From Oculina patagonica (Eukaryota), in the NCBI RefSeq assembly GCF_052425735.1, contig NC_135761.1:34844001-34908000 (forward strand): 64,000 bases of DNA, read 5' to 3'. The position numbers and the translations under genes are program-made. How positions within the stretch are numbered: position 1 is the first letter of the stretch; each line of letters begins with the position of its first letter. This document shows positions 1-64,000 of the stretch, piece by piece. The notes below the pieces were generated by a model, which was given only the letters and a program-made list of their open reading frames with translations, was not told the DNA's origin and did no database searches.

Positions 1-2
1 GT

Positions 3-734
3 AAACCAAAACCTACACCTTCTGAGCAGAAGTTTGAGTTTGGCAGTGAAAACCCTGTTGATCCAAAGCGATACCGTGAAGCAGTGGGTAGCTTGGTATA
101 TGCTATGACATGCACCAGACCAGACATATGCTGGGTTGTTACTAAACTGTCTCAGTTTCTAACTAATCCCACAAAGGAACACTGGGTAGCAGTGAAACAT
201 GTACTGCGGTACTTAAAGGGGACCCTTGACTTTGAACTGTGCTATAGGAAATGTGACAATGGTCTTACACTGATAGGCTATAGTGATGCTGATTGGGCAT
301 CATCTACAGATGACAGACGCAGCATCAGTGGGTACTGCTTCAGTTTGAATAAAGCTGGTCCACTTATCTCTTGGAAGTCGAGAAAGCAGCCAACAGTAGC
401 TCTTTCATCTTGTGAAGCTGAGTACATTGCCCTGGCAGCGGCAGTTCAGGAGGGCATGTATCTCATTCAGATAGTGAATGATGTTGGTGAGGTAAATGAT
501 CCTGTTTTGATCTTTGAGGATAATCAGGGGACAATTGCCTTGTCCATGAATCCAGTCAATCGACAGAGATCCAAACATATTGATGTGCGATACCATTTTA
601 TTCGCAATGTGCAGAATGCAGGCAAAGTAATCATTAAGTATTGTCCCACCGCCGATATGGTTGCTGATGTCATGACCAAACCAGTTACGAAGATTAAGTT
701 GCAAAAATTCAAGAGTTATATTTTTGGTTCTTAA
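3..734 (+). CDS. Ty1/copia pol C-terminus (end of RT plus RNase H), 5' end outside window
   Basis: Frame is open from base 3 (KPKPTPSEQ...YREAVGSLVYAMTCTRPDI). Copia motifs GYSDADWA, ISWKSRKQPTVALSSCEAEY, IFEDNQG, RSKHIDVRYHF and MVADVMTK. No stops. Confidence 0.95.
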   Translation, partial: KPKPTPSEQKFEFGSENPVDPKRYREAVGSLVYAMTCTRPDICWVVTKLSQFLTNPTKEHWVAVKHVLRYLKGTLDFELCYRKCDNGLTLIGYSDADWASSTDDRRSISGYCFSLNKAGPLISWKSRKQPTVALSSCEAEYIALAAAVQEGMYLIQIVNDVGEVNDPVLIFEDNQGTIALSMNPVNRQRSKHIDVRYHFIRNVQNAGKVIIKYCPTADMVADVMTKPVTKIKLQKFKSYIFGS

Positions 735-893
735 GACATTTGAGTTTTAATATAGAAGTAATGTACAAGAGTTCTATATTTTGTTATAGTTTTACTCATT
801 TGTCAACTGATAGTAAGCTATATGTTTATATTTTAGCAATATGACCGTGTTCATGTGATTTTAGAACACACATAGGAAGAGATCAAGTGGGGG

Positions 894-1014
894 TGTTAGG
901 ATGATCTCATTAATATGTATAAGATCTGACGTCAATAAAGTCCCGGATGTTGTTGTTCCTCGAAGTGAAAACATGGCGTGGCGTGTTTGATCTATTGATC
1001 CGAAAATCCGAACA
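894..1014 (+). mobile_element. 3' LTR of the copia element (~121 bp), preceded by a polypurine tract
   Basis: PPT-like AAGTGGGGG at 885-893 is directly followed by TGTTAGGAT (894). The end ATCCGAACA (1006-1014) is an 8/9 inverted match to the start. AATAAA lies inside. Confidence 0.75.
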
Positions 1015-1139
1015 ATCCTCCCCCCGTCATGAACGAAACAAATAATTGAAAATGCTGTGGATTATGGTATTGAAAGCAAAATTGTGTTTTACTTTCGATA
1101 TAACACGATTATCATTATATTTTTCTCTATTTCTATATA

Positions 1140-1916
1140 GGTACTGGGGAGTTTTTGCGGTGGCACCCTGAATTCATAGATTCTGAGGAAGAAGAAGTTG
1201 AAGTCAACTGCAACAAGGAAACAGGTGGCAGAAGAACACTGCACTGTTGTTCTAGAGGAATTTTTTTTATAGTCAGTGCTGGAGGCCATATAGAGTATTG
1301 GCAACCCTTATATCGGTAAATGCTATTGTGGTATTTTATACATGTTTATTGTAGAAAAGGGTATGCAATTATGTTGGAAGTCACCCTGGTTGGTTGGGTC
1401 ATACTTGATCTCTGCACATTTAAATGTTTTCCATGTATTTATTTCTGTTTGCAGGTCCGAATCTCCTACGCAAGCCTTTCTTGTTTGGTTATACAGGAAG
1501 CACAAGGCCCTCCAAGATGCAGGAAAATCCCCAACCGAAATAAAAAATTTTGGCCTATGACAACATGTGCCATGTGGATAGCCTGAAGATATCAAAGAAG
1601 GATCTCCCATTACCTAAACCATTTGACAAGTTATGGAGCACTGTTACCATAGTGATCAACAGGCTTCACCTTCGAAATCACAAAGATCCAAGATGTAAAC
1701 GCCTTTATGATGCAGCTGGAAAGATTCCATCTGAATTTAATACAATGTTCTGAATGGGCAAGTGGAATGAAAAAAATTGTCTGTGCTATGACAAGACTTC
1801 ACCAATTTTTCTTTGTCCATCGTTCTGTAAAACGACGAAACAAGTATACTGAAAGGAGGCATTTGAGAAATAAGAACCCAGTTTTACCCAAGTTGCCTCA
1901 AGTAGACAAAAAGTGA
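1140..1916 (+). pseudogene. Degenerate KDZ (Kyakuja-Dileera-Zisupton)-like transposase C-terminal fragment with an intron
   Basis: GHIEYWQPLYR|SESP is joined across GT..AG intron 1316-1454. AYDNMCH...INRLHLRNHKDPRC resembles the KDZ YDxxC / HxxxH..C motifs. Frameshifted. Confidence 0.55.
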
Positions 1917-2640
1917 TCATAGTGCACTTTTCATAATAAAGCAACTACCTTGATGTCATTTATTTGTGATTTTCTTGTAACCAAAATAATAATTAAATGC
2001 ATCAGCTGGAAGATTTAAATGTGTTTGTGATACCCTATATGTACTCAATGAGTTTAGGTGCCACGCATAAGTGTCTTTTCTGTCTCATACAATTAAGGCC
2101 AGCTTCTTGATAAATCTCTTTAGGTTTTTGAGAAAAAAAAAACAGGTTGCTGCGGCATTTTTTAATGGAGAAATGGAAAGCGAGTTGAGAGATCTAGGGA
2201 GCAAGATAAGATCGTGAGAAGGTAATGGTGGAAATCAACCAAATCAGAGCCAAGTCACTGTACGATCACCCATTTGATGTTAGGGTTTGGCTTATTTCTA
2301 GATGTACATATTAACACTATGAACTGGAGTTTTATGAAAATTCCATGAATTTCTTGTGGAAACCTCATGAAAACAGCCAAATGAAATTTCATGAAGTTTT
2401 TTGAAGCCATGAATTTTCTTTGAGTTACAGCGGGCTACATTTCATGACCCATGAATTTCTGTCAAAATACATTTGCATGAGCCATGAAAGCAGTCAAAAT
2501 TATAACCTATAGTTTTCATGGGTCATTAATTTTTCACGACACTCACCACAAATCAATTTCATGGCCTATGAATTGTAATCCTCGCCACGCAATGCATTGT
2601 AGGTAAATGTACCAAATTATCATACCTAAACAAGCAATAT

Positions 2641-3051
2641 TTTATTTTTATTTTTTTATTGCAAAACACACACAGAACGTTCTTACAAGGTGACATGTTC
2701 ACTATTAAACGAAAAATACCAAAATTACAGTCAGGAGTTGACATTAATACTCTTTATAAATTCTGACGCTGACTTATTTGAGCGTAAACAACGCTCATAA
2801 TGTACTCAAGATGTTTTGACCGAAAATCTGTATTTGTATTAGTCACTTGCGCGCGCATTCAAATGTGAAACCGTTAAAAAGCCGTTTTTTATGCCATGAT
2901 AACAACCGAAGAAGACCGAAGATTCTCGGTCGAAACGTCTTGAGTACATTATGAGCGTTGTTTACGCTCAAATAAGTCAGCGTCAGAATTTATAAAGAGT
3001 ATTAATGTTCACTACTAATTACTTACTACACAAGGCTTTAAACAAGCAATA
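2641..3051. mobile_element. Penelope-like fragment with an 83-bp inverted repeat and a hammerhead-like motif, nested in the CACTA element
   Basis: IR arms 2741-2823 and 2926-3008 have 2 mismatches. Flanking direct repeat TAAACAAGCAATAT at 2627-2640 and 3038-3051. Motif CCGAAGA-A-GACCGA/TCGGTC-GAAAC at 2906-2936. Confidence 0.6.
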
Positions 3052-3095
3052 TGGCGTTCAACCTGCGAGTCTACAGAAGCGAGCTCTGATAGTTT

Positions 3096-3330
3096 GTGAT
3101 GCCCTTTAGCCGTGCAGTTGCAGCCTGCAGTCATAAAAGTTGGAAAGTTAAGACTCTCAAATATTATACTTTCCCAAAAGAGGAACGTTTATGGAAAAAA
3201 TGGATAAGAGCACTGAGTTTAAGACGAAAGAATTACAGGTGGAAATCGAGCGACTGTATATGTAGTGTGCATTTTCGTGGAGGACACAAATATGGATCAA
3301 ACAATATAGCCTTCACATTTTTACAAGGAG
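3096..3330 (+). pseudogene. THAP DNA-binding domain fragment
   Basis: C...YYTFPKEERLWKKWIRAL...WKSSDCICSVHF matches the THAP C2CH signature (FP, W, CSxHF). Confidence 0.8.
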
Positions 3331-4399
3331 GAACCTTAAAAGTGGAAATGTTGTGTGGCCAGTGTATATTTCAAGTTTGCTGCAGGATAAATCAAATCCC
3401 ACTGGTGAGGACAAGAAAAAAATCAACCTTGACAGCGAGAATCATTTGCGGTAATAGTGCCACCTTTTCAGTAAATGCTGAGGATATTCCATTGAATGGC
3501 AAAACAGGTCTTGATAATGTAGTAGTACAGCAGGATCTAACAAGAATAACCAGACTGTGCCAAAAAAAGGCTGAGAATTTCCCACTGAAGAGCAAAACAG
3601 ATGATATCGAATCAATGGTGCAGCAGGGCTTAGATGCAAACGGAGACTGTTCATGCAAGCATGAAATCAGTAGACTACTGAACTCATTAAATTAAATGTC
3701 ATGAAAATCCTGGTGTTTAAATTCCTGGCGATTTGAATATCATTAAAAAGCCATGAAAATTTCACAGTGCACTCAATGAGTATTTAGTGGATTTTTCATG
3801 TGTATTTCATGGCCTTGAACACGGTTTGAAAGATTTCATGGGCCATGACACTGTAAAATTTCTCTAGATTTTCGTGACTATTTCATGGTAAATACCCCAT
3901 GAAAATACCCTTAATTTTTTACCATGAAAATCCTGTAAAAAAGGTTTCAAAATACCATTTCCTGCCGAAGAAATACTTAGATTTTGATGGGTTTTGAGTT
4001 CATAGTGTAAGTCAGTATCTGATCATTTTTAAAAGGCTGATCAGGGATTGTATTCATATTATTGTAATTTAAATTATGTATTAATGCAGGTTCCAGAAAA
4101 AAGTAGTAGTTTATGCTTAAGAGAGAACCATTAAAGCTAACTTATAAAAAAATGGAATTACTTTGATTTAAACAGTCGTGACTGTTTTACACAACCTGTA
4201 ACAAGCATTTGTCAATAGTAACTTGTTGTGGATGTATTTTCTATGTTTTAAAGGTTATGAGAGGCCTTGGGTAGTAAATGGGCAATGAAAATCGACATTT
4301 TCTCATTATATTATGAAGAGGAAGGTAGTTATACAATGTTAGTGATAAATTATCAGTACTATAATTTGGGAGCGAAATTGCTGCCGACTATATGCCTAA

Positions 4400-4830
4400 T
4401 GGCAAAACAATTTCTTAACTGTACACATCCTCTGCCTCAAACAGAGTATATTTCCGTTTTGGAAAAGGAAAAAGGAAACTGTTGCAAAAATGTAAAATGT
4501 CGTAAATAAGGTAATAAATAAACAACAATCTAGTATTCAAATGTTTTTCGTGCCAAATTTAATCCTTATTTTATCATTTTACCAAAGGATGTTGTTGAAG
4601 CGGGAGATCTCGAACCGTTTAAAATTTAGACTTAAATCATTTTTAAAACTTTAATCTTTTAAAAACCTTTCCTTAATGTTTTATATGATTAGCGTTGTAA
4701 TTTTTTATTCTTTTTTGTATATTTCTTGCTTTTTTCAGGGATGTTTTATCAAAAGGGATAACCTTGGAACTCTCCCCTTTCTAAATTTATGTATATTTGA
4801 ATACAAAATTTGGAATAAACATGTATGTTT
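4400..4830 (+). mobile_element. 5'-truncated LINE 3' end
   Basis: Degenerate DVVEAGDLEPFK..RL RT C-terminal-like text, then a T-rich 3' UTR ending AATAAACATGTATG. Confidence 0.45.
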
Positions 4831-6328
4831 GTTATTTCCAATTGTGATTAATTTTGTTAAACTGCTTATTTTGTTCTCTCCTTTCTTCACATTTTTCAGA
4901 GTGACAAATGTACAGGAAGTGTTAAATCTTGTTGAAAGGGCAGGAAGGGTCCAGCAAGATCAAATAGCACTGAGGTATATGACAACAAATAAACCTCCTG
5001 TACAAAGGCATTACAAGAAAGATTAAGGCATTTCTTTAAATGTCACATAATGAGAATAGAAAAAACCCTTTACGTTAAGAGGTGCCAAAAAAAAAAAAAA
5101 AAATTCCGTAAGCTTTCCAAGTAAATGAGATAAAACTGGTGTGCAAAACCATGGTAATACAAAATCGACTTTACTGTGAGGATAACTTAAGTCAGTTTGA
5201 CATTCTTAGGACCACTGGAAAACCAAAGAAGGAAACTAAAAGTGCTGATCCAGCAGTAGAATAGAAATGTTAGCTAAGACATCCAGACCACAGATGCTGT
5301 TTAACAGCAGCTTGCAGCCAAGGTCACACTGGCGTGCAGTGGCTGTTTGCGACCAAATCAACAATGCTAGTAGAATGGTTTGCCCGAAGAGGACTAGAAA
5401 GTGTGTTTGGGGACATGAATACCCTATTCGCCACAATGTTCTAAGGCTGGGTTTTGGCAGGCGAACTATAGCACAAAAGAATTTTAATGGCAGAGAGCTG
5501 TGAGGACCTCTGACAGTCGTTGGCTTATAAAGGGATATTGCAGTCAATGCTCCACCATTGTTATTTTTAGAGCAAGTAACAGGCACAGTTTCTGAGCCGC
5601 CAGACCCAAACATGCCAGAAACAAGCAAAGCCAGACATGATTCTACAATTCTAAAGGGCACATGATTATTTCCCATTCTCTGATTTCAAAAAACCTGGTT
5701 CCCTTTTTCCAAGATATTTTGCTACTAATTAGATAAAGGCATACAACAAACCAAATGGTATTTCTGACAGTGTGGCTTCGCATCTACTTCAAATTAGTAG
5801 AATGATTACAACTGGTGAAAAATAACCGTCATAATGGGTTGTCTCACTGCAACCTTTTCAGCTCAAATATGGATCAACAGAAAAAAGCTGATGTCTTAAA
5901 AGGAACAATGCCGAACAAGCCTGCTGCGAAGCGGACTAGAGATGTGAGAAGAAATGTAAGAAAACCTCTGGACTATTTGTCCGAAAATGTGCTACCTGTT
6001 GCTGTAGGGATTGTTAATTTGACAAGCGACCTCGTAGCAGTCCAGGGTACAAGGTAAATGTCTGCCTGTTATAATGTTATCTTTTTAACTCTGCTTCTTG
6101 TATCTTTGGCGATAAAAAGAAGTTGATCTTAGATCGTGTGTGGATGGTTTTCTAAGTAACAAAGTACACCTTTTGTCGTAAAACATGTCATTGCTTAATC
6201 AAATAAATATTGAAATAATTAGAAAAATGTTAGCTTATGCTTGTAACAATGAAGATAAGAATTATCTGGAGAATTTTGGGCGTACATTTGGGTTGAAACA
6301 TCCTGTGACGTACAGGAATGTGTGACAA

Positions 6329-6667
6329 TGTTCCGCAAATAGTGGGAGTGGGTTTAATTACAAAGGGTTAATTGGATTAGTCTAGGTAAACACGCAAGTC
6401 AAGTCATGCAACAGGAAAAATACAAATAAGTATTGTGAATCTTACATTTACGTAGTTAAGGTGTGTATTTCCGTTGTAATAGCAAATAAATAGAATCAAA
6501 CATCTTGTAATTAAGTAGATAGAACGATAGAATTGAATGTAGAACGTGTGCATCGTAAATAAATGCAAAATTCACGAAGGATACAGTCCTATTGATTGTC
6601 GTACCGGCGCAACACAGAGATTTTCCTTAATGAAGTGGAGAATTCTGCAAAACCTGGTCCTTCGAGG
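6329..6667 (+). mobile_element. BEL/Pao 5' LTR (left boundary approximate) plus primer-binding site
   Basis: TGGTCCTTCGAG at 6655-6666 is a typical BEL PBS immediately upstream of gag. TGTTCCGCA at 6329 loosely mirrors the end TGCAAAACC. Confidence 0.55.
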
Positions 6668-6687
6668 GCCAGATCAAAAGAAAGAGA

Positions 6688-7779
6688 ATGGCAGAAGTTT
6701 TGAAAAAAAAAAGGAAGGTTAGAGGAGGACATTGCGGCCATGTGACGAAACTGCTGGACACCGCACAGAGAATCCTTGAAGACTACGATAGAACAAGAAA
6801 GGACAGCCTCATGCAGACGAAAATTGCATTGACAGAAAAAATGGAAACGCTGAGGCACCTAGACGATACAATACTGGATCTGGTTAGTGCCGAAAAAGAT
6901 GGAGAAGCAACCATTGCTGCCGAGATTGATGAATTAGAGGAAATCAAGGCCGACATACGAGTAGTGGTCCTTGCGATCGAAGAAAAGTTAAGAGAAAACC
7001 TAGCCAATACAGCACCGCCGACAAGCCAAACCGTGCCAAGTCCACCACTGAAGACTGAAAAAGCAAAGGCACGACCGCCCAAATTAGAGGTGAAGAAGTT
7101 TACCGGGAGATTTCATGAGTGGCAAGAGTTCTGGGACTCATACTGAAGTGCAATTCACTCGAATGACTCTTTGAGTGATGTAGACAAGTTCTCCTTTTTT
7201 CGAGGATTGGTCGAGGGACCTGCCAAAGCGTGCATCGCTGGTTTTGCCCTAACCGAGGCAAATTACAACGCCCCCATCAAACTGTTGGAAAGAAGGTTTG
7301 GAAAAAAGATCGCAATCGAAAGAGCCCACATTAGCGAATTGTTGAACGTACAGCCAGTGTACGGAGACAGAGAACCGCGGCGATTACGAACTCATATCGG
7401 AATTGATGAAAGGATGTATTCGGGCATTGTTGTACCGTGAATACTTGGAAAGCTCCCAGACACCCTTAGACTGACCATCACCAGAGGAGAGGAGTACCTT
7501 GAATGGTCTCTGGGAAACTTGCTGGGCGCACTGTTGAAAGAAGTGGAGCTGAAGGAGGACTACAGCCTCACACCACAAGTAAACCTTCCCCCAGAGGGAA
7601 ACAGGCGAAAAGGTCTACCGCCAACGAGCTCGTTTTTCACAAACAATCAAAAGAAGAGGTCAGAAGGTCGATGTGCGTTTTGTCTGGTAAACCACCCCCA
7701 TAAGGAATGCAAAGGAATCACGAACATTGAGGTACGTAAGCTGTTAGTTCGTAGATACGGTAGATGTTTTATGTTCTAA
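6688..7779 (+). pseudogene. BEL/Pao gag (DUF1759-like domain and zinc knuckle), disrupted and 3'-truncated
   Basis: KLEVKKFTG..EWQEFWDSY*SAIH..LSDVDKFSFFRGLVEGPAK..I.GF.LTEANY..AIKLL.RRFG and CAFCLVNHPHKEC. Contains stops and frameshifts, and no pol follows. Confidence 0.9.
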
Positions 7780-8581
7780 TTTGCCACAACCCGCTGCAAA
7801 CTAAATGATTCCTAGGGATCTGATTGCACCTCATCGTGCATCAAAGGAAACAGATTGACAGTTTTCTCACCTTTTGGCCAATGTGATTCACTTTCCTCAG
7901 GCAAAGCAGAAATGAAAATTTACAGAGATCAAAGCAGGTTCACTTTACTGGTGCCTCTCCACCAGTCCTCTGCCCGCCTTATCTCTTCCCTTGCTTAGTT
8001 TATGTTTAGTTTAACAATCGTGTTTAATAAAATACATCCAAAACAGTGGTAGAAATCAAAACTTACAGAAGAGTTTGTGAGCAAATAGAAACCCTCATGT
8101 TACTTGAAAAGTGAGGAGACGAGAATATCCAGCTTAAGATCAAACTATGCACAAGAAAAAAGCCTATATTGACAAAGTGGACAAGCTTCTGTCGGACAAG
8201 CCCTGTATCAAACCAAAGGTTATCATAAAATCCACAACAACATTTTAAATCATGTATTTTATGTGAATAGTGTAAAACAATGAAAATCTGAAATCTGAAC
8301 GTTGAACTGAATGTAAACACCCTTAGCAGCAGCAAAGAAAAGTCAGAAAACCTTGACAGACTTCTCAATTGTGCGACTGTGGTGACAAGTAAGAGTTAAA
8401 TAATGCTCTCCAATTGGAGGGCCAGACAAAGAAGTTGTTTCCAACAGCAACATCTCTTTTTGGCAAAACTTCTTTATATTAGAGCACCAGCAATCTGTTA
8501 TTTACACGTAGACTTTCTTGCCATGTTGTGAGTAAATATAGATTTGTCAATTTTTCTGTTCTGTTCCTTTATTATTTCACC

Positions 8582-8775
8582 ATGCGCTCAGTTGAGGAGG
8601 CAATCAGGTATAGCTTATGGAAAGCAAATTACAATGATGCCCGAGAACAACAGCAGAAAGTTATTCATGCTTACTGCAGTGGAAAAGATGTGTTTGTGTT
8701 TCAGCACCTATGGGATTGGGAAGGAGCCTGACATTGGAAGTAGCTCCATACGCTTTAAATTATTTACAGCATCGT
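8582..8775 (+). pseudogene. RecQ-like SF2 helicase N-terminal fragment (TE-borne, AcademH-like)
   Basis: AREQQQKVIHAYCSGKDVFVF then, after a frameshift, APMGLGRSL: a degenerate Q-motif and motif I. Confidence 0.6.
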
Positions 8776-9462
8776 GAAAGAGAAGAGGTCTCTTGTCCCT
8801 ATGCATTTCTGTTACACTGGGACAAAAACATGGGAATGAAGGCCAGTGAATTACAAAAAAGATCAATAAATAAGTAGTTAAACAAGAGAATTTTCATTGC
8901 TTCCCAACATGGTGTTACCATAGAAACTCCAGTACCCTGAAAAGTTAAATTAGCTGTTATTATAAGCTTAACAGCAAGTAGTAAGTCAGATCAAAAAGAA
9001 TATGAGCATTTTGTTTAAGTATATAACACTGAAAAAGTACTTGTTTTATTGCACATGTACAAGAATGGTATCCATATTTATTAAGTAAATTATTTATGCA
9101 GGTGCCCCACTGAAAACCACTTTTAGAATTAATTTTATTAATTAATTTTAAGTAATTATTGTTATTATTATTACTATTTTTAAATATTTTGCTGCTTCAT
9201 AGTCCCAAAAACAAATAAAACAGTAAAAGCTAAAAAGGCAGGTCATCCAAGGTCAATTCCACTCATGACAATGAATCCCCAGTGTGTGAACAAATCCAAA
9301 AAAGAGTGGAAAAAAAATCAGATGAAACATTTTGCAAAAGATTGACTGATTCTGACTTTGTAAACATTACTTCATGTTGACAGTAACATGAAAGAGCACT
9401 GCTCAGCTCTCATCAAAGGATGAGGAGGGACTGCATGCTGTCCATTTTGTGTATCACATGGT

Positions 9463-10152
9463 ATGCATCTGGGAAGGCAGCTCATGGAGAATAACTTGCC
9501 CATAATTCAGATAGATGCTCAACATAACAACCACCAAGCAAGAAGTTTAAGTGCAGAAGACATGGGAGGCTTAGAACCTAGAATTTACCTGTCAAAAAAT
9601 GCTAGAGTTATTCTTACATGCAATCTGTGGACTGAAGTACCGGTAGGTCTTTGTCATGGTGCAGTAGGAACAGTCCTTGATGTAATCTGTGCTGATAAAT
9701 GTAAACCACCAACTTTGCCAATTGCAATCATTGTTCAATTTGATGAAAAGGATTATTCAGGGCCACGTTTTTGTACTGACATTCCAAATTGTGTTCTTTT
9801 GTATCCAGTGACAAATTGCTCTGATACTCTTGGACAAAAATTGGAAAGACAGCAATACCCTCTCAAGCTTACATGGTCAATAACCATTCATAAAGCACAA
9901 GGTCTGACACTAAATGATGTGTGGATAGATTTAGGCCCTTCTGAAAGAGCAACAGGACTTACATATGTTGCATTAACCAGAGCTCATAACATTTCTAATC
10001 TTGTCATAGAACTGATGACTTTTGATAAACTGAAATCCCTCAAGAAAACTTCAAATTATAAATTCAGGGTGTTAGAGGAAGCAAGATTAGATAGTTTGAG
10101 CAAAAACACAGTAGCAGCCATGAAAACCAACAAGTTAAAATTCTCTCATTAA
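9463..10152 (+). pseudogene. Pif1-family helicase C-terminal part of a Helitron RepHel
   Basis: GGLEP...ARVILTCNLW...GLCHGAVGTV...ERQQYPLKLTWSITIHKAQGLTL...GLTYVALTRA. The N-terminal part is missing. Confidence 0.85.
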
Positions 10153-10463
10153 CAAATGGAGCTCTCCCCTCCTTCAAAGAGGATGAAGTATGGAGTGTCT
10201 TCCTCCCCATTATCCCCTGCATTGCCGTCTAAAACAGGTGAGTAGCATCAGGTAGAAAAACTAGACAACATATTTTGTATGCAGGTGATGTGAAAAATTC
10301 CTGGCATCCATAATGGATTGTTATAGCAACTGTTGACACAACACAATTTACGAGCAGTTCACAATGAAAATTTTCAATCAACTCCCCAAATCTATTTTCT
10401 AAAACCTAAGCATGTTTTCATGTTCTCCATTGACATTTTAACGCATCTTTTCTTATCTCAACA

Positions 10464-11070
10464 GTGCTCATTGGCTACATACAACATGTTACAAAAGACC
10501 AGCAAAGTAAAGCAAGTTCTAACCTCTATTATGATGCAACTGTTCAAATTTCAAGTGATGGCTTCAAGGTGGTTCGGGTGATGCACCAAAAAGGGGAAGG
10601 ATGCAAACGTCAACTATTTCTTGTCAGGATGCATAACCAACAGCCTGTCAAGCTATGGAACCTTCAGTCCGCATCCTCCGGGACAATATTCTTCAAGAAA
10701 GGCGCATTAATTGAAAACATCCCTTCCCACAACGTCAATTTCAGATTCTCTCCAAAACAAGCATGTGAGGTGACAAAGATTGATACACTAATCAAATACA
10801 ACTCTGGAACATTTAATGTGTCTGGACACATTACATGGAAGGGACAAGCACAGCACCCAAAAGAAGGGTCCACCAAACTGGTATGAGATGCAGTACTTAC
10901 AGACAGCACTGGTTCCCTTCCACTGTCTGTCTGGGAGGACCAAATCAATGCCATGCAGGATGGACAATGTTTACAGTCTTACCCAATTTATATTGCGACA
11001 CTTTCATGGCAAGTGTTTAACCACAACCAAATCTACAACTGTGACGGAAGCCCAAGCCCAAGCCCTGAGT
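10464..11070 (+). pseudogene. RPA-like OB-fold ssDNA-binding protein (Helitron accessory), disrupted
   Basis: LIGYIQHV...YYDATVQ...; FNVSGHITW...LV*DAVLTDSTGSLPLSVWEDQI gives an OB-fold pattern. It lies directly downstream of the Pif1 helicase. Confidence 0.6.
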
Positions 11071-11072
11071 CA

Positions 11073-11526
11073 ATCAGATTTTCTACTCCTAGATACAACA
11101 CTGGACATTACTTATGGAAAGCACTCTTTGCGTTATGTAGGACCCAAACTATGGGGCAAACTTTCTACGGCTGACAGATCAGCCAAGACACTGCAGGCTT
11201 TTACAAACCGTATTCGCAAAAGGGATATAACTCGCTTAATGGACAACAGCTGTAAGGGATGCATCCTATGCTACACATAGTGCCTCTCAAGTCAAGTCAT
11301 TATTATTATTATTATTTTATTTTTTTTAACAATTATAAGATTTAAACATTTTTCTATATCATAGATTATAATAACATTTTTATATGACATATATATTTTT
11401 ATTGTATTTATATTTAGTATTAGTGTAGCTTTTAGTTTTTAGCAGTGTCCCCTAATTAGTACAGTATTATTTTCCAGGCTATAAGGTTTTGACACTTAAA
11501 TAAAGTTTCTTATCTTATCTTATCTT
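11073..11526 (+). mobile_element. 5'-truncated CR1/L2-type LINE inserted into the Helitron
   Basis: TYGKHSLRYVGPKLWGKL...LQAFTNRIRK is an RT C-terminal motif. The 3' UTR ends AATAAAG then (TTATC)n. Confidence 0.75.
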
Positions 11527-12140
11527 TATTGCAGAAAATTGTGACTGCATTTTCATGTCATACAATTAACAATGTTAATTATAAAGTTACAGTTCAGTGT
11601 TTTAACACGATGAAGGATATTGTTCCCCCCCCCCCCAAAAAAAAATGAGAGTTTTATGTACATTATTATAAAATTTAAAATGTTTCAGTTAATTAAGTAT
11701 CATCTTTTCCATCAATTTAACTAAAGTTATTCAAACAAAATGTAACATTACCCGGTATTTTATAAACCCTGCATATATTTCTATCATTTTGTTGCCATGC
11801 AACAACAGATTATATAGCAATTAAGTATGAAAGTTAAAGTTAGAATGTTTTTTCAATGTTTTATGAAACATTTCATCAGTTCCTCAAAAAACCAATATAA
11901 ATATAGTTTCCTTTCATGTTTAAAGAATTGTTACAGTTAAGTTATCTTACAATAAAATTGAAATATCTTCAACTTCTCACCAGGCTTCTCAGTGCCCACT
12001 GCCTCACTCTGTACCCAACAACGATAGCAGCTCAACCTCGTGACACTAAACCGCAAGCTACAGTTTTGCGCATATTCACAACCCTAAAAGATAAACACAA
12101 ACAAGTTTTCATTTTATTCTAATCAGATAAGATCAAAAGA

Positions 12141-12173
12141 CCGGGGGCACTTTTAGTGTCAACTACCCCTAGT
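12141..12173 (+). mobile_element. Helitron 3' terminus (hairpin plus CTAG/T)
   Basis: GGCAC-TTTTA-GTGTC hairpin at 12146-12160, then CTAG at 12169-12172 followed by T, downstream of the Pif1 and RPA fragments. Confidence 0.6.
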
Positions 12174-12674
12174 AATTAATGTGTGGGGCTGTGCTAAGAC
12201 AAAGGTCCTTAATTCGCAATTTGTTTTGAGAAATTTGTTCTTAAAATAATATTTCTAGTTTAAGAGTGATGTAAAGGCCCTAACTAGCAGGAATTGCGGT
12301 CGTTTCGCCCGATGACCCATTCGCCTGACTATGTTTCGCCCGATCTCTGAGTCGATTCGCCCGAAAAAAAAGTCGATTTGCCCGGACCAACAGTCGATTC
12401 GCCCGAACTAATAAAATCCTGGATAATCATATTGGCTTATTTTATCAAACATAAAGCATTTAACGTTTCTTAATCTTTGGCGATGCCAGTTAAATTCAAT
12501 TTGTCATGCATTTATTGTAAACGAACGCTGCCCATGGATACATCTATTTCAATCCTATTTATCACGCCGCCAATAGACACTTCGTTTCTTGCAAAAAACT
12601 CTTTCCATAGATACATCCGCTATTCGTTTTCCCATAAAGAAGCCCAAGCCATGTTTTATACTGTCATAAAACAC

Positions 12675-13098
12675 GGCATGTACTAAAACCCGAAACAACG
12701 AAACGAAACCACCGAAACGAAACGACCGAAACAAAACAAAATTACCGAAACAAGCACAACTTCAATATTTTCGCCGCTTACCGTACTATGCACTCAGTTT
12801 AGCCTACTATACACTCCGGTTAGCCTACCATTCGCTCCGGTTAGCCTACTATACACTCCTGTTAGCCTACTACACACTCCGGTTAGCCTACTTTTCACTT
12901 AGGTTAGCCTACTATGCACTCCGGTTAGCCTGTTTACGGTTAGCTCTCAATTATTGTAATTGGTTTTGTTTGTTTCGGTGATTTAGTTTCGTTTCGCTCG
13001 TTTGGGCCGTTTCGGCGGTTTCGTTTCGCTCGTTTCGGTGCTTTCGCTCGTTTCGTTTCAGTGGTTTCGTTTCGTTGTTTCGGGTTTTAGTACATGCC
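12675..13098. mobile_element. MITE with a 9-bp TSD (Mutator-like), nested
   Basis: TIR GGCATGTACTAAAACCCGAAAC.../...GTTTCGGGTTTTAGTACATGCC. TSD ATAAAACAC at 12666-12674 and 13099-13107. Confidence 0.9.
12781..12930. repeat. 21-bp minisatellite (~7 copies) inside the MITE
   Basis: Unit CCGGTTAGCCTACTATACACT repeated head-to-tail with variants. Confidence 0.85.
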
Positions 13099-14269
13099 AT
13101 AAAACACGACAGGCACTTGAGAACACGAGGGAAATGTAGAAAACATTCACCTGCGGCTCATGTTTTCTACATTTCTCGAGTTTTCAGGCTTCTTTATTTG
13201 CTTTATGATATAGATTTTAGATGGTGCGAGTGAAAAGTTAAATAAGGTCTCGGTCGAGAGCGACCGAGCAAAGATGAAATTCCGCAATAATATTAGTTTA
13301 CGGGAAAACCAGAAAACTGACACAATTTCATTCAGTGTTCGACGTAAAATAATCGGGGGTGGAAGAGGAATTATTGGAACTGACTTATTCTTTATTCCTT
13401 CGCATTTTTTACGACTTATTCGTTATTCGTTTTTAGATTTTCATTGGTATTTATTATTCCTTATTGCCTTAATTAAGTGACAGTTCATTTTTATGGGGAG
13501 AGGGGATTTGATAGACAGTTCCTGTAAAATATAATGGCGCTCCCTCGTCATCACAAATTTTAAACCCTGCCCCCACCTCCCTACGTAATCCTTTTTTTAT
13601 ATGATCCCCCCCCCCAAAAAAAAAAACATCAGACAAAATTGCAGTTTAAGTTCAGTAAAGTTTAACAGCGCACAGACTAAGGTCTACTTTGCCATAGTTT
13701 TGCTTTATTTTGTTTAACACACGTTTTTTTTTAATTTCAAAAAAGTCAGTTGTTTACAGTTTGAGTTTCTTAACAATACTAGTTAATTAGTGGCCTGTGC
13801 AAGGTAAGTGTGATTTTCGTAAGAGCGTCTGAACGACGCTCTTATCGGACAGCTTTAACGTCTCATTTTGCTCATTGCTCATATTTTTCCTTGCCCCTAC
13901 ACGGCTCGGAAAAATACTACGGAATTTGCAAAATATCCACGCGTATTATATGTTAAGCCGTCAAATAAGGTGTATGTATCCATGGACAGTGTTTGTTTCC
14001 AATAAACGCTAAATTAAACTTAACGTTTTACTGGCAGTGCCAAAGATTAGGAACCGTTAAATGCTATATGTTTGGTTAAGTTAAGCCAACAAAACATACT
14101 TGATTAACCTGGATTTTATTAGTCCGAGCGAATCGACTCTTAGTCCGGGCGAATCGACTGTTGGTGCGGGCGAATCGACTATTTCTTCGGGGGGATCGAC
14201 TCAGAGATCGGGCGAAACGTCTTCGGATGAATGGGTCATCGTGCGAAACGACCTGATACCACTAGCAGA

Positions 14270-15210
14270 AGTCCGGGGGAACAGGATTTGCGCGAGTGAC
14301 TGCAAACTATCTCAAATTCAATGAAATCTTTCACCTGGGTGCGAGCAAAGTTGTGAACATCTATTTCACAAGTCTTACATCAAAAAGATAGCGTACAGAT
14401 ACTAGCCATACTATAATTTGCGTTGTTAAATGGTTGCTTTGGGTTTGGTGACACGACAACACTCCTGAAATTTGGGGTTTACCTCGGTGTAAGAACCTGT
14501 GATATTTTTCTTTGTTTTGGAGCTTTTGTTTTCCTGCTCTGTATTGTTTTTGACGCTCTTTGTTGCTTTGTTCGTTCTTTGTTTTACGTCACCGGTGAGT
14601 TTCACAGGTTCTTACACCGAGGATAAGCCGAAATTTGCGGCAAAAAAACTTTACGATCGAGTATTTGGCAGCGTGAACTACAGCTTACTGCATGGTCATC
14701 GGGAAGGCATACATTTCGAGTCAGTAGGCTTGTTTAAAAACACAACGCCTAAGCAGTGTTTAAATCATGTCGAGGCGCATAAATACAAGACAATATTGTA
14801 ACATTATCTCTTACCTGAACGCAGAAACACAGCAAAATCAGTTGAGTTCACATCACACCTTTACACAGCGAAGTAATATGAAGAATTCTGCACCTTGTAC
14901 TTCATGTAAAAGCAAATTTGTATCCCCCTAGAACCCAGACCTCACGATCGCAATTCGCCTGGTTACTCAGCGTCACATTGACTTGATGAGCTTGAAGCAG
15001 TGATGGTTTGATTTCGCCTGCATTTGCACGTTATGGCAGCTTTTCATCCAAACAAGAACTTCTGGTGAGTGAATTTATTTCTTTAACACAACCTTTTGCA
15101 GTTTCAGGTGGAATTGTAAGCGTTTACGAGCTTGCCATGCCCAAAATGAGTCGTACTTAACTAAAACCCGCGCGGGTCGAGTGTAGCGAGGCCCCCGCGT
15201 GCTCGCATCA
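14270..15210. promoter_or_regulatory. Candidate bidirectional promoter region
   Basis: Visibly CpG-richer than the flanks and free of TE ORFs. Minus-strand donor CAG/GTAAGA at ~14814 and plus-strand donor CTG/GTGAGT at 15065. It sits at the TE orientation switch. Confidence 0.3.
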
Positions 15211-15830
15211 AGCTTACTTCTCACATGGATTTTGATTTGTAAAATATTTAAATGCCCTTCTTAGCTGTTTTTTTTTTTTACAATTGCAGCTATTTAGTAT
15301 CACGTTAAAGCTTCTATTTTGTAAATTGCAGGACTCAAATTGGCTGAAATTTGAACTGACAGAGTGGTTGGAAATATGACACAAGTTGAAGACAGTTGAC
15401 AGGTTAGAAGCAGAGTTTATACACGTGTTATATTGACTCATCCTCTTTTTTACTCCTCGCACATTTTATTAAGAATGTCAGTGATATGTGGGTACACAAG
15501 TTTAGTTACTTCATAGTACGGGTTTTTGGATATGCAGGGAATTCCAAGGCACTGTCAAAAAGTTCTTGAGAACTTTTCCTAAATCTTCTTCATTTGCAGA
15601 AGATCTCGCTGTTATTGACCACTTTGCGAGTGATTTATAATAGAAATTAAAAAGGTTGTTTAACAGAACATAAATTGAAAGATTTCAATATATACAAGTC
15701 TGATGCTATGGGCCATTCAACACCCCCCCCCCCCCCCCCCCTACAGACGAGGTGTCTCTCTATCACCCTTCAGAAGGTCATATTTACCCTTGACCCCATG
15801 GAAATATCTCATTTTCCCTCGGTACCCATC

Positions 15831-15863
<33 letters not shown>

Positions 15864-16153
15864 AAGGCTACTAAAAATGCAGTTTTGGCTAGTAGGTTTT
15901 GGCCTTTCACTAGCCAAAATGGCTAGTGAAAAAATCAGGCATTATTAAAATCGTCTCTCAGAGAATATAACTAAGTAAACTGTTGACATTATAGAATGTG
16001 AAGCTTTAAACAACCTGGTTGACAAAAACGCATGTACATGTACAATTTTTATTGTGAAGAACAAAGCCCAATTTTGTAACGAAAAAAACACATGAAGATT
16101 TAAGGAACATTTTACGGCTCAAGGTTTAGCAAAAAAGTCAGTCTCGAGCCCTG
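15831..16153. mobile_element. MITE with 14-bp TIRs (CAGGG termini, hAT-like)
   Basis: CAGGGCTCGAGACT (15831-15844) / AGTCTCGAGCCCTG (16140-16153). The TSD is not clean. It is inserted into an older element rich in TACCCCTCAGAAAT repeats. Confidence 0.75.
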
Positions 16154-17910
16154 CCCTCAGAAATACCTATGGACGAGGGTTTTTTATCCAGATACCCCTC
16201 AGAAATACCTGTAGATGAGTTCATTTTCCCTTGCTACCCCTCAGAAATTGCTTTCTCAGGTAGATATCCCTCGCAAAAAACCTAAACGGAGGTAATCTTT
16301 TGCCTAGAATTAAAGCTTCGCAAAAATGATCTCAAATTCAATACATGAATAATTGTGTCATTGTAATTACTTGTCAATTTAATTGAAGATTAAGGTAGTT
16401 ACATTTAAAGGCTCCTTTGCAAAAAAATTCTTTTAGTAATCTTAAAAGCATCATCATCATCGTCACAACATAGGGTGTTATGTCATCAGTACAGTAGTGT
16501 GAGGGTAATCTAAGGCAAACCGCATAAAATGTTTTCTTAATGCTCCCGGCCATGAGAAACAAAATTGTGGACAACGAAGGTGTGGAGAAATGGGGTTGGG
16601 AAATTGAAGCATCCAATAACAGGCCAGTGTCACTAACACAAATACTAGTCTAGCTTGGTAAGAGGGGAGGAGTCATGACACCTCCCCCTTTTCTCTCTAC
16701 GGGTGCACTTTACGATCTCCTAAGAGAGGCCCTACTCCTCTTGAGGGCTACAATTACAATACCGAGCAAGAGATCTTTTTAACTTGTTTGGGCTGTCGGT
16801 CACTGAATGCCCTAAAAGAGGTCCTTATCCCTCTCCAGGGCTGCCAATCACAATACCCTAGGAGAGATATTTGCTACTCTTCAGGGCTGCATTTCACAAT
16901 ACCCTGAAAGAGTTCCTTATTTGGGTTTGAGGGTTTATACTTGTTATCATGGCAACCAATCCATTCTGCGAGTCTATGGGGCAAAGAGTGACCAGTATGG
17001 GAGCACTTCATCCCAACCTTAAGTTTATTATATCAATTCAAGGTTACAGAACAAAGAAAAGCGCTCTTTGCTAAAGAGTTACAACTGACTGCAATAATGC
17101 AGGTCTTGATAATAGGCATAGCTTATCAGTTCATTACATTAAGTATCTTTGATGTGATAAACTGCCCAAGACATAACTGCAAACTGTAACAATCATCATT
17201 ATATAAATTACGATCTCTACATCACCGTGAGATACTAGAGTAACAATATATTAAACCAAAGGCCTAACCAAAGATAAGTTAACAAGAAAAAACCATATTG
17301 AATGTCTACTGCAGGTCTGAATAGCATTGCCTCTAACTGCAACATCTTATATATATCATGCATCACAATATACTGGTACCTTACGTCAATAACTTTGTGT
17401 ATAATATCTTATGTACAGTACATCTTATAGGTAATATTATACATCAAAATGTCTAGAATGAAAAAACCCAAAATTCATAGGAAATAAAATATATTCAAAT
17501 GCATTTATCAAACATCAAAACCATTTTTTGTGTTATAGTGCATGACAAGACAAAGGAATTAATAAAACCAGGGCTTGTGTTCGATGTCCTAGGAATTGAT
17601 TGACAGTAAAATAAAAACCACCCTGATTGGCTAAAGCCTGCAAACTGCACTACAGACACACTTGAATGAAAGTGAACTTTGGCTTGTGAAATCCTACCCT
17701 ATTTCATTGCCTGTCAAGCAACAAACATAATTCTCATGATTGTCTCTAAAACTACAACTTATAGAGTAACAAATTGGTCTTTTACCATTGCCTTCTCTGG
17801 ACAAATCCTGCCACCAGTGTTACGTGGTCCGCAGGAGACTGGGCCACAGTTTTCCAATAGCAAGAAGAACAAAGACTTCAGTTTTACAGTTTTCCAATAG
17901 CAGCAAACAA

Positions 17911-18001
17911 CTCTGTAACACCCTCTTATGCCCTGTAACATCTTTAAATACCCTGTAACACCTTGTAACGCCTTGCAACACCCTGTAACACCTTTTAACA
18001 C
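17911..18001. repeat. 10-bp degenerate tandem repeat
   Basis: Units resembling CCCTGTAACA/CCTTGTAACG. Confidence 0.7.
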
Positions 18002-18319
18002 GTTAGAAATCGAATTAATGTATCAAATTAAAAGAGGCTTTGTTTCAGTCGAAGCGTCCCCGATACCACGCTTGGCAGGACAGGTATTCTGTATAAACAT
18101 TCGGGCTCGTCATCATAAACAAGCTCTATTTCGTCATCATCATAGGACTGAACTTCTGCTTTGTACCAACCTGACATTTAGAGAAAAGTTGGCAATTAAC
18201 ACATATCCAAGCATTCTAATACATAAAGTAAAATAACAGAAACATATGTCTATCTTCTTTACGAGATGTATGCAACTTAATCTTACAATAATAGAAATAG
18301 TAATAATAATAATAACAGC

Positions 18320-18900
18320 AACCAATAGGTACTGGCAGGAACGCACTCTGGTTTTGATGAGGAATAGATGCACTATCTCTGGGTCGCTCTGTCTCCAATG
18401 ACGGGCCAGATTTGGTAGTAAACTTCCTCCTCTTGTGGATCACTTTTGGATCTTCCAAGTACAATTCTTTCTCAGCAATTATTATGTTCCTCGTTGCAAT
18501 AATAAGGTTGCGAATAGCTTCTGTTTCCCGATGAAAGGCCAAATAGCCTCTTCCTGCCCTCACCATTCCGACACGAACAACTAGCTCATCTTTTGTCGCA
18601 CAATCCAGAACATTGTGAAATCGTAATATTTCTTTCAGCTTATAAATGGACAACTTGGCTATATCTGTGATGGAAGCTGGTATACAACGGAGACTGCCCT
18701 TGTAGTCTTTGAGCAGGGGTGGTCTGGCATCACCCATCTTCTCCACAAGACGTTGCACACAGTAATGTTTCTTTCCTTCTGTCGGTATTCTTTCTTTACG
18801 GCACAACTCCTCAAGCTGCTCTTTGTTATTGCACTTGTACAATTCGTCCTGGGACCAATACTCTCTTCTTTGTCAGTCTGAAATGATTTGTCCAGCTTCT
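18320..18900 (-). pseudogene. Fragment with tandem SAP-like motifs (probably TE-derived)
   Basis: KEQLEELCRKERIPTEGKKHYCVQRL and LSIYKLKEILRFHNVLDCATKDELVVRV both fit SAP spacing. Confidence 0.5.
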
Positions 18901-20329
18901 CTTTGTAATTCTAGAAAAACGTTATCACATCTTTCTGGGTGCACCAAGTTAAAAAGGAAATGCTTTGCAAAATATTGCGTTTTTGTCATTAGCAATGGAA
19001 AGCTTTAAATAAATTGAAAAAGCCAGTTGAAACATGTCCATTGGTAAATAAAGTACTTTTGACATTGGGTGTGATGGTGGGATGCAGCGGGCAAATCCAC
19101 AATCATATTTGAATGAAATGGATAAAATGGCTGTTTTAATGTTGCTGTTTTCTGGCTGAGAGCACTCCTGGTCTACGGTGCCACTGATAAGCGAAGTGAT
19201 TACCTGAGATAACGAAATAAGTAGTAAGTAAGTAAGTAAGTAACACAGTGTGATTCGTCTGAACAGAAGGCATAAAACAAATTTTCAAGGTTACCAAAGG
19301 AAAAGATAAAAATCGTTAAGAGAAATAATTGAAAAGCATACGAAATTATTTGTGTTGCATATAAAAAGGCATTTTATTCGCTACTTAGTAACTGAACGTA
19401 ATTTGGAGAGATGAACAAACTAAGAATAAAGTTTGAACACAGCACGCGCGGTCATCGCTATTGCCATTACAAGTATTGATATTGTAAGATAGTTTCAAAT
19501 CATGTTACGGCTAACCATGTAGCTCAATGTAAATATATAATTCTTCTTCCCTTGTAGCTCAATTTAAATATAAATTTTCTATAAAAGTCTCGGTGATTCA
19601 TGGTGCTCACTCCGCTAGGCGAATTTGCATTTTTCTCAATAGCCACGACTAGTTGTGTTTGTTAGGTCAACATTCGATTTTAACACAAAAAAATTGTCAT
19701 TGAGAAGGTGACTTTCATACATAGAATTTAAAAGATGGAAACTTACCTTCATGACAATGTTCTTTTGAGTTTACGTAGTCCATGTATCGCTGAGCCTGCT
19801 GGAGGGTTTCGAGGGATATTTCTGTTGGTGGTGCTGGTAGTTTTCGGCCTAACAATTCATTGGTGATGAAATTGAATACGTGCATGCTTGTTCCACTCCT
19901 TGAAGATGGTCAATCTTCTTTGACTTTGGTGGGATGTTTGGGTCCTGGATTGCATTGTTTACCTTTTCAATGAAGTCATTCTAGGGAAGTTAGGGTGTCA
20001 AGTGCATCGTTACTTGAGGTGTAACGTGATGTTACAACAGACTCGTGGGTATCAAACATCTTAGTGAAGATGTGGGATACTTCTTCTAAAAAGATGTTCT
20101 CTCCACCTAACCATAAACGTGATGCATTCGTTTCGGTGGTCGTGGGGCACAGACATACTGAGAAAACAAACATTAATCTGTCCAGGAAACCATGGCCCAG
20201 GTCCATCCCGCAGAGTAAGCGGGCGGTGTAAGGTAGTCGCTTACAACCAAATATGGAAAATGGTAAAATGGATGGAATTTCATGCATTTGTAGAAATTAA
20301 AACATGACTTCTTTGTAAACCAAACCCAA

Positions 20330-20505
20330 GGCCATATAGGTTACATTGCTGGCTTCTATCAGTGGCAACTGCATTTCTTTTGGATAAAAATGAGGTCACC
20401 TATCGTCAGAAAAGTGGCCAATTCCGTAAGAAGTTTGCAAGCCTTGCACTCCAGTGTGATTTTGCTTGCAGGAAGTGGACCTTAAGCTCCATACACATTA
20501 GCGTC
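20330..20505 (-). pseudogene. CxC5-like cysteine cluster fragment (KDZ transposon)
   Basis: Minus-strand reading VYGA*GPLPASKITLECKACKL.YGIGHF...FYP...LIEASNVTY. Confidence 0.45.
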
Positions 20506-21584
20506 AAAAGTTGATCAATATCAAGAAATATCATAACTAAATTTGTTTCTTCCTCAATTTATTTTGCCTCCTTTGTACACTTCCTGTAGTCTGCGAACTG
20601 CTTTCACTTCTTCGGCCAGTATTTTGTTTAAGGCCTTTTAAACAAAGCGTCTGCTGTGATCAGAAGGCACTGGAAAACTAAAGATTTGCCGTAGCCAGTC
20701 AGCAAGTTCACAAATACATTGCAACCACCAAGAGATTCCTGTAGCGAATCTTCATGCTCAGTCAAAAGTTCATCAATATCAATAAATATCATAACTAAAT
20801 AAAAAAATAACCAAATAATTATTTATACAACATTACCTTTTCATTCTTTTAACAGCAGACCTATAAAAAAACCTCATGCGCTGTTATGTGTTTTTAACAC
20901 TAACAGCCTTCGTTTCTTCCTCAATTTATTTTGCCTCCTCTGTACACTTCCTGCAGTCTGCGAACTGTTTGTTCTTCCTCGGCCAGTACTTTATTTAACT
21001 GTTTAAATAAAAGTTAAATGAATAAACTAGGAAACAGTAAAAACCATTAATTGCATCATGTACTGGTTGAATCTTTACATCAAAATAAGGAACTAAGTAA
21101 CAATGGTATTTTTACAACATCACCTTTTCATTCTTTTAACAGCAGACCTATATATTTCCCTTTCCTTGTCGTCGTTACAAAGGCTGCTGAATCCAAACTT
21201 ACAGTTGAACACCATTGCGAAGGTGGCAAAAGGTGCCATTTAGGACTTGCTGGACAAGTTTGGGGTCCTCTTCGTTAGTAATCGTGATCGCTGGTACTCC
21301 CATATCATTAAGATAAGCAACCTGGTCTTCCATGAGCGATCGCAACGGTGATATGACAACGACAACACTGGAACCACAAGGCCTTTCAAACAGCACCTGC
21401 TGCGATCAGAAGGCACTGGAAAATTAAAGATTTGCTGTAGCCAGTCGGCAAGTTCACAAATACATTGCAACCACCAAGAGATTCCTGTAGCGAATCTTCG
21501 TGCTCAGTCAAAAGTTCATCAATATCAATAAATATCATAACTAAATAAAAAAAATAACATCTAAATAATGGTATTTATACAACA

Positions 21585-22180
21585 TCACCTTTTCATTCTT
21601 TTAACAGCAGACCTATTTATTTTCCTTCCCTTGTCCTCCTTACAAAGGCTGCTGTATGCAAACTTACAGTTGAACGCCATTGCGAAGGTGGCAAAAGGGA
21701 CAGCACCAACAATAAGAAAATTGGCACACTGCCTGAGCAAGGACATGTCAAAAGCAGTATCCTCCAGTGATAATAAAAAGTGGCCTTCAAGAACATCTTT
21801 GTTAAACTGCCTCTTTCCATTCAATGTCCAATAACGATAATGCCCGTGAACCTTGCAGGTTCTACAGCATTTTGTTATTTGTGAGCCAAGGTAAGAGCCT
21901 TGCTGTTCATGGTAAACAACCACAACATGACTTGCTGGTTCATCAGGTTACACCTTCCCACACAACTGACAAAACTCCTGTTCACACATAAGAACAGTCC
22001 CCATTGGCAAACAGCACTTCACGGTAAACTTGCTTAATTCATTGAAGTGCTGTCCAACATTCCCAAGCCCTGGAAAAAGATACAACAAACTCTCCACTTC
22101 GCCAACCAAACCACCCTCATCACATTCTAAATTCCTGATTATGCCAACAATTTCCTCCTTCTCAACACAAACATAGCTTT
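21585..22180 (-). pseudogene. CxC5-like domain of a KDZ transposase (copy 1)
   Basis: VYHEQQGSYLGSQITKCCRTCKVHGHY.YW..NGKRQF...FLLSLEDTAFDMSLLRQC...PFATFAMAFN. Confidence 0.6.
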
Positions 22181-23053
22181 TCACTTCAAGTAAAAAATAA
22201 CTTTAAAAAACTCCTTCCATGGAAACTTTAAACAGAAAACAGACGAAATAAACACAGCAGATCTCATCGATGTCAACTTTTACGAAAATTTGCATTGTTA
22301 AGATTATTGGAATACAACAGAAAGAAGGCAAGGCCAAGAAGTGTAATCATTGTAAAAACCAAGTTTTTTTTTAGTTTGTTTCAAGAAATTTGATCTTATA
22401 AATACAATACTTCTATTTGCACTTTGCATTCAATTTCCATGATTAAAATTCATGATAAAAGAAGACCAAAGAACTTACCAAAGTTTGAAGTAGCCTCTCT
22501 TAACAGTCTTTGCAATTGTGCAAACAGCAAGCTGCCGTAGCCAGTTGGCGAGTTCACATATACATTGTGACCTCCAAGAGATTCCTGTAGCAAATCTTCA
22601 TGCTCAGTCAAAAGTTGATCAATATCAATAAATATCATAACTAAATAAAAAAAAACTAAATAACGGTATTTTTACAACATCACCTTTTCATTCTTTTAAT
22701 AGCAGACCTATAAAAAAACCTCATGCGCCGTTATGTATTTTTAACACTTAAAGCCTTTGTTTCTTCCTCAATTTATTTTGCCTCCTTTGTACACTTCCTG
22801 TAGTCTGCAAACTGCTTTCACTTCTTTAGCCAGTATTTCGTTTAAGGCCTTTTAAACAAAGCGTCTGCTGCGATCAGAAGGCACTGGAAAACTAAAGATT
22901 TGCTGTAGCCAGTCGGCAAGTTCACAAATACATTGCAACCACCAAGAGATTCCTGTAGCGAATATCCGTGCTCAGTCAAAAGTTCATCAATATCAATAAA
23001 TATCATAACTAAATAAAAAAAAATAACAACTAAATAACGGTATTTATACAACA

Positions 23054-23650
23054 TCACCTTTTCATTCTTTTAACAGCAGACCTATTTATTTTCCTTCCTT
23101 TGTCCTCCTTACAAAGGCTGCTGTATCCAAACTTACGGTTGAACGCCATTGCGAAGGTGGCAAAAGGGACAGCACCAACAATAAGAAAATTAGCACACTG
23201 CCTGAGCAAGGACATGTCAAAAGCAGTGTCCTCCAGTGATAATAAAAAGTGGCCTTCAAGAACATCTTTGTTAAACTGCCTCTTTCCATTCAATGTCGAA
23301 TAACGATAATGCCCGTGAACCTTGCAGGTTCTACAGCATTTTGTTATCTGTGAGCCAAGGTAAGAGCCTTGCTGTTCATGGTAAACAACCACAACATGAC
23401 TTGCTGGTTCATCAGGTTACACCTTCCCACACAACTGAAAAAACTCCTGTTCACACATAAGAACAATACCCATTGGCAAACAGCATTTCACAGTAAACTT
23501 GCTTAATTCTGTGAAGTGCTGTCCAACATTCCCAAGCCCTGGAAAAAGATACAACAAACTCTCCACTTCGCCAACCAAACCACCCTCATCACATTCTTAA
23601 TTCCTCATTACGCCAACAATTTCCTCCTTCTCACCACAAACATACCTTTT
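23054..23650 (-). pseudogene. CxC5-like domain of a KDZ transposase (copy 2)
   Basis: Near-identical to 21585-22180. Confidence 0.6.
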
Positions 23651-24719
23651 CACTTCACGTTAGACCAAAATAACTTTAAAAAACTCCTTCCAACGAAACT
23701 TTAAACAGAAAACAGACGAAATAAACACAGCAGATCTCATCGACGTCAACTTTTACAAAAATTTGCATTGTCAAGATTATTGGAATACAACAGAAAGAAG
23801 GCAAGGCCGAGAAGTGTAATCATTGTAAAAAGCAAGTTTGTTACAAGAAATTTGATCTTATAAATACAATACTTCTATTTGCACTTTGCATTCAATTTCC
23901 ATGATTAAAATTCATGATGAAAGAAGACCAAAGAACTTACCAAAGTTTAAAGTAGCCTCTCTTAATAGTCTTTGCAATTGTGCAAACAGCAAGCTGCGGA
24001 ACTAATTAATATCAAGAATTAAAATCTGATAATTAAACCTACATTAAACGCCAATCTAAAAATGCAGTTACCTCTCCGAAATCGACAGTGAACTGAAACA
24101 AAAACAGTTTAAGTTGTCTTAAAAGATGAAAGACAACAACAGAAATTGCTCAAAGGCTTGCGGTGCTTATTATTTTTAAAACAAGGTCCTGTTTTACAGT
24201 AGGGGTTCAATTCAATGTAAAAAGACCAGCTCACCCGTGACCTAGGTAATGCTAGGCTGCTTGGTAATTAAAACAACATAGGAATAATTGGACATTTCAG
24301 TTGAGCATCCAGAATACAAGCTTGTTTTAGTCGTTAAACCAAAATTACTTTAAAAACTCCTTCCAACGAAACTTAAAACAGAAAACAGACTGAATAAAGG
24401 CAGCCGATCTTCTAGCATGTCTGCCATATTGCACTGAACTGTTGCTGGGGAACCTTTCACATGACAGTTCACATATGGAAAATTATTTTGACAACAACCA
24501 ACAACAGCAACACTTTATTTGCATTCCCAGTTACAAAAGTATAGGAAAGATAGTATATGAAAGAAAAATAACAACAAGAAAAAGATGTAACCTAATGACA
24601 GTTACCCACAGTCTGATTAATGTGAAATGAATTCAAGCAGCACATTGGGGCATGTCACCATTGACTCGACTTCACCTTGACTTGACAACTCTGAATTCCA
24701 AAAGCCTGTTTTTCAAGAG

Positions 24720-25290
24720 TTTTTTTGCTTCACTAGAAACCACTCTTGTCTGTCTGCTTGTGCCATCACCAGCAGACTGTTGTTTGTCTCAGAAATAGTC
24801 CCAGGGTTGTTTCCTTTAGTGCTCCATAAATCTGAACAAGAATTACTTCCACACTGGCACTTTTTTGCACAGACAACATGTGCATTGATGGTCTGTGGGC
24901 TGAACATGGGTACCATCATGATGAAATCCAAAATGAGCAATCAGGAATTTTCTGCGACATCCATCAGTACTGCAATAAAGTTTAATGCCTTTGTCACAAA
25001 ATGCAGATAGCAAACCATTGTGAAGTAGGACACATGTACTCGGCAAACCATTCCTTCCAGCACGTCCACACTCTTGGACATACATTTCCACTGACTTGGA
25101 TGGGCCGAAATGAATCACTCTTCTAACTCGTTTGCAGTTCACGCCCATGCCAAATGCAACAGTTGATATGAGCACTCTTATGTGGCCCGCATCACTGCTC
25201 ATATTTCTTAATATTTGTTGTTTCACTTGGGTTGCTGTACCAGCATGGTACATTTCGATGACTAAGGCCAGGTCGTCTACATTCTCGTTA
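24720..25290 (-). pseudogene. RecQ-like helicase C-terminal fragment (AcademH-like), copy 1
   Basis: MYHAGT...RVLISTVAFGMGVNCKRVRRVIHFGPSKSVEMYVQECGRAGRNG (motifs IV-VI), then CRRKFL...CTCC (RQC zinc site). Confidence 0.85.
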
Positions 25291-25379
25291 TGTACAATTT
25301 TCTCACTAGCCGCTGGCGGGTGTTCTTTCTTTGAAGACTGCTTAGTTACAAAGTTGCTCTTTCGAGACTTAGCTTGCTC

Positions 25380-25711
25380 AAGCTTCCTTAGCTTAATAGT
25401 GAGATGTTCAATTCATCTATGGTGAAATTTCACCAGTGATCCTACGAGAGCCTGTTCTGCCGTTTTTCAGATCGTGCCTATTTCTCTTTTAAAATCGTCA
25501 TGGGGTGTAATGTTTCCCGCATGTTGTATCTTAAAGTCTTTGGACAAGCCCCTTTGTCTAAGCGGTTTTTAAGAAAACCGATTGAAGATCTAGAGTTGTT
25601 AATCTTCTCTTGAATAGAGTACAGTTCTTCTTCTTGGCGGGATCTTTTCACGCCAGTGTCTTCTTTCGTTTTGGCGGACTCACCTCTTGTGGCGCTTTCA
25701 GCCCCAACCAT
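25380..25711 (-). pseudogene. Penelope-like element ORF N-terminal fragment
   Basis: SIGFLKNRLDKGACPKTLRYN...DDFKREI...AEQALVGSLVKFHHR resembles PLE N-terminal regions. No RT is present here. Confidence 0.35.
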
Positions 25712-25879
25712 TGGGGTCGTGCTACATCATGGGTGATGAGCCGGGATGGAAAATAGAGTCTGAAATAGGTATGGTCAGCGGTAGAAACCTTAAACACTTA
25801 AACTCTTCATGTTCAGACAAATAAATTGTATCTTATCGTGAACATTCCAAAAATACTTGACCAAACGTGCCCTTAAATA

Positions 25880-26220
25880 TATTATTGGAATAATCCAGGA
25901 GTCATTAAGGTTAAATACGGGTTAAGATCATTTTCTGTGGCTTCGCAACACAACTGTGGATTGCTTTGCTTCAGGATATTTATATTTGTAATAATGTAAT
26001 AGCGCGTTTTATGAAAGCTTTTTTGGGGGGTTATTTTTGCAATTTTGTCTTCTTATTCTGTTATCGATTTTTTTATCTGTTATTATATACATGTTGCAAA
26101 GTTTTCTATTTTGAAAGATAATTTTAATATTGTTAACGACTGTAATTAACTTGTAACGCCCTATTGTATAGTAATAGAAATAGCGCTATCGAAATGGAGT
26201 GTAATTTTTGTCATCAATAT
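25880..26220 (+). mobile_element. Old LINE 3' tail (exception to the right-arm orientation)
   Basis: Plus-strand VKYGLRSFSVAS..LW-like motif followed by an AT-rich 3' UTR. Confidence 0.45.
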
Positions 26221-26228
26221 ATATTACG

Positions 26229-26870
26229 CCAACTGTGATAACATTTTATTAAAGTTTCATCGCTATACTTCATGGCTGAAATCGCCTTGGCAACATAGTT
26301 GCGCAAATCCTGACGGCAAGGATAAAATCTTCTATTTGTTTTCTTTGGTTTTCGTTCTTCGGGTTGACCAGAAAATAACCAATCCTCTACGTAATGATCG
26401 AGAAACTTTTTTATCTCAGAGAGATTGGTGATGTTGTGGTTTACAAGGTCATAGATTTTGTCAACAATACGTCTATCGACTTATTGTTCAACTGTGGATG
26501 ATTCCCCGACAGAGTGGTTGACATGGGCGCACCTCAACGGGATTTTAACATAGTAATGAGTCAAAGTTCAGAAATTGAAGCCCGGGTCAGCCTTTGATTT
26601 GTCGTTAATTTGTTTTAGAGTGGCCCTCTTAGCCATCGCCATGCTATTTTCAGTCGAGCAGTTAGCCTTGTCACCTGAATACATCGGATCTGCATGGTGG
26701 CCGAACAATCTTGTCACCTGAATACATCGGATCTGCATGGTGGCCGAACAATCCAACTTTCTTGAATTTTGTAAACAGATTCGGCATTTCCTTGTATAAT
26801 AGTGCACGTCGTCACTTTTGGATGTGTAACTTCCTCTGGCATCCTAAGTGGTACATTAATTAAAATATGT
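26229..26870 (-). pseudogene. ALS2CR8/CARF-like (MULE-related) transposase fragment, copy 1
   Basis: SRKLDCSATMQIR...HVNH...VDRRIVDKIYDLV...NLSEIKKFLDHYVED.LF...PKKTNRRFYPCRQDLRNYVAKA..KYS. Confidence 0.6.
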
Positions 26871-26989
26871 CATACTTTCGCTGCACAAAGGAAAAATAAT
26901 AATTTCTTCTCCTGGTGGTGCGATTATCAGGGATTTTTGACCGTGCTTACATCACGTTTCAACTTAAATAAAATGAAATTAATATGTTA

Positions 26990-27390
26990 CAAATTGTGTC
27001 GGCATCATACAACGCATTTCCAAGACGCATGCACAAGTAAAGAAGCTTACTCCAATCTGAGAGCAGGTGGTTTCCAAGCAGAAGCAAAATGTCGACTGTT
27101 AGGAACATGTGAGCTACTGCCAGAGAAATCAGCCTACAGGCATTGCTTCCATTGCGACCATTGATACTAGACTGGCAAAACTCTGCAGGAAACAACCAAC
27201 TGTACACGTCACCATCAACCAAGGAAATGGGTTTAACTTCTCTGGAAGGTCGACCAAGGAAATGGGTTTAACTTCTCTGGAAGGTCCTTGCCCAAATGTC
27301 ATCCCACTCTAATTCACTCGGTCCTCATCACCATCTCCAAAATGTTGATCGTTGCTGTCAGAGAATTTAAACTCACTTAAGTCGCCTTTT
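26990..27390 (-). pseudogene. Fragment with a 'QSSINGRNGSNAC' motif (unassigned TE-associated protein), copy 1
   Basis: SWLFPAEFCQSSINGRNGSNACRLISLAVAH. Further copies at ~32945-33330 and 60876-61373. Confidence 0.45.
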
Positions 27391-27824
27391 GTAAAGGTTA
27401 TAAAGGTAAAAGTAATTTAATTTAATGTCAAAAAACCCACCGCGAGTAGTTGCCCACTCCCCTGTGCAGAGGCTCATGATAAAAGTGTTTGACAGTAATA
27501 AGTTATAAAAATAAATGAATTCATGTTAAAAAATAATGAAAAAACTATATATTAAAAAATACAATATGATTATATTATTAAAATCTAAAAAATACTGGTT
27601 AAAAATACAATATTAAAAAAACGATATGGGCTTGATTTAAGGGATCATCAAAATTAATAGCTAATAAAGGCTTGTATTAATTCATTTTTCCTGAAGACAT
27701 CGAAGAATCACCAGTTGTTACTTGTAGAAATAAAATATCTAAATATGTCTAAATATATCAAACTAACAAACTAACAAATGAATGTGAATCCCATACTTAT
27801 ATAATGTAAAACAATAAAAGACTG

Positions 27825-28095
27825 ACCTGAACAAGTGGCAAACTTGATATTATTTCTCTTAACAGCCGTTTTTTGTCCAGGTTTAACCTTTACTTTGATT
27901 TTATCCCCATAAAAGTTATCAGGGCCATATCTTTTAAGCTTTCCATTGCACTCTGGTAGGGAGCCTATTTCGTAGGCCAGTAGTCCAACACTCTTTAACA
28001 TCTGTTTAGTGTTTCGCATCTCGCAGTGCAATGCACACAGACAATGTGAAGACAAGTCCTCATCAAGAATGCAGGTGAGATCGTCTCTAATTCCT
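27825..28095 (-). pseudogene. Intron-flanked exon with an 'ALHCEMR' motif, possibly a Transib/Chapaev-class transposase, copy 1
   Basis: DEDLSSHCLCALHCEMRNTKQMLKSVGLLAYEIG...ATCSG. Further copies at ~34870-35140, ~38625-39190 and ~41175-41240. Confidence 0.35.
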
Positions 28096-29879
28096 TTGAA
28101 AGTAGTCAAAAGGAAAAACAACAAAAATGGAAAAATTAAAACTATATCAACAAAACTTGCAAAATTCACGTTGTTGTTCACTTGCCCTGAAAAACATCTG
28201 TAGTAAAGTTGTATTTTGATTCACAAATACACTCTCAGAACTTACCCACTTATGTTAGCCTTTGTTTGAAGGAAGTCTTCAAGGAAAATCTCGTCCCAAA
28301 TCACAGTCGCAACCCTGGAATAATATAAAAACACAACAAACACTGGCAGTTAGCAAGTTTGCAAAACAGCTAGCTTTTCTTTTGGAAACTTCCTTTTTGT
28401 TGATGGACATTTTGCCAAGTAAAATGTCTGAAAATTTGGTAAAAGCAGTAAACAAAAATACTGACCAGTTTTCACAGTTTTTTCTTGTTTCCAGACATAT
28501 GTTTAAAGTTCTTGGGAAGTTTTACACAAGAACAGTATTGCAAGCTTACATTTATTATATTCTACTTTTTCAACAACTAAAATATAGCTTACCCTGATTG
28601 CTAAACAGAAAACACAAAACTCAACCGCCATTTCTCGACAACCAAAAATAAAATCACGATCTTCATCCTTCTCCCAAAGCAACAGCAAGCCCTTGTAATC
28701 AAACGAAACTAACAACATTAAAGGAAAAGAAAGAAGTCCGTTTTAGGTAAAATATGTATTGGAAATTCAAATAAAATGCTATTTTAATAGAGGTTTTAAA
28801 TAATGCAAATAAATTGTAACAATTGACAAAAATAAAAATAAAAACAAGAAAAATAACCAAGATTTTGACATTTTATCTTGTATAACTACCTCCCTTCCCC
28901 ACCCCCTCCTAACACTCTACCGACAACATCTTGAAGATTAAACATGATTGATAAAAACACCACTGCAGCCAGTATTCTTGAAGACAGGTACAACTCATTA
29001 ACTTTATTTATGTGTCATTATATTTATTCATAAATTCAACATTGAACTTGTACAAATTTGCAATGAAACAACTGAACCAAAGGATTGAAAAATTAGCAGA
29101 CTGTCATCTTGGATTTTAGAGAACTGCCCACCTTTTTTAGACAGAAAAAGGACTGCTGGCCTACATTCGCATGGGATATGATGACAAAGCTGGAACAACA
29201 AAGTGATTAAATCAGATCTACCAGTGGAAAACAGCCAGAAATGCACACTAAAAGCTCCCATCATGATTCGTCTCAAGATTTCCTTTCAAGTACTGACCAG
29301 GAGCGCCAACAAGTTCTCGCTGTTGAGATCTTTCGTGAACTTTACTTTAGATGACGGTAATGAAGTGAAATCTTCAGCGTTTTCATCTGGAAGAAATAGA
29401 AATGTTCTGCTTGGCTTGTTGCCCGCTCTCCCCTTGCTGGGCGGCTCAGTGCTTTGACCTTGGTTTTCTCTCCCGTTAAACATGGACCAAGGTCCTGAAG
29501 ATTTTCATTTGATTGATCGTGAGTTTATTCTAAAAGGGAACTGTCAGCCTCATAAATACCCGATGGCCAAAAAAAGTTTCAGTGTGTAAAAGCCCAAAAT
29601 TCCCATGCTGTATAAAAACTTCCTGTCCACTAGCCAACTGCCATATAGCTTCCGTGCATCTGTATTTATAAGTCAGTTTTCCACTTATTTGCACTAGGGT
29701 TTTTCGGGCGTTAAAAGTTAACGAATTACATTTGGCATATCTACTTTCGATTACAAAATTGTACAAAATGCAGATATTTTCTTTAGTGGGTCCTAAACTG
29801 GAAGAGCAAATGAAATTTTTTTTGTCATATCAAGCACACAGCTCTCTATCTGACTCCACCCCGCTGCAATATTATCAAC

Positions 29880-30255
29880 GTTTTTTTTCTTTCAAATATT
29901 CAGTTCCTCGAGGCCTTTTAAGAGAAGGTGGGGAAGAGAGCATCGACTTGCTTTTTCTTTGTTTGCCATTTCCTTTTGTTGGAGTATTGTTGTTTTCTCC
30001 AAAGATGTTCCGACAGTTGTAGCACTTGCAGCCTATGCATCCTAAACCAGCTGTAAAACAGGGGCATCTCGTTCTGTTTTGTCCTTTGGCGTCTACGCAA
30101 AAAGCTTTTTCTGCAAACTCATTCATTTTCTTTTCACCGCATCTGCATTGAATCACTGGTTTTTCATTGCCTTTTTTGGCGACGTTTCCACAGGAGCGGC
30201 ACTTGCACAGATCGCGGTTACAGGGTTGACCTTTTTTAACACAAGGGTACATGCG
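29880..30255 (-). pseudogene. Tesmin/CXC-like cysteine-rich fragment
   Basis: PCVKKGQPCNRDLCKCRSCGN...CRCG...RCPCFTAGLGCIGCKCYNCRN. Confidence 0.6.
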
Positions 30256-30259
30256 AATT

Positions 30260-31000
30260 TATCTTGTGACTTTAGAAAGCCCCTGTCAACCATTACATTA
30301 TCCCCTGCCTCCAGCAAGTCAAGTACACTGCTTTCACAGCATCTGGAAACCCTTCCTCCCCACAGGTCTGACAAGTAGGACACCTGACCATTAGGAGTTA
30401 CACCAACTTGAAACCTTTCAGGTGTTGTGGTGTTTGTAGTCTGACCATGTGTCATATTGAGCGAGCATGGTCGAAGGTCTTGCGATGGAAATGGAAATAG
30501 ATCATTTAGTTCTAAAAAGAACAAATTAATCCATGTAATACAAATGCACAACACAAGGCTAGTGCTGATCCCAAATCTATCACCCAGATCATGTACGAAT
30601 AGAACATCCTTAAGTCTCGTTAACACAAGAAGCATTTCGCCAATGTAAGTCAGTTTCCTTGAAGGCCCAGGTTTGTTTTTGTCGTCAACTGTGTAAGGTT
30701 GACTTTCTTAAATGGCTTCTCTCCTTTCCAGTACTGAATTTCGTCAGGTTTAGGCTTGAGATAATCACAAAAGCTCATTAAAGCATTGTAATTTGGAAAG
30801 CCAGTGTAAAACAAAATGGCTGCATTATCGTCTTTTTTGTGTCCAAAGAAACTGTTTAAACTGTCCAAATAATACGAGTTTTGCCTTTCTAACAGTTCAA
30901 TCCTCTCTAGCAGAGATTGCACTGTGTCAGTTTCAGGATCAACTAGTGCCATTTCTGGTGGGGTGGTTACACTTGTAACAGATTCCAGTGAGTTTATCAA
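30260..31000 (-). pseudogene. ISL2EU/Harbinger-type DDE transposase (HTH_Tnp_4 plus DDE_Tnp_4), internally deleted
   Basis: ILFYTGFPNY; LLVLTRLK..LFVHDLGDRFGIS..ICITWINL; VGVTPNGQVSYLSDLWGGRVS...LLEAGDNVMVDRGF. Confidence 0.85.
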
Positions 31001-31409
31001 TCACATTCTGATGGGCCTGCTTCCATATAGAACTCTTCCTCAGTTTCAGCTGCTTTAATTTTTTTCGAAGATATTGGGGTGGGCTCTCTTTTACTTGGGA
31101 AAAAATGGATGGTTCTGCACTCGAAGATAACACACAGAACTCCTTAGATAAATGAAAATGCCATAATAATAAAACGTCATTTGATATCTACTCTAAATAT
31201 TGAACTTACTGTTGCATCCAGGACAAACTGTGCTGTCAAATACCCTATAGGAAAGATAGTATAGCAAAATAGATGTAACCTAATGACAGTTACCCACAAT
31301 CTGATTAATGTGAAATGAATTGAATTCAAGCAGCACATTGGGGCATGTCACCATTGACTCGACTCACCTTGATTTGACAACTCTATGCGGAATTCCAAAA
31401 GCCTGCTTT

Positions 31410-31945
31410 TTAAGAGTTTTTTGCTTCACTAGAAACCACTCTTGTCTGTCTGCTTGTGCCATCACCAGGCAGACTATTGTTTGTCTCAAAAATAGTCCCA
31501 GGGTTGTTTCCTTTAGGGCTCCATAAATCTGAACAAGAATTACTTCCACACTGGCACTTTATTGCACAAACATCACAACATGTGCATTGATGGTCTGTGG
31601 GCTGAACATGGGTACCATCATGATGAAATCCAAAATGAGCAATCAGGAATTTTCTGCAACATCTATCAGTACTGCAATAAAGTTTTATGTCTTTATCACA
31701 AAATGCAGATAGCAAACCATTGTGAAGTAGCACACATGTACTCGGCAAACCATCCCTTCCAGCACGTCCACACTCTTGGATATACATTTCCACTGACTTG
31801 GATGGGCTGAAATGAATCACTCTTCTTACTTGTTTGCAGTTCACGCCCATGCCAAGTGCAACAGTTGATATGAGCACTCTTATGTCGCCCGCATCACTGC
31901 TCATATTTCTTACTATTTGTTGTTTCATTTGGGTTGCCGTACCAG
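31410..31945 (-). pseudogene. RecQ-like helicase C-terminal fragment, copy 2
   Basis: ISTVALGMGVN...YIQECGRAGRDG...CCDVCAIKCQC. Confidence 0.85.
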
Positions 31946-33334
31946 CACTAGCCACTCACTAGCCACTGGTGGGTGTTCTTTCATTGAAGTTGCTCTTTCG
32001 AGACTTAGCTTGCTCAAGATTCCTTAGCTTAATAGTGAGATGTTCAATTCATCTATGGTGAAATTTCACCAGTGATCCTACAAGAGCCTGTTCTGCCGTT
32101 TTTTAGATCGTGCCTATTTCTCGTTTAAAATTGTCATGGGGTGTAATGTTTCCCGCATGTTGTATCTTAAAGTCTTTGGACAAGCCCCTTTGTCTAAGTG
32201 GTTTTTAAGAAAACCGATTGCCAACTGTGATAACATTTTATTAAAGTTTCATCACAATACTTCATGGCTGAAATCCCCTTGGCAACATAGTTGCGCAAAT
32301 CCTGACGGCAAGGATAAAATCTTCTATTTGTTTTCTTTGGTTTTCATTCTTCGGGTTGACCAGAAAATAACTCATCCTCCACGTAATGATCGAGAAACTT
32401 TTTTATCTCAGAGAGATTGGTGATGTTGTGGTTTACAAGGTCATAGATTTTGTCAACAATACGTCTATCGATGTATTGTCCAACTGTGGACGATTCCCTG
32501 ACAGGGTGGTTGACATGGGTGCAGCTCAACGGGATTTTAACATGGTAATGAGTCTAAGTTCAGAAATTGAAGCCCGGGTCAGCCTTTGATTTGTCGTTAA
32601 TTTGTTTTAGAGTGGCCCTCTTAGCCATCGCCATGCTATTTTCAGTCGAGCAGTTAGCCTTGTCACCTGAATACATCGGATCTGCATGGTGGCCGAACAA
32701 TCCAACTTTCTTGAATTTTGTAAACAGATTCGGCTTTTCCTTGTATAATAGTGCACATCTTCACTTTTGGATGTGTAACTTCCTCTGGCATCCTAAGTGG
32801 TACATTAATTAAAATATGTCATACTTTCGCTGCACAAAGGCAAAATAATAATTTCTTCTCCTGGCAGTGCGATTATCATGGATTTTTGACCGTGCTTACA
32901 CCATGTTTCAACTAAAATAAAATGAATTAATATGTTACCATTGTGTCGGCATCATACAACGCATTTCCAAGACGCATGCACAAGTAAAGAAGCTTACTCC
33001 AATCTGAGAGCAGGTGGTTTCCAAGCAGAAGCAAAATGTCGACTGTTAGGAACGTGTGAGCTACTGCCGGAGAAATCAGCCTACAGGCATTGCTTCCATT
33101 GCGACCATTGATACTAGACTGGCAAATCTCTACAGGAAACAACCAACTGTACACGTCACCATCGACCAAGGAAATGGGTTTAACTTCTCTGGAAGGTTCT
33201 TACGATATTTTCACCCAGTTCTGCCCAAATGTCATCCCACTCTAATTCACTCGAGTCAGACTCCTCATCACCATCTCCAAAATGTTGATCGTTGCTGTCA
33301 GAGAATTTAAACTCACTTAAGTCACCTTTTGTAA

Positions 33335-33800
33335 AGGTTATAAAGGTAAAGGTAATTTAATTTAATGTCAAAAAAAAACCACTGCGAGTAGTTGCCCACT
33401 CCCCTGGGCAGAGGCTCATGATAAAAGTGTTTGACAGTAATAAGTTATAAAAATAAACGAATTCATGTTAAAAAAAAATTAAAAAACTATATATTAAAAA
33501 ATACAATATTATTATATTATTAAAATCTAAAAAATACTGGTTAAAAATACAATATTAAAAAAAACGATAAAAATACAAAATGTCTGTAAAACAATCATTG
33601 AAAACAAGAACTGCATTGGCAGCCACCAATGTTTGTTGCTTTTAGATGGTTAATAATAGTTGAAACGTTTGGTGCATATTTTGCTGCTTGAATAAGTTGG
33701 TAATATAACATTTAAAAAACATTATTTGAGATTGTTCAATGCGTCTATGTTCTAGCGTTCTCATGCCCAGCATTTTGAGTAATGACTCATAATTAGAAAC
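33335..33800 (-). mobile_element. 5'-truncated CR1-like LINE
   Basis: Minus-strand YESLLKMLGMRTLEHRRIEQ motif. The 3' tail lies on the left. A shorter copy is at ~27392-27625. Confidence 0.55.
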
Positions 33801-36139
33801 CTCCTTCACACTTTGAAGCTTCGTTGGTGAGTGTGGCTCAATGTTATCTTCGTAGCCACATTTGACAAATGGATGTGACTGGAGTGTTAATAATTTAACA
33901 ATAATACCTGTTGGTTAATCTCCATTACAGTTAAAAAATAAGGGATAAAAAACATTTTAAAAACTATCACTACTTATAAACACTACAATACTAACACTTA
34001 TTATGCTTTTCAACTAAAATTAATTATTTAAAATTATTTTCGCATTAATTTATGCTTGGATGTAATGAATGAGGTAGAACGTTTGGTCTGGCACATGTTC
34101 CTGTTGGTGACTGCATCATTGTCATTGCTTTTTACATAAAGGCTAATTGCAATTTCCAATGCTCAGCTATCATGTAATCTAGCATTGCATCACCAAAGAT
34201 CTACACTTTATTACATTTGTAAGTCTGTCTGCAGTTCACATTTCATTTCATATATTTACATTTCCATGCATTTGTGTTAAAGCATTAAGACTATGTAAGG
34301 AGTGTTCTGACAGTGTGCCGGTGTACTGCACAATTTTAAAATAAACAAAAAATAATAATAACGAATGATGTACAAGCAAAAAATCAGCAAAGAGATGAGC
34401 TGAGCCATCTGCTCATATGGCAAATAAATTGCTCAAATTACCTTTTGTCATGCCTCACAGAAAGCTATTTTATTGAGGATGCACTGTTTGGCAGCTTCAG
34501 CATCTTTGAAGTGACCTTCGAGCTTCCCACAAGGCAGAGATTTATCCACTATTTCTGCAATGCCAAAGCAAGTTGTAAAAATTAGAAAGTTAGCTGACCA
34601 GAACAGTTCATTGCCAAATTAGGCAGTGAACATGAATGAATAATTTTAAGTATTAAAGTTGCATTTTTGTAATAGGGCTTGATTTAAGGAATCATAAAAT
34701 ATAATAGCTAAAAAGGCTTGTCATATTCAATTTTTCTAAAGGCATTGAAGAATCACCAGTTGTTACCTGTAGAAATAAACCAGGTATCTAAATATATCAA
34801 ACTAACAAATGAATGTGAATCCCATACTTATATAATTTAACAAAAAAATAAATGTATATGTTAAGACTGACCTGAACAAGAGGCAAACTTGATATTATTT
34901 CTCTTAACAGCCGTTTTTTGTCCAGGTTTGACCTTCACTTTGATTCTATCCCCATAAAAGTTATCAGGGCCACATCTTTTAAGCTCTCCATTGCACTCTG
35001 GTAGGAGCCTATTTCGTAGGCCAGTAGTCCAACACTCTTTAACATCTGTTCAGTGTTTCGCATCTCACAGTGCAATGCACACAGACAATGTGAAGACAAG
35101 TCCTCATCAAGAATGCAGGTGAGATCGTCTCTAATTCCTTTGAAAGTAGTCAAAAGGAAAGACAACAAAAATGGAAAAATTAAAACTATATCAACAAAAC
35201 TTGTAAAATTCACGTTGTTGTTCACTTGTCCTGAAAAACATATAGTAAAGTTGCATTTTGATTCACAAATACACTCTCAGAACCTACCCACTTATGTTAG
35301 CCTTTGTTTGAAGGAAGTGTTCAAGGAAAATCTCGTGCCAAATCACAGTCGCAACCCTGGTATAATGTGAAAACACAACAAACACTGACAGTTAGCAAGT
35401 TTGCTAAACAGCTAGCTTTTCTTTTGGAAACTTCCTTTTTGTTGATGGACATTTTGCCAAGTAAAATGTCTGAACATTTGGTAAAAGCAGTAAACAAAAG
35501 TACTGACCAGTTTTCACAGTTTTTTCTTGTTTCCAGACATATGTTTAAATTTCTTGGGAAGTTTTACACAACAACAGTATTGCAAGCTTACATTTATTAT
35601 ATTCTACTTTTTCAACAACTAAAATATAACATACCCTGATTGCTAAACACAAAACACAAAACTCAACCGCCATTTCTTGACAACCAAGAATAAAATAACG
35701 ATCTTCATCCTTCTCCCAAAGCAACAGCAAGCCCTTGTAATCAAGAGTAACTAACAACATTAAAGGAAAAGAAAGATGTTAGTTTTAGGCAAAATATGTA
35801 TTGGAAATTCAAATAAAATGCTATTTTAATAGATGTTTTAAATATTGCAAGTACGTTATAACTATTGATAAAAATAATAATAACAAGCAAAAAACAACCA
35901 AGATTTAGACATTTTATCTTGTATAACTACCTCCCTTCCCCACCCCTTCCTAGCACTCTACCGACAACATCTTGAAGTTTAAACACGATTGATAAACACA
36001 CCACTGCAGCCAGTATTTTTGAAGACAAGTACAACTTATTAACTTTATTTATGTGTCATTATATTCACCAATTTAACATTGATAGAATAAACAGTTTTAA
36101 TTTAACCATCTGTCAATTTATATACAAAAAATGGTACCT

Positions 36140-36490
36140 TTGAATCTACCTTTGGAATCTTCCCATGAGAGTAACATTCCTTCCATATTTTCCTGAAGAA
36201 ACTCTCGCTGTTTCCATGGTCTATTTGAACTCCTTGTATATTTCCCTTTTACTGGTCGATGACGTAAGGTGCCATGAACGAGAATTGGGCATGTAATCGC
36301 AATTTTCTTCAAAGTAACGATCTAGAAAATTGACTACGGCCTCCTCATGTGGTTTGTCTCTCGTCATTAGGGATGCAACATGTTGCTCGCTTCCCTTTCC
36401 CAAAAGGTAGTCTTTCTTTGGTTCAAAGTACCTTCTTTGAGTGATCTCAAGAACTTTGGTCCAGGCGCTCCAGCAGACATTAATACCACT
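36140..36490 (-). pseudogene. DUF7869-family (Sola-like) transposase N-terminal fragment
   Basis: NVCWSAWTKVLEITQRR...AVVNFLDRYFEENCDYMPNSRSWHL..KREIYKEF. Confidence 0.5.
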
Positions 36491-36514
36491 GATCGAGTAC
36501 GTGAACACTCCATC

Positions 36515-36665
36515 CACTAGCTGACTGCTGTTTCAGTATTTTCCAAGTTGAGACATTGTAGATCTCTTGATTCTCTTTTAACAGGTCCTTCCATTTGGAA
36601 CCTTTATCAAAGTTGTAATAAAGGTCGATAACAAACTGTTCCACAACTATATACAGCTTCTTGGG
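36515..36665 (-). pseudogene. hAT-type transposase fragment
   Basis: VEQFVIDLYYNFDKGSKWKDLLKENQE...KILKQQS..W resembles hAT 'YYF..S.KRK...ILKH..TRW'. Confidence 0.45.
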
Positions 36666-36814
36666 TATCACAGTTTTTTCTGTTTTCAGACATATGTTTC
36701 AAGTTCTTGGGAAATTCTACACATGAACAGTATTGGAAGCTTACATTTATTATATTCTACTTTGCTAGATTTATTATATTCTCCTTTCATCTTCAGCCCC
36801 TGAGCTTCTATGCT

Positions 36815-37070
36815 GCTAAGAATCAATGTCATTCGCATGTAGCACTTCTCTTTAAAGTGTGCCAAACAGAGCGATGTGGATTTCGAGTCAGGATCTTTGA
36901 AAGCGTGTCTGTGTCTACGGACAAACTAGACCCATTTAGCCCTCACAGCTGGATCAGATGGGAACCCATACATTCTTATACCAGGCGTGAATGTAGTATT
37001 TCAACAACTTTGCTGGTTAGGGGCACCAGCAACCCAACTATCGCCCACATGGTTTTCTCTTTGCTTTCTT
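36815..37070 (-). pseudogene. THAP domain fragment (duplicated at ~37770-38125)
   Basis: VAGAPNQQSC*NTTFTPGIRMYGFPSDPAVRAKWV*FVRRHR...LCLAHF. The second copy continues to LKKDAVP. Confidence 0.7.
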
Positions 37071-37169
37071 TACGTCCATCATTGTAACAAGTACGGTTTT
37101 CGGTCCCCCTAGAGGTACTTGTTGATGAGGGTCCTGACTGGAAAACACCAATGTCTTCCTTTAGCATGA

Positions 37170-37350
37170 AGGGGCAACCGTAAAGGTTTTAAGCCATAAT
37201 TGACTGTCAATAGTTGACCATTTCAATGACTTGTTAGCAACAGCCTTCTGCCGGAACTTAATATCATAAACGCACCAACCTAACCCCCTATGGTATTTAG
37301 CAGCATATCGAATGAGTGACATATATTCTAAAAGCTCTGAACAGCACTTA
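37170..37350 (-). pseudogene. DIRS/Ngaro gag-like fragment
   Basis: ELLEYMSLIRYAAKYHRG.GWCVYDIKFRQKA..NKSLKWSTIDSQLW contains the DIRS ORF1 W..YD..FR motif. Confidence 0.65.
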
Positions 37351-38599
37351 GACCTTGGACAGATTGCAAGTCCTTTAACTCAGGATGTCATAAATCACAA
37401 AGACATAGTCTTTTCATACAGCTTCACCAAAACCATGCCAAAATATGAACTTAGAGTCATAGACAAAGTTTCAAATCTAGATTCTTCATGTATTATAACA
37501 CATCTTAAGCCCATTGATTTTAATGTCTAAGAACAAATGGATTGAGAAGCAACCAAAACATTCAGAATATTCTCAAACAAAGAAAGAGCCAGAATTAAAC
37601 CTTGAAATTAAACCGAGACCTTAGCAAAGCAGAAACAAAACGATGTACATAAACTAAGGGGTTGATCAAGCTAACGAACGCGGGTAATTTCAATAATTTC
37701 CAACAGGTGTTACGAACACATGAATGCAAAAATCTTACATACCTGTCGTTTGCTTTGCGCACTCAATTCTTGTGAAACAGGGGAACTACAGAATCCCTCA
37801 TTGGCACAGCATCTTTCTTAAGGAACGCTTTTATCTTCAGCCCCTGAGCTTCCATGCTGCTAAGAATCAATGGCGCTCGCACGTAGCACTAGTCTTCAAA
37901 GTGCGCCAAACAGAACGTATGTGTATTTCGAGGCAGGATCTTTGAAAGCGTGTCTGTGTCTACGGACAAACTGGACCCATTTAGCCCTAACAGCCAGATC
38001 AGATGGGAACCCATACATTCTTATAGCAGGCGTGAACATAGTATTTCAACAACTTTGCTGGTTAGGGGCACCAGCAACCCAACTATCGCCCACATGGTTT
38101 TCTCTTTGCTTTCTTTACGTCCACCATTGTAAGATCTGACTGAGGCATCTATATCAAAGTAACAAATGAATGTGAACCCCATACTTCGTTAAAATTAGCT
38201 GAATAAATCTTAAAAATTACAAATGTACATTAAAAGTAATAAAAAGTAAAAATCGCTAAGAGTAATAAGTTTTTTTAAAAAGATAAGTTTTGAGTTTATA
38301 TAATATATGTATTATATATATGACTGGATTTATGAAAACCAGGTTAGTGAAGTTTTCAGTGAAGTTTTCAGTGATCTCCGTAAATGCGTTAGTAGAGGAT
38401 ATAAAAACTAAAGTGAATGTCATTCTTTTTTTCTCTCCTCCTCTCTCTTTTGTACCTTTTAGGGCTGTAGTTCCTTTTTTTTTCCCTTTCTCGGCATGTT
38501 TTTAGGTCACATTGCAGTGTAATGTACTTGGTCAAAAATACTCAGGTCACCGGCTTTTCTTTGACCACGTTTTCATAAATCCAGTTATAGATATAATGT

Positions 38600-41500
38600 A
38601 CAAAATTAAATGTGTATGTCAAGACTGACCTGAACAAGTGGCAAACTTGATATTTCTCTCGACAGCTGTTTTTTGTCCAGGTTTAACCTTTACTTTAACT
38701 CTATCCCCATAAAAGTTATCAGGGCCATATTATTTTAAGTTCTGCATTGCAATCTGGTAGCGAGCCTATTTCATAGGCCAGGAGTTCAACACTTTTTAAA
38801 ATCTGTTCAGTATTCTGCATCTCTGGCAGTGGACAAGTTTGGAACAAGGCATGTACTGGCAGGGAAACTCGAAGATACTGGCCTTTGGCTTTGGCATACA
38901 GTGCTGAAAGAAATATATACATTGTGGATGTTGTAGGCAGAGACAAAGTCAATTGGCTGCTTGTAGACGGCATGAAGAGTGTTGTGGGCACAGGAAAAGT
39001 ACCTTGGTTGCTGGTTAATGGCATGAAGGATGTTGTAGGCAGAGGCAAAGTCAATTGGCTGCTTGTAGACGACATGAAGGGTGTGGTGGGAAAAGGAAAA
39101 GTACCTTGGCTGCATCTCGCAATGTAACACACACAGACAATGTGAAGTCAAGTCCTCCTGAAGAAAACGTGAGACCTTCTCTTATTCTTAGAAACTCGTC
39201 AAGAGTAAAGAAAAAGGCAACAAAAATGGAAAAATTAAAACCATATTAACAAAACTTGCAAAATGCACATTGTTGTTCACTTGTCATGAAAATCATCTGT
39301 AGTAAAGTTGCATTTGGACTCACAAATACATTGTCAGAACTTACCCACTTTTGTTAGCCTTTGTTTGAAGGAGGTGTTCAAGGCAAATCTCGTGCCTACC
39401 CAAATCACAGCCACAACCCTGGAATAATGTGATAACACAACAAACACTGACAGTTAGCAAGTTTGCAAAACAGTTTGCGTCTGTGAGCACCGTAACATTG
39501 CTTTTCTGTCATTTCTTTCCTTTTGGAAACTCCCGCTTTGATGCTGTCATTTCTTTCCTTTTGGAAACTCCCGCTTTGTTGATAGAAATTTTGCAATAAA
39601 ATGTCTGTGGAAATTTGGTAAAAGCAGTAAACAAAAACTACTGAACAGTTTTGATTAATATAACTTATCTTAAGAGTGATTTCTGATTAAAAACATTTTA
39701 GCATTTTAAGTTCTAGGTTTTCACAGTTTTTTCTTGTTTCCAGACATATGTTTTAAGTTCTTGGGAAGTTTTACACAAGAACAGTATTGCAAGCTTACAT
39801 TTATTATATTCTACTTTTTCAACAACTGAAATATAAACATGCCCTCATTGCTAAACAGAAAACACAAAACTCAACCGCCATTTCTTGACAACCAAGAATA
39901 TAATCACGATCTTCATTCTTCTCCCAAAGCAACAGCAAGCCCTTGTAGTCAGGAGTAACAAACAACATTAAAGGAAAAGAAAGATGTAAGTTTTAGGCAA
40001 AATATGTATTGGAAATTCAAATAAAATGCTATTTTAATAGATGTTTTAAATATTGCAAGTACATTATAACTATTGATAAAAATAATAATAACAAGCAAGA
40101 TGTAGACATTTTATCTTGTATAACTACCTCCCTTCCCCACCCCCTCCAAACACTCTACTGACAACATCTTGAAGTTTAAACATGATTGATAAACACACGA
40201 CTGCAGCCAGTATTCTTGAAGACAGGTACAGCCTTATTAACTTTTTTGTGTCATTATATACATAAATTCAACATAAGCAGTTTTAATGTAACCAACTGTC
40301 ATTCTTCCATTTGTTGAGACCGTCAAACAGCTTTCTCGAGAGGTCCTCTCTGATTAAAGATAAAGGAAGTCAAACAACACTAGATGACCAGAATGTCTTG
40401 AAACTATGGGTTGAATTCAAATCCAATGTTCAAGAAAAAATGTATCTGTACAATTCACAAAAAGAAAACAATTTTTCTCGCATCTGTTCTTTGCAATTGG
40501 CAATAGCCAGAGGGTATACTGACTTAGCACTTTGATTTGACTGGTGTTCGGCATACTTACATTGCTTTTTCTGTGGCTTAAATTTCCCAAGTATTTGTTT
40601 GCAATAGCTAAGAATATCAGCTGTACTTTTGGCTTTTCCCCAGCACTTTGGAATTTACTGCTGTTTGTCATGCGAGATGCACTGACACTTGCTCCTGGTT
40701 GCATCAGGACGTACTGCTGGAGCCTTTTGAGGATGGGTCAGCTCTGGTTCAGGTGTTGTTTGTTGGTTAATTCTGCCATCTGCTACATCTCGTCCAGCGA
40801 TGATTGCTGCATGGAAGTTGCACAGTTGAACCAAGTTGACTGCTGCTGTAAGAGCTTCTTCAGGAATTTTCTTTGGCATAGCCTCTGGCAGTGGACGAGT
40901 TTGGAACAAGGCATGTACTGGCAGGGAAACTCGAAGATACTGGCCTTTGGCTTTGGCATACAGTGCTGAAAGAAATATATACATTGTGGATGTTGTAGGC
41001 AGAGACAAAGTCAATTGGCTGCTTGTAGACGGCATGAAGAGTGTTGTGGGCACAGGAAAAGTACCTTGGTTGCTGGTAATTGGCGTGAAGGATGTTGTAG
41101 GCAGAGGCAAAGTCGATTGGCTGCTTGTAGACGACATGAAGGGTGTGGTATGCAAAGGAAAAGTAGCTTGGCTACATCTCGCAATGTAACACACATAGAC
41201 AATGTGAAGTCAAGTCCTCCTGAGGAAAACGTGAGACCTTCTCTCGTCAAGAGTAAAGAAAAGGCAACAAAAATGAAAAAATTAAAACCATATTAACAAA
41301 ACTTGCAAAATTCACATTGTTGTTCACTTGTCATGAAAAACATCTGTAGTAAAGTTGCATTTGGACTCGCAAATACATTGTCAGAACTTACCCACTTATG
41401 TTAGCCTTTGTTTGAAGGAAAGGTTCAAGGCAAATCTTGTGCCTACCCAAATCACAGCAACAGCCCTGGAATAATGGGTAACACACAAACACTGACAGTT

Positions 41501-42310
41501 AGCAAGTTTGCAAAACAGCTTGCGTCTGAGAGCACCATAACATTGCTTTTCTGTCATTTCTTTCCTTTTGGAAACTCCCGCTTTGTTGATTCTGTCATTT
41601 CTTTCCTTTTGGAAACTCCCGCTTTGTTAATGGAAATTTTGCAATAAAATGTCTGTGGAAATTTGGTAAAAGCAGTAAACAAAAAATACTGAACAGTTTT
41701 GATTAATATAACTCATCTTAAAAGTGATTTCTGATTAAAAACATTTTAGCATTTAAAATTCTAGGTATTCACAGTTTTTTCTGTTTCCAGACATATGTTT
41801 TAAGTTCTTGGGAAATTTTACACATAAACAGTATTGGAAGCTTACATTTATTATATTCTACTTTTTCAACAACTGAAATATAAACATACCCTCATTGCTA
41901 AACAGAAAACACAAAGTTCAACCACAATTCCTTGAGAAGCAAGATTAAAATCATGATCTTCATCCTTCTCCCAAAGCAACAGAAAGCCCTTGTAATCAGG
42001 AGTAACAAACAACATTAAAGGAAAAAAAAGATGTAAGTTTTAGGCAAAATATGTATTGGAAATTCAAATAAAATGCTATTTTAATAGATGTTTTAAATAT
42101 TGCAAGTACATTATAACTATTGATAAAAATAATAATAACAAGCAAAAAACAACCAAGATTTAGACATTTTATCTTGTATAACTACCTCCCTTCCCCACCC
42201 TCTCCTAACACTCTACCGACAACATCTTGAAGTTAAACATGATTGATAAAAACACCACTGCAGCCAGTTTCTTGAAGACAGGTACAACTCATTAACTTCA
42301 TTTATGTGTC
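38600..42310. repeat. Third and fourth copies of the ALHCEMR-exon segment (~38600-40260 and ~40880-42310)
   Basis: Near-identical runs to 27820-29025 and 34860-36065. Both carry a 51-bp minisatellite insert. Confidence 0.85.
38927..39120. repeat. 51-bp minisatellite (ABAB, ~4 units); second copy at ~40989-41180
   Basis: Unit GATGTTGTAGGCAGAGACAAAGTCAATTGGCTGCTTGTAGACGGCATGAAG alternates with a diverged B unit. Confidence 0.85.
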
Positions 42311-42959
42311 ATTATAAGCAATTTTAATGTAACCAATTTAAAAATTGGAAACACAGGAAGCTAGAGCCCGTCCTCGGTGTGACGAGAAAGTCATGAAACA
42401 TACCTGTTTATGAACTTGTACAAGTTTGCAATGAAACAACTGAACCAAAGGATTGAAGAATTAGCAGACTATCATCTTGGACTTTAGAGAACTGCCTACA
42501 TTCGCATGGGATATGATGACAAAGCTGGAACAACAAAGTGATTAAATCAGATCTACCAGTGGAAAACAGCCAGGAATGCACACTAAAAGCTCCCATCATG
42601 ATTCGTCTCAAGATTTCCTTTCAAGTACTGACCAGGAGCACCAACAAGTTCTCGCCGTTGAGATCTTTCGCGAACTTTACTTTAGATGACGGCAATGAAG
42701 TGAAATCTTTGGCGTTTTCATCTGGAAGAAATACAAATGTTCTGCTTGGCTTGTTGCCCGCTCTCCCCTTGCTGGGCGGCTCAGTGCTTCAACCTTTGAC
42801 TTCGACCTTGGTTTTCTCTCCTGTTAAACAATGGACCAAGGTCCCGAAGATTTTCGTTTGATTGATGGTGATTTTCCATTGCTGTAACAACGTCGGTCAT
42901 TATCCGATTGAGTTCCCCGCAAGAAAGGTCAGAATGATCCTCAGACATGACATTTAGTT

Positions 42960-43065
42960 ATCTTCTTAATATTTTTGAATGTCTTTTTATGTCTTTTTAA
43001 ATTTTTAATTTGTACACGGCCCCACAAGCTTTTAGCTTTAAACTTTTTACCATGGTTAAATAAAG

Positions 43066-43133
<68 letters not shown>
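42960..43133 (+). mobile_element. LINE 3' tail ending in (TAT)n
   Basis: AATAAAG followed by about 20 TAT repeats (43068-43133). Confidence 0.5.
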
Positions 43134-43134
<1 letters not shown>

Positions 43135-43325
43135 CAAAAAGTGGTACCTTTGAACTTAACACAAGGTGCTTGTCCTCTACCAAAATGCCATTTTGTTTAA
43201 GTTCATTCTTCCATTTGTTGAGACGGTTAAACAGCTTTCTTAGGTCCTCCCTTTAAAGATAAAGGAAGTCAGACAACACTAGATGACCAGAATGTCTTGA
43301 AACCATGGGTTGAATTCAAATCCAA

Positions 43326-43339
43326 CAATAATAATTTTT

Positions 43340-43392
<53 letters not shown>

Positions 43393-43614
43393 CTTTATTT
43401 ATAGTTGGTGAACACATAACAGTAAAAAAACTGAACAACCAGTGGCCCTCTAATATAAAATACAATTAAGAACTAAAAATGATGGTAAAAATCTAAAAAT
43501 CTAAAATTACAAAATTTAGTTTAAAATACTAAAAACTAGGTAACAATTACTCTAAAATGACGAAAATTGATATAAAAGAACTAACTAAAAGGTAAAATGA
43601 TCTAAATGTTTGTA
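43326..43614 (-). mobile_element. LINE 3' tail with (AAT)n, inserted into a SWIM-protein fragment
   Basis: The sequence GAATTCAAATCCAA|TGTTCAAGAAAA is contiguous at ~40413-40438 but split here by this insert. Confidence 0.6.
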
Positions 43615-43619
43615 TGTTC

Positions 43620-44020
43620 AAGAAAAACATACACCAACTTTGTTTTGACGCTTGATTACCACATAAAGTCTGTGGGGCTCTTCATTCTTCCGCATGCTTC
43701 TAAAGCACTTTGCCCTACTCTTCCTTAGCGAGCTTAACTGTGAAAATGAAAAAAAATATTTGTTTTGACCAGACTCTAAACTTTGATTGCTAGAGAAGGT
43801 ATGAATAACATCGAGCAATGACACTCAAATATGCAGATACAACTGAAAGCTTACATTTAACATCGTGAATATAAGATTTGTGGAAGAATTTATATCCCCT
43901 TGCCAATGTCACCTTCACTGGAAGGTTTTCATTTGCCATTTGTTTGATAAAAGAGTTTGTAAACGATAGAACTTCCACCAGATTGCAGTGCCTAAACTCT
44001 GAAGACGCTAACTGAGCCAT
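43620..44020 (-). pseudogene. N-terminal part of a SWIM/YqaJ-type transposon accessory protein, with an intron
   Basis: TLARGYKFFHKSYIHDVK [intron] RAKCFRSMRKNEEPHRLYVVI. Confidence 0.5.
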
Positions 44021-44334
44021 GATGTTTAAACACGCACGGCCTCACTTTCATGAGAAAAATTGTGACCTTACATCCAGCATGGTGGACTGTGATTAAGGCG
44101 AATTTTGGTACCTTTTTATTTCAGGAGAGCATTTTAACAAGCTATGGCTCCTAAGCTCTTCATGGAAAAATAAATTACGTCTGTCTGTTTCTCCTTGGGA
44201 TTAAAGTTCAAGCCCACTTCCAAATATAGGAAGTGGCCAGTAACCTGATATTCTTCTGCCCCATCCCACCCAACTCCAGTCTTTTAAGCAGAAAAACTAA
44301 TAATCATTCGGAAAACCAACAAATTTGACAAAAT

Positions 44335-45064
44335 CTTACCCCTGTCCTTCCTAGCCTTGTAAGGTTGATAAGGTATTGCCAGAAACGGTCTCAAATTTTG
44401 CTTTTCAGCTTGAAGAGAAGGTATATCCAGTCGGGCATTCTCGTGGTCTGAAGCTTCTCCTCCCACACGCCTTCAGGAATAAGTTGCCAAAGAGATCTCT
44501 GGCATCTCGACCAACTTTTTTGGTCAGAGGACAACACTATCCAAGAACTGAACCAATCGACTCACCTTCAGCATCGCAAACTTTTCTCATCTGTTCCATT
44601 AAGCCCACAGTAGTTTCACGGATCTTGCGTTTTTTAGATATTGGGAAAGGATCTTCATCGGTCCTGAGCTCAGTGATAGTCCACTTCTTTCCAAATTTTG
44701 GTGAGATATCAGGACTTGGCACGCTTTGGGATTTTGGCGGGCATGAAGTGATTGGTAGAGTGGGCCGCAACGACTCGCTGTTTCATTTTCCAGAACTCTT
44801 CTTTTGTTCAACACTTTCTGGTGTGGGTTTCTGTGACGTGCTCTCGACTAATTGTTGTACTTCGTTTTGATGACGGAGACCGAAAGCATTTAGCCACGAC
44901 ACCAATGCTTCAAATTTGTTTGATATGATGAATCGGACGTCCGCTAGTGATTTCTGGCGAAGGAGTCCCACACTAAGCCCAGACGGAGATGCGGCTTTAT
45001 ACATAAGATCCTTTTGAACATGGCGCCATATGGCACAAACACTGCCATAAAGAGGAAAATCCAA
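44335..45064 (-). pseudogene. Unassigned transposase-like N-terminal fragment
   Basis: Disrupted long minus-strand frame ending MPDWIYLLFKLKSKI*DRFWQYLINLTRLGRTG at a GT donor. Confidence 0.35.
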
Positions 45065-46123
45065 TTATTTTCATTGTGAAGCTGTTTTTTGTTTGTTTGT
45101 TTTTTTTATCACAAAATACAGAAAAAAAGAGAGCCTACTTACATTACTTACATGACAATTACCTAGGTTTTTTACATTTCATTGCATTAGAATTACTTAC
45201 ATTCTTGACACTACTTACCCTACATACATTACTTACCATTTCTTTGTTTACACGCCATCAGCCTTTTTTAAACTCCACCTAGATTGAAGAAATCACCAAC
45301 TCCGGATCGAGCGCTCTGGGTTCAAGCTAACAGCATCATAACAGTAACATGCAACAGTTAATAAAAATATCAAAAAGTGTTATTTGTTGCTTTGAGGAAA
45401 TTTGATGTAGAATTTCCTACATTTCTGCACATCAGGATTATTGTCAAGGAAGTGGAGTATGAAAGGCTTGTTTTTGTGATGAATCTCTGTGAAGGGATGC
45501 AACTAAAGAGTCTCCCCAACGCTTGTCCGTTTGGTAAGTTCAGGTTCTTTTGGATTCTGACTTGACGAGACCACATTTAGAAGGAGCTTGGGGTCTTGCT
45601 AATCTTTTTCAGCCTCTTAAGCACACAATCCACTATTTTGTTCACTATCCATTTCCTTTAACCAAAATATGATTTTACTCATTTTTTCTTTTCCTTTTTT
45701 TGATAGCTGCTCTGTTAACTAACAAAGTACACTGTAAATTCAAATAACATGAACATGACATTTTAATGTATTTGTAACAATCACAAACTATCTTAATTTA
45801 TGGACTTTGAAGAGACAGTGAATGTTGAGACCAAAGTCTGGTACTTTGGGCCCAGGGGGGGGGGGGAGGAATTTTTCAAAGCAGGGTGGAGCAGGTTGAG
45901 AAGATAATAAATTCTTGTTTCTCTTAAGAAGCACATAATCATCACTTCATGATCGACTGTGCGAAGAAGACTAAATATAACAAGGAAAATGGAAAGTCTG
46001 CTTTTGAGTGTACATGTATATGCGATTTAATACGGTTTCATGAGGCCAGCAAACTTTGGAAGTAGCTCCCCCCAGTGGAGTGGACTGTTTGTCAGTGTGT
46101 TGGGAAGGTTTTGCTCGTGAGTG

Positions 46124-46320
46124 TCAAGATAAAGTCATGGCACTCCTGCAAGAGGCACAGGGCTCCTTCTCATAAAGGCAGGCAGTTTGGTGCTGGTCCT
46201 CTTCTTTGCAGCAAAATTGATTGCTGTTGTCATTTGGACAAGGCATTAACATTTTGGGGCAAGTATCCCTGTGCTGTTCTTTCTCTGCTTGCTTACCAAA
46301 CCAGGTACAAAAGAATAGGG
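46124..46320 (-). pseudogene. TRAF-type zinc-finger fragment
   Basis: CTWFGKQAEKEQHRDTCPKMLMPCPND...HQTACLYEKEPCASC. Confidence 0.55.
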
Positions 46321-46744
46321 AATTGATATTTATTAAAAGAAATAAAATTAATAAAAAAATTCTTATCTGGAAAATTGTATAATCGCCAGAATTTACAGTT
46401 AAATAAAGGGCAAAATTAATAACTAAGGCTTCTGAGCCTGTTAATTTCTTGAAGTTGTTAAGCAATAACTTGTGCTATTTAGAACAGAGAACAGTAAGTC
46501 CTTTGTCCCTGAGGTCACAATCTAAAGGTGTTAATCTTGTAACCGTCTTTACATTTAATTTTTTTTGTGCATTTCCCTACTTCAGCTGATGGCTTTCATT
46601 GTGAGCTCAGAAGCCAAAGTGCAGAGCAAGTACCCACCAAACAGTTTGCTGCAAAGCTTACCTCTGCCAAAGTTGTCCTCTTTCCCTGCTACTCGCCCTA
46701 TTAGCTACACAAAATCATTTTTATTGAGTGTATATTACCTTGAC

Positions 46745-47210
46745 TTGTCCAGATAAACCTTTCGAAAGAATTTGTTATGTCGTTCTTGTGGCTTTGAGGT
46801 GTTTGGGAGTAATATACTCCGAAGAGAAATCTTTCATGAAGGGGGCCATCACCCACTACAAAGATTCCAGTTTGCTCAAGTCTCATAAGAAAAAGTGTTA
46901 CAACAGAAACAATGTGATCGACTGTCTTGCAAAAAATAATTGTAGATGGTGCATTCCCTTTTTTCTCTTCCAAATGTTTGACGATCCAATTGAAGCAATG
47001 CAATTTGTTCTCTAGTTTGATAATTGAAGCGAATGTTGTCCTTGTTAGGTCTGACCACGATCGGGAACAGGTTGCATTTCATGCCAAGGTATTTTAACAG
47101 GCAATCACACATTTTCTTTGTTAGAAGTTGCAGATAGCCCTAACACTGGTGTGCCAGTTTTCAACAAAGAACACAACTCTGATATAGCACTGAAGACTTC
47201 TCAGGAAAGC
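46745..47210 (-). pseudogene. RecQ-like helicase central fragment (AcademH-like)
   Basis: TPVLGLSATS...RPNKDNIRF...STIIFCKT...VYYSQTPQSHKNDITNSF, corresponding to motifs III-IV. Confidence 0.7.
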
Positions 47211-47584
47211 TGCCTTTCCTTTCTTACCAATTCCCCTGAAGGAAAAGATTCTTAATCAATCCAAAATGGAAACCAGTAATTTACGTACATGTAAGTAAAC
47301 CCCCACGGAATACCACCTAGAACAAATCTTAAAAAGGATATTAGTTCTTTAGGTATATCAAAGTCTGCGTCTTTACTTGCACTAGATGTGTGTTTGTTCG
47401 TTTTCTCTGGGGGTATAAGGCGGCTGTTGGTATTGGTTGGTACTTGGTAGTTGCAGCTGGAAGTAAGGTGGACTGTAAAAACTGTCTGGGTTTTTCGTTT
47501 TTAAAAATTTCCATTTGAGTCACATAGAAAAAACAGTGTGAATTGCATTGTTGTTGGCAGCATTGGGTGGAGATTGTTCGAAGC

Positions 47585-47760
47585 TGTCAGTTCTTACAGG
47601 CTTGAATGCTGTCCAAATGTAGAATTTCTGGAGAAGATGACCCACACGATCTTATGTACGGAATGACTGCGAGCCCCAGTGGTCTTTCTTGCGTGTGCCT
47701 TTCTCTGGTTCTGTCCCTTACGCATTTCTTAAACAGGACATCAGGATACCCGTTTGCTCT
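47585..47760 (-). pseudogene. Penelope-like RT-EN linker fragment
   Basis: RANGYPDVLF...LAVIPYI carries the PLE 'NGYP' and 'IPY' motifs. Confidence 0.55.
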
Positions 47761-48366
47761 ATACACATGACATCAACATTTCAATGCCTACAGAAAACGG
47801 ATGCCTCTTGAACAGCAACTATCAATGTTGTTAAATCAACTACCGATATGCACAAATCAACTATAGATCTATTATGAATTTGACATTGCACTGTCATTAT
47901 GAATCTGCAAAGCAGGGTGACATTTTCACTAACTGTTAAGGCTCTGTCATCAGCATTTTGCTGTTGAATAAGAGTTTATGTTTTAAAGGAACTAAATTGC
48001 CATTTTGAATTAGTCATAGAAGTGTCATGATGTACACTGCCAAACACTTTACTCTTAGCACAAACTGTCAAACTTCTAACAGCAACAATATGAAAGACTA
48101 TGAAATTCAGATCTTTTTAAACAGCGACTTTAAAATTTGCTATGAAATGAACTTTTAACTATCACTATGAAATTGACATTGTGGTGTCATCAATGGACCC
48201 TGCAAAATAATTAACGTTTATCAAAATATAATTTTACTTATACTTTCTTATTTTGCTGTTGAACTTACATAGACTATAAAAAATCACATTCCTCTTTAAC
48301 AGCATTTATGTTTAAAATATGTTGTAACTTCAACCGTTAACTATCATTATGCATTGCATTGTTATC

Positions 48367-48538
48367 CAGGAATGTAGCCAAGGGTCATCTGCTGGCTAAT
48401 TTTACTGGCTGAAATTAAATACAGCAGACATTTCACAGGAAAACAGAGACTAAGGTCGACCTTTTTATTGGCCAAGACCAGAAAAGCCAGCTGGGTTTGT
48501 TGATGAGCCAGCTTAGTGTGCTCTTAGCTACATCCCTG
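48367..48538. mobile_element. Small MITE with CAGG termini
   Basis: CAGGAATGTAGCCAAG / CTTAGCTACATCCCTG form imperfect TIRs. No clean TSD. Confidence 0.6.
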
Positions 48539-48727
48539 ATCATCGTGTACAAATTGATACATATAATGAATTGAACATTGCTGTGTCATCAGGTACACTG
48601 CAGCAGTTAACTGTTTATCACCAACAATAAATGTTCATTAAGAAACATTGTGCAGCCCCATGGTAAACTACTAGTATAAATAAATGAATAGACCAACAAT
48701 TATATTCTAGCTCAACAATGTTCATCT

Positions 48728-49200
48728 TTAGTCCTTCTTTTTGATGGATGTGATGGCTTCAACAGACAACAGGAGCTCAGTAATATTGTCTTCAGTAAAA
48801 CTACTTGAATCTTCAACTTTGTCAGTTGGTTTAAAAATGTTATGCAAAGTAATAACTTTATCCTCAAAAATTGTTAGAGAGACCTGATCTCCATCTTTGA
48901 TGGTGCGTTTGGGACACTTATCTCTTAGCTGTGCACATCCACAATTTGCACAATGAAGAATTCTTTGGTCAATGTTAAACGGAAAGGTAGCATTGCACTT
49001 CTTGCAGGAAAGGTAGCTTGTCACCTTCTCCACCCCATCCACTGGGCAATAAACCGTGGTTATCCATCAGCTGTTCGTCATTTCTTTGGATGGTGATTTG
49101 TGATTGTGAGATCATAGATTGATGGTTTATGGTGATGTTCTTATTGTCATTGAAGCTTTTCACCAGGGCTTGGGTAAGATTGTATCTAAGATTGTATCTA
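48728..49200 (-). pseudogene. RPA70-like C-terminal OB fold with zinc ribbon (Helitron accessory)
   Basis: SYLSCKKCNA...LHCANCG...VSLTIFEDKV...ITELLLS. Confidence 0.6.
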
Positions 49201-51199
49201 AACTTGCTAAATCTGTTTAGCAAGTACAAATTGGTATGTCGGGATCGGAGAGGAGGGGGGGGGGGGGGGGCTACTTAAAAACGTTTTGTACGGGTAAGCT
49301 CTGTCCGACATCGAACCCCTTACCCTTTCTTGGAGATGGGTTGTTTATAAGAGGAGGGCATCTAATACAACCTTTACGCTTCTGGAGGCATTTATTCCTC
49401 AAGAGTCTGCTTGATACAAAGGCCATGGATAATTTCGTGGACAGTTTGTCAACACCAAATCCATTGCATGCCTGTATACATCTAAGCAAATCAACATGAT
49501 TATACCATTGATTATAAATTAGTAAAAAGTAATGCAGTTTCTATGATAAACCATTAACCATTGTGGATAAATACTCTACCACACTGTTCTATCTGGTAAC
49601 AAAAAACCTAATAAACTGAAAATATTTGTATATAATTAAAGCCATAAATTGTATTTTTCATTACATCTGCCATCCTTACATTTGTTTATTTAGAAAGTGG
49701 CAATATCCCTGTTTATTCATAGCTTGCTATTGTAAAGTTGTTATTGCAATGAAAGATTCTTTTCAGAAGATACCCCCGAAGCAGATGTACTCTATTACTC
49801 TGTTTAACACAAATAAATCTGAATATTATGAGTAAAATTGGCTTATGGTATTGATGTTGGTTTTGGCAACTGAATCTACATACCTTTGTACAACGCCAGA
49901 CAGGTGGTTTTGATCTTCTACCAAGCGTCTGTTTATGGACACTTGAAAAGGTTGGAATTTGCTGTCCAAAAATAGATATCTTTGCTGCTCCTTTTGTAAC
50001 ACATGCTAGCACAATCACACATTTCCTGTGCAGCATTTATTACACCATTTCTTACTCTAAAATCAAGACAGGGTGAGACATTTAAAAAAAAAAATTAATT
50101 TTGCATTTTTTTACTAGATAAGCAGACCGCTGCAAAGTATCAGCGGACTTTCGAATCTCCTTGTTGGTATTCATCTTTAAAATAGATGAAGTGCCTTCAA
50201 AGCAGGGCACCATCACCGAAATTGAAAGTTCCACCACTAAAACTTTTTCGTGTGTTTTCCAGAAATTTTGATTTCGAATCGAATGAACTTGGTGGCAAAA
50301 CAATTCTCCTAAAAATTAAAACCAAATTTATAATAAGTTTTATAGGGAAGACTGCTGGCTGCCTTATTGCGATTAATACTCTTTTTCTTTCTCTTCCCCC
50401 TTTACCTTTAAAAAACGTGCTCCAACTGGTAACAGAACTTTGTCAGAGATTGTTTTCCAAGGGCTTGAATAAATACATATTACTCGTTTTGCACTAATTA
50501 TAGATTAAATATCTAACATATTGAGTCCTCCCATTTGTCTGTAAGATATAACTGCAAGACGCTTTACTTAATCTTTCCCATTCCATATAAAATTGTAAAA
50601 AAAGTTTGCCTTTTAAACATGTTTTCTTTCATCATTCAAACTTTCCTGAGCTTTCTTGATGACACTTTCACAAAGACGTTCATTTAGAGCAAGAGGATCA
50701 TCCAATCTTACGAACACACCATAAACTGGATGTAGATCTTGAGCAGCAGTTGGTTTTCTGGAAACTGGAGGTAATAAGCTGTAAACTGCAACTGTTTCAA
50801 CTCGTTTAGTCGCCTAAACCATGGCATCATGCAGGACTACTTGAGATTTGTCTTCCATTATCTCAGTGTCTGAGGAGATTGATTATTCCAAGACAGAGTT
50901 GCCTTGGTCGTCACAGTTTACTGGTTCAGAGTTTGGTGTTGAATGGCCATTTAAGTCCAGGGATAAATTTCCTGCATCATCAACCATGGCATCGTGCAAG
51001 ACTGTCTAAGGCTTGTCCTCCATTATTTCAGTGTCTGAAGAGATAGGTCCAATTATCAGTGGTTCTTCCAAGACAGTGTTGCCAAGGTAGTCACAGTTTA
51101 CTGGTTCAGACTGGTGGTGAATGGCTATTTAAGTCCAGGGATTGATTTCCTGCAACTTCATGTAGCAAGTCAGTGTTTCAAAATGCCCTGGGATGGCAA

Positions 51200-52045
51200 A
51201 ATTTTGGCATGATATCTCTTTGAGAAGACAAACCAGGCTGTAGTTTTGTTTCTGCATTGTTTATCATGCTCTTGGCATACTGGGCCTGAAGCATCGCCCA
51301 AATCTTGGGACATCACCCAAACGGATTACGATTTTGACGTAGGGTTCTCCCTCAGGTGGGGGATCTGTCACCCGAGCTTTTCTTGCTTCTCTTATCTAAG
51401 AAACGAACAAATCAAATTTTCAAATTTAATATAAATATTATTAATTTTAATACGTATTGAAATTCATTTTACACCTCCAATACAATTTCATTCATTTTTT
51501 GGTATGAAGCCTGAATTTTAAATTTATGGTAAAACATTGACTTTCTTGTTTGATAGCAGTGTGTAGCAGTGCACCTTTATTGCAATTTATTGTTTCTAAT
51601 AATTCATTAACTGGTTTCATTTATGCACATTATTCTCCAGAAGTATATTGTTTGATTAATTATACCTTCCTTAGTTCGTCCCTTTCATCTTGTTTTCTTT
51701 CTTCTTCTTTCTCACCATGCTCTCTCATCTCAGCAGAGGACTGATAGTAAATACAATGCATAAGTGATTGTAAGTCTTTTCTATTCAGAAAACACTTACA
51801 ATTCAATTACATTCAATTTTTGGTATCAAGCTTGCATTTTTTGATTTATAGTTTAAACAATTCTCTGTTGGTGATGACTAGCTCTAGCTTTAATTAAGCA
51901 ATGCACTTTCATTGTAAGTTATTGTTTCAAATAATTCATTAACAAGTTTCATTTATCCGCATTATTCTCCAGAAGTATTTTTTTTAATTATTCCTTCCTT
52001 ACATCGTCCCTTTCATCTTGTTTTCTTTCGCCTTCTTTCTCACCA
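51200..52045. repeat. Duplicate of ~54875-55735, including the 5' end of the pPolB fragment
   Basis: GGCATGATATCTCTTTGA...CATCACCCAAACGGATTACG...TTCATCTTGTTTTCTTTCGCC is shared by both. Each copy contains an internal ~300-bp tandem. Confidence 0.85.
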
Positions 52046-53172
52046 TCAACATCCTGATCATGATGGCTCAGATGCTCTGTCCTCTCAGCTGCTAGCGTTT
52101 GAATCAGGAGGTTTAACCTCTCAGATATACTATGTCCTCTCAGCTGCTAGCGTTTGAATCAGGAGGTTTAACCTCTCAGATATACTATCTGATTCCTGTT
52201 GACTTTCTGCATCTGATGCTAGAGTATTTTAAGAACGGGAGATATTAAATGTGAGGTAATTTGTCCATTTCTTTTGATGGCGATGCACTAGGCAAACTTG
52301 TGCAACAAATTGTTTTTGCCATTCTTTTGATGATGCCTCATCGCCTGTACTGCACGTTCTGCAAAGTTTGCAGGATTGGAATTGATGCCATTTCTTATTG
52401 CAAGTTACACAAATGCAATATTACTGAATTTATTCAACTGTGCACAATCCATGCCAGCAACTAAGGAGTTAAGGTCAAATGCACTCTCAATTTGTGCATC
52501 GTCAATCTGTTGACTCAAGACTGTCTGTGTAACTTTGTCAACAAGTTTTACTTGTGTTTTACTCACAATGTCCCTTTTCTTGTCCATTTCCTATAAACAG
52601 CCGCTAAGTGTGAGGTTATAATGTTCCTTTGTTTTTAATGAATCCTTGATGTGATTCAAGAGTCTTGACCTCACTCTTGTGTCTAGAAAGAATAAATATA
52701 CATGCCATCAGTCTGATTTGTGATGATGCCAAAATAATACTGCCATTGGTGGAGTGTCCATACAGGAACAGACAAACAGCTATCACATTGTTTGGGCTGT
52801 GTGCAAAGAACATTTGACTCCTAAATAGAGAATTGAAAATGCCACTCATAAATAGAATCATCTCATACATTCTGAAAGTTTTGAAAAAGTAAACATTCAT
52901 TTGTACTCACTGTTCACAATTACACTTGACAAAGTGATAGTTTTGATGTGTTGAGCAGCATCACTTCAGAGGTGTTGGCCAGAACGGAATGCTGGCCACT
53001 GGATATTTCTTGAAATACCATACTTTGGATCAAACTCCACCAGAGCCCTTTCCTCTTAAAATGACCAGATGAAAGGCTTGTTGTTGTGGTAAATCTGTGT
53101 AAAGGGATGCAACTGAGGAGCTTACCTCAGGTCGTGCCTGTTTGGGATAGGTATTGGTTCTTTTGGCTACTA

Positions 53173-53316
53173 CAGTCGAAGCTCTCGTAAGCGGACACCC
53201 TCGGGATGCGAAAAAAGTGTCCGTAACTGGAGCTGGCCGCTTACGAGAATGGTTCTCGTAAGCGGCCACGAGAAGTGTAAGGTATAGATGGCCGCTTACG
53301 GGAGCTTGCCCAGCTA
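53173..53316. mobile_element. Tc1/mariner (pogo/Tigger-like) MITE left end
   Basis: TA followed by CAGTCGAAGCTCTCGTAAGCGG, with internal inverted copies of CTCGTAAGCGG/CCGCTTACG. Confidence 0.55.
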
Positions 53317-53585
53317 ACAATAACCAGTCGGACATGGATGAGGGCAAAACAAACACTGAAACATTGTACTGTAGTTACTGTAAAATCATTGTGACGAACG
53401 GCGATGTGAAGTTGATTGTTAAAAACATGATATAGAGGCTGTTAACAGGATTTAGTAAGTATTGGGTGTTGGGGAAAGAACCAATCAGAATCGAGGATTT
53501 GGGGAAGCCTCCAATCAGAAAGGTGGATATCGAACACGTGGTACAAAAAAAATTTACATAATGAGATGCATACTTACAGTGGTTT

Positions 53586-53700
53586 TAATTTGCATATCGA
53601 TACTCGATACTCGGTCGATACTCGATATTTTGATACTCGGTCGATACTCGATCGATATTCGATAGTCCGATACTCGATATTCGATACTAATTTGCATTTT
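53586..53700. repeat. (TCGATAC)n-type CpG-rich array flanked by TAATTTGCAT direct repeats
   Basis: Seen directly. It abuts the 3' end of the pPolB fragment. Confidence 0.8.
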
Positions 53701-53712
53701 ATTAATTTTTTT

Positions 53713-54988
53713 TTAAGAAAAAATAAGTGGTGTGGGGAGTCGACTGCGGGCCGCTGGCATGACGCGCCTCGTCTTATATCCATAGTTTTTTGGACCAGCT
53801 GCTGCAAATTCTACAATGTAATCTTGAGGGTCGAGCTCATTGGTAAAATCTCCCAAAAAGTCTCCAAGAGGAAGGGCAGGGTCCGCAGGTCCTCGCCTGT
53901 AAATCAAAGAATCGGTATCAAAGTATAAAATTTGATGCGGGCGAAGACGAGCCAATCCTTCTTGGTAGAGTTTCAAGCGGGTGTAACACGTGGTAAAGCA
54001 AGCCACGAAGATGTTGACGTTGGGTTGAACCTGTTCACACTCGTCTCGATGTTTATGGACCACTTCCAACATGTCAGGATTCACGACGCGTATGTTGCTG
54101 ATGGTGACGCTTTCGTCGCACAACAAATTGTAAAAGTCAGCGGGAGAGGTAAAGGCTTCCATCTGAGGCTTGTTTCCCTGCTGACCATACTTGCCCACTA
54201 TTCAGCATCATCTTGGCAAGGGACCTTTTACCAGGATTCTTTTCAATTTTGTCAGGGTCGAGTCGTATGCCTTCTTTTCGCTCGTAATCATCGAGGTACT
54301 GCTGCCGTTTCTCCTCATCGTCACCCACCCAGTCAGGCCAACCACTGGCTTCCTGTTTCAACTTCAGAAACGTATCCACGTACGGCTTAAACAGCTCATT
54401 AGATCGGCGCTCAAAATGCCACACTTCGTGGACGTGTTCAATCGTATAACCCTGACGGACGGCTTCTTCCAATTCGGGGGTACACCAGGTCCCAGTCAAT
54501 TGGCGTTGTTCTCGGGTGTGAGAGCAGGTCATGGACCGGTCGGTCAAGGGTTTAGGTTGCTCCGTTTTGACACAAGTGCGACAGAGGGGAAAGGTCAGCT
54601 TGTTTCCATGACGGTACGAGAGGACAGGACTGTACAACTGATATGGCGGATTGACGGTACATTTTGCCAATCCAAAGTACTGACTGAGGTCCGTGTGTCC
54701 CGGTTCCAAAATTACTTTAGGGTGTCCTTCAGGATACGTGCAATTCTTATTGACCCAAGGGTACAAGGACGTAAAATCCACGTAATGAATCTCTTCATCC
54801 TCATGGGTCTGGTGGTACAATTTAATGGCATTGGTTCGACCTCCAAAAAAAGCGTCTCTAGGTTCCAGATTTGTGGCATGATATCTCTTTGACAAGAGAA
54901 ACCAGGCTGTAGTTCTGTCTCTGCATTGTTTATCATGCTCTTGGCATACTGGGACTGAAGCATCGCCCAAATAATCTCGGGACATCAC
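53713..54988 (-). pseudogene. Protein-primed family B DNA polymerase of a Maverick/Polinton (or adintovirus-like) element, partial with one frameshift
   Basis: PRDAFFGGRTNA, YVDFTSLYP, TGTWCTPEL, LKLKQEASGWP, RSLAKMMLNS/(W)GKYGQ, LYFDTDSLIY, LGDFLGDFTNEL and AGPKNYGY. Frameshift at ~54195. Confidence 0.92.
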
Positions 54989-55717
54989 CCAAACGGATTA
55001 CGATCTTGACGTAGGGTTCCCCCTCAGGTGGGGGATCTGTCACCCGAGCTTTTCTTGCTTCTCTTATCTAAGAAACGAACAAATCAAATTTTCAAATTTA
55101 ATATAAGTATTATTAATTTTAATAAGTATTGAAATGCATTTTACACCTCCAATACAATTACATTCATTTTTTGGTATGAAGCCTGAATTTAAAATTTATG
55201 GTAAAACATTGACTTTCTTGTTTGATAGCAGTGTGGATAATTCTCTGTTGATGTTGACTAGCTCTAGCTTTGAGCAGTGCACCTTTATTGCAATTTATTG
55301 TTTCTAATAATTCATTAACTGGTTTCATTTATGCACATTATTCTTCAGAAGTATATTGTTTGATTAATTATACCTTCCTTAGTTCGTCCCTCTTGTTTTC
55401 CTTCTTCTTCTTTCTCACCCTGCTCTCTCATCTCAGCAAAGGACTGATAGTAAATACAATGCATAAGTGATTGTAAGTCTTTTCTATTCAGAAAACACTT
55501 ACAATTCAATTACATTCAATTTTTGGTATCCAGCTTGCATTTTAAATTTATAGTTTAAACAATTCTCTGTTGGTGATGACTAGCTCCAGCTTTAATTAAG
55601 CAATGCACTTTCATTGTAAGTTATTTTTTTAAAAAATTCATTAACAAGTTTCATTTATCCGCATTATTCTCCAGAAGTATATTTTTTAATTATTCCTTCC
55701 TTACATCGTCCCTTTCA

Positions 55718-56682
<965 letters not shown>

Positions 56683-57326
56683 GCTGAATTCACGGAACAG
56701 ACCAAAGAACGCGAAAACTATACAGTGCTGGCTTACTATTATCATAAATTTTACACTCTGAGGGGCACAAATATGGCCGACATCCATATTTGGAAAATCT
56801 TGTGGCGTCACGTGAAAACCAAGAATAGGGATTTGAAAATTACACTCCTTAATAGAAAATTGAAAATTTAACTCCTAAGTAGAAAATTGAAAATGTTAGT
56901 CCTAAATAGAATCATCTCATACTTTCTGCAAGTTTTGAAAATTTTTATTTTTTTTATTTTTCACTCACTGTTAAGAATTACACTTGATTCAGTGCTAAAT
57001 TTGATGTGTTGAGCAGCATCACATCAGAAGTGATGGTCAGAACGAAATGCTGGCCACTCGGTATTTCTTGAAATACCATTCTTCAGATCCATTGAAGCTA
57101 AACCCACAAACTCCACCACGGCCCTTTCCTCTTCAAACGACCACTTGTGTAATTGCACAGGTAATTTTACAAGTACTGATAATGGTGACTTCCTTACTTC
57201 AGTGCTAACAACCTAGAAAGGAAACATTAGGAGAAACTATTACTACTTTCAAGGTCATTAATTATCTTTACTCTTTGAATAAACAAATTTAATGACTATC
57301 TAGAATAAAAATCAGCGAAAATAAAT

Positions 57327-57360
57327 GACGTTTCGATGAATCGCGGTTCATCATTATCAA
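57327..57360 (-). ncRNA. Hammerhead-ribozyme-like motif in a Penelope pLTR
   Basis: Minus strand reads TTGATAA-T-GATGAA-ccgcga-TTCATC-GAAAC-GTC: a variant CUGANGA core, stem II and GAAA. It lies just 3' of the GIY-YIG ORF. Confidence 0.5.
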
Positions 57361-57469
57361 ATTCTAAAAAAGTCAGATTCTGATGAGTTCAATATATATT
57401 AAGAGTGCGTGTGAAAATCTCGTTGCATAAAATTAAAGACTATACAATGTGAATTGTATTGTATAGTGT

Positions 57470-57815
57470 TCTTCAAGATTGTAAATTGCTTGTTAAGATC
57501 TTTGTTACTCTGGTTGTGGGCATCACGCAGGTGGTTTCCAATAGCTGAGTGCTTATGTTCATCAATGCGTTGGAAAAGGTGTCGGCGAGTGTAGCCTACA
57601 TAATCCGCATCACACGAATCACATTTAAATTTGTAAACAACACATTGTTGATTTATAAGCGGCGGTTTGGCCTCTGCTACATTGATGTCGTCGGCAATTT
57701 TCTTGCTTGTGAAAACTGGGCGTAGATCGCTGTTTATTTTCTTGCCAAGATCTGACAGCTGTCTTCGTACAACGTCTGCTGATCTTTGGTCTTTGAATGG
57801 CAGAATAATCCGAAA
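57470..57815 (-). pseudogene. Penelope-like GIY-YIG endonuclease fragment
   Basis: ILPFKDQRSA...CVVYKFKCDSCDADYVGYTRRHLFQRIDEHKHSAIGNHL. Confidence 0.9.
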
Positions 57816-58269
57816 GGTCCTAGACCACCTAAGGCACTTGTGAGATCCATCAACCAACTGAAGAAACGAGACGGATATCGTAATCACGAAACCGGACAAA
57901 GGGACAGGTGTCGTCGTCATGAACTGTGACTTTTTTTAGCCCTTCGACAATTCCTTATTGCATTTTGTTGACTAGTCCTGAACATGAAATTTTATACTTT
58001 CTCGTTGTTTTTTAGTCTAATAATTTTGTGTGCCTTTGGAATATGTTCAAAGATGATCAACGATCTTCACAAACAAATCTGTAAATGCAGCCTAATAATT
58101 CCCTCTGTTTTTGGGTGCAACAATGATGCACCTTCTTTGTATACTCTCTTCTCTACTTTATCATACGCGCTGAACGTTCTTTTCTCCTCTTTCATAAACG
58201 TCAGCCATTTCTGCTTTTCCTCCTTTCCTAACATCATCATTATTCACACACTTCTCTACCATACTTCGT

Positions 58270-58550
58270 AGACCGTTGAAGTCAACGGCAGCATTATTCA
58301 GTTTGACCATCTCTGGGAGTTCAGGGGAAAGATTGTCAAAGAGTATGATGGGCTCCTACTCCTCACCAACCCACTGACTTGTACTCCACGCCTTGAAATG
58401 GAGAACAGCCTTTCCAACGTTGTTTTTCACAATGACAAAACTGTGGAAGCTGTTTAGGCCATAGATGGGTTTCATGTAAGGAAGAAGCCACTCCTGTACT
58501 GCGTACAGGTGCGGAAGAGTCACGTACTGGGTCTTGGCTCCTTCCTGCAT
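58270..58550 (-). pseudogene. DUF7869-family transposase C-terminal fragment
   Basis: LYAVQEWLLPYMKPIYGLNSFHSFVI...GKAVLHFKAWSTSQW. Confidence 0.5.
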
Positions 58551-58629
58551 TGTCTCTTCACTGGTTAAGGCATTTAAGGATCTTTTCCTCTTTTAATGAT
58601 ACATGCTCCACCAGCTTCTTAAAATGGCC

Positions 58630-58860
58630 TCCGTGAATAACAGCTCTCTTCGAAATGAGCTGAACATAAGGACGCGTATTTGCTAGGTTCAGCGAAGTCT
58701 CTGCGGTGTTGCTGCACAAACTTAATCCATTTTTTCTCTCAAATCCCGATTAGAAGGGAATTGGTGCATTGTGACACCCGGAGTAAACGTGTTGCGGCAA
58801 CTCTCGCTGTTCTGGGCGCCTACGACGCAGTATCTCCCCCCCCTCTCCCCCTTCCTGTTG
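58630..58860 (-). pseudogene. THAP domain fragment
   Basis: GGRYCVVGAQNSESCRNTFTPGVTMHQFPSNRDLREK then, after a frameshift, WIKFVQQHRRDF...LCSAHFEESCY. Confidence 0.75.
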
Positions 58861-59184
58861 ACATTCACTTCAATTCGTGTGTCACTTCTTGTTGTGGTGG
58901 TGTCCATAAAGGGAAGTCCCTGCTCTGTGGTGTCCTCAGTGTCTTCTTTTGCAGTAACTTTTTCCCGTAGTCTTTGTGACTTTTATCCCATAGGAGTCTG
59001 TTATCTTTATTTTAGTACATATATACATAAAAATTTACACTGTAAGCATAGTATTTTTTTGGAAAAGAAAATTTTGTCTCGAATAAGGGCCTTCCCTTGA
59101 AATGCTTAAAGTAAATAAGCGCCCCGGGTGTGAAATCAAATCAGTATGGTACATGGGACCATCAACACCCTAAATTATTTAACA

Positions 59185-59895
59185 ATAATTATTCAATACA
59201 GTGGAGGCGAATAGTGGTGGATATTTACCAAGCCGCAAAATGGTAAGGTAAATATCCACCACATTCACCGGCACTGAGGTGAAAATTTGTTTTAGTATAT
59301 ACAAGTTAAATAACTAGCTGACAAAAACATCACTTTTCATGCACACCAATTGGTTAGTTAGTACTATTCACTTCCGGGAAGCTAAAGAAAAACAAACTGC
59401 CTTTGAGTGTTGCTTTGTTTACCGCAAGTTTTTGCCTGCCAGTTATTCAACTTGTGTTGTATAATAAAACAGATATTCATTGTTGGTGAATGTGGTGCAA
59501 AGCAGCTTGGTAAATACTCACTACTATTCACCTTCACTTCGGTGAACAACTTGTAATTGGTATATACCACACAAGTAAATAGTGCTTTTCGCACATGCTG
59601 ATTGGTTAACTCTTTGGTGATTAGCAAAGTTCTATTCACCTCCGAGCAAGTAAAGAGAAATTAACTGCCTTTGCGTGTCACTTTGCACAGAAAAAGCACT
59701 ATTTACTCACTACTGTTCATCTTCACTTTGGTGAATAACATGTAATTGGTATATACCACACAAGTAAATAGTGCTTTTCGCACGTGCTGATTGGTTAACT
59801 CTTTGGTGATTAGCAAAGTTCTATTCACCTCCAAGCAGGTAAAGAGAAATAAACTGCCTTTGCGTGTCGCTTTGCACAGAAAAAGCACTATTTAC
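59185..59895. repeat. Palindromic non-autonomous repeat with an internal ~190-bp tandem duplication
   Basis: Hairpin GGTGGATATTTACC...GGTAAATATCCACC. The segment TATATACCACACAAGTAAATAGTGC...GCACAGAAAAAGCACTATTTAC occurs twice. Confidence 0.7.
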
Positions 59896-59925
59896 TTGCC
59901 AAAGTAGTTTTCGGCATCAGTTTCT

Positions 59926-60165
59926 TTAAAGCACTTGGTAGTTTGGTCCAGTCGTTAATGGCCATTCCATTCTTGGCCTACTGACTTTGGGCATATAGCC
60001 ATTTCGGGTATTATAACCGTGTTGTTGGTTCATGGTGGTTCTGAATACACCGAAATGTTCGGGAATGCTACCTTTCATTGCATATTGCACAACACAACAC
60101 CGATGACCCAACCGCCTCACATGTAAAGACACCCACCGCAATGATGTCAGAGCCTCTGCTGACGA
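59926..60165 (-). mobile_element. LINE RT C-terminal fragment
   Basis: LRWVSLHVRRLGHRC...HGYNTRN...PRMEW. Confidence 0.6.
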
Positions 60166-60169
60166 CAAT

Positions 60170-60805
60170 TTGGACTTGAAGGCCCAGGTTTGTTTTTGTT
60201 GTCAACTTGGTAAGTTTGACTTTTCTTTAACTGCTTCTCTCCTTTCCAGTTCTGAATTTTGTCAGGTTTATGCTTGAGATTATCATAAAAGCTCAATAAA
60301 GCATTGTCATTTGGAAAGTTAGTGTAAAACAAAATGGCTGCATTATCGTCTTTAATTTTGTCCAAAGAAAACTGATGATCCAACAAGACTGTTTTTTTTT
60401 TCTTTTTCCAGCTGCACTATTTTATCTTTATACCGCGAGTTTTGCCTTTCTAACAGTTCAATCCTTTCTAGCAGAGATTGCACTGTGTCAATTTCAGGAT
60501 CAACTGGTGTCATTTCTGGTGGGGTGGTTTCACTTGTAACAGATTCCAGTGGAGCTTGTCCATCACATTCTGATAGGCCTGCTGCCATATAGAGCTCAGT
60601 TTCAGCTGCTTTATTTTTTTCCATGATGTTGGGGTGGGCTCTCTTTTACTTGGAGGAAAATATGGATAGTTCTGCACCTGAAGATAACATACCAGACTCC
60701 TTAGATAAATGAAAAATGCCATTATAATAATAAAATGTCATTTGTCCTCTGAATATTGAACTACCTGTTGCATCCAGGACAAACTGTGCTGATCAAATAC
60801 CCTAA
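60170..60805 (-). pseudogene. Second copy of the ISL2EU-type transposase N-terminal region (paralog of 30650-31245)
   Basis: VDPEIDTVQSLLERIELLERQNS...DDNAAILFYTNFPN...KGEK. Confidence 0.75.
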
Positions 60806-60875
60806 CAGGGTATGTCTGTCCAAGTTTAATGGGATGATTGCTGAATAAATGTGCAGTTTCGGTGGCATTAATGTA

Positions 60876-61373
60876 TCAATGTGGCAAGGACCAACAGGCT
60901 TTATCATACAAGGCATTTCCAAGACGCATGCACAAGTAAAAAAGCTTACTCCAATCTGAGTGCAGGTGGCTTCCAAGTAGAAGCGAAATGTCGAAGGTTA
61001 GGATTGTGTGAGCGACTGCCAGAGAAATCAGGCTACAGGCATTGCTTCCATTGCGACCATCGATACTTAACTGGCAAAACTCTGCAGGGAACATCCAACT
61101 GTACATGTCACCATCGACCAAGGAAATGGGTTTAACTTCTCTGGAAGGTTCTTGCACGGTATTTTCACCCAGTTCTGCCCCAATGTCATCCCACTCTAAT
61201 TCACTCGAGTCAGACTCCTCATCACCATCTCCAAAATGTTGATCGTTGCTGTCAGAGAATTCGAACTCACTAAAGTCACCTTTTGTAGCTGCTTTAACAT
61301 CAAAGCGCTTTTGGGCAATTTGGGCCTTAGCAAAGTCCAAACCTTTTAGTGCTAACGTGATCTTTCCGCACAC
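60876..61373 (-). pseudogene. 'GRNGSNAC' motif protein fragment, longest copy
   Basis: SWMFPAEFCQLSIDGRNGSNACSLISLAVAH...LGNALYD. Confidence 0.5.
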
Positions 61374-62929
61374 AGCAAAGGAATCAGTACCTTCATAGCA
61401 ATATCGGCCATTCTGAAAATGGAGCCAGAAATCATCCTGTTTGTCTTTAGTTAGTCAATCTGTCTTTTATGCAACAATTCACATTTAAATATATTTTTAT
61501 GTTCATATGAATATGGACTGGAAAAAATTAAATCTAACATTGGAAGATACGCACACCTACCGAGCTACCTTCAGAGGAGGAAAGTGACAAATGTGAACTC
61601 ATAATCATACAATGTGTTCTTGTTTTACTTTTGTTGTTTTTTCTATTTGACCTCATTTTCTTCAAAAAGACACCAAGGTCCTTTCCTATTGAGGAAGCAA
61701 ATTTCATATTGACAATACCTGTAAAATCAAAACAACATACCAAAAGTAACATTAGTTTTTTTAAAACTGTAATGGTATTTCAGGCATTAGATAACATTAA
61801 ATTCATAATAGAAAAAGCATACTACCAACACCAAAAGAAGTTGAAAACATTAACTGAGATGATAAATAGTGTAATAACGATAACACAAAAAAGGACTGTC
61901 CTGTTTTGGCTATATGCAGGTCTTGTCTCATAACTTCATTTTAACATTCAAACATCATTTTATTAATATTCTTGTTGTAAAGCGTATGGGCAATTAGGGG
62001 GGGAAAATTATTAACACTGGCAGCCAGTGACCCATGGCCTGCACATGTCTTCAGCTGTAACAGCAGCTGAGCATGATTTTCTGTTTTTTCTTCAGATTAG
62101 ACGGTTCTCTTTCGACAAATTGTAACATTGCTATAAGCACCATCCCCAGTACAAGACCCTTGGTCCCAGATCTGTATAAATGAACTGCCTGAGCTCCTCT
62201 GCTAAAATGTCTAATATGCTGGGTTTCTCTTGTGAAGATATAGAAAATATTTCCAAGGGGAACACTTGTTACTCATGCCGACTAATGTTCAGCCATTCTG
62301 TAAGGAGTGATTCGCTAACAGTAATGATGATGAGGAGGACGACGATGACAACAACAACGTGTTTTGGCAGAAATACATGCAATTGCCAGTGTTTGCTGTA
62401 TTATTGCACCTTATCCGATTCAATATTCCAAATCTATTGCCAGCCTTTTGAGGTACTGGTACTTGAGTTTCAGTTTTACTAAGGTTAACAGCAGTGGAAC
62501 TGGAAGTTTGAGATTCAGTCATTTTGCAGAACTGCTGGACACGCACACTTGCTTCCAGTGAAGTAACCTTTTGCTTTACAATAATGGATCTTATAGTAAA
62601 GTATTTTACTAAGCTTAAAAATTCCTTTCTGGAACATTCGCATTGATCGTAGTCGTTGTCGCGCTCGTTGTCAGTATGAGGCTCCGCGGAATAAACTATA
62701 GAGTTTGTGGGGTTTATTCTCCAGACGCACGTAGTGATGTCTATTATTTTAGGCTGAATTTTAAAATATCAAAAATTGGGCTATTATAATCTGTGACTTG
62801 CCATAACGTTCCTAGAGCATTTGAATGGCGGCATCGTAATTCGAGCTTGAGTGTAAGACCTTGTATGCTCCTCATGGCGTTTCCTTAGAGTAGAAAACTT
62901 AGATAACTGAACTTGTCGATTGTTGAGAT

Positions 62930-63665
62930 TCAGATTTTTATTATTTCACACTATTTACAAATAAATTTCACCATCACACACTATTTACAGAAAATTTTTT
63001 AATTAAAATAAGGAAAATATAACAATAATAAAGCCAAAATAAAATGTGCTCAGTGACCAAAGAAGCATATGCTATCGTGTTGGTCACTGACACATTAAAA
63101 AAAGACAAGACATATCGATTAATAGAGACAATAGAAAAAAGGAAGTTAAATGTGAATAACAAAAGTTAAATGAATAAATCATAATTAAGCTATATACATA
63201 ATACAGAGAAATTATGCTGGAAGAGTATTTTGGGTATTTAAAAGGTATAGTTTATATTGCTTATAAAAGGAAGTGTAAGGCAGCTTTTTTAAATCTGTTG
63301 GAATAGTTTCCCAAAGTTTTGATGTAACAAAAGAGAAAGTAGTGGACCCATAGTTATTTACTCTTGGCATATGAAAATTCAAGTTAGCAGCAAATCTTGT
63401 ATTGTAGGTGATGTATATAATATTCTTATGTGGACGAGGGAGGAAACTTTCGCCAGGAAAAATGAACTGAGTAAGAGTTCTATGGAATATTGCTGGAATG
63501 TTTGTTGAGTTGTTTAAATTTTATGAGTAAAAAGAGCCACTTTAAATTTGTACACATTTTCAAATTTGAGAATTCCTAAAAGATTGTAATATGGTGAAGC
63601 ATTTTCCCTGCTTTAAGCAAAGAATATGCTTCGGACACAATTATTCTGCTTAGTTATGATTAACA
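62930..63665 (-). mobile_element. 5'-truncated CR1-like LINE
   Basis: KQNNCVRSIFF...SPYYNLLGILKF...YNTRFAANLNFHMPRVNNYG...KLWETIP, with an AT-rich 3' UTR to the left. Confidence 0.75.
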
Positions 63666-63807
63666 GTTATGTTAAAAATGAGAAAAGTATGTCATCATGA
63701 ATGAGAACTACAAAGTAAAAAAAATGGTGGGTTGAAGACTGGTGGGCATGGAGGAGGATTGTGAATAGAAACAGTGCTAAAAGAAACAATAAATAACGAT
63801 TTACTTA

Positions 63808-63960
63808 CTGAATTTATTACTTCAAAAAGAACATTGATGGTCAAGTTACTGCCATGGGGCCATTCGCACATATCCAGAAATTCGAATGCTCTGGTGTGGA
63901 GGTTGTTTAAGACACCTGTTACATGGGTTTTCAAGCGCCACGCGCTTCCATCGGTCTACA
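63808..63960 (-). pseudogene. DUF7869-family (Sola-like) transposase core exon
   Basis: LKTHVTGVLNN...FEFLDMCEWPHGSNLTINVLFE, bounded by AG/GT splice sites. Confidence 0.55.
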
Positions 63961-64000
63961 GAGGTAAAAGTGAAGTAAACGATTAATGTGAGAACCTGAA

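What the first reader, a model, noticed from the sequence alone, without database searches (positions are those of the whole stretch)
1..64000. TE fragments are strand-polarised in two opposite arms: candidate bidirectional, TE-antisense piRNA cluster
Seen: every coding TE fragment I can orient at 1-12.2 kb is on + (copia, KDZ, THAP, two LINE tails, BEL gag, RecQ, Pif1, RPA). About 25 fragments from unrelated classes at 18.2-64 kb are on - (SAP, CxC5, RecQ, PLE, ALS2CR8, CXC, DDE_Tnp_4, DUF7869, hAT, THAP, DIRS, SWIM, TRAF, RPA, pPolB, GIY-YIG, LINEs). The only exceptions I noticed are two short LINE tails (~25.9 kb and ~43.0 kb). Independent insertions from more than 10 superfamilies should orient at random, and local duplication does not explain the bias. 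Established: unistrand piRNA clusters such as Drosophila flamenco accumulate antisense TE fragments, and cnidarians have PIWI/piRNA pathways. Inference: divergent transcription from ~13-17 kb would read all fragments antisense, making this a two-armed TE-memory locus.
Basis: partly seen in the sequence, partly recalled or inferred. Interest (0 to 1): 0.9.

Follow-up and report, generated by a model that had tools for sequence, protein, structure and literature searches.

The report
Two-armed, strand-polarised transposon graveyard in a coral
In the coral Oculina patagonica, transposon remnants on both sides of a small promoter-like module all point towards it, and the pattern recurs at three sister loci; this is the layout expected of a two-armed piRNA source, but the small-RNA libraries I could check gave almost no reads at its centre.

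Summary
Among stop-free ORFs of the window, every convincing Pfam match to a transposon protein lies on + left of about 12 kb. Every one lies on - right of about 18 kb (12 families against 0). This holds after collapsing the many local direct duplications. The polarity extends over at least 104 kb.

The switch sits on a 1.3-kb module (14316-15575). It carries outward-facing splice donors on both strands and short non-coding exons. The module has exactly three paralogs, all on the same chromosome. At each, independent transposon content shows the same polarity: 54 to 15 long ORFs (p=3e-6) and 7 to 0 Pfam matches. The best change-point falls on the module at all four loci.

This supports divergent transcription running antisense through the transposons. 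It rules out chance, misassembly and simple duplication.

The piRNA reading itself is unproven. Two small-RNA libraries gave one read each over 12.9-18.9 kb, and a polyA library gave none on the module. Short-read mapping and the tissue sampled are caveats.

I put a bidirectional, flamenco-like piRNA precursor locus at about 0.4. Long non-coding or host transcription units that purge sense insertions stand at about 0.3.

The scan's first stage flagged similar co-oriented clusters elsewhere in this genome. One of them (s1-293979) contains a paralog of the module.

The parts
1..12200 (+). Left arm. Transposon coding remnants all lie on +, pointing towards the module. They include the copia pol C-terminus at 3-731, THAP at 3093-3692, a BEL/Pao gag domain (DUF1759) and a Pif1-like helicase at 9424-10149. 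The arm continues at least 20 kb to the left of the window, with an intact copia and a BEL/Pao pol.
   Evidence: ORF polarity
4633..5648 (.). Ancestral segment shared only with paralog c1 (C4:33802345-33804274) at 71-78% identity. It evolves neutrally: substitutions show no codon-position bias and indels are not multiples of 3. This shows that the loci are old segmental duplicates.
12675..13100 (.). High-copy MITE-like element of about 425 bp with internal inverted repeats. Genomic copies occur in both orientations.
14316..15575 (.). Central module at the polarity switch, read as a putative bidirectional promoter with first exons. It is a four-copy family confined to chromosome C4. CpG observed/expected is about 0.9-1.1 here, against about 0.4-0.6 in the arms.
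14475..14629 (.). Young MITE of about 155 bp with terminal inverted repeats, flanked by an 8-bp target-site duplication (GAAATTTG, at 14467-14474 and again at the element's far edge, about 14627-14634). Many genomic copies are 96-99% identical. It is absent from the three paralogous modules.
14815..14937 (-). Putative first exon of the leftward transcript. It ends at a CAG|GTAAGAG donor: the last exon base is 14815 and the intron runs down from 14814. The donor is conserved in 3 of 4 copies. There is no open frame through to the donor. The upstream limit of the exon (the start site) is not known.
   Evidence: direct reading of the sequence
14335..14464 (-). Candidate second exon of the leftward transcript, with acceptor ...AAATTTCAG| and donor CAG|GTGAA when read on the - strand. 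It is conserved in c1 (86%) and c4 (73%). This is inference only.
15033..15064 (+). End of the putative first exon of the rightward transcript, with the donor CTG|GTGAGTGA (intron starts at 15065). GT is kept in all 4 copies. The ATG at 15033 opens only a 15-codon frame once spliced to exon 2, and the ATG is lost in c3, so the exon is non-coding.
15332..15402 (+). Putative exon 2 of the rightward transcript, with acceptor TTGCAG| and donor CAG|GTTAGA. AG and GT are kept in all 4 copies. Indels between copies are not multiples of 3.
15470..15575 (.). Block of about 105 nt that is 89-95% identical in c1, c2 and c3, more than the rest of the module. In c1 and c3 it lies 2-4 kb further downstream. 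Its role is unknown.
18200..64000 (-). Right arm. Transposon coding remnants all lie on -, pointing towards the module. They are SAP, RecQ-type helicase, CXC, Harbinger-type HTH+DDE, ALS2CR8, DUF7869, CxC5, pPolB and a YqaJ-associated family. The arm continues at least 20 kb to the right of the window, where there is a gypsy-like pol of at least 1322 aa on -.
24579..36115 (-). Tandem (direct) duplication of a mosaic block of about 6.7 kb. Segments 24579-25584, 26228-27626 and 27628-29045 match 31267-32220, 32220-33569 and 34675-36082 at 88-92%.
38821..42316 (-). Direct duplicate pair: 38821-40258 matches 40883-42316 at 93%. It belongs to the same repeat family as 27.6-29.0 kb and 34.7-36.1 kb.
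54140..54997 (-). Remnant of a protein-primed B-family DNA polymerase (Polinton/Maverick type), E=2e-18. Genomic copies elsewhere are 91-93% identical.
55693..56874 (-). The longest ORF in the window (394 aa). It belongs to a widespread metazoan repeat family whose longer members carry a YqaJ recombinase domain. NCBI annotates it as a hypothetical protein of Oculina patagonica.

Best explanation
The window is one of four paralogous loci on chromosome C4 of Oculina patagonica. At each, a roughly 1.3-kb module acts as a bidirectional promoter. It launches two spliced, non-coding transcripts in opposite directions.

Each transcript runs for at least 35-70 kb through a dense graveyard of transposon remnants, nearly all of them antisense to it. 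I read the two arms as piRNA precursors. That makes the locus two flamenco-like uni-strand clusters placed back to back, so processing would yield transposon-antisense guides.

The polarity would be maintained in two ways. Antisense insertions are retained because they confer silencing. Sense insertions are lost because their polyadenylation signals truncate the precursor.

Shown: the polarity, its replication at the paralogs, the position of the switch, and the splice-site-like motifs. Inferred: the transcription itself and the processing into piRNAs.
For: Strand polarity of Pfam-supported transposon remnants:
- 12 to 0 inside the window.
- About 20 to 1 once the flanks and paralogs are added.

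Long ORFs of 120 aa or more, with antisense shadows removed and duplicates collapsed:
- 83 towards the module against 25 away (p=2e-8).
- 54 against 15 (p=2.6e-6) at the three paralogs alone.

Position of the switch: the best polarity change-point contains the module at 4 of 4 loci.

Repeats shared between loci: same-side pairs are direct and opposite-arm pairs are inverted, 29 conforming against 1 exception.

The module:
- Outward-facing donors sit on both strands, and a small internal exon has AG and GT conserved in 4 of 4 copies.
- Its CpG observed/expected is about 1, against depleted arms.

Young and old insertions obey the same rule: the young ones are an intact copia, a BEL/Pao and a gypsy-like pol.

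The only host-gene fragment found, a TDRD1-like MYND+Tudor ORF in paralog c4, lies in the harmless sense orientation.

Arm fragments are 91-99% identical to copies elsewhere in the genome.

From the literature:
- Uni-strand clusters are the majority class in the cnidarian Nematostella, 402 of 457 (PMC5731801).
- Flamenco-like clusters are defined by a discrete promoter, splicing, and transposons antisense to transcription (PMC10643416).
Against: - Two size-fractionated ncRNA libraries of the same species label (6.9 M reads each) laid one read each on 12900-18899.
- A polyA library laid none on 14.7-15.7 kb.
- Contigs of run X1 cover 15.3-15.7 and 16.4-18.9 kb, but not the presumed first exons. 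Whether X1 is RNA is only a guess.
- The module is no more conserved (79%) than a neutrally evolving ancestral piece of the left arm (71-78%), so purifying selection on it is not demonstrated.
- In paralog c4, 32 kb of '-'-polarised sequence lies between the two halves of the module. A simple two-start-site model does not predict this.
- Other co-oriented clusters flagged in this genome lack the module.
Confidence: 0.4

Rival explanations
1. The module drives two divergent long transcripts that are not piRNA precursors. They could be long non-coding RNAs, or 5' non-coding exons of protein-coding genes whose coding exons lie beyond the 104 kb examined. Polarity arises only from purifying selection against sense-oriented transposons, whose polyadenylation and splice signals would truncate the transcript.
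For: - The structural evidence is the same as for the main reading.
- Almost no small-RNA reads mapped at the centre.
- Low-depth unspliced contigs cover 16.4-18.9 kb in run X1.
- Low CpG observed/expected in the arms fits germline gene-body methylation of transcribed DNA (inference).
Against: - No coding exon or conserved frame was found on the 'away' strands in 329 kb.
- The first exons are non-coding.
- The bias of about 90% or more across all transposon classes, in arms almost entirely made of transposon debris, is stronger than the modest antisense bias known for introns (my own knowledge).
- Transcription units of over 100 kb are unusual for a coral.
- No polyA reads fell on the module.
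Confidence: 0.3
2. The arms are not transcribed from the module. The polarity reflects a non-transcriptional asymmetry centred on it, for example replication-fork direction from an origin, or a chromatin boundary that biases insertion or retention. Alternatively it is inheritance from an ancestral polarised segment, amplified by direct tandem duplication.
For: - The loci are old segmental duplicates, and a little arm sequence is shared.
- Tandem direct duplications are frequent in the arms.
- No RNA support was found at the module.
- The module's divergence is about neutral.
Against: - Over 90% of arm content is not shared between loci yet follows the same polarity. This includes very young insertions.
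- The bias covers LTR elements, DNA transposons, Helitron-type helicases and Polinton polymerases alike. These do not share an insertion mechanism.
- Known replication-linked insertion biases are weak (my own knowledge).
- Splice-site motifs face outward on both sides of the module.
Confidence: 0.15
3. Chance or artefact: selective reading by the first reader, duplicated blocks counted several times, or a misassembled join of two unrelated regions.
For:
- Local duplications are extensive.
Against: - An unbiased two-strand Pfam scan gives 12 to 0.
- Collapsed ORF statistics give p=2e-8, and the pattern is replicated at three other loci.
- The window has no gaps.
- The same module configuration exists four times.
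Confidence: 0.03

Closest known systems
Drosophila flamenco and flamenco-like uni-strand piRNA clusters (PMC10643416)
   Same: A discrete promoter and spliced first exons, with arms of tens to hundreds of kb of nested or truncated transposon remnants. Almost all remnants are antisense to the inferred direction of transcription. Exceptions tend to lie far from the promoter: here the one sense element found is about 58 kb out.
   Different: - There are two arms back to back from one module, not one.
- The bias covers all transposon classes, whereas in flamenco-like clusters it is driven by Gypsy elements only.
- Four paralogous copies exist on one chromosome.
- No piRNA production has been shown.
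- The host is a cnidarian, with no follicle-cell context.
Bidirectional (divergently transcribed) pachytene piRNA clusters of mammals and birds
   Same: A central bidirectional promoter with the two arms read outward on opposite strands. piRNAs would therefore switch strand at the centre.
   Different: Those clusters are transposon-poor and show no antisense transposon bias (my own knowledge). Their promoters are A-MYB bound, and no such motif was tested here.
Uni-strand piRNA clusters of the sea anemone Nematostella vectensis (PMC5731801) and proTRAC clusters of reef corals (PMC13343488)
   Same: They belong to the same phylum. Most Nematostella clusters (402 of 457) are transcribed from one strand. 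Genes nearest to coral clusters are enriched for Pif1-like 'DNA unwinding' and 'DNA integration' terms, the kinds of transposon ORFs seen here.
   Different: Those clusters were defined from small-RNA reads and this locus from DNA anatomy alone. The reported coral clusters had lower-than-expected transposon density. Neither a conserved promoter module nor transposon orientation was described.
Antisense bias of transposons inside long introns of host genes
   Same: Orientation is biased relative to a transcription unit. The cause is selection against sense polyadenylation and splice signals.
   Different: The intron bias is usually modest. Here it is near-total, no host coding exon was found, and the first exons are non-coding.

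Membership tests
Uni-strand (flamenco-like) piRNA cluster | Abundant 23-32 nt, 1U-biased small RNAs arising from one genomic strand of the locus | tested here: inconclusive
   one read per library (2 libraries of 6.9 M reads each) over 12900-18899, both on + at 18.7-18.9 kb. The reads were 75 nt and untrimmed, the mapper's sensitivity below about 30 nt is unknown, the tissue is unknown, and only 6 kb could be laid.
Uni-strand (flamenco-like) piRNA cluster | Transposon fragments dense and predominantly antisense to the direction of cluster transcription | tested here: met
   Relative to the inferred outward direction: Pfam 12 to 0 in the window, and long ORFs 83 to 25 after collapsing.
Uni-strand (flamenco-like) piRNA cluster | Discrete Pol II promoter and a spliced precursor transcript | tested here: inconclusive
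   At the sequence level only: there are outward donors on both strands, a small exon with conserved AG and GT, and a CpG-normal module. No RNA reads fell on the presumed first exons.
Uni-strand (flamenco-like) piRNA cluster | Large size (tens to hundreds of kb) | tested here: met
   The polarised domain spans at least 104 kb, from 35 kb left of the module to 69 kb right of it. Its ends were not reached.
Uni-strand (flamenco-like) piRNA cluster | PIWI loading of its products, and derepression of the matching transposons when the locus or pathway is lost | not testable with these tools
   This needs PIWI immunoprecipitation and genetics.
Bidirectional piRNA cluster (mammalian pachytene type) | Central bidirectional promoter with piRNA strand switching at it | tested here: inconclusive
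   A promoter-like module lies at the switch of transposon polarity. A strand switch of small RNAs could not be assessed, with only 2 reads.
Dual-strand piRNA cluster (Drosophila germline type) | Transposons in both orientations, no discrete promoter, and piRNAs from both strands throughout | tested here: not met
   Each arm has a strong single-strand orientation.
Introns of two divergent protein-coding genes | Coding exons with conserved frames on the 'away' strands, joined by splicing to the module exons | tested here: not met
   - The 'away' ORFs gave no Pfam or homology support.
- The shared ancestral piece shows no codon-position bias.
- The first exons are non-coding.
- Exons shorter than 60 aa, or lying beyond the 104 kb examined, cannot be excluded.

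The most novel reading that the evidence does not exclude
The 1.3-kb bidirectional module is a portable 'cluster seed'. Old segmental duplication spread it to four sites within 4.5 Mb of chromosome C4. At each site it has since imposed antisense capture of every transposon class on both sides.

On this reading the four loci are natural replicates. They would show that a promoter alone is enough to create and maintain a two-armed, flamenco-like transposon trap in a non-bilaterian animal.
Probability: 0.25. Interest if true: 0.7.

Novelty: new member of a known kind. Interest (0 to 1): 0.5.

Why it matters
How piRNA clusters are specified and how they evolve is still open, and almost all mechanistic knowledge comes from flies and mice.

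If these arms make piRNAs, a coral would have flamenco-style, orientation-selected transposon traps. They would be arranged as divergent pairs and present as four old paralogs whose arm content has almost wholly turned over (shared sequence is limited to a few short ancestral pieces). That offers a ready natural experiment on promoter-driven cluster birth and on selection for insertion orientation.

If they do not make piRNAs, the near-total antisense bias over more than 100 kb around a non-coding bidirectional promoter would itself need an explanation.

Tried and rejected
- Inverted duplication of the two arms: rejected. There is no left-right arm homology, and all long internal repeats are direct.
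- Assembly gap or join: there are no Ns, and the same configuration occurs at four loci.
- Module as promoter of the TDRD1-like gene seen in paralog c4: rejected. That ORF is a 96% partial copy of a gene on C2:11.94 Mb and has no counterpart at the other loci.
- Module as a general promoter of all co-oriented clusters in this genome: rejected. Only four copies exist.
- Conserved coding exon in the shared c1/c2 left-arm piece: rejected. There is no codon-position bias, and the indels are not multiples of 3.
- Rfam: no family match anywhere in the window.
- Public gene calls around the 394-aa ORF: not on record.
I did not try to get round this.
- Literature: no paper on Oculina piRNAs is in the library.
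- RNA: only one read-laying run was allowed. I spent it on the centre, so the arms themselves were not examined for small RNAs.

Full report
**Source and anatomy.** The window is C4:34844001-34908000 of a 529-Mb assembly. A 100%-identical NCBI protein on a contig of the same length identifies the species as the coral Oculina patagonica. The window has 38% G+C and no N runs. CpG observed/expected is about 0.2-0.6 over most of the window but 0.9-1.3 at 12-16 kb.

**Checking the observation.** The tools do not translate through stops, so I extracted all stop-free ORFs of 60 aa or more on both strands (313 ORFs). I then scanned them against Pfam, singly or in strand-specific groups.

- Left arm, + strand:
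  - THAP (3093-3692);
  - a Pif1-like helicase end (9424-10149);
  - DUF1759, the BEL/Pao gag domain;
  - ORF 3-731, the tail of a 1347-aa copia polyprotein (gag, protease, integrase, RVT_2) that begins in the left flank.
- Left arm, - strand: no match.
- Right arm, - strand:
  - SAP (18219-18872);
  - Helicase_C with the RecQ zinc-binding domain (24846-25412, and its duplicate);
  - CXC (29878-30258);
  - HTH_Tnp_4 plus DDE_Tnp_4 (30156-30707);
  - protein-primed DNA polymerase B (54140-54997);
  - ALS2CR8, DUF7869 and CxC5.
- Right arm, + strand: 100 ORFs scanned, with only chance-level matches at E between 0.003 and 0.01.

That is 12 families against 0. As a spot check, the longest unexplained + ORF (171 aa) has no homolog among 5.8 billion proteins. 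The longest - ORF (394 aa) has 216 homologs, from a metazoan repeat family whose longer members carry a YqaJ domain.

**Duplications.** The right arm contains several direct duplications at 88-95% identity: 24.6-29.5 kb with 31.3-36.1 kb, 38.8-40.3 with 40.9-42.3, 21.4-22.5 with 22.8-24.0, and 51.2-52.0 with 54.9-55.7. The bias survives collapsing them. No inverted homology links the two arms.

**The switch region.** Between the arms lie two MITEs: 12675-13100, and a young one at 14475-14629 with an 8-bp target-site duplication. There is also a 1.3-kb unique module at 14316-15575. The module carries:

- a donor on the - strand (CAG|GTAAGAG, last exon base 14815);
- a donor on the + strand (CTG|GTGAGTGA, last exon base 15064);
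- a small + exon at 15332-15402, bounded by TTGCAG| and CAG|GTTAGA.

The short frames in these exons close at once: ATG 15033 gives 15 codons after splicing. The exons are therefore non-coding.

**Paralogs give replicates.** The module has exactly three paralogs, all on C4:

- c1 at 33.785-33.788 Mb, inverted;
- c3 at 37.4835-37.4885 Mb;
- c4 at 38.2747-38.2751 plus 38.3072-38.3078 Mb, split by 32 kb at window position 14937/8.

The GT of the + donor and the AG and GT of the small exon are kept in 4 of 4 copies. The - donor is kept in 3 of 4.

I fetched 60-104 kb around each copy and oriented it by the module.

- **Long ORFs.** For ORFs of 120 aa or more, I removed antisense shadows and collapsed duplicates within each arm. 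They point towards the module 83 to 25 overall (p=2e-8), and 54 to 15 at the three paralogs alone (p=2.6e-6).
- **Change-point.** The best change-point interval contains the module at all four loci. It is unique at c1 and c2, and one of two or three tied optima at c3 and c4. The best-split score beats shuffled strand orders only at c1 and c2 (p=0.0008 each); it is marginal at c4 (p=0.04) and not significant at c3 (p=0.15).
- **Pfam at the paralogs.** The 'towards' ORFs give hAT, PIF1 (twice), Merlin-type DDE, piggyBac-type DDE and pPolB.
- **'Away' ORFs.** Ten 'away' ORFs, eight from the paralogs and two from this locus's right flank, gave one transposon match. It is a GIY-YIG ORF 58 kb to the right of the module of this locus, outside the window.
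- **Shared repeats.** Repeats shared between loci are direct when on the same side and inverted when on opposite sides, 29 conforming against 1 exception.
- **Independent content.** Arm content is otherwise unrelated between loci, so these are largely independent insertions.
- **Young insertions.** An intact copia, a BEL/Pao pol and a gypsy-like pol of at least 1322 aa obey the same rule.

**Age and constraint.** One left-arm piece (window 4633-5648) has its only real homolog in c1, at 71-78% identity. It shows no codon-position bias. The loci are therefore old segmental duplicates. The module's 79% identity is about the neutral level, so I cannot claim purifying selection on the module as a whole. 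The retention of the splice dinucleotides is only mild evidence.

**RNA evidence.** The run search offered three size-fractionated ncRNA runs and three polyA runs as raw reads, all sharing the species label of the best-matching runs.

- The two small-RNA libraries (6.9 M reads each) laid one read each. Both were on + at 18.7-18.9 kb, which is the predicted strand, but the number is negligible.
- The polyA library laid reads only on repeats and none on 14.7-15.7 kb.
- Contigs of run X1 cover 15.3-15.7 kb and 16.4-18.9 kb at low depth. They do not cover 14.7-15.3 kb. Whether X1 is RNA is only a guess.

This is a weak negative for an active piRNA source. The reads were 75 nt with adapters, the shortest laid matches were 30-34 nt, the tissue and stage are unknown, and cluster expression in Nematostella is stage-specific (PMC5731801).

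**Interpretation.** Chance, selective reading, misassembly, inversion and simple duplication are excluded. The force that keeps insertions of every class pointing at the module is most simply outward transcription from it. This force has acted on both old and very recent insertions, at four loci.

Whether the transcripts are piRNA precursors is not shown.

- For: the anatomy matches the definition of flamenco-like clusters, namely a discrete promoter, splicing, and antisense transposons with sense exceptions far from the promoter (PMC10643416).
- For: uni-strand clusters dominate in Nematostella (PMC5731801).
- For: the only host-gene fragment found lies in the harmless sense orientation. It is a TDRD1-like MYND+Tudor ORF in c4, a 96% copy of part of a gene on C2.
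- Against: small-RNA reads are nearly absent, and the 32-kb polarised stretch between the module halves in c4 is unexplained.

I put the piRNA reading at about 0.4. Non-piRNA long transcription units stand at about 0.3, non-transcriptional asymmetry at about 0.15 and artefact at about 0.03.

**Comparison and novelty.** If it is a piRNA source, this is a new member of a known kind. It has three unusual features: two arms from one module, a bias covering all transposon classes rather than Gypsy only, and four paralogous copies.

The first stage of this scan flagged at least seven other co-oriented transposon clusters in the same genome. One of them (s1-293979) contains paralog c1. The others lack the module.

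Noticed in passing
L027:8294-9562 (+) = C4:38333294-38334562, right arm of paralog c4: A 423-aa open frame with zf-MYND and Tudor domains (TDRD1-like, a piRNA-pathway protein type). It is 96% identical to part of a multi-Tudor gene at C2:11936023-11942136 (-). It is a recent partial copy that sits in the sense ('away') orientation inside, or at the edge of, a transposon-polarised arm.
   Followed up: partly
window 14475-14629: A young MITE of about 155 bp with terminal inverted repeats and an 8-bp target-site duplication (GAAATTTG), which is hAT-like. Dozens of genomic copies are 96-99% identical. It is inserted right beside the candidate acceptor of the leftward transcript.
   Followed up: partly
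window 12675-13100: A MITE-like element of about 425 bp with internal inverted repeats. There are more than 40 copies at 86-96% identity on many chromosomes, and tandem sub-repeats of it at C3:13.58 Mb.
   Followed up: no
L005:6691-10000 plus window 1-731 (C4:34840691-34844731, +): An uninterrupted 1347-aa copia-type polyprotein frame (gag, zinc knuckle, protease, integrase, RVT_2). It is probably a recent insertion and is oriented towards the module.
   Followed up: partly
C4:38285000-38299000 (L023-L024), between the two halves of the module in paralog c4: A tandem array of a 5.7-kb unit with at least 3 copies: ORFs of 164 aa on - and 122 aa on + recur with that period. The 32 kb that split the module there are themselves '-'-polarised, which the simple two-promoter model does not explain.
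   Followed up: no
window 57295-57817: A short element with many genomic copies at 98-99% identity in both orientations. It is a very recently active family sitting inside the right arm.
   Followed up: no
window 15470-15575: A block of about 105 nt that is 89-95% identical among three of the four loci, clearly above the 73-79% of the surrounding module. In c1 and c3 it lies 2-4 kb further from the module. No Rfam match and no long open frame.
   Followed up: partly
window 55693-56874 (-): NCBI annotates this transposon-family ORF as the protein-coding gene ACROYT_G014634 of Oculina patagonica. Transposon remnants in these arms are therefore probably counted as genes in the public annotation.
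   Followed up: no
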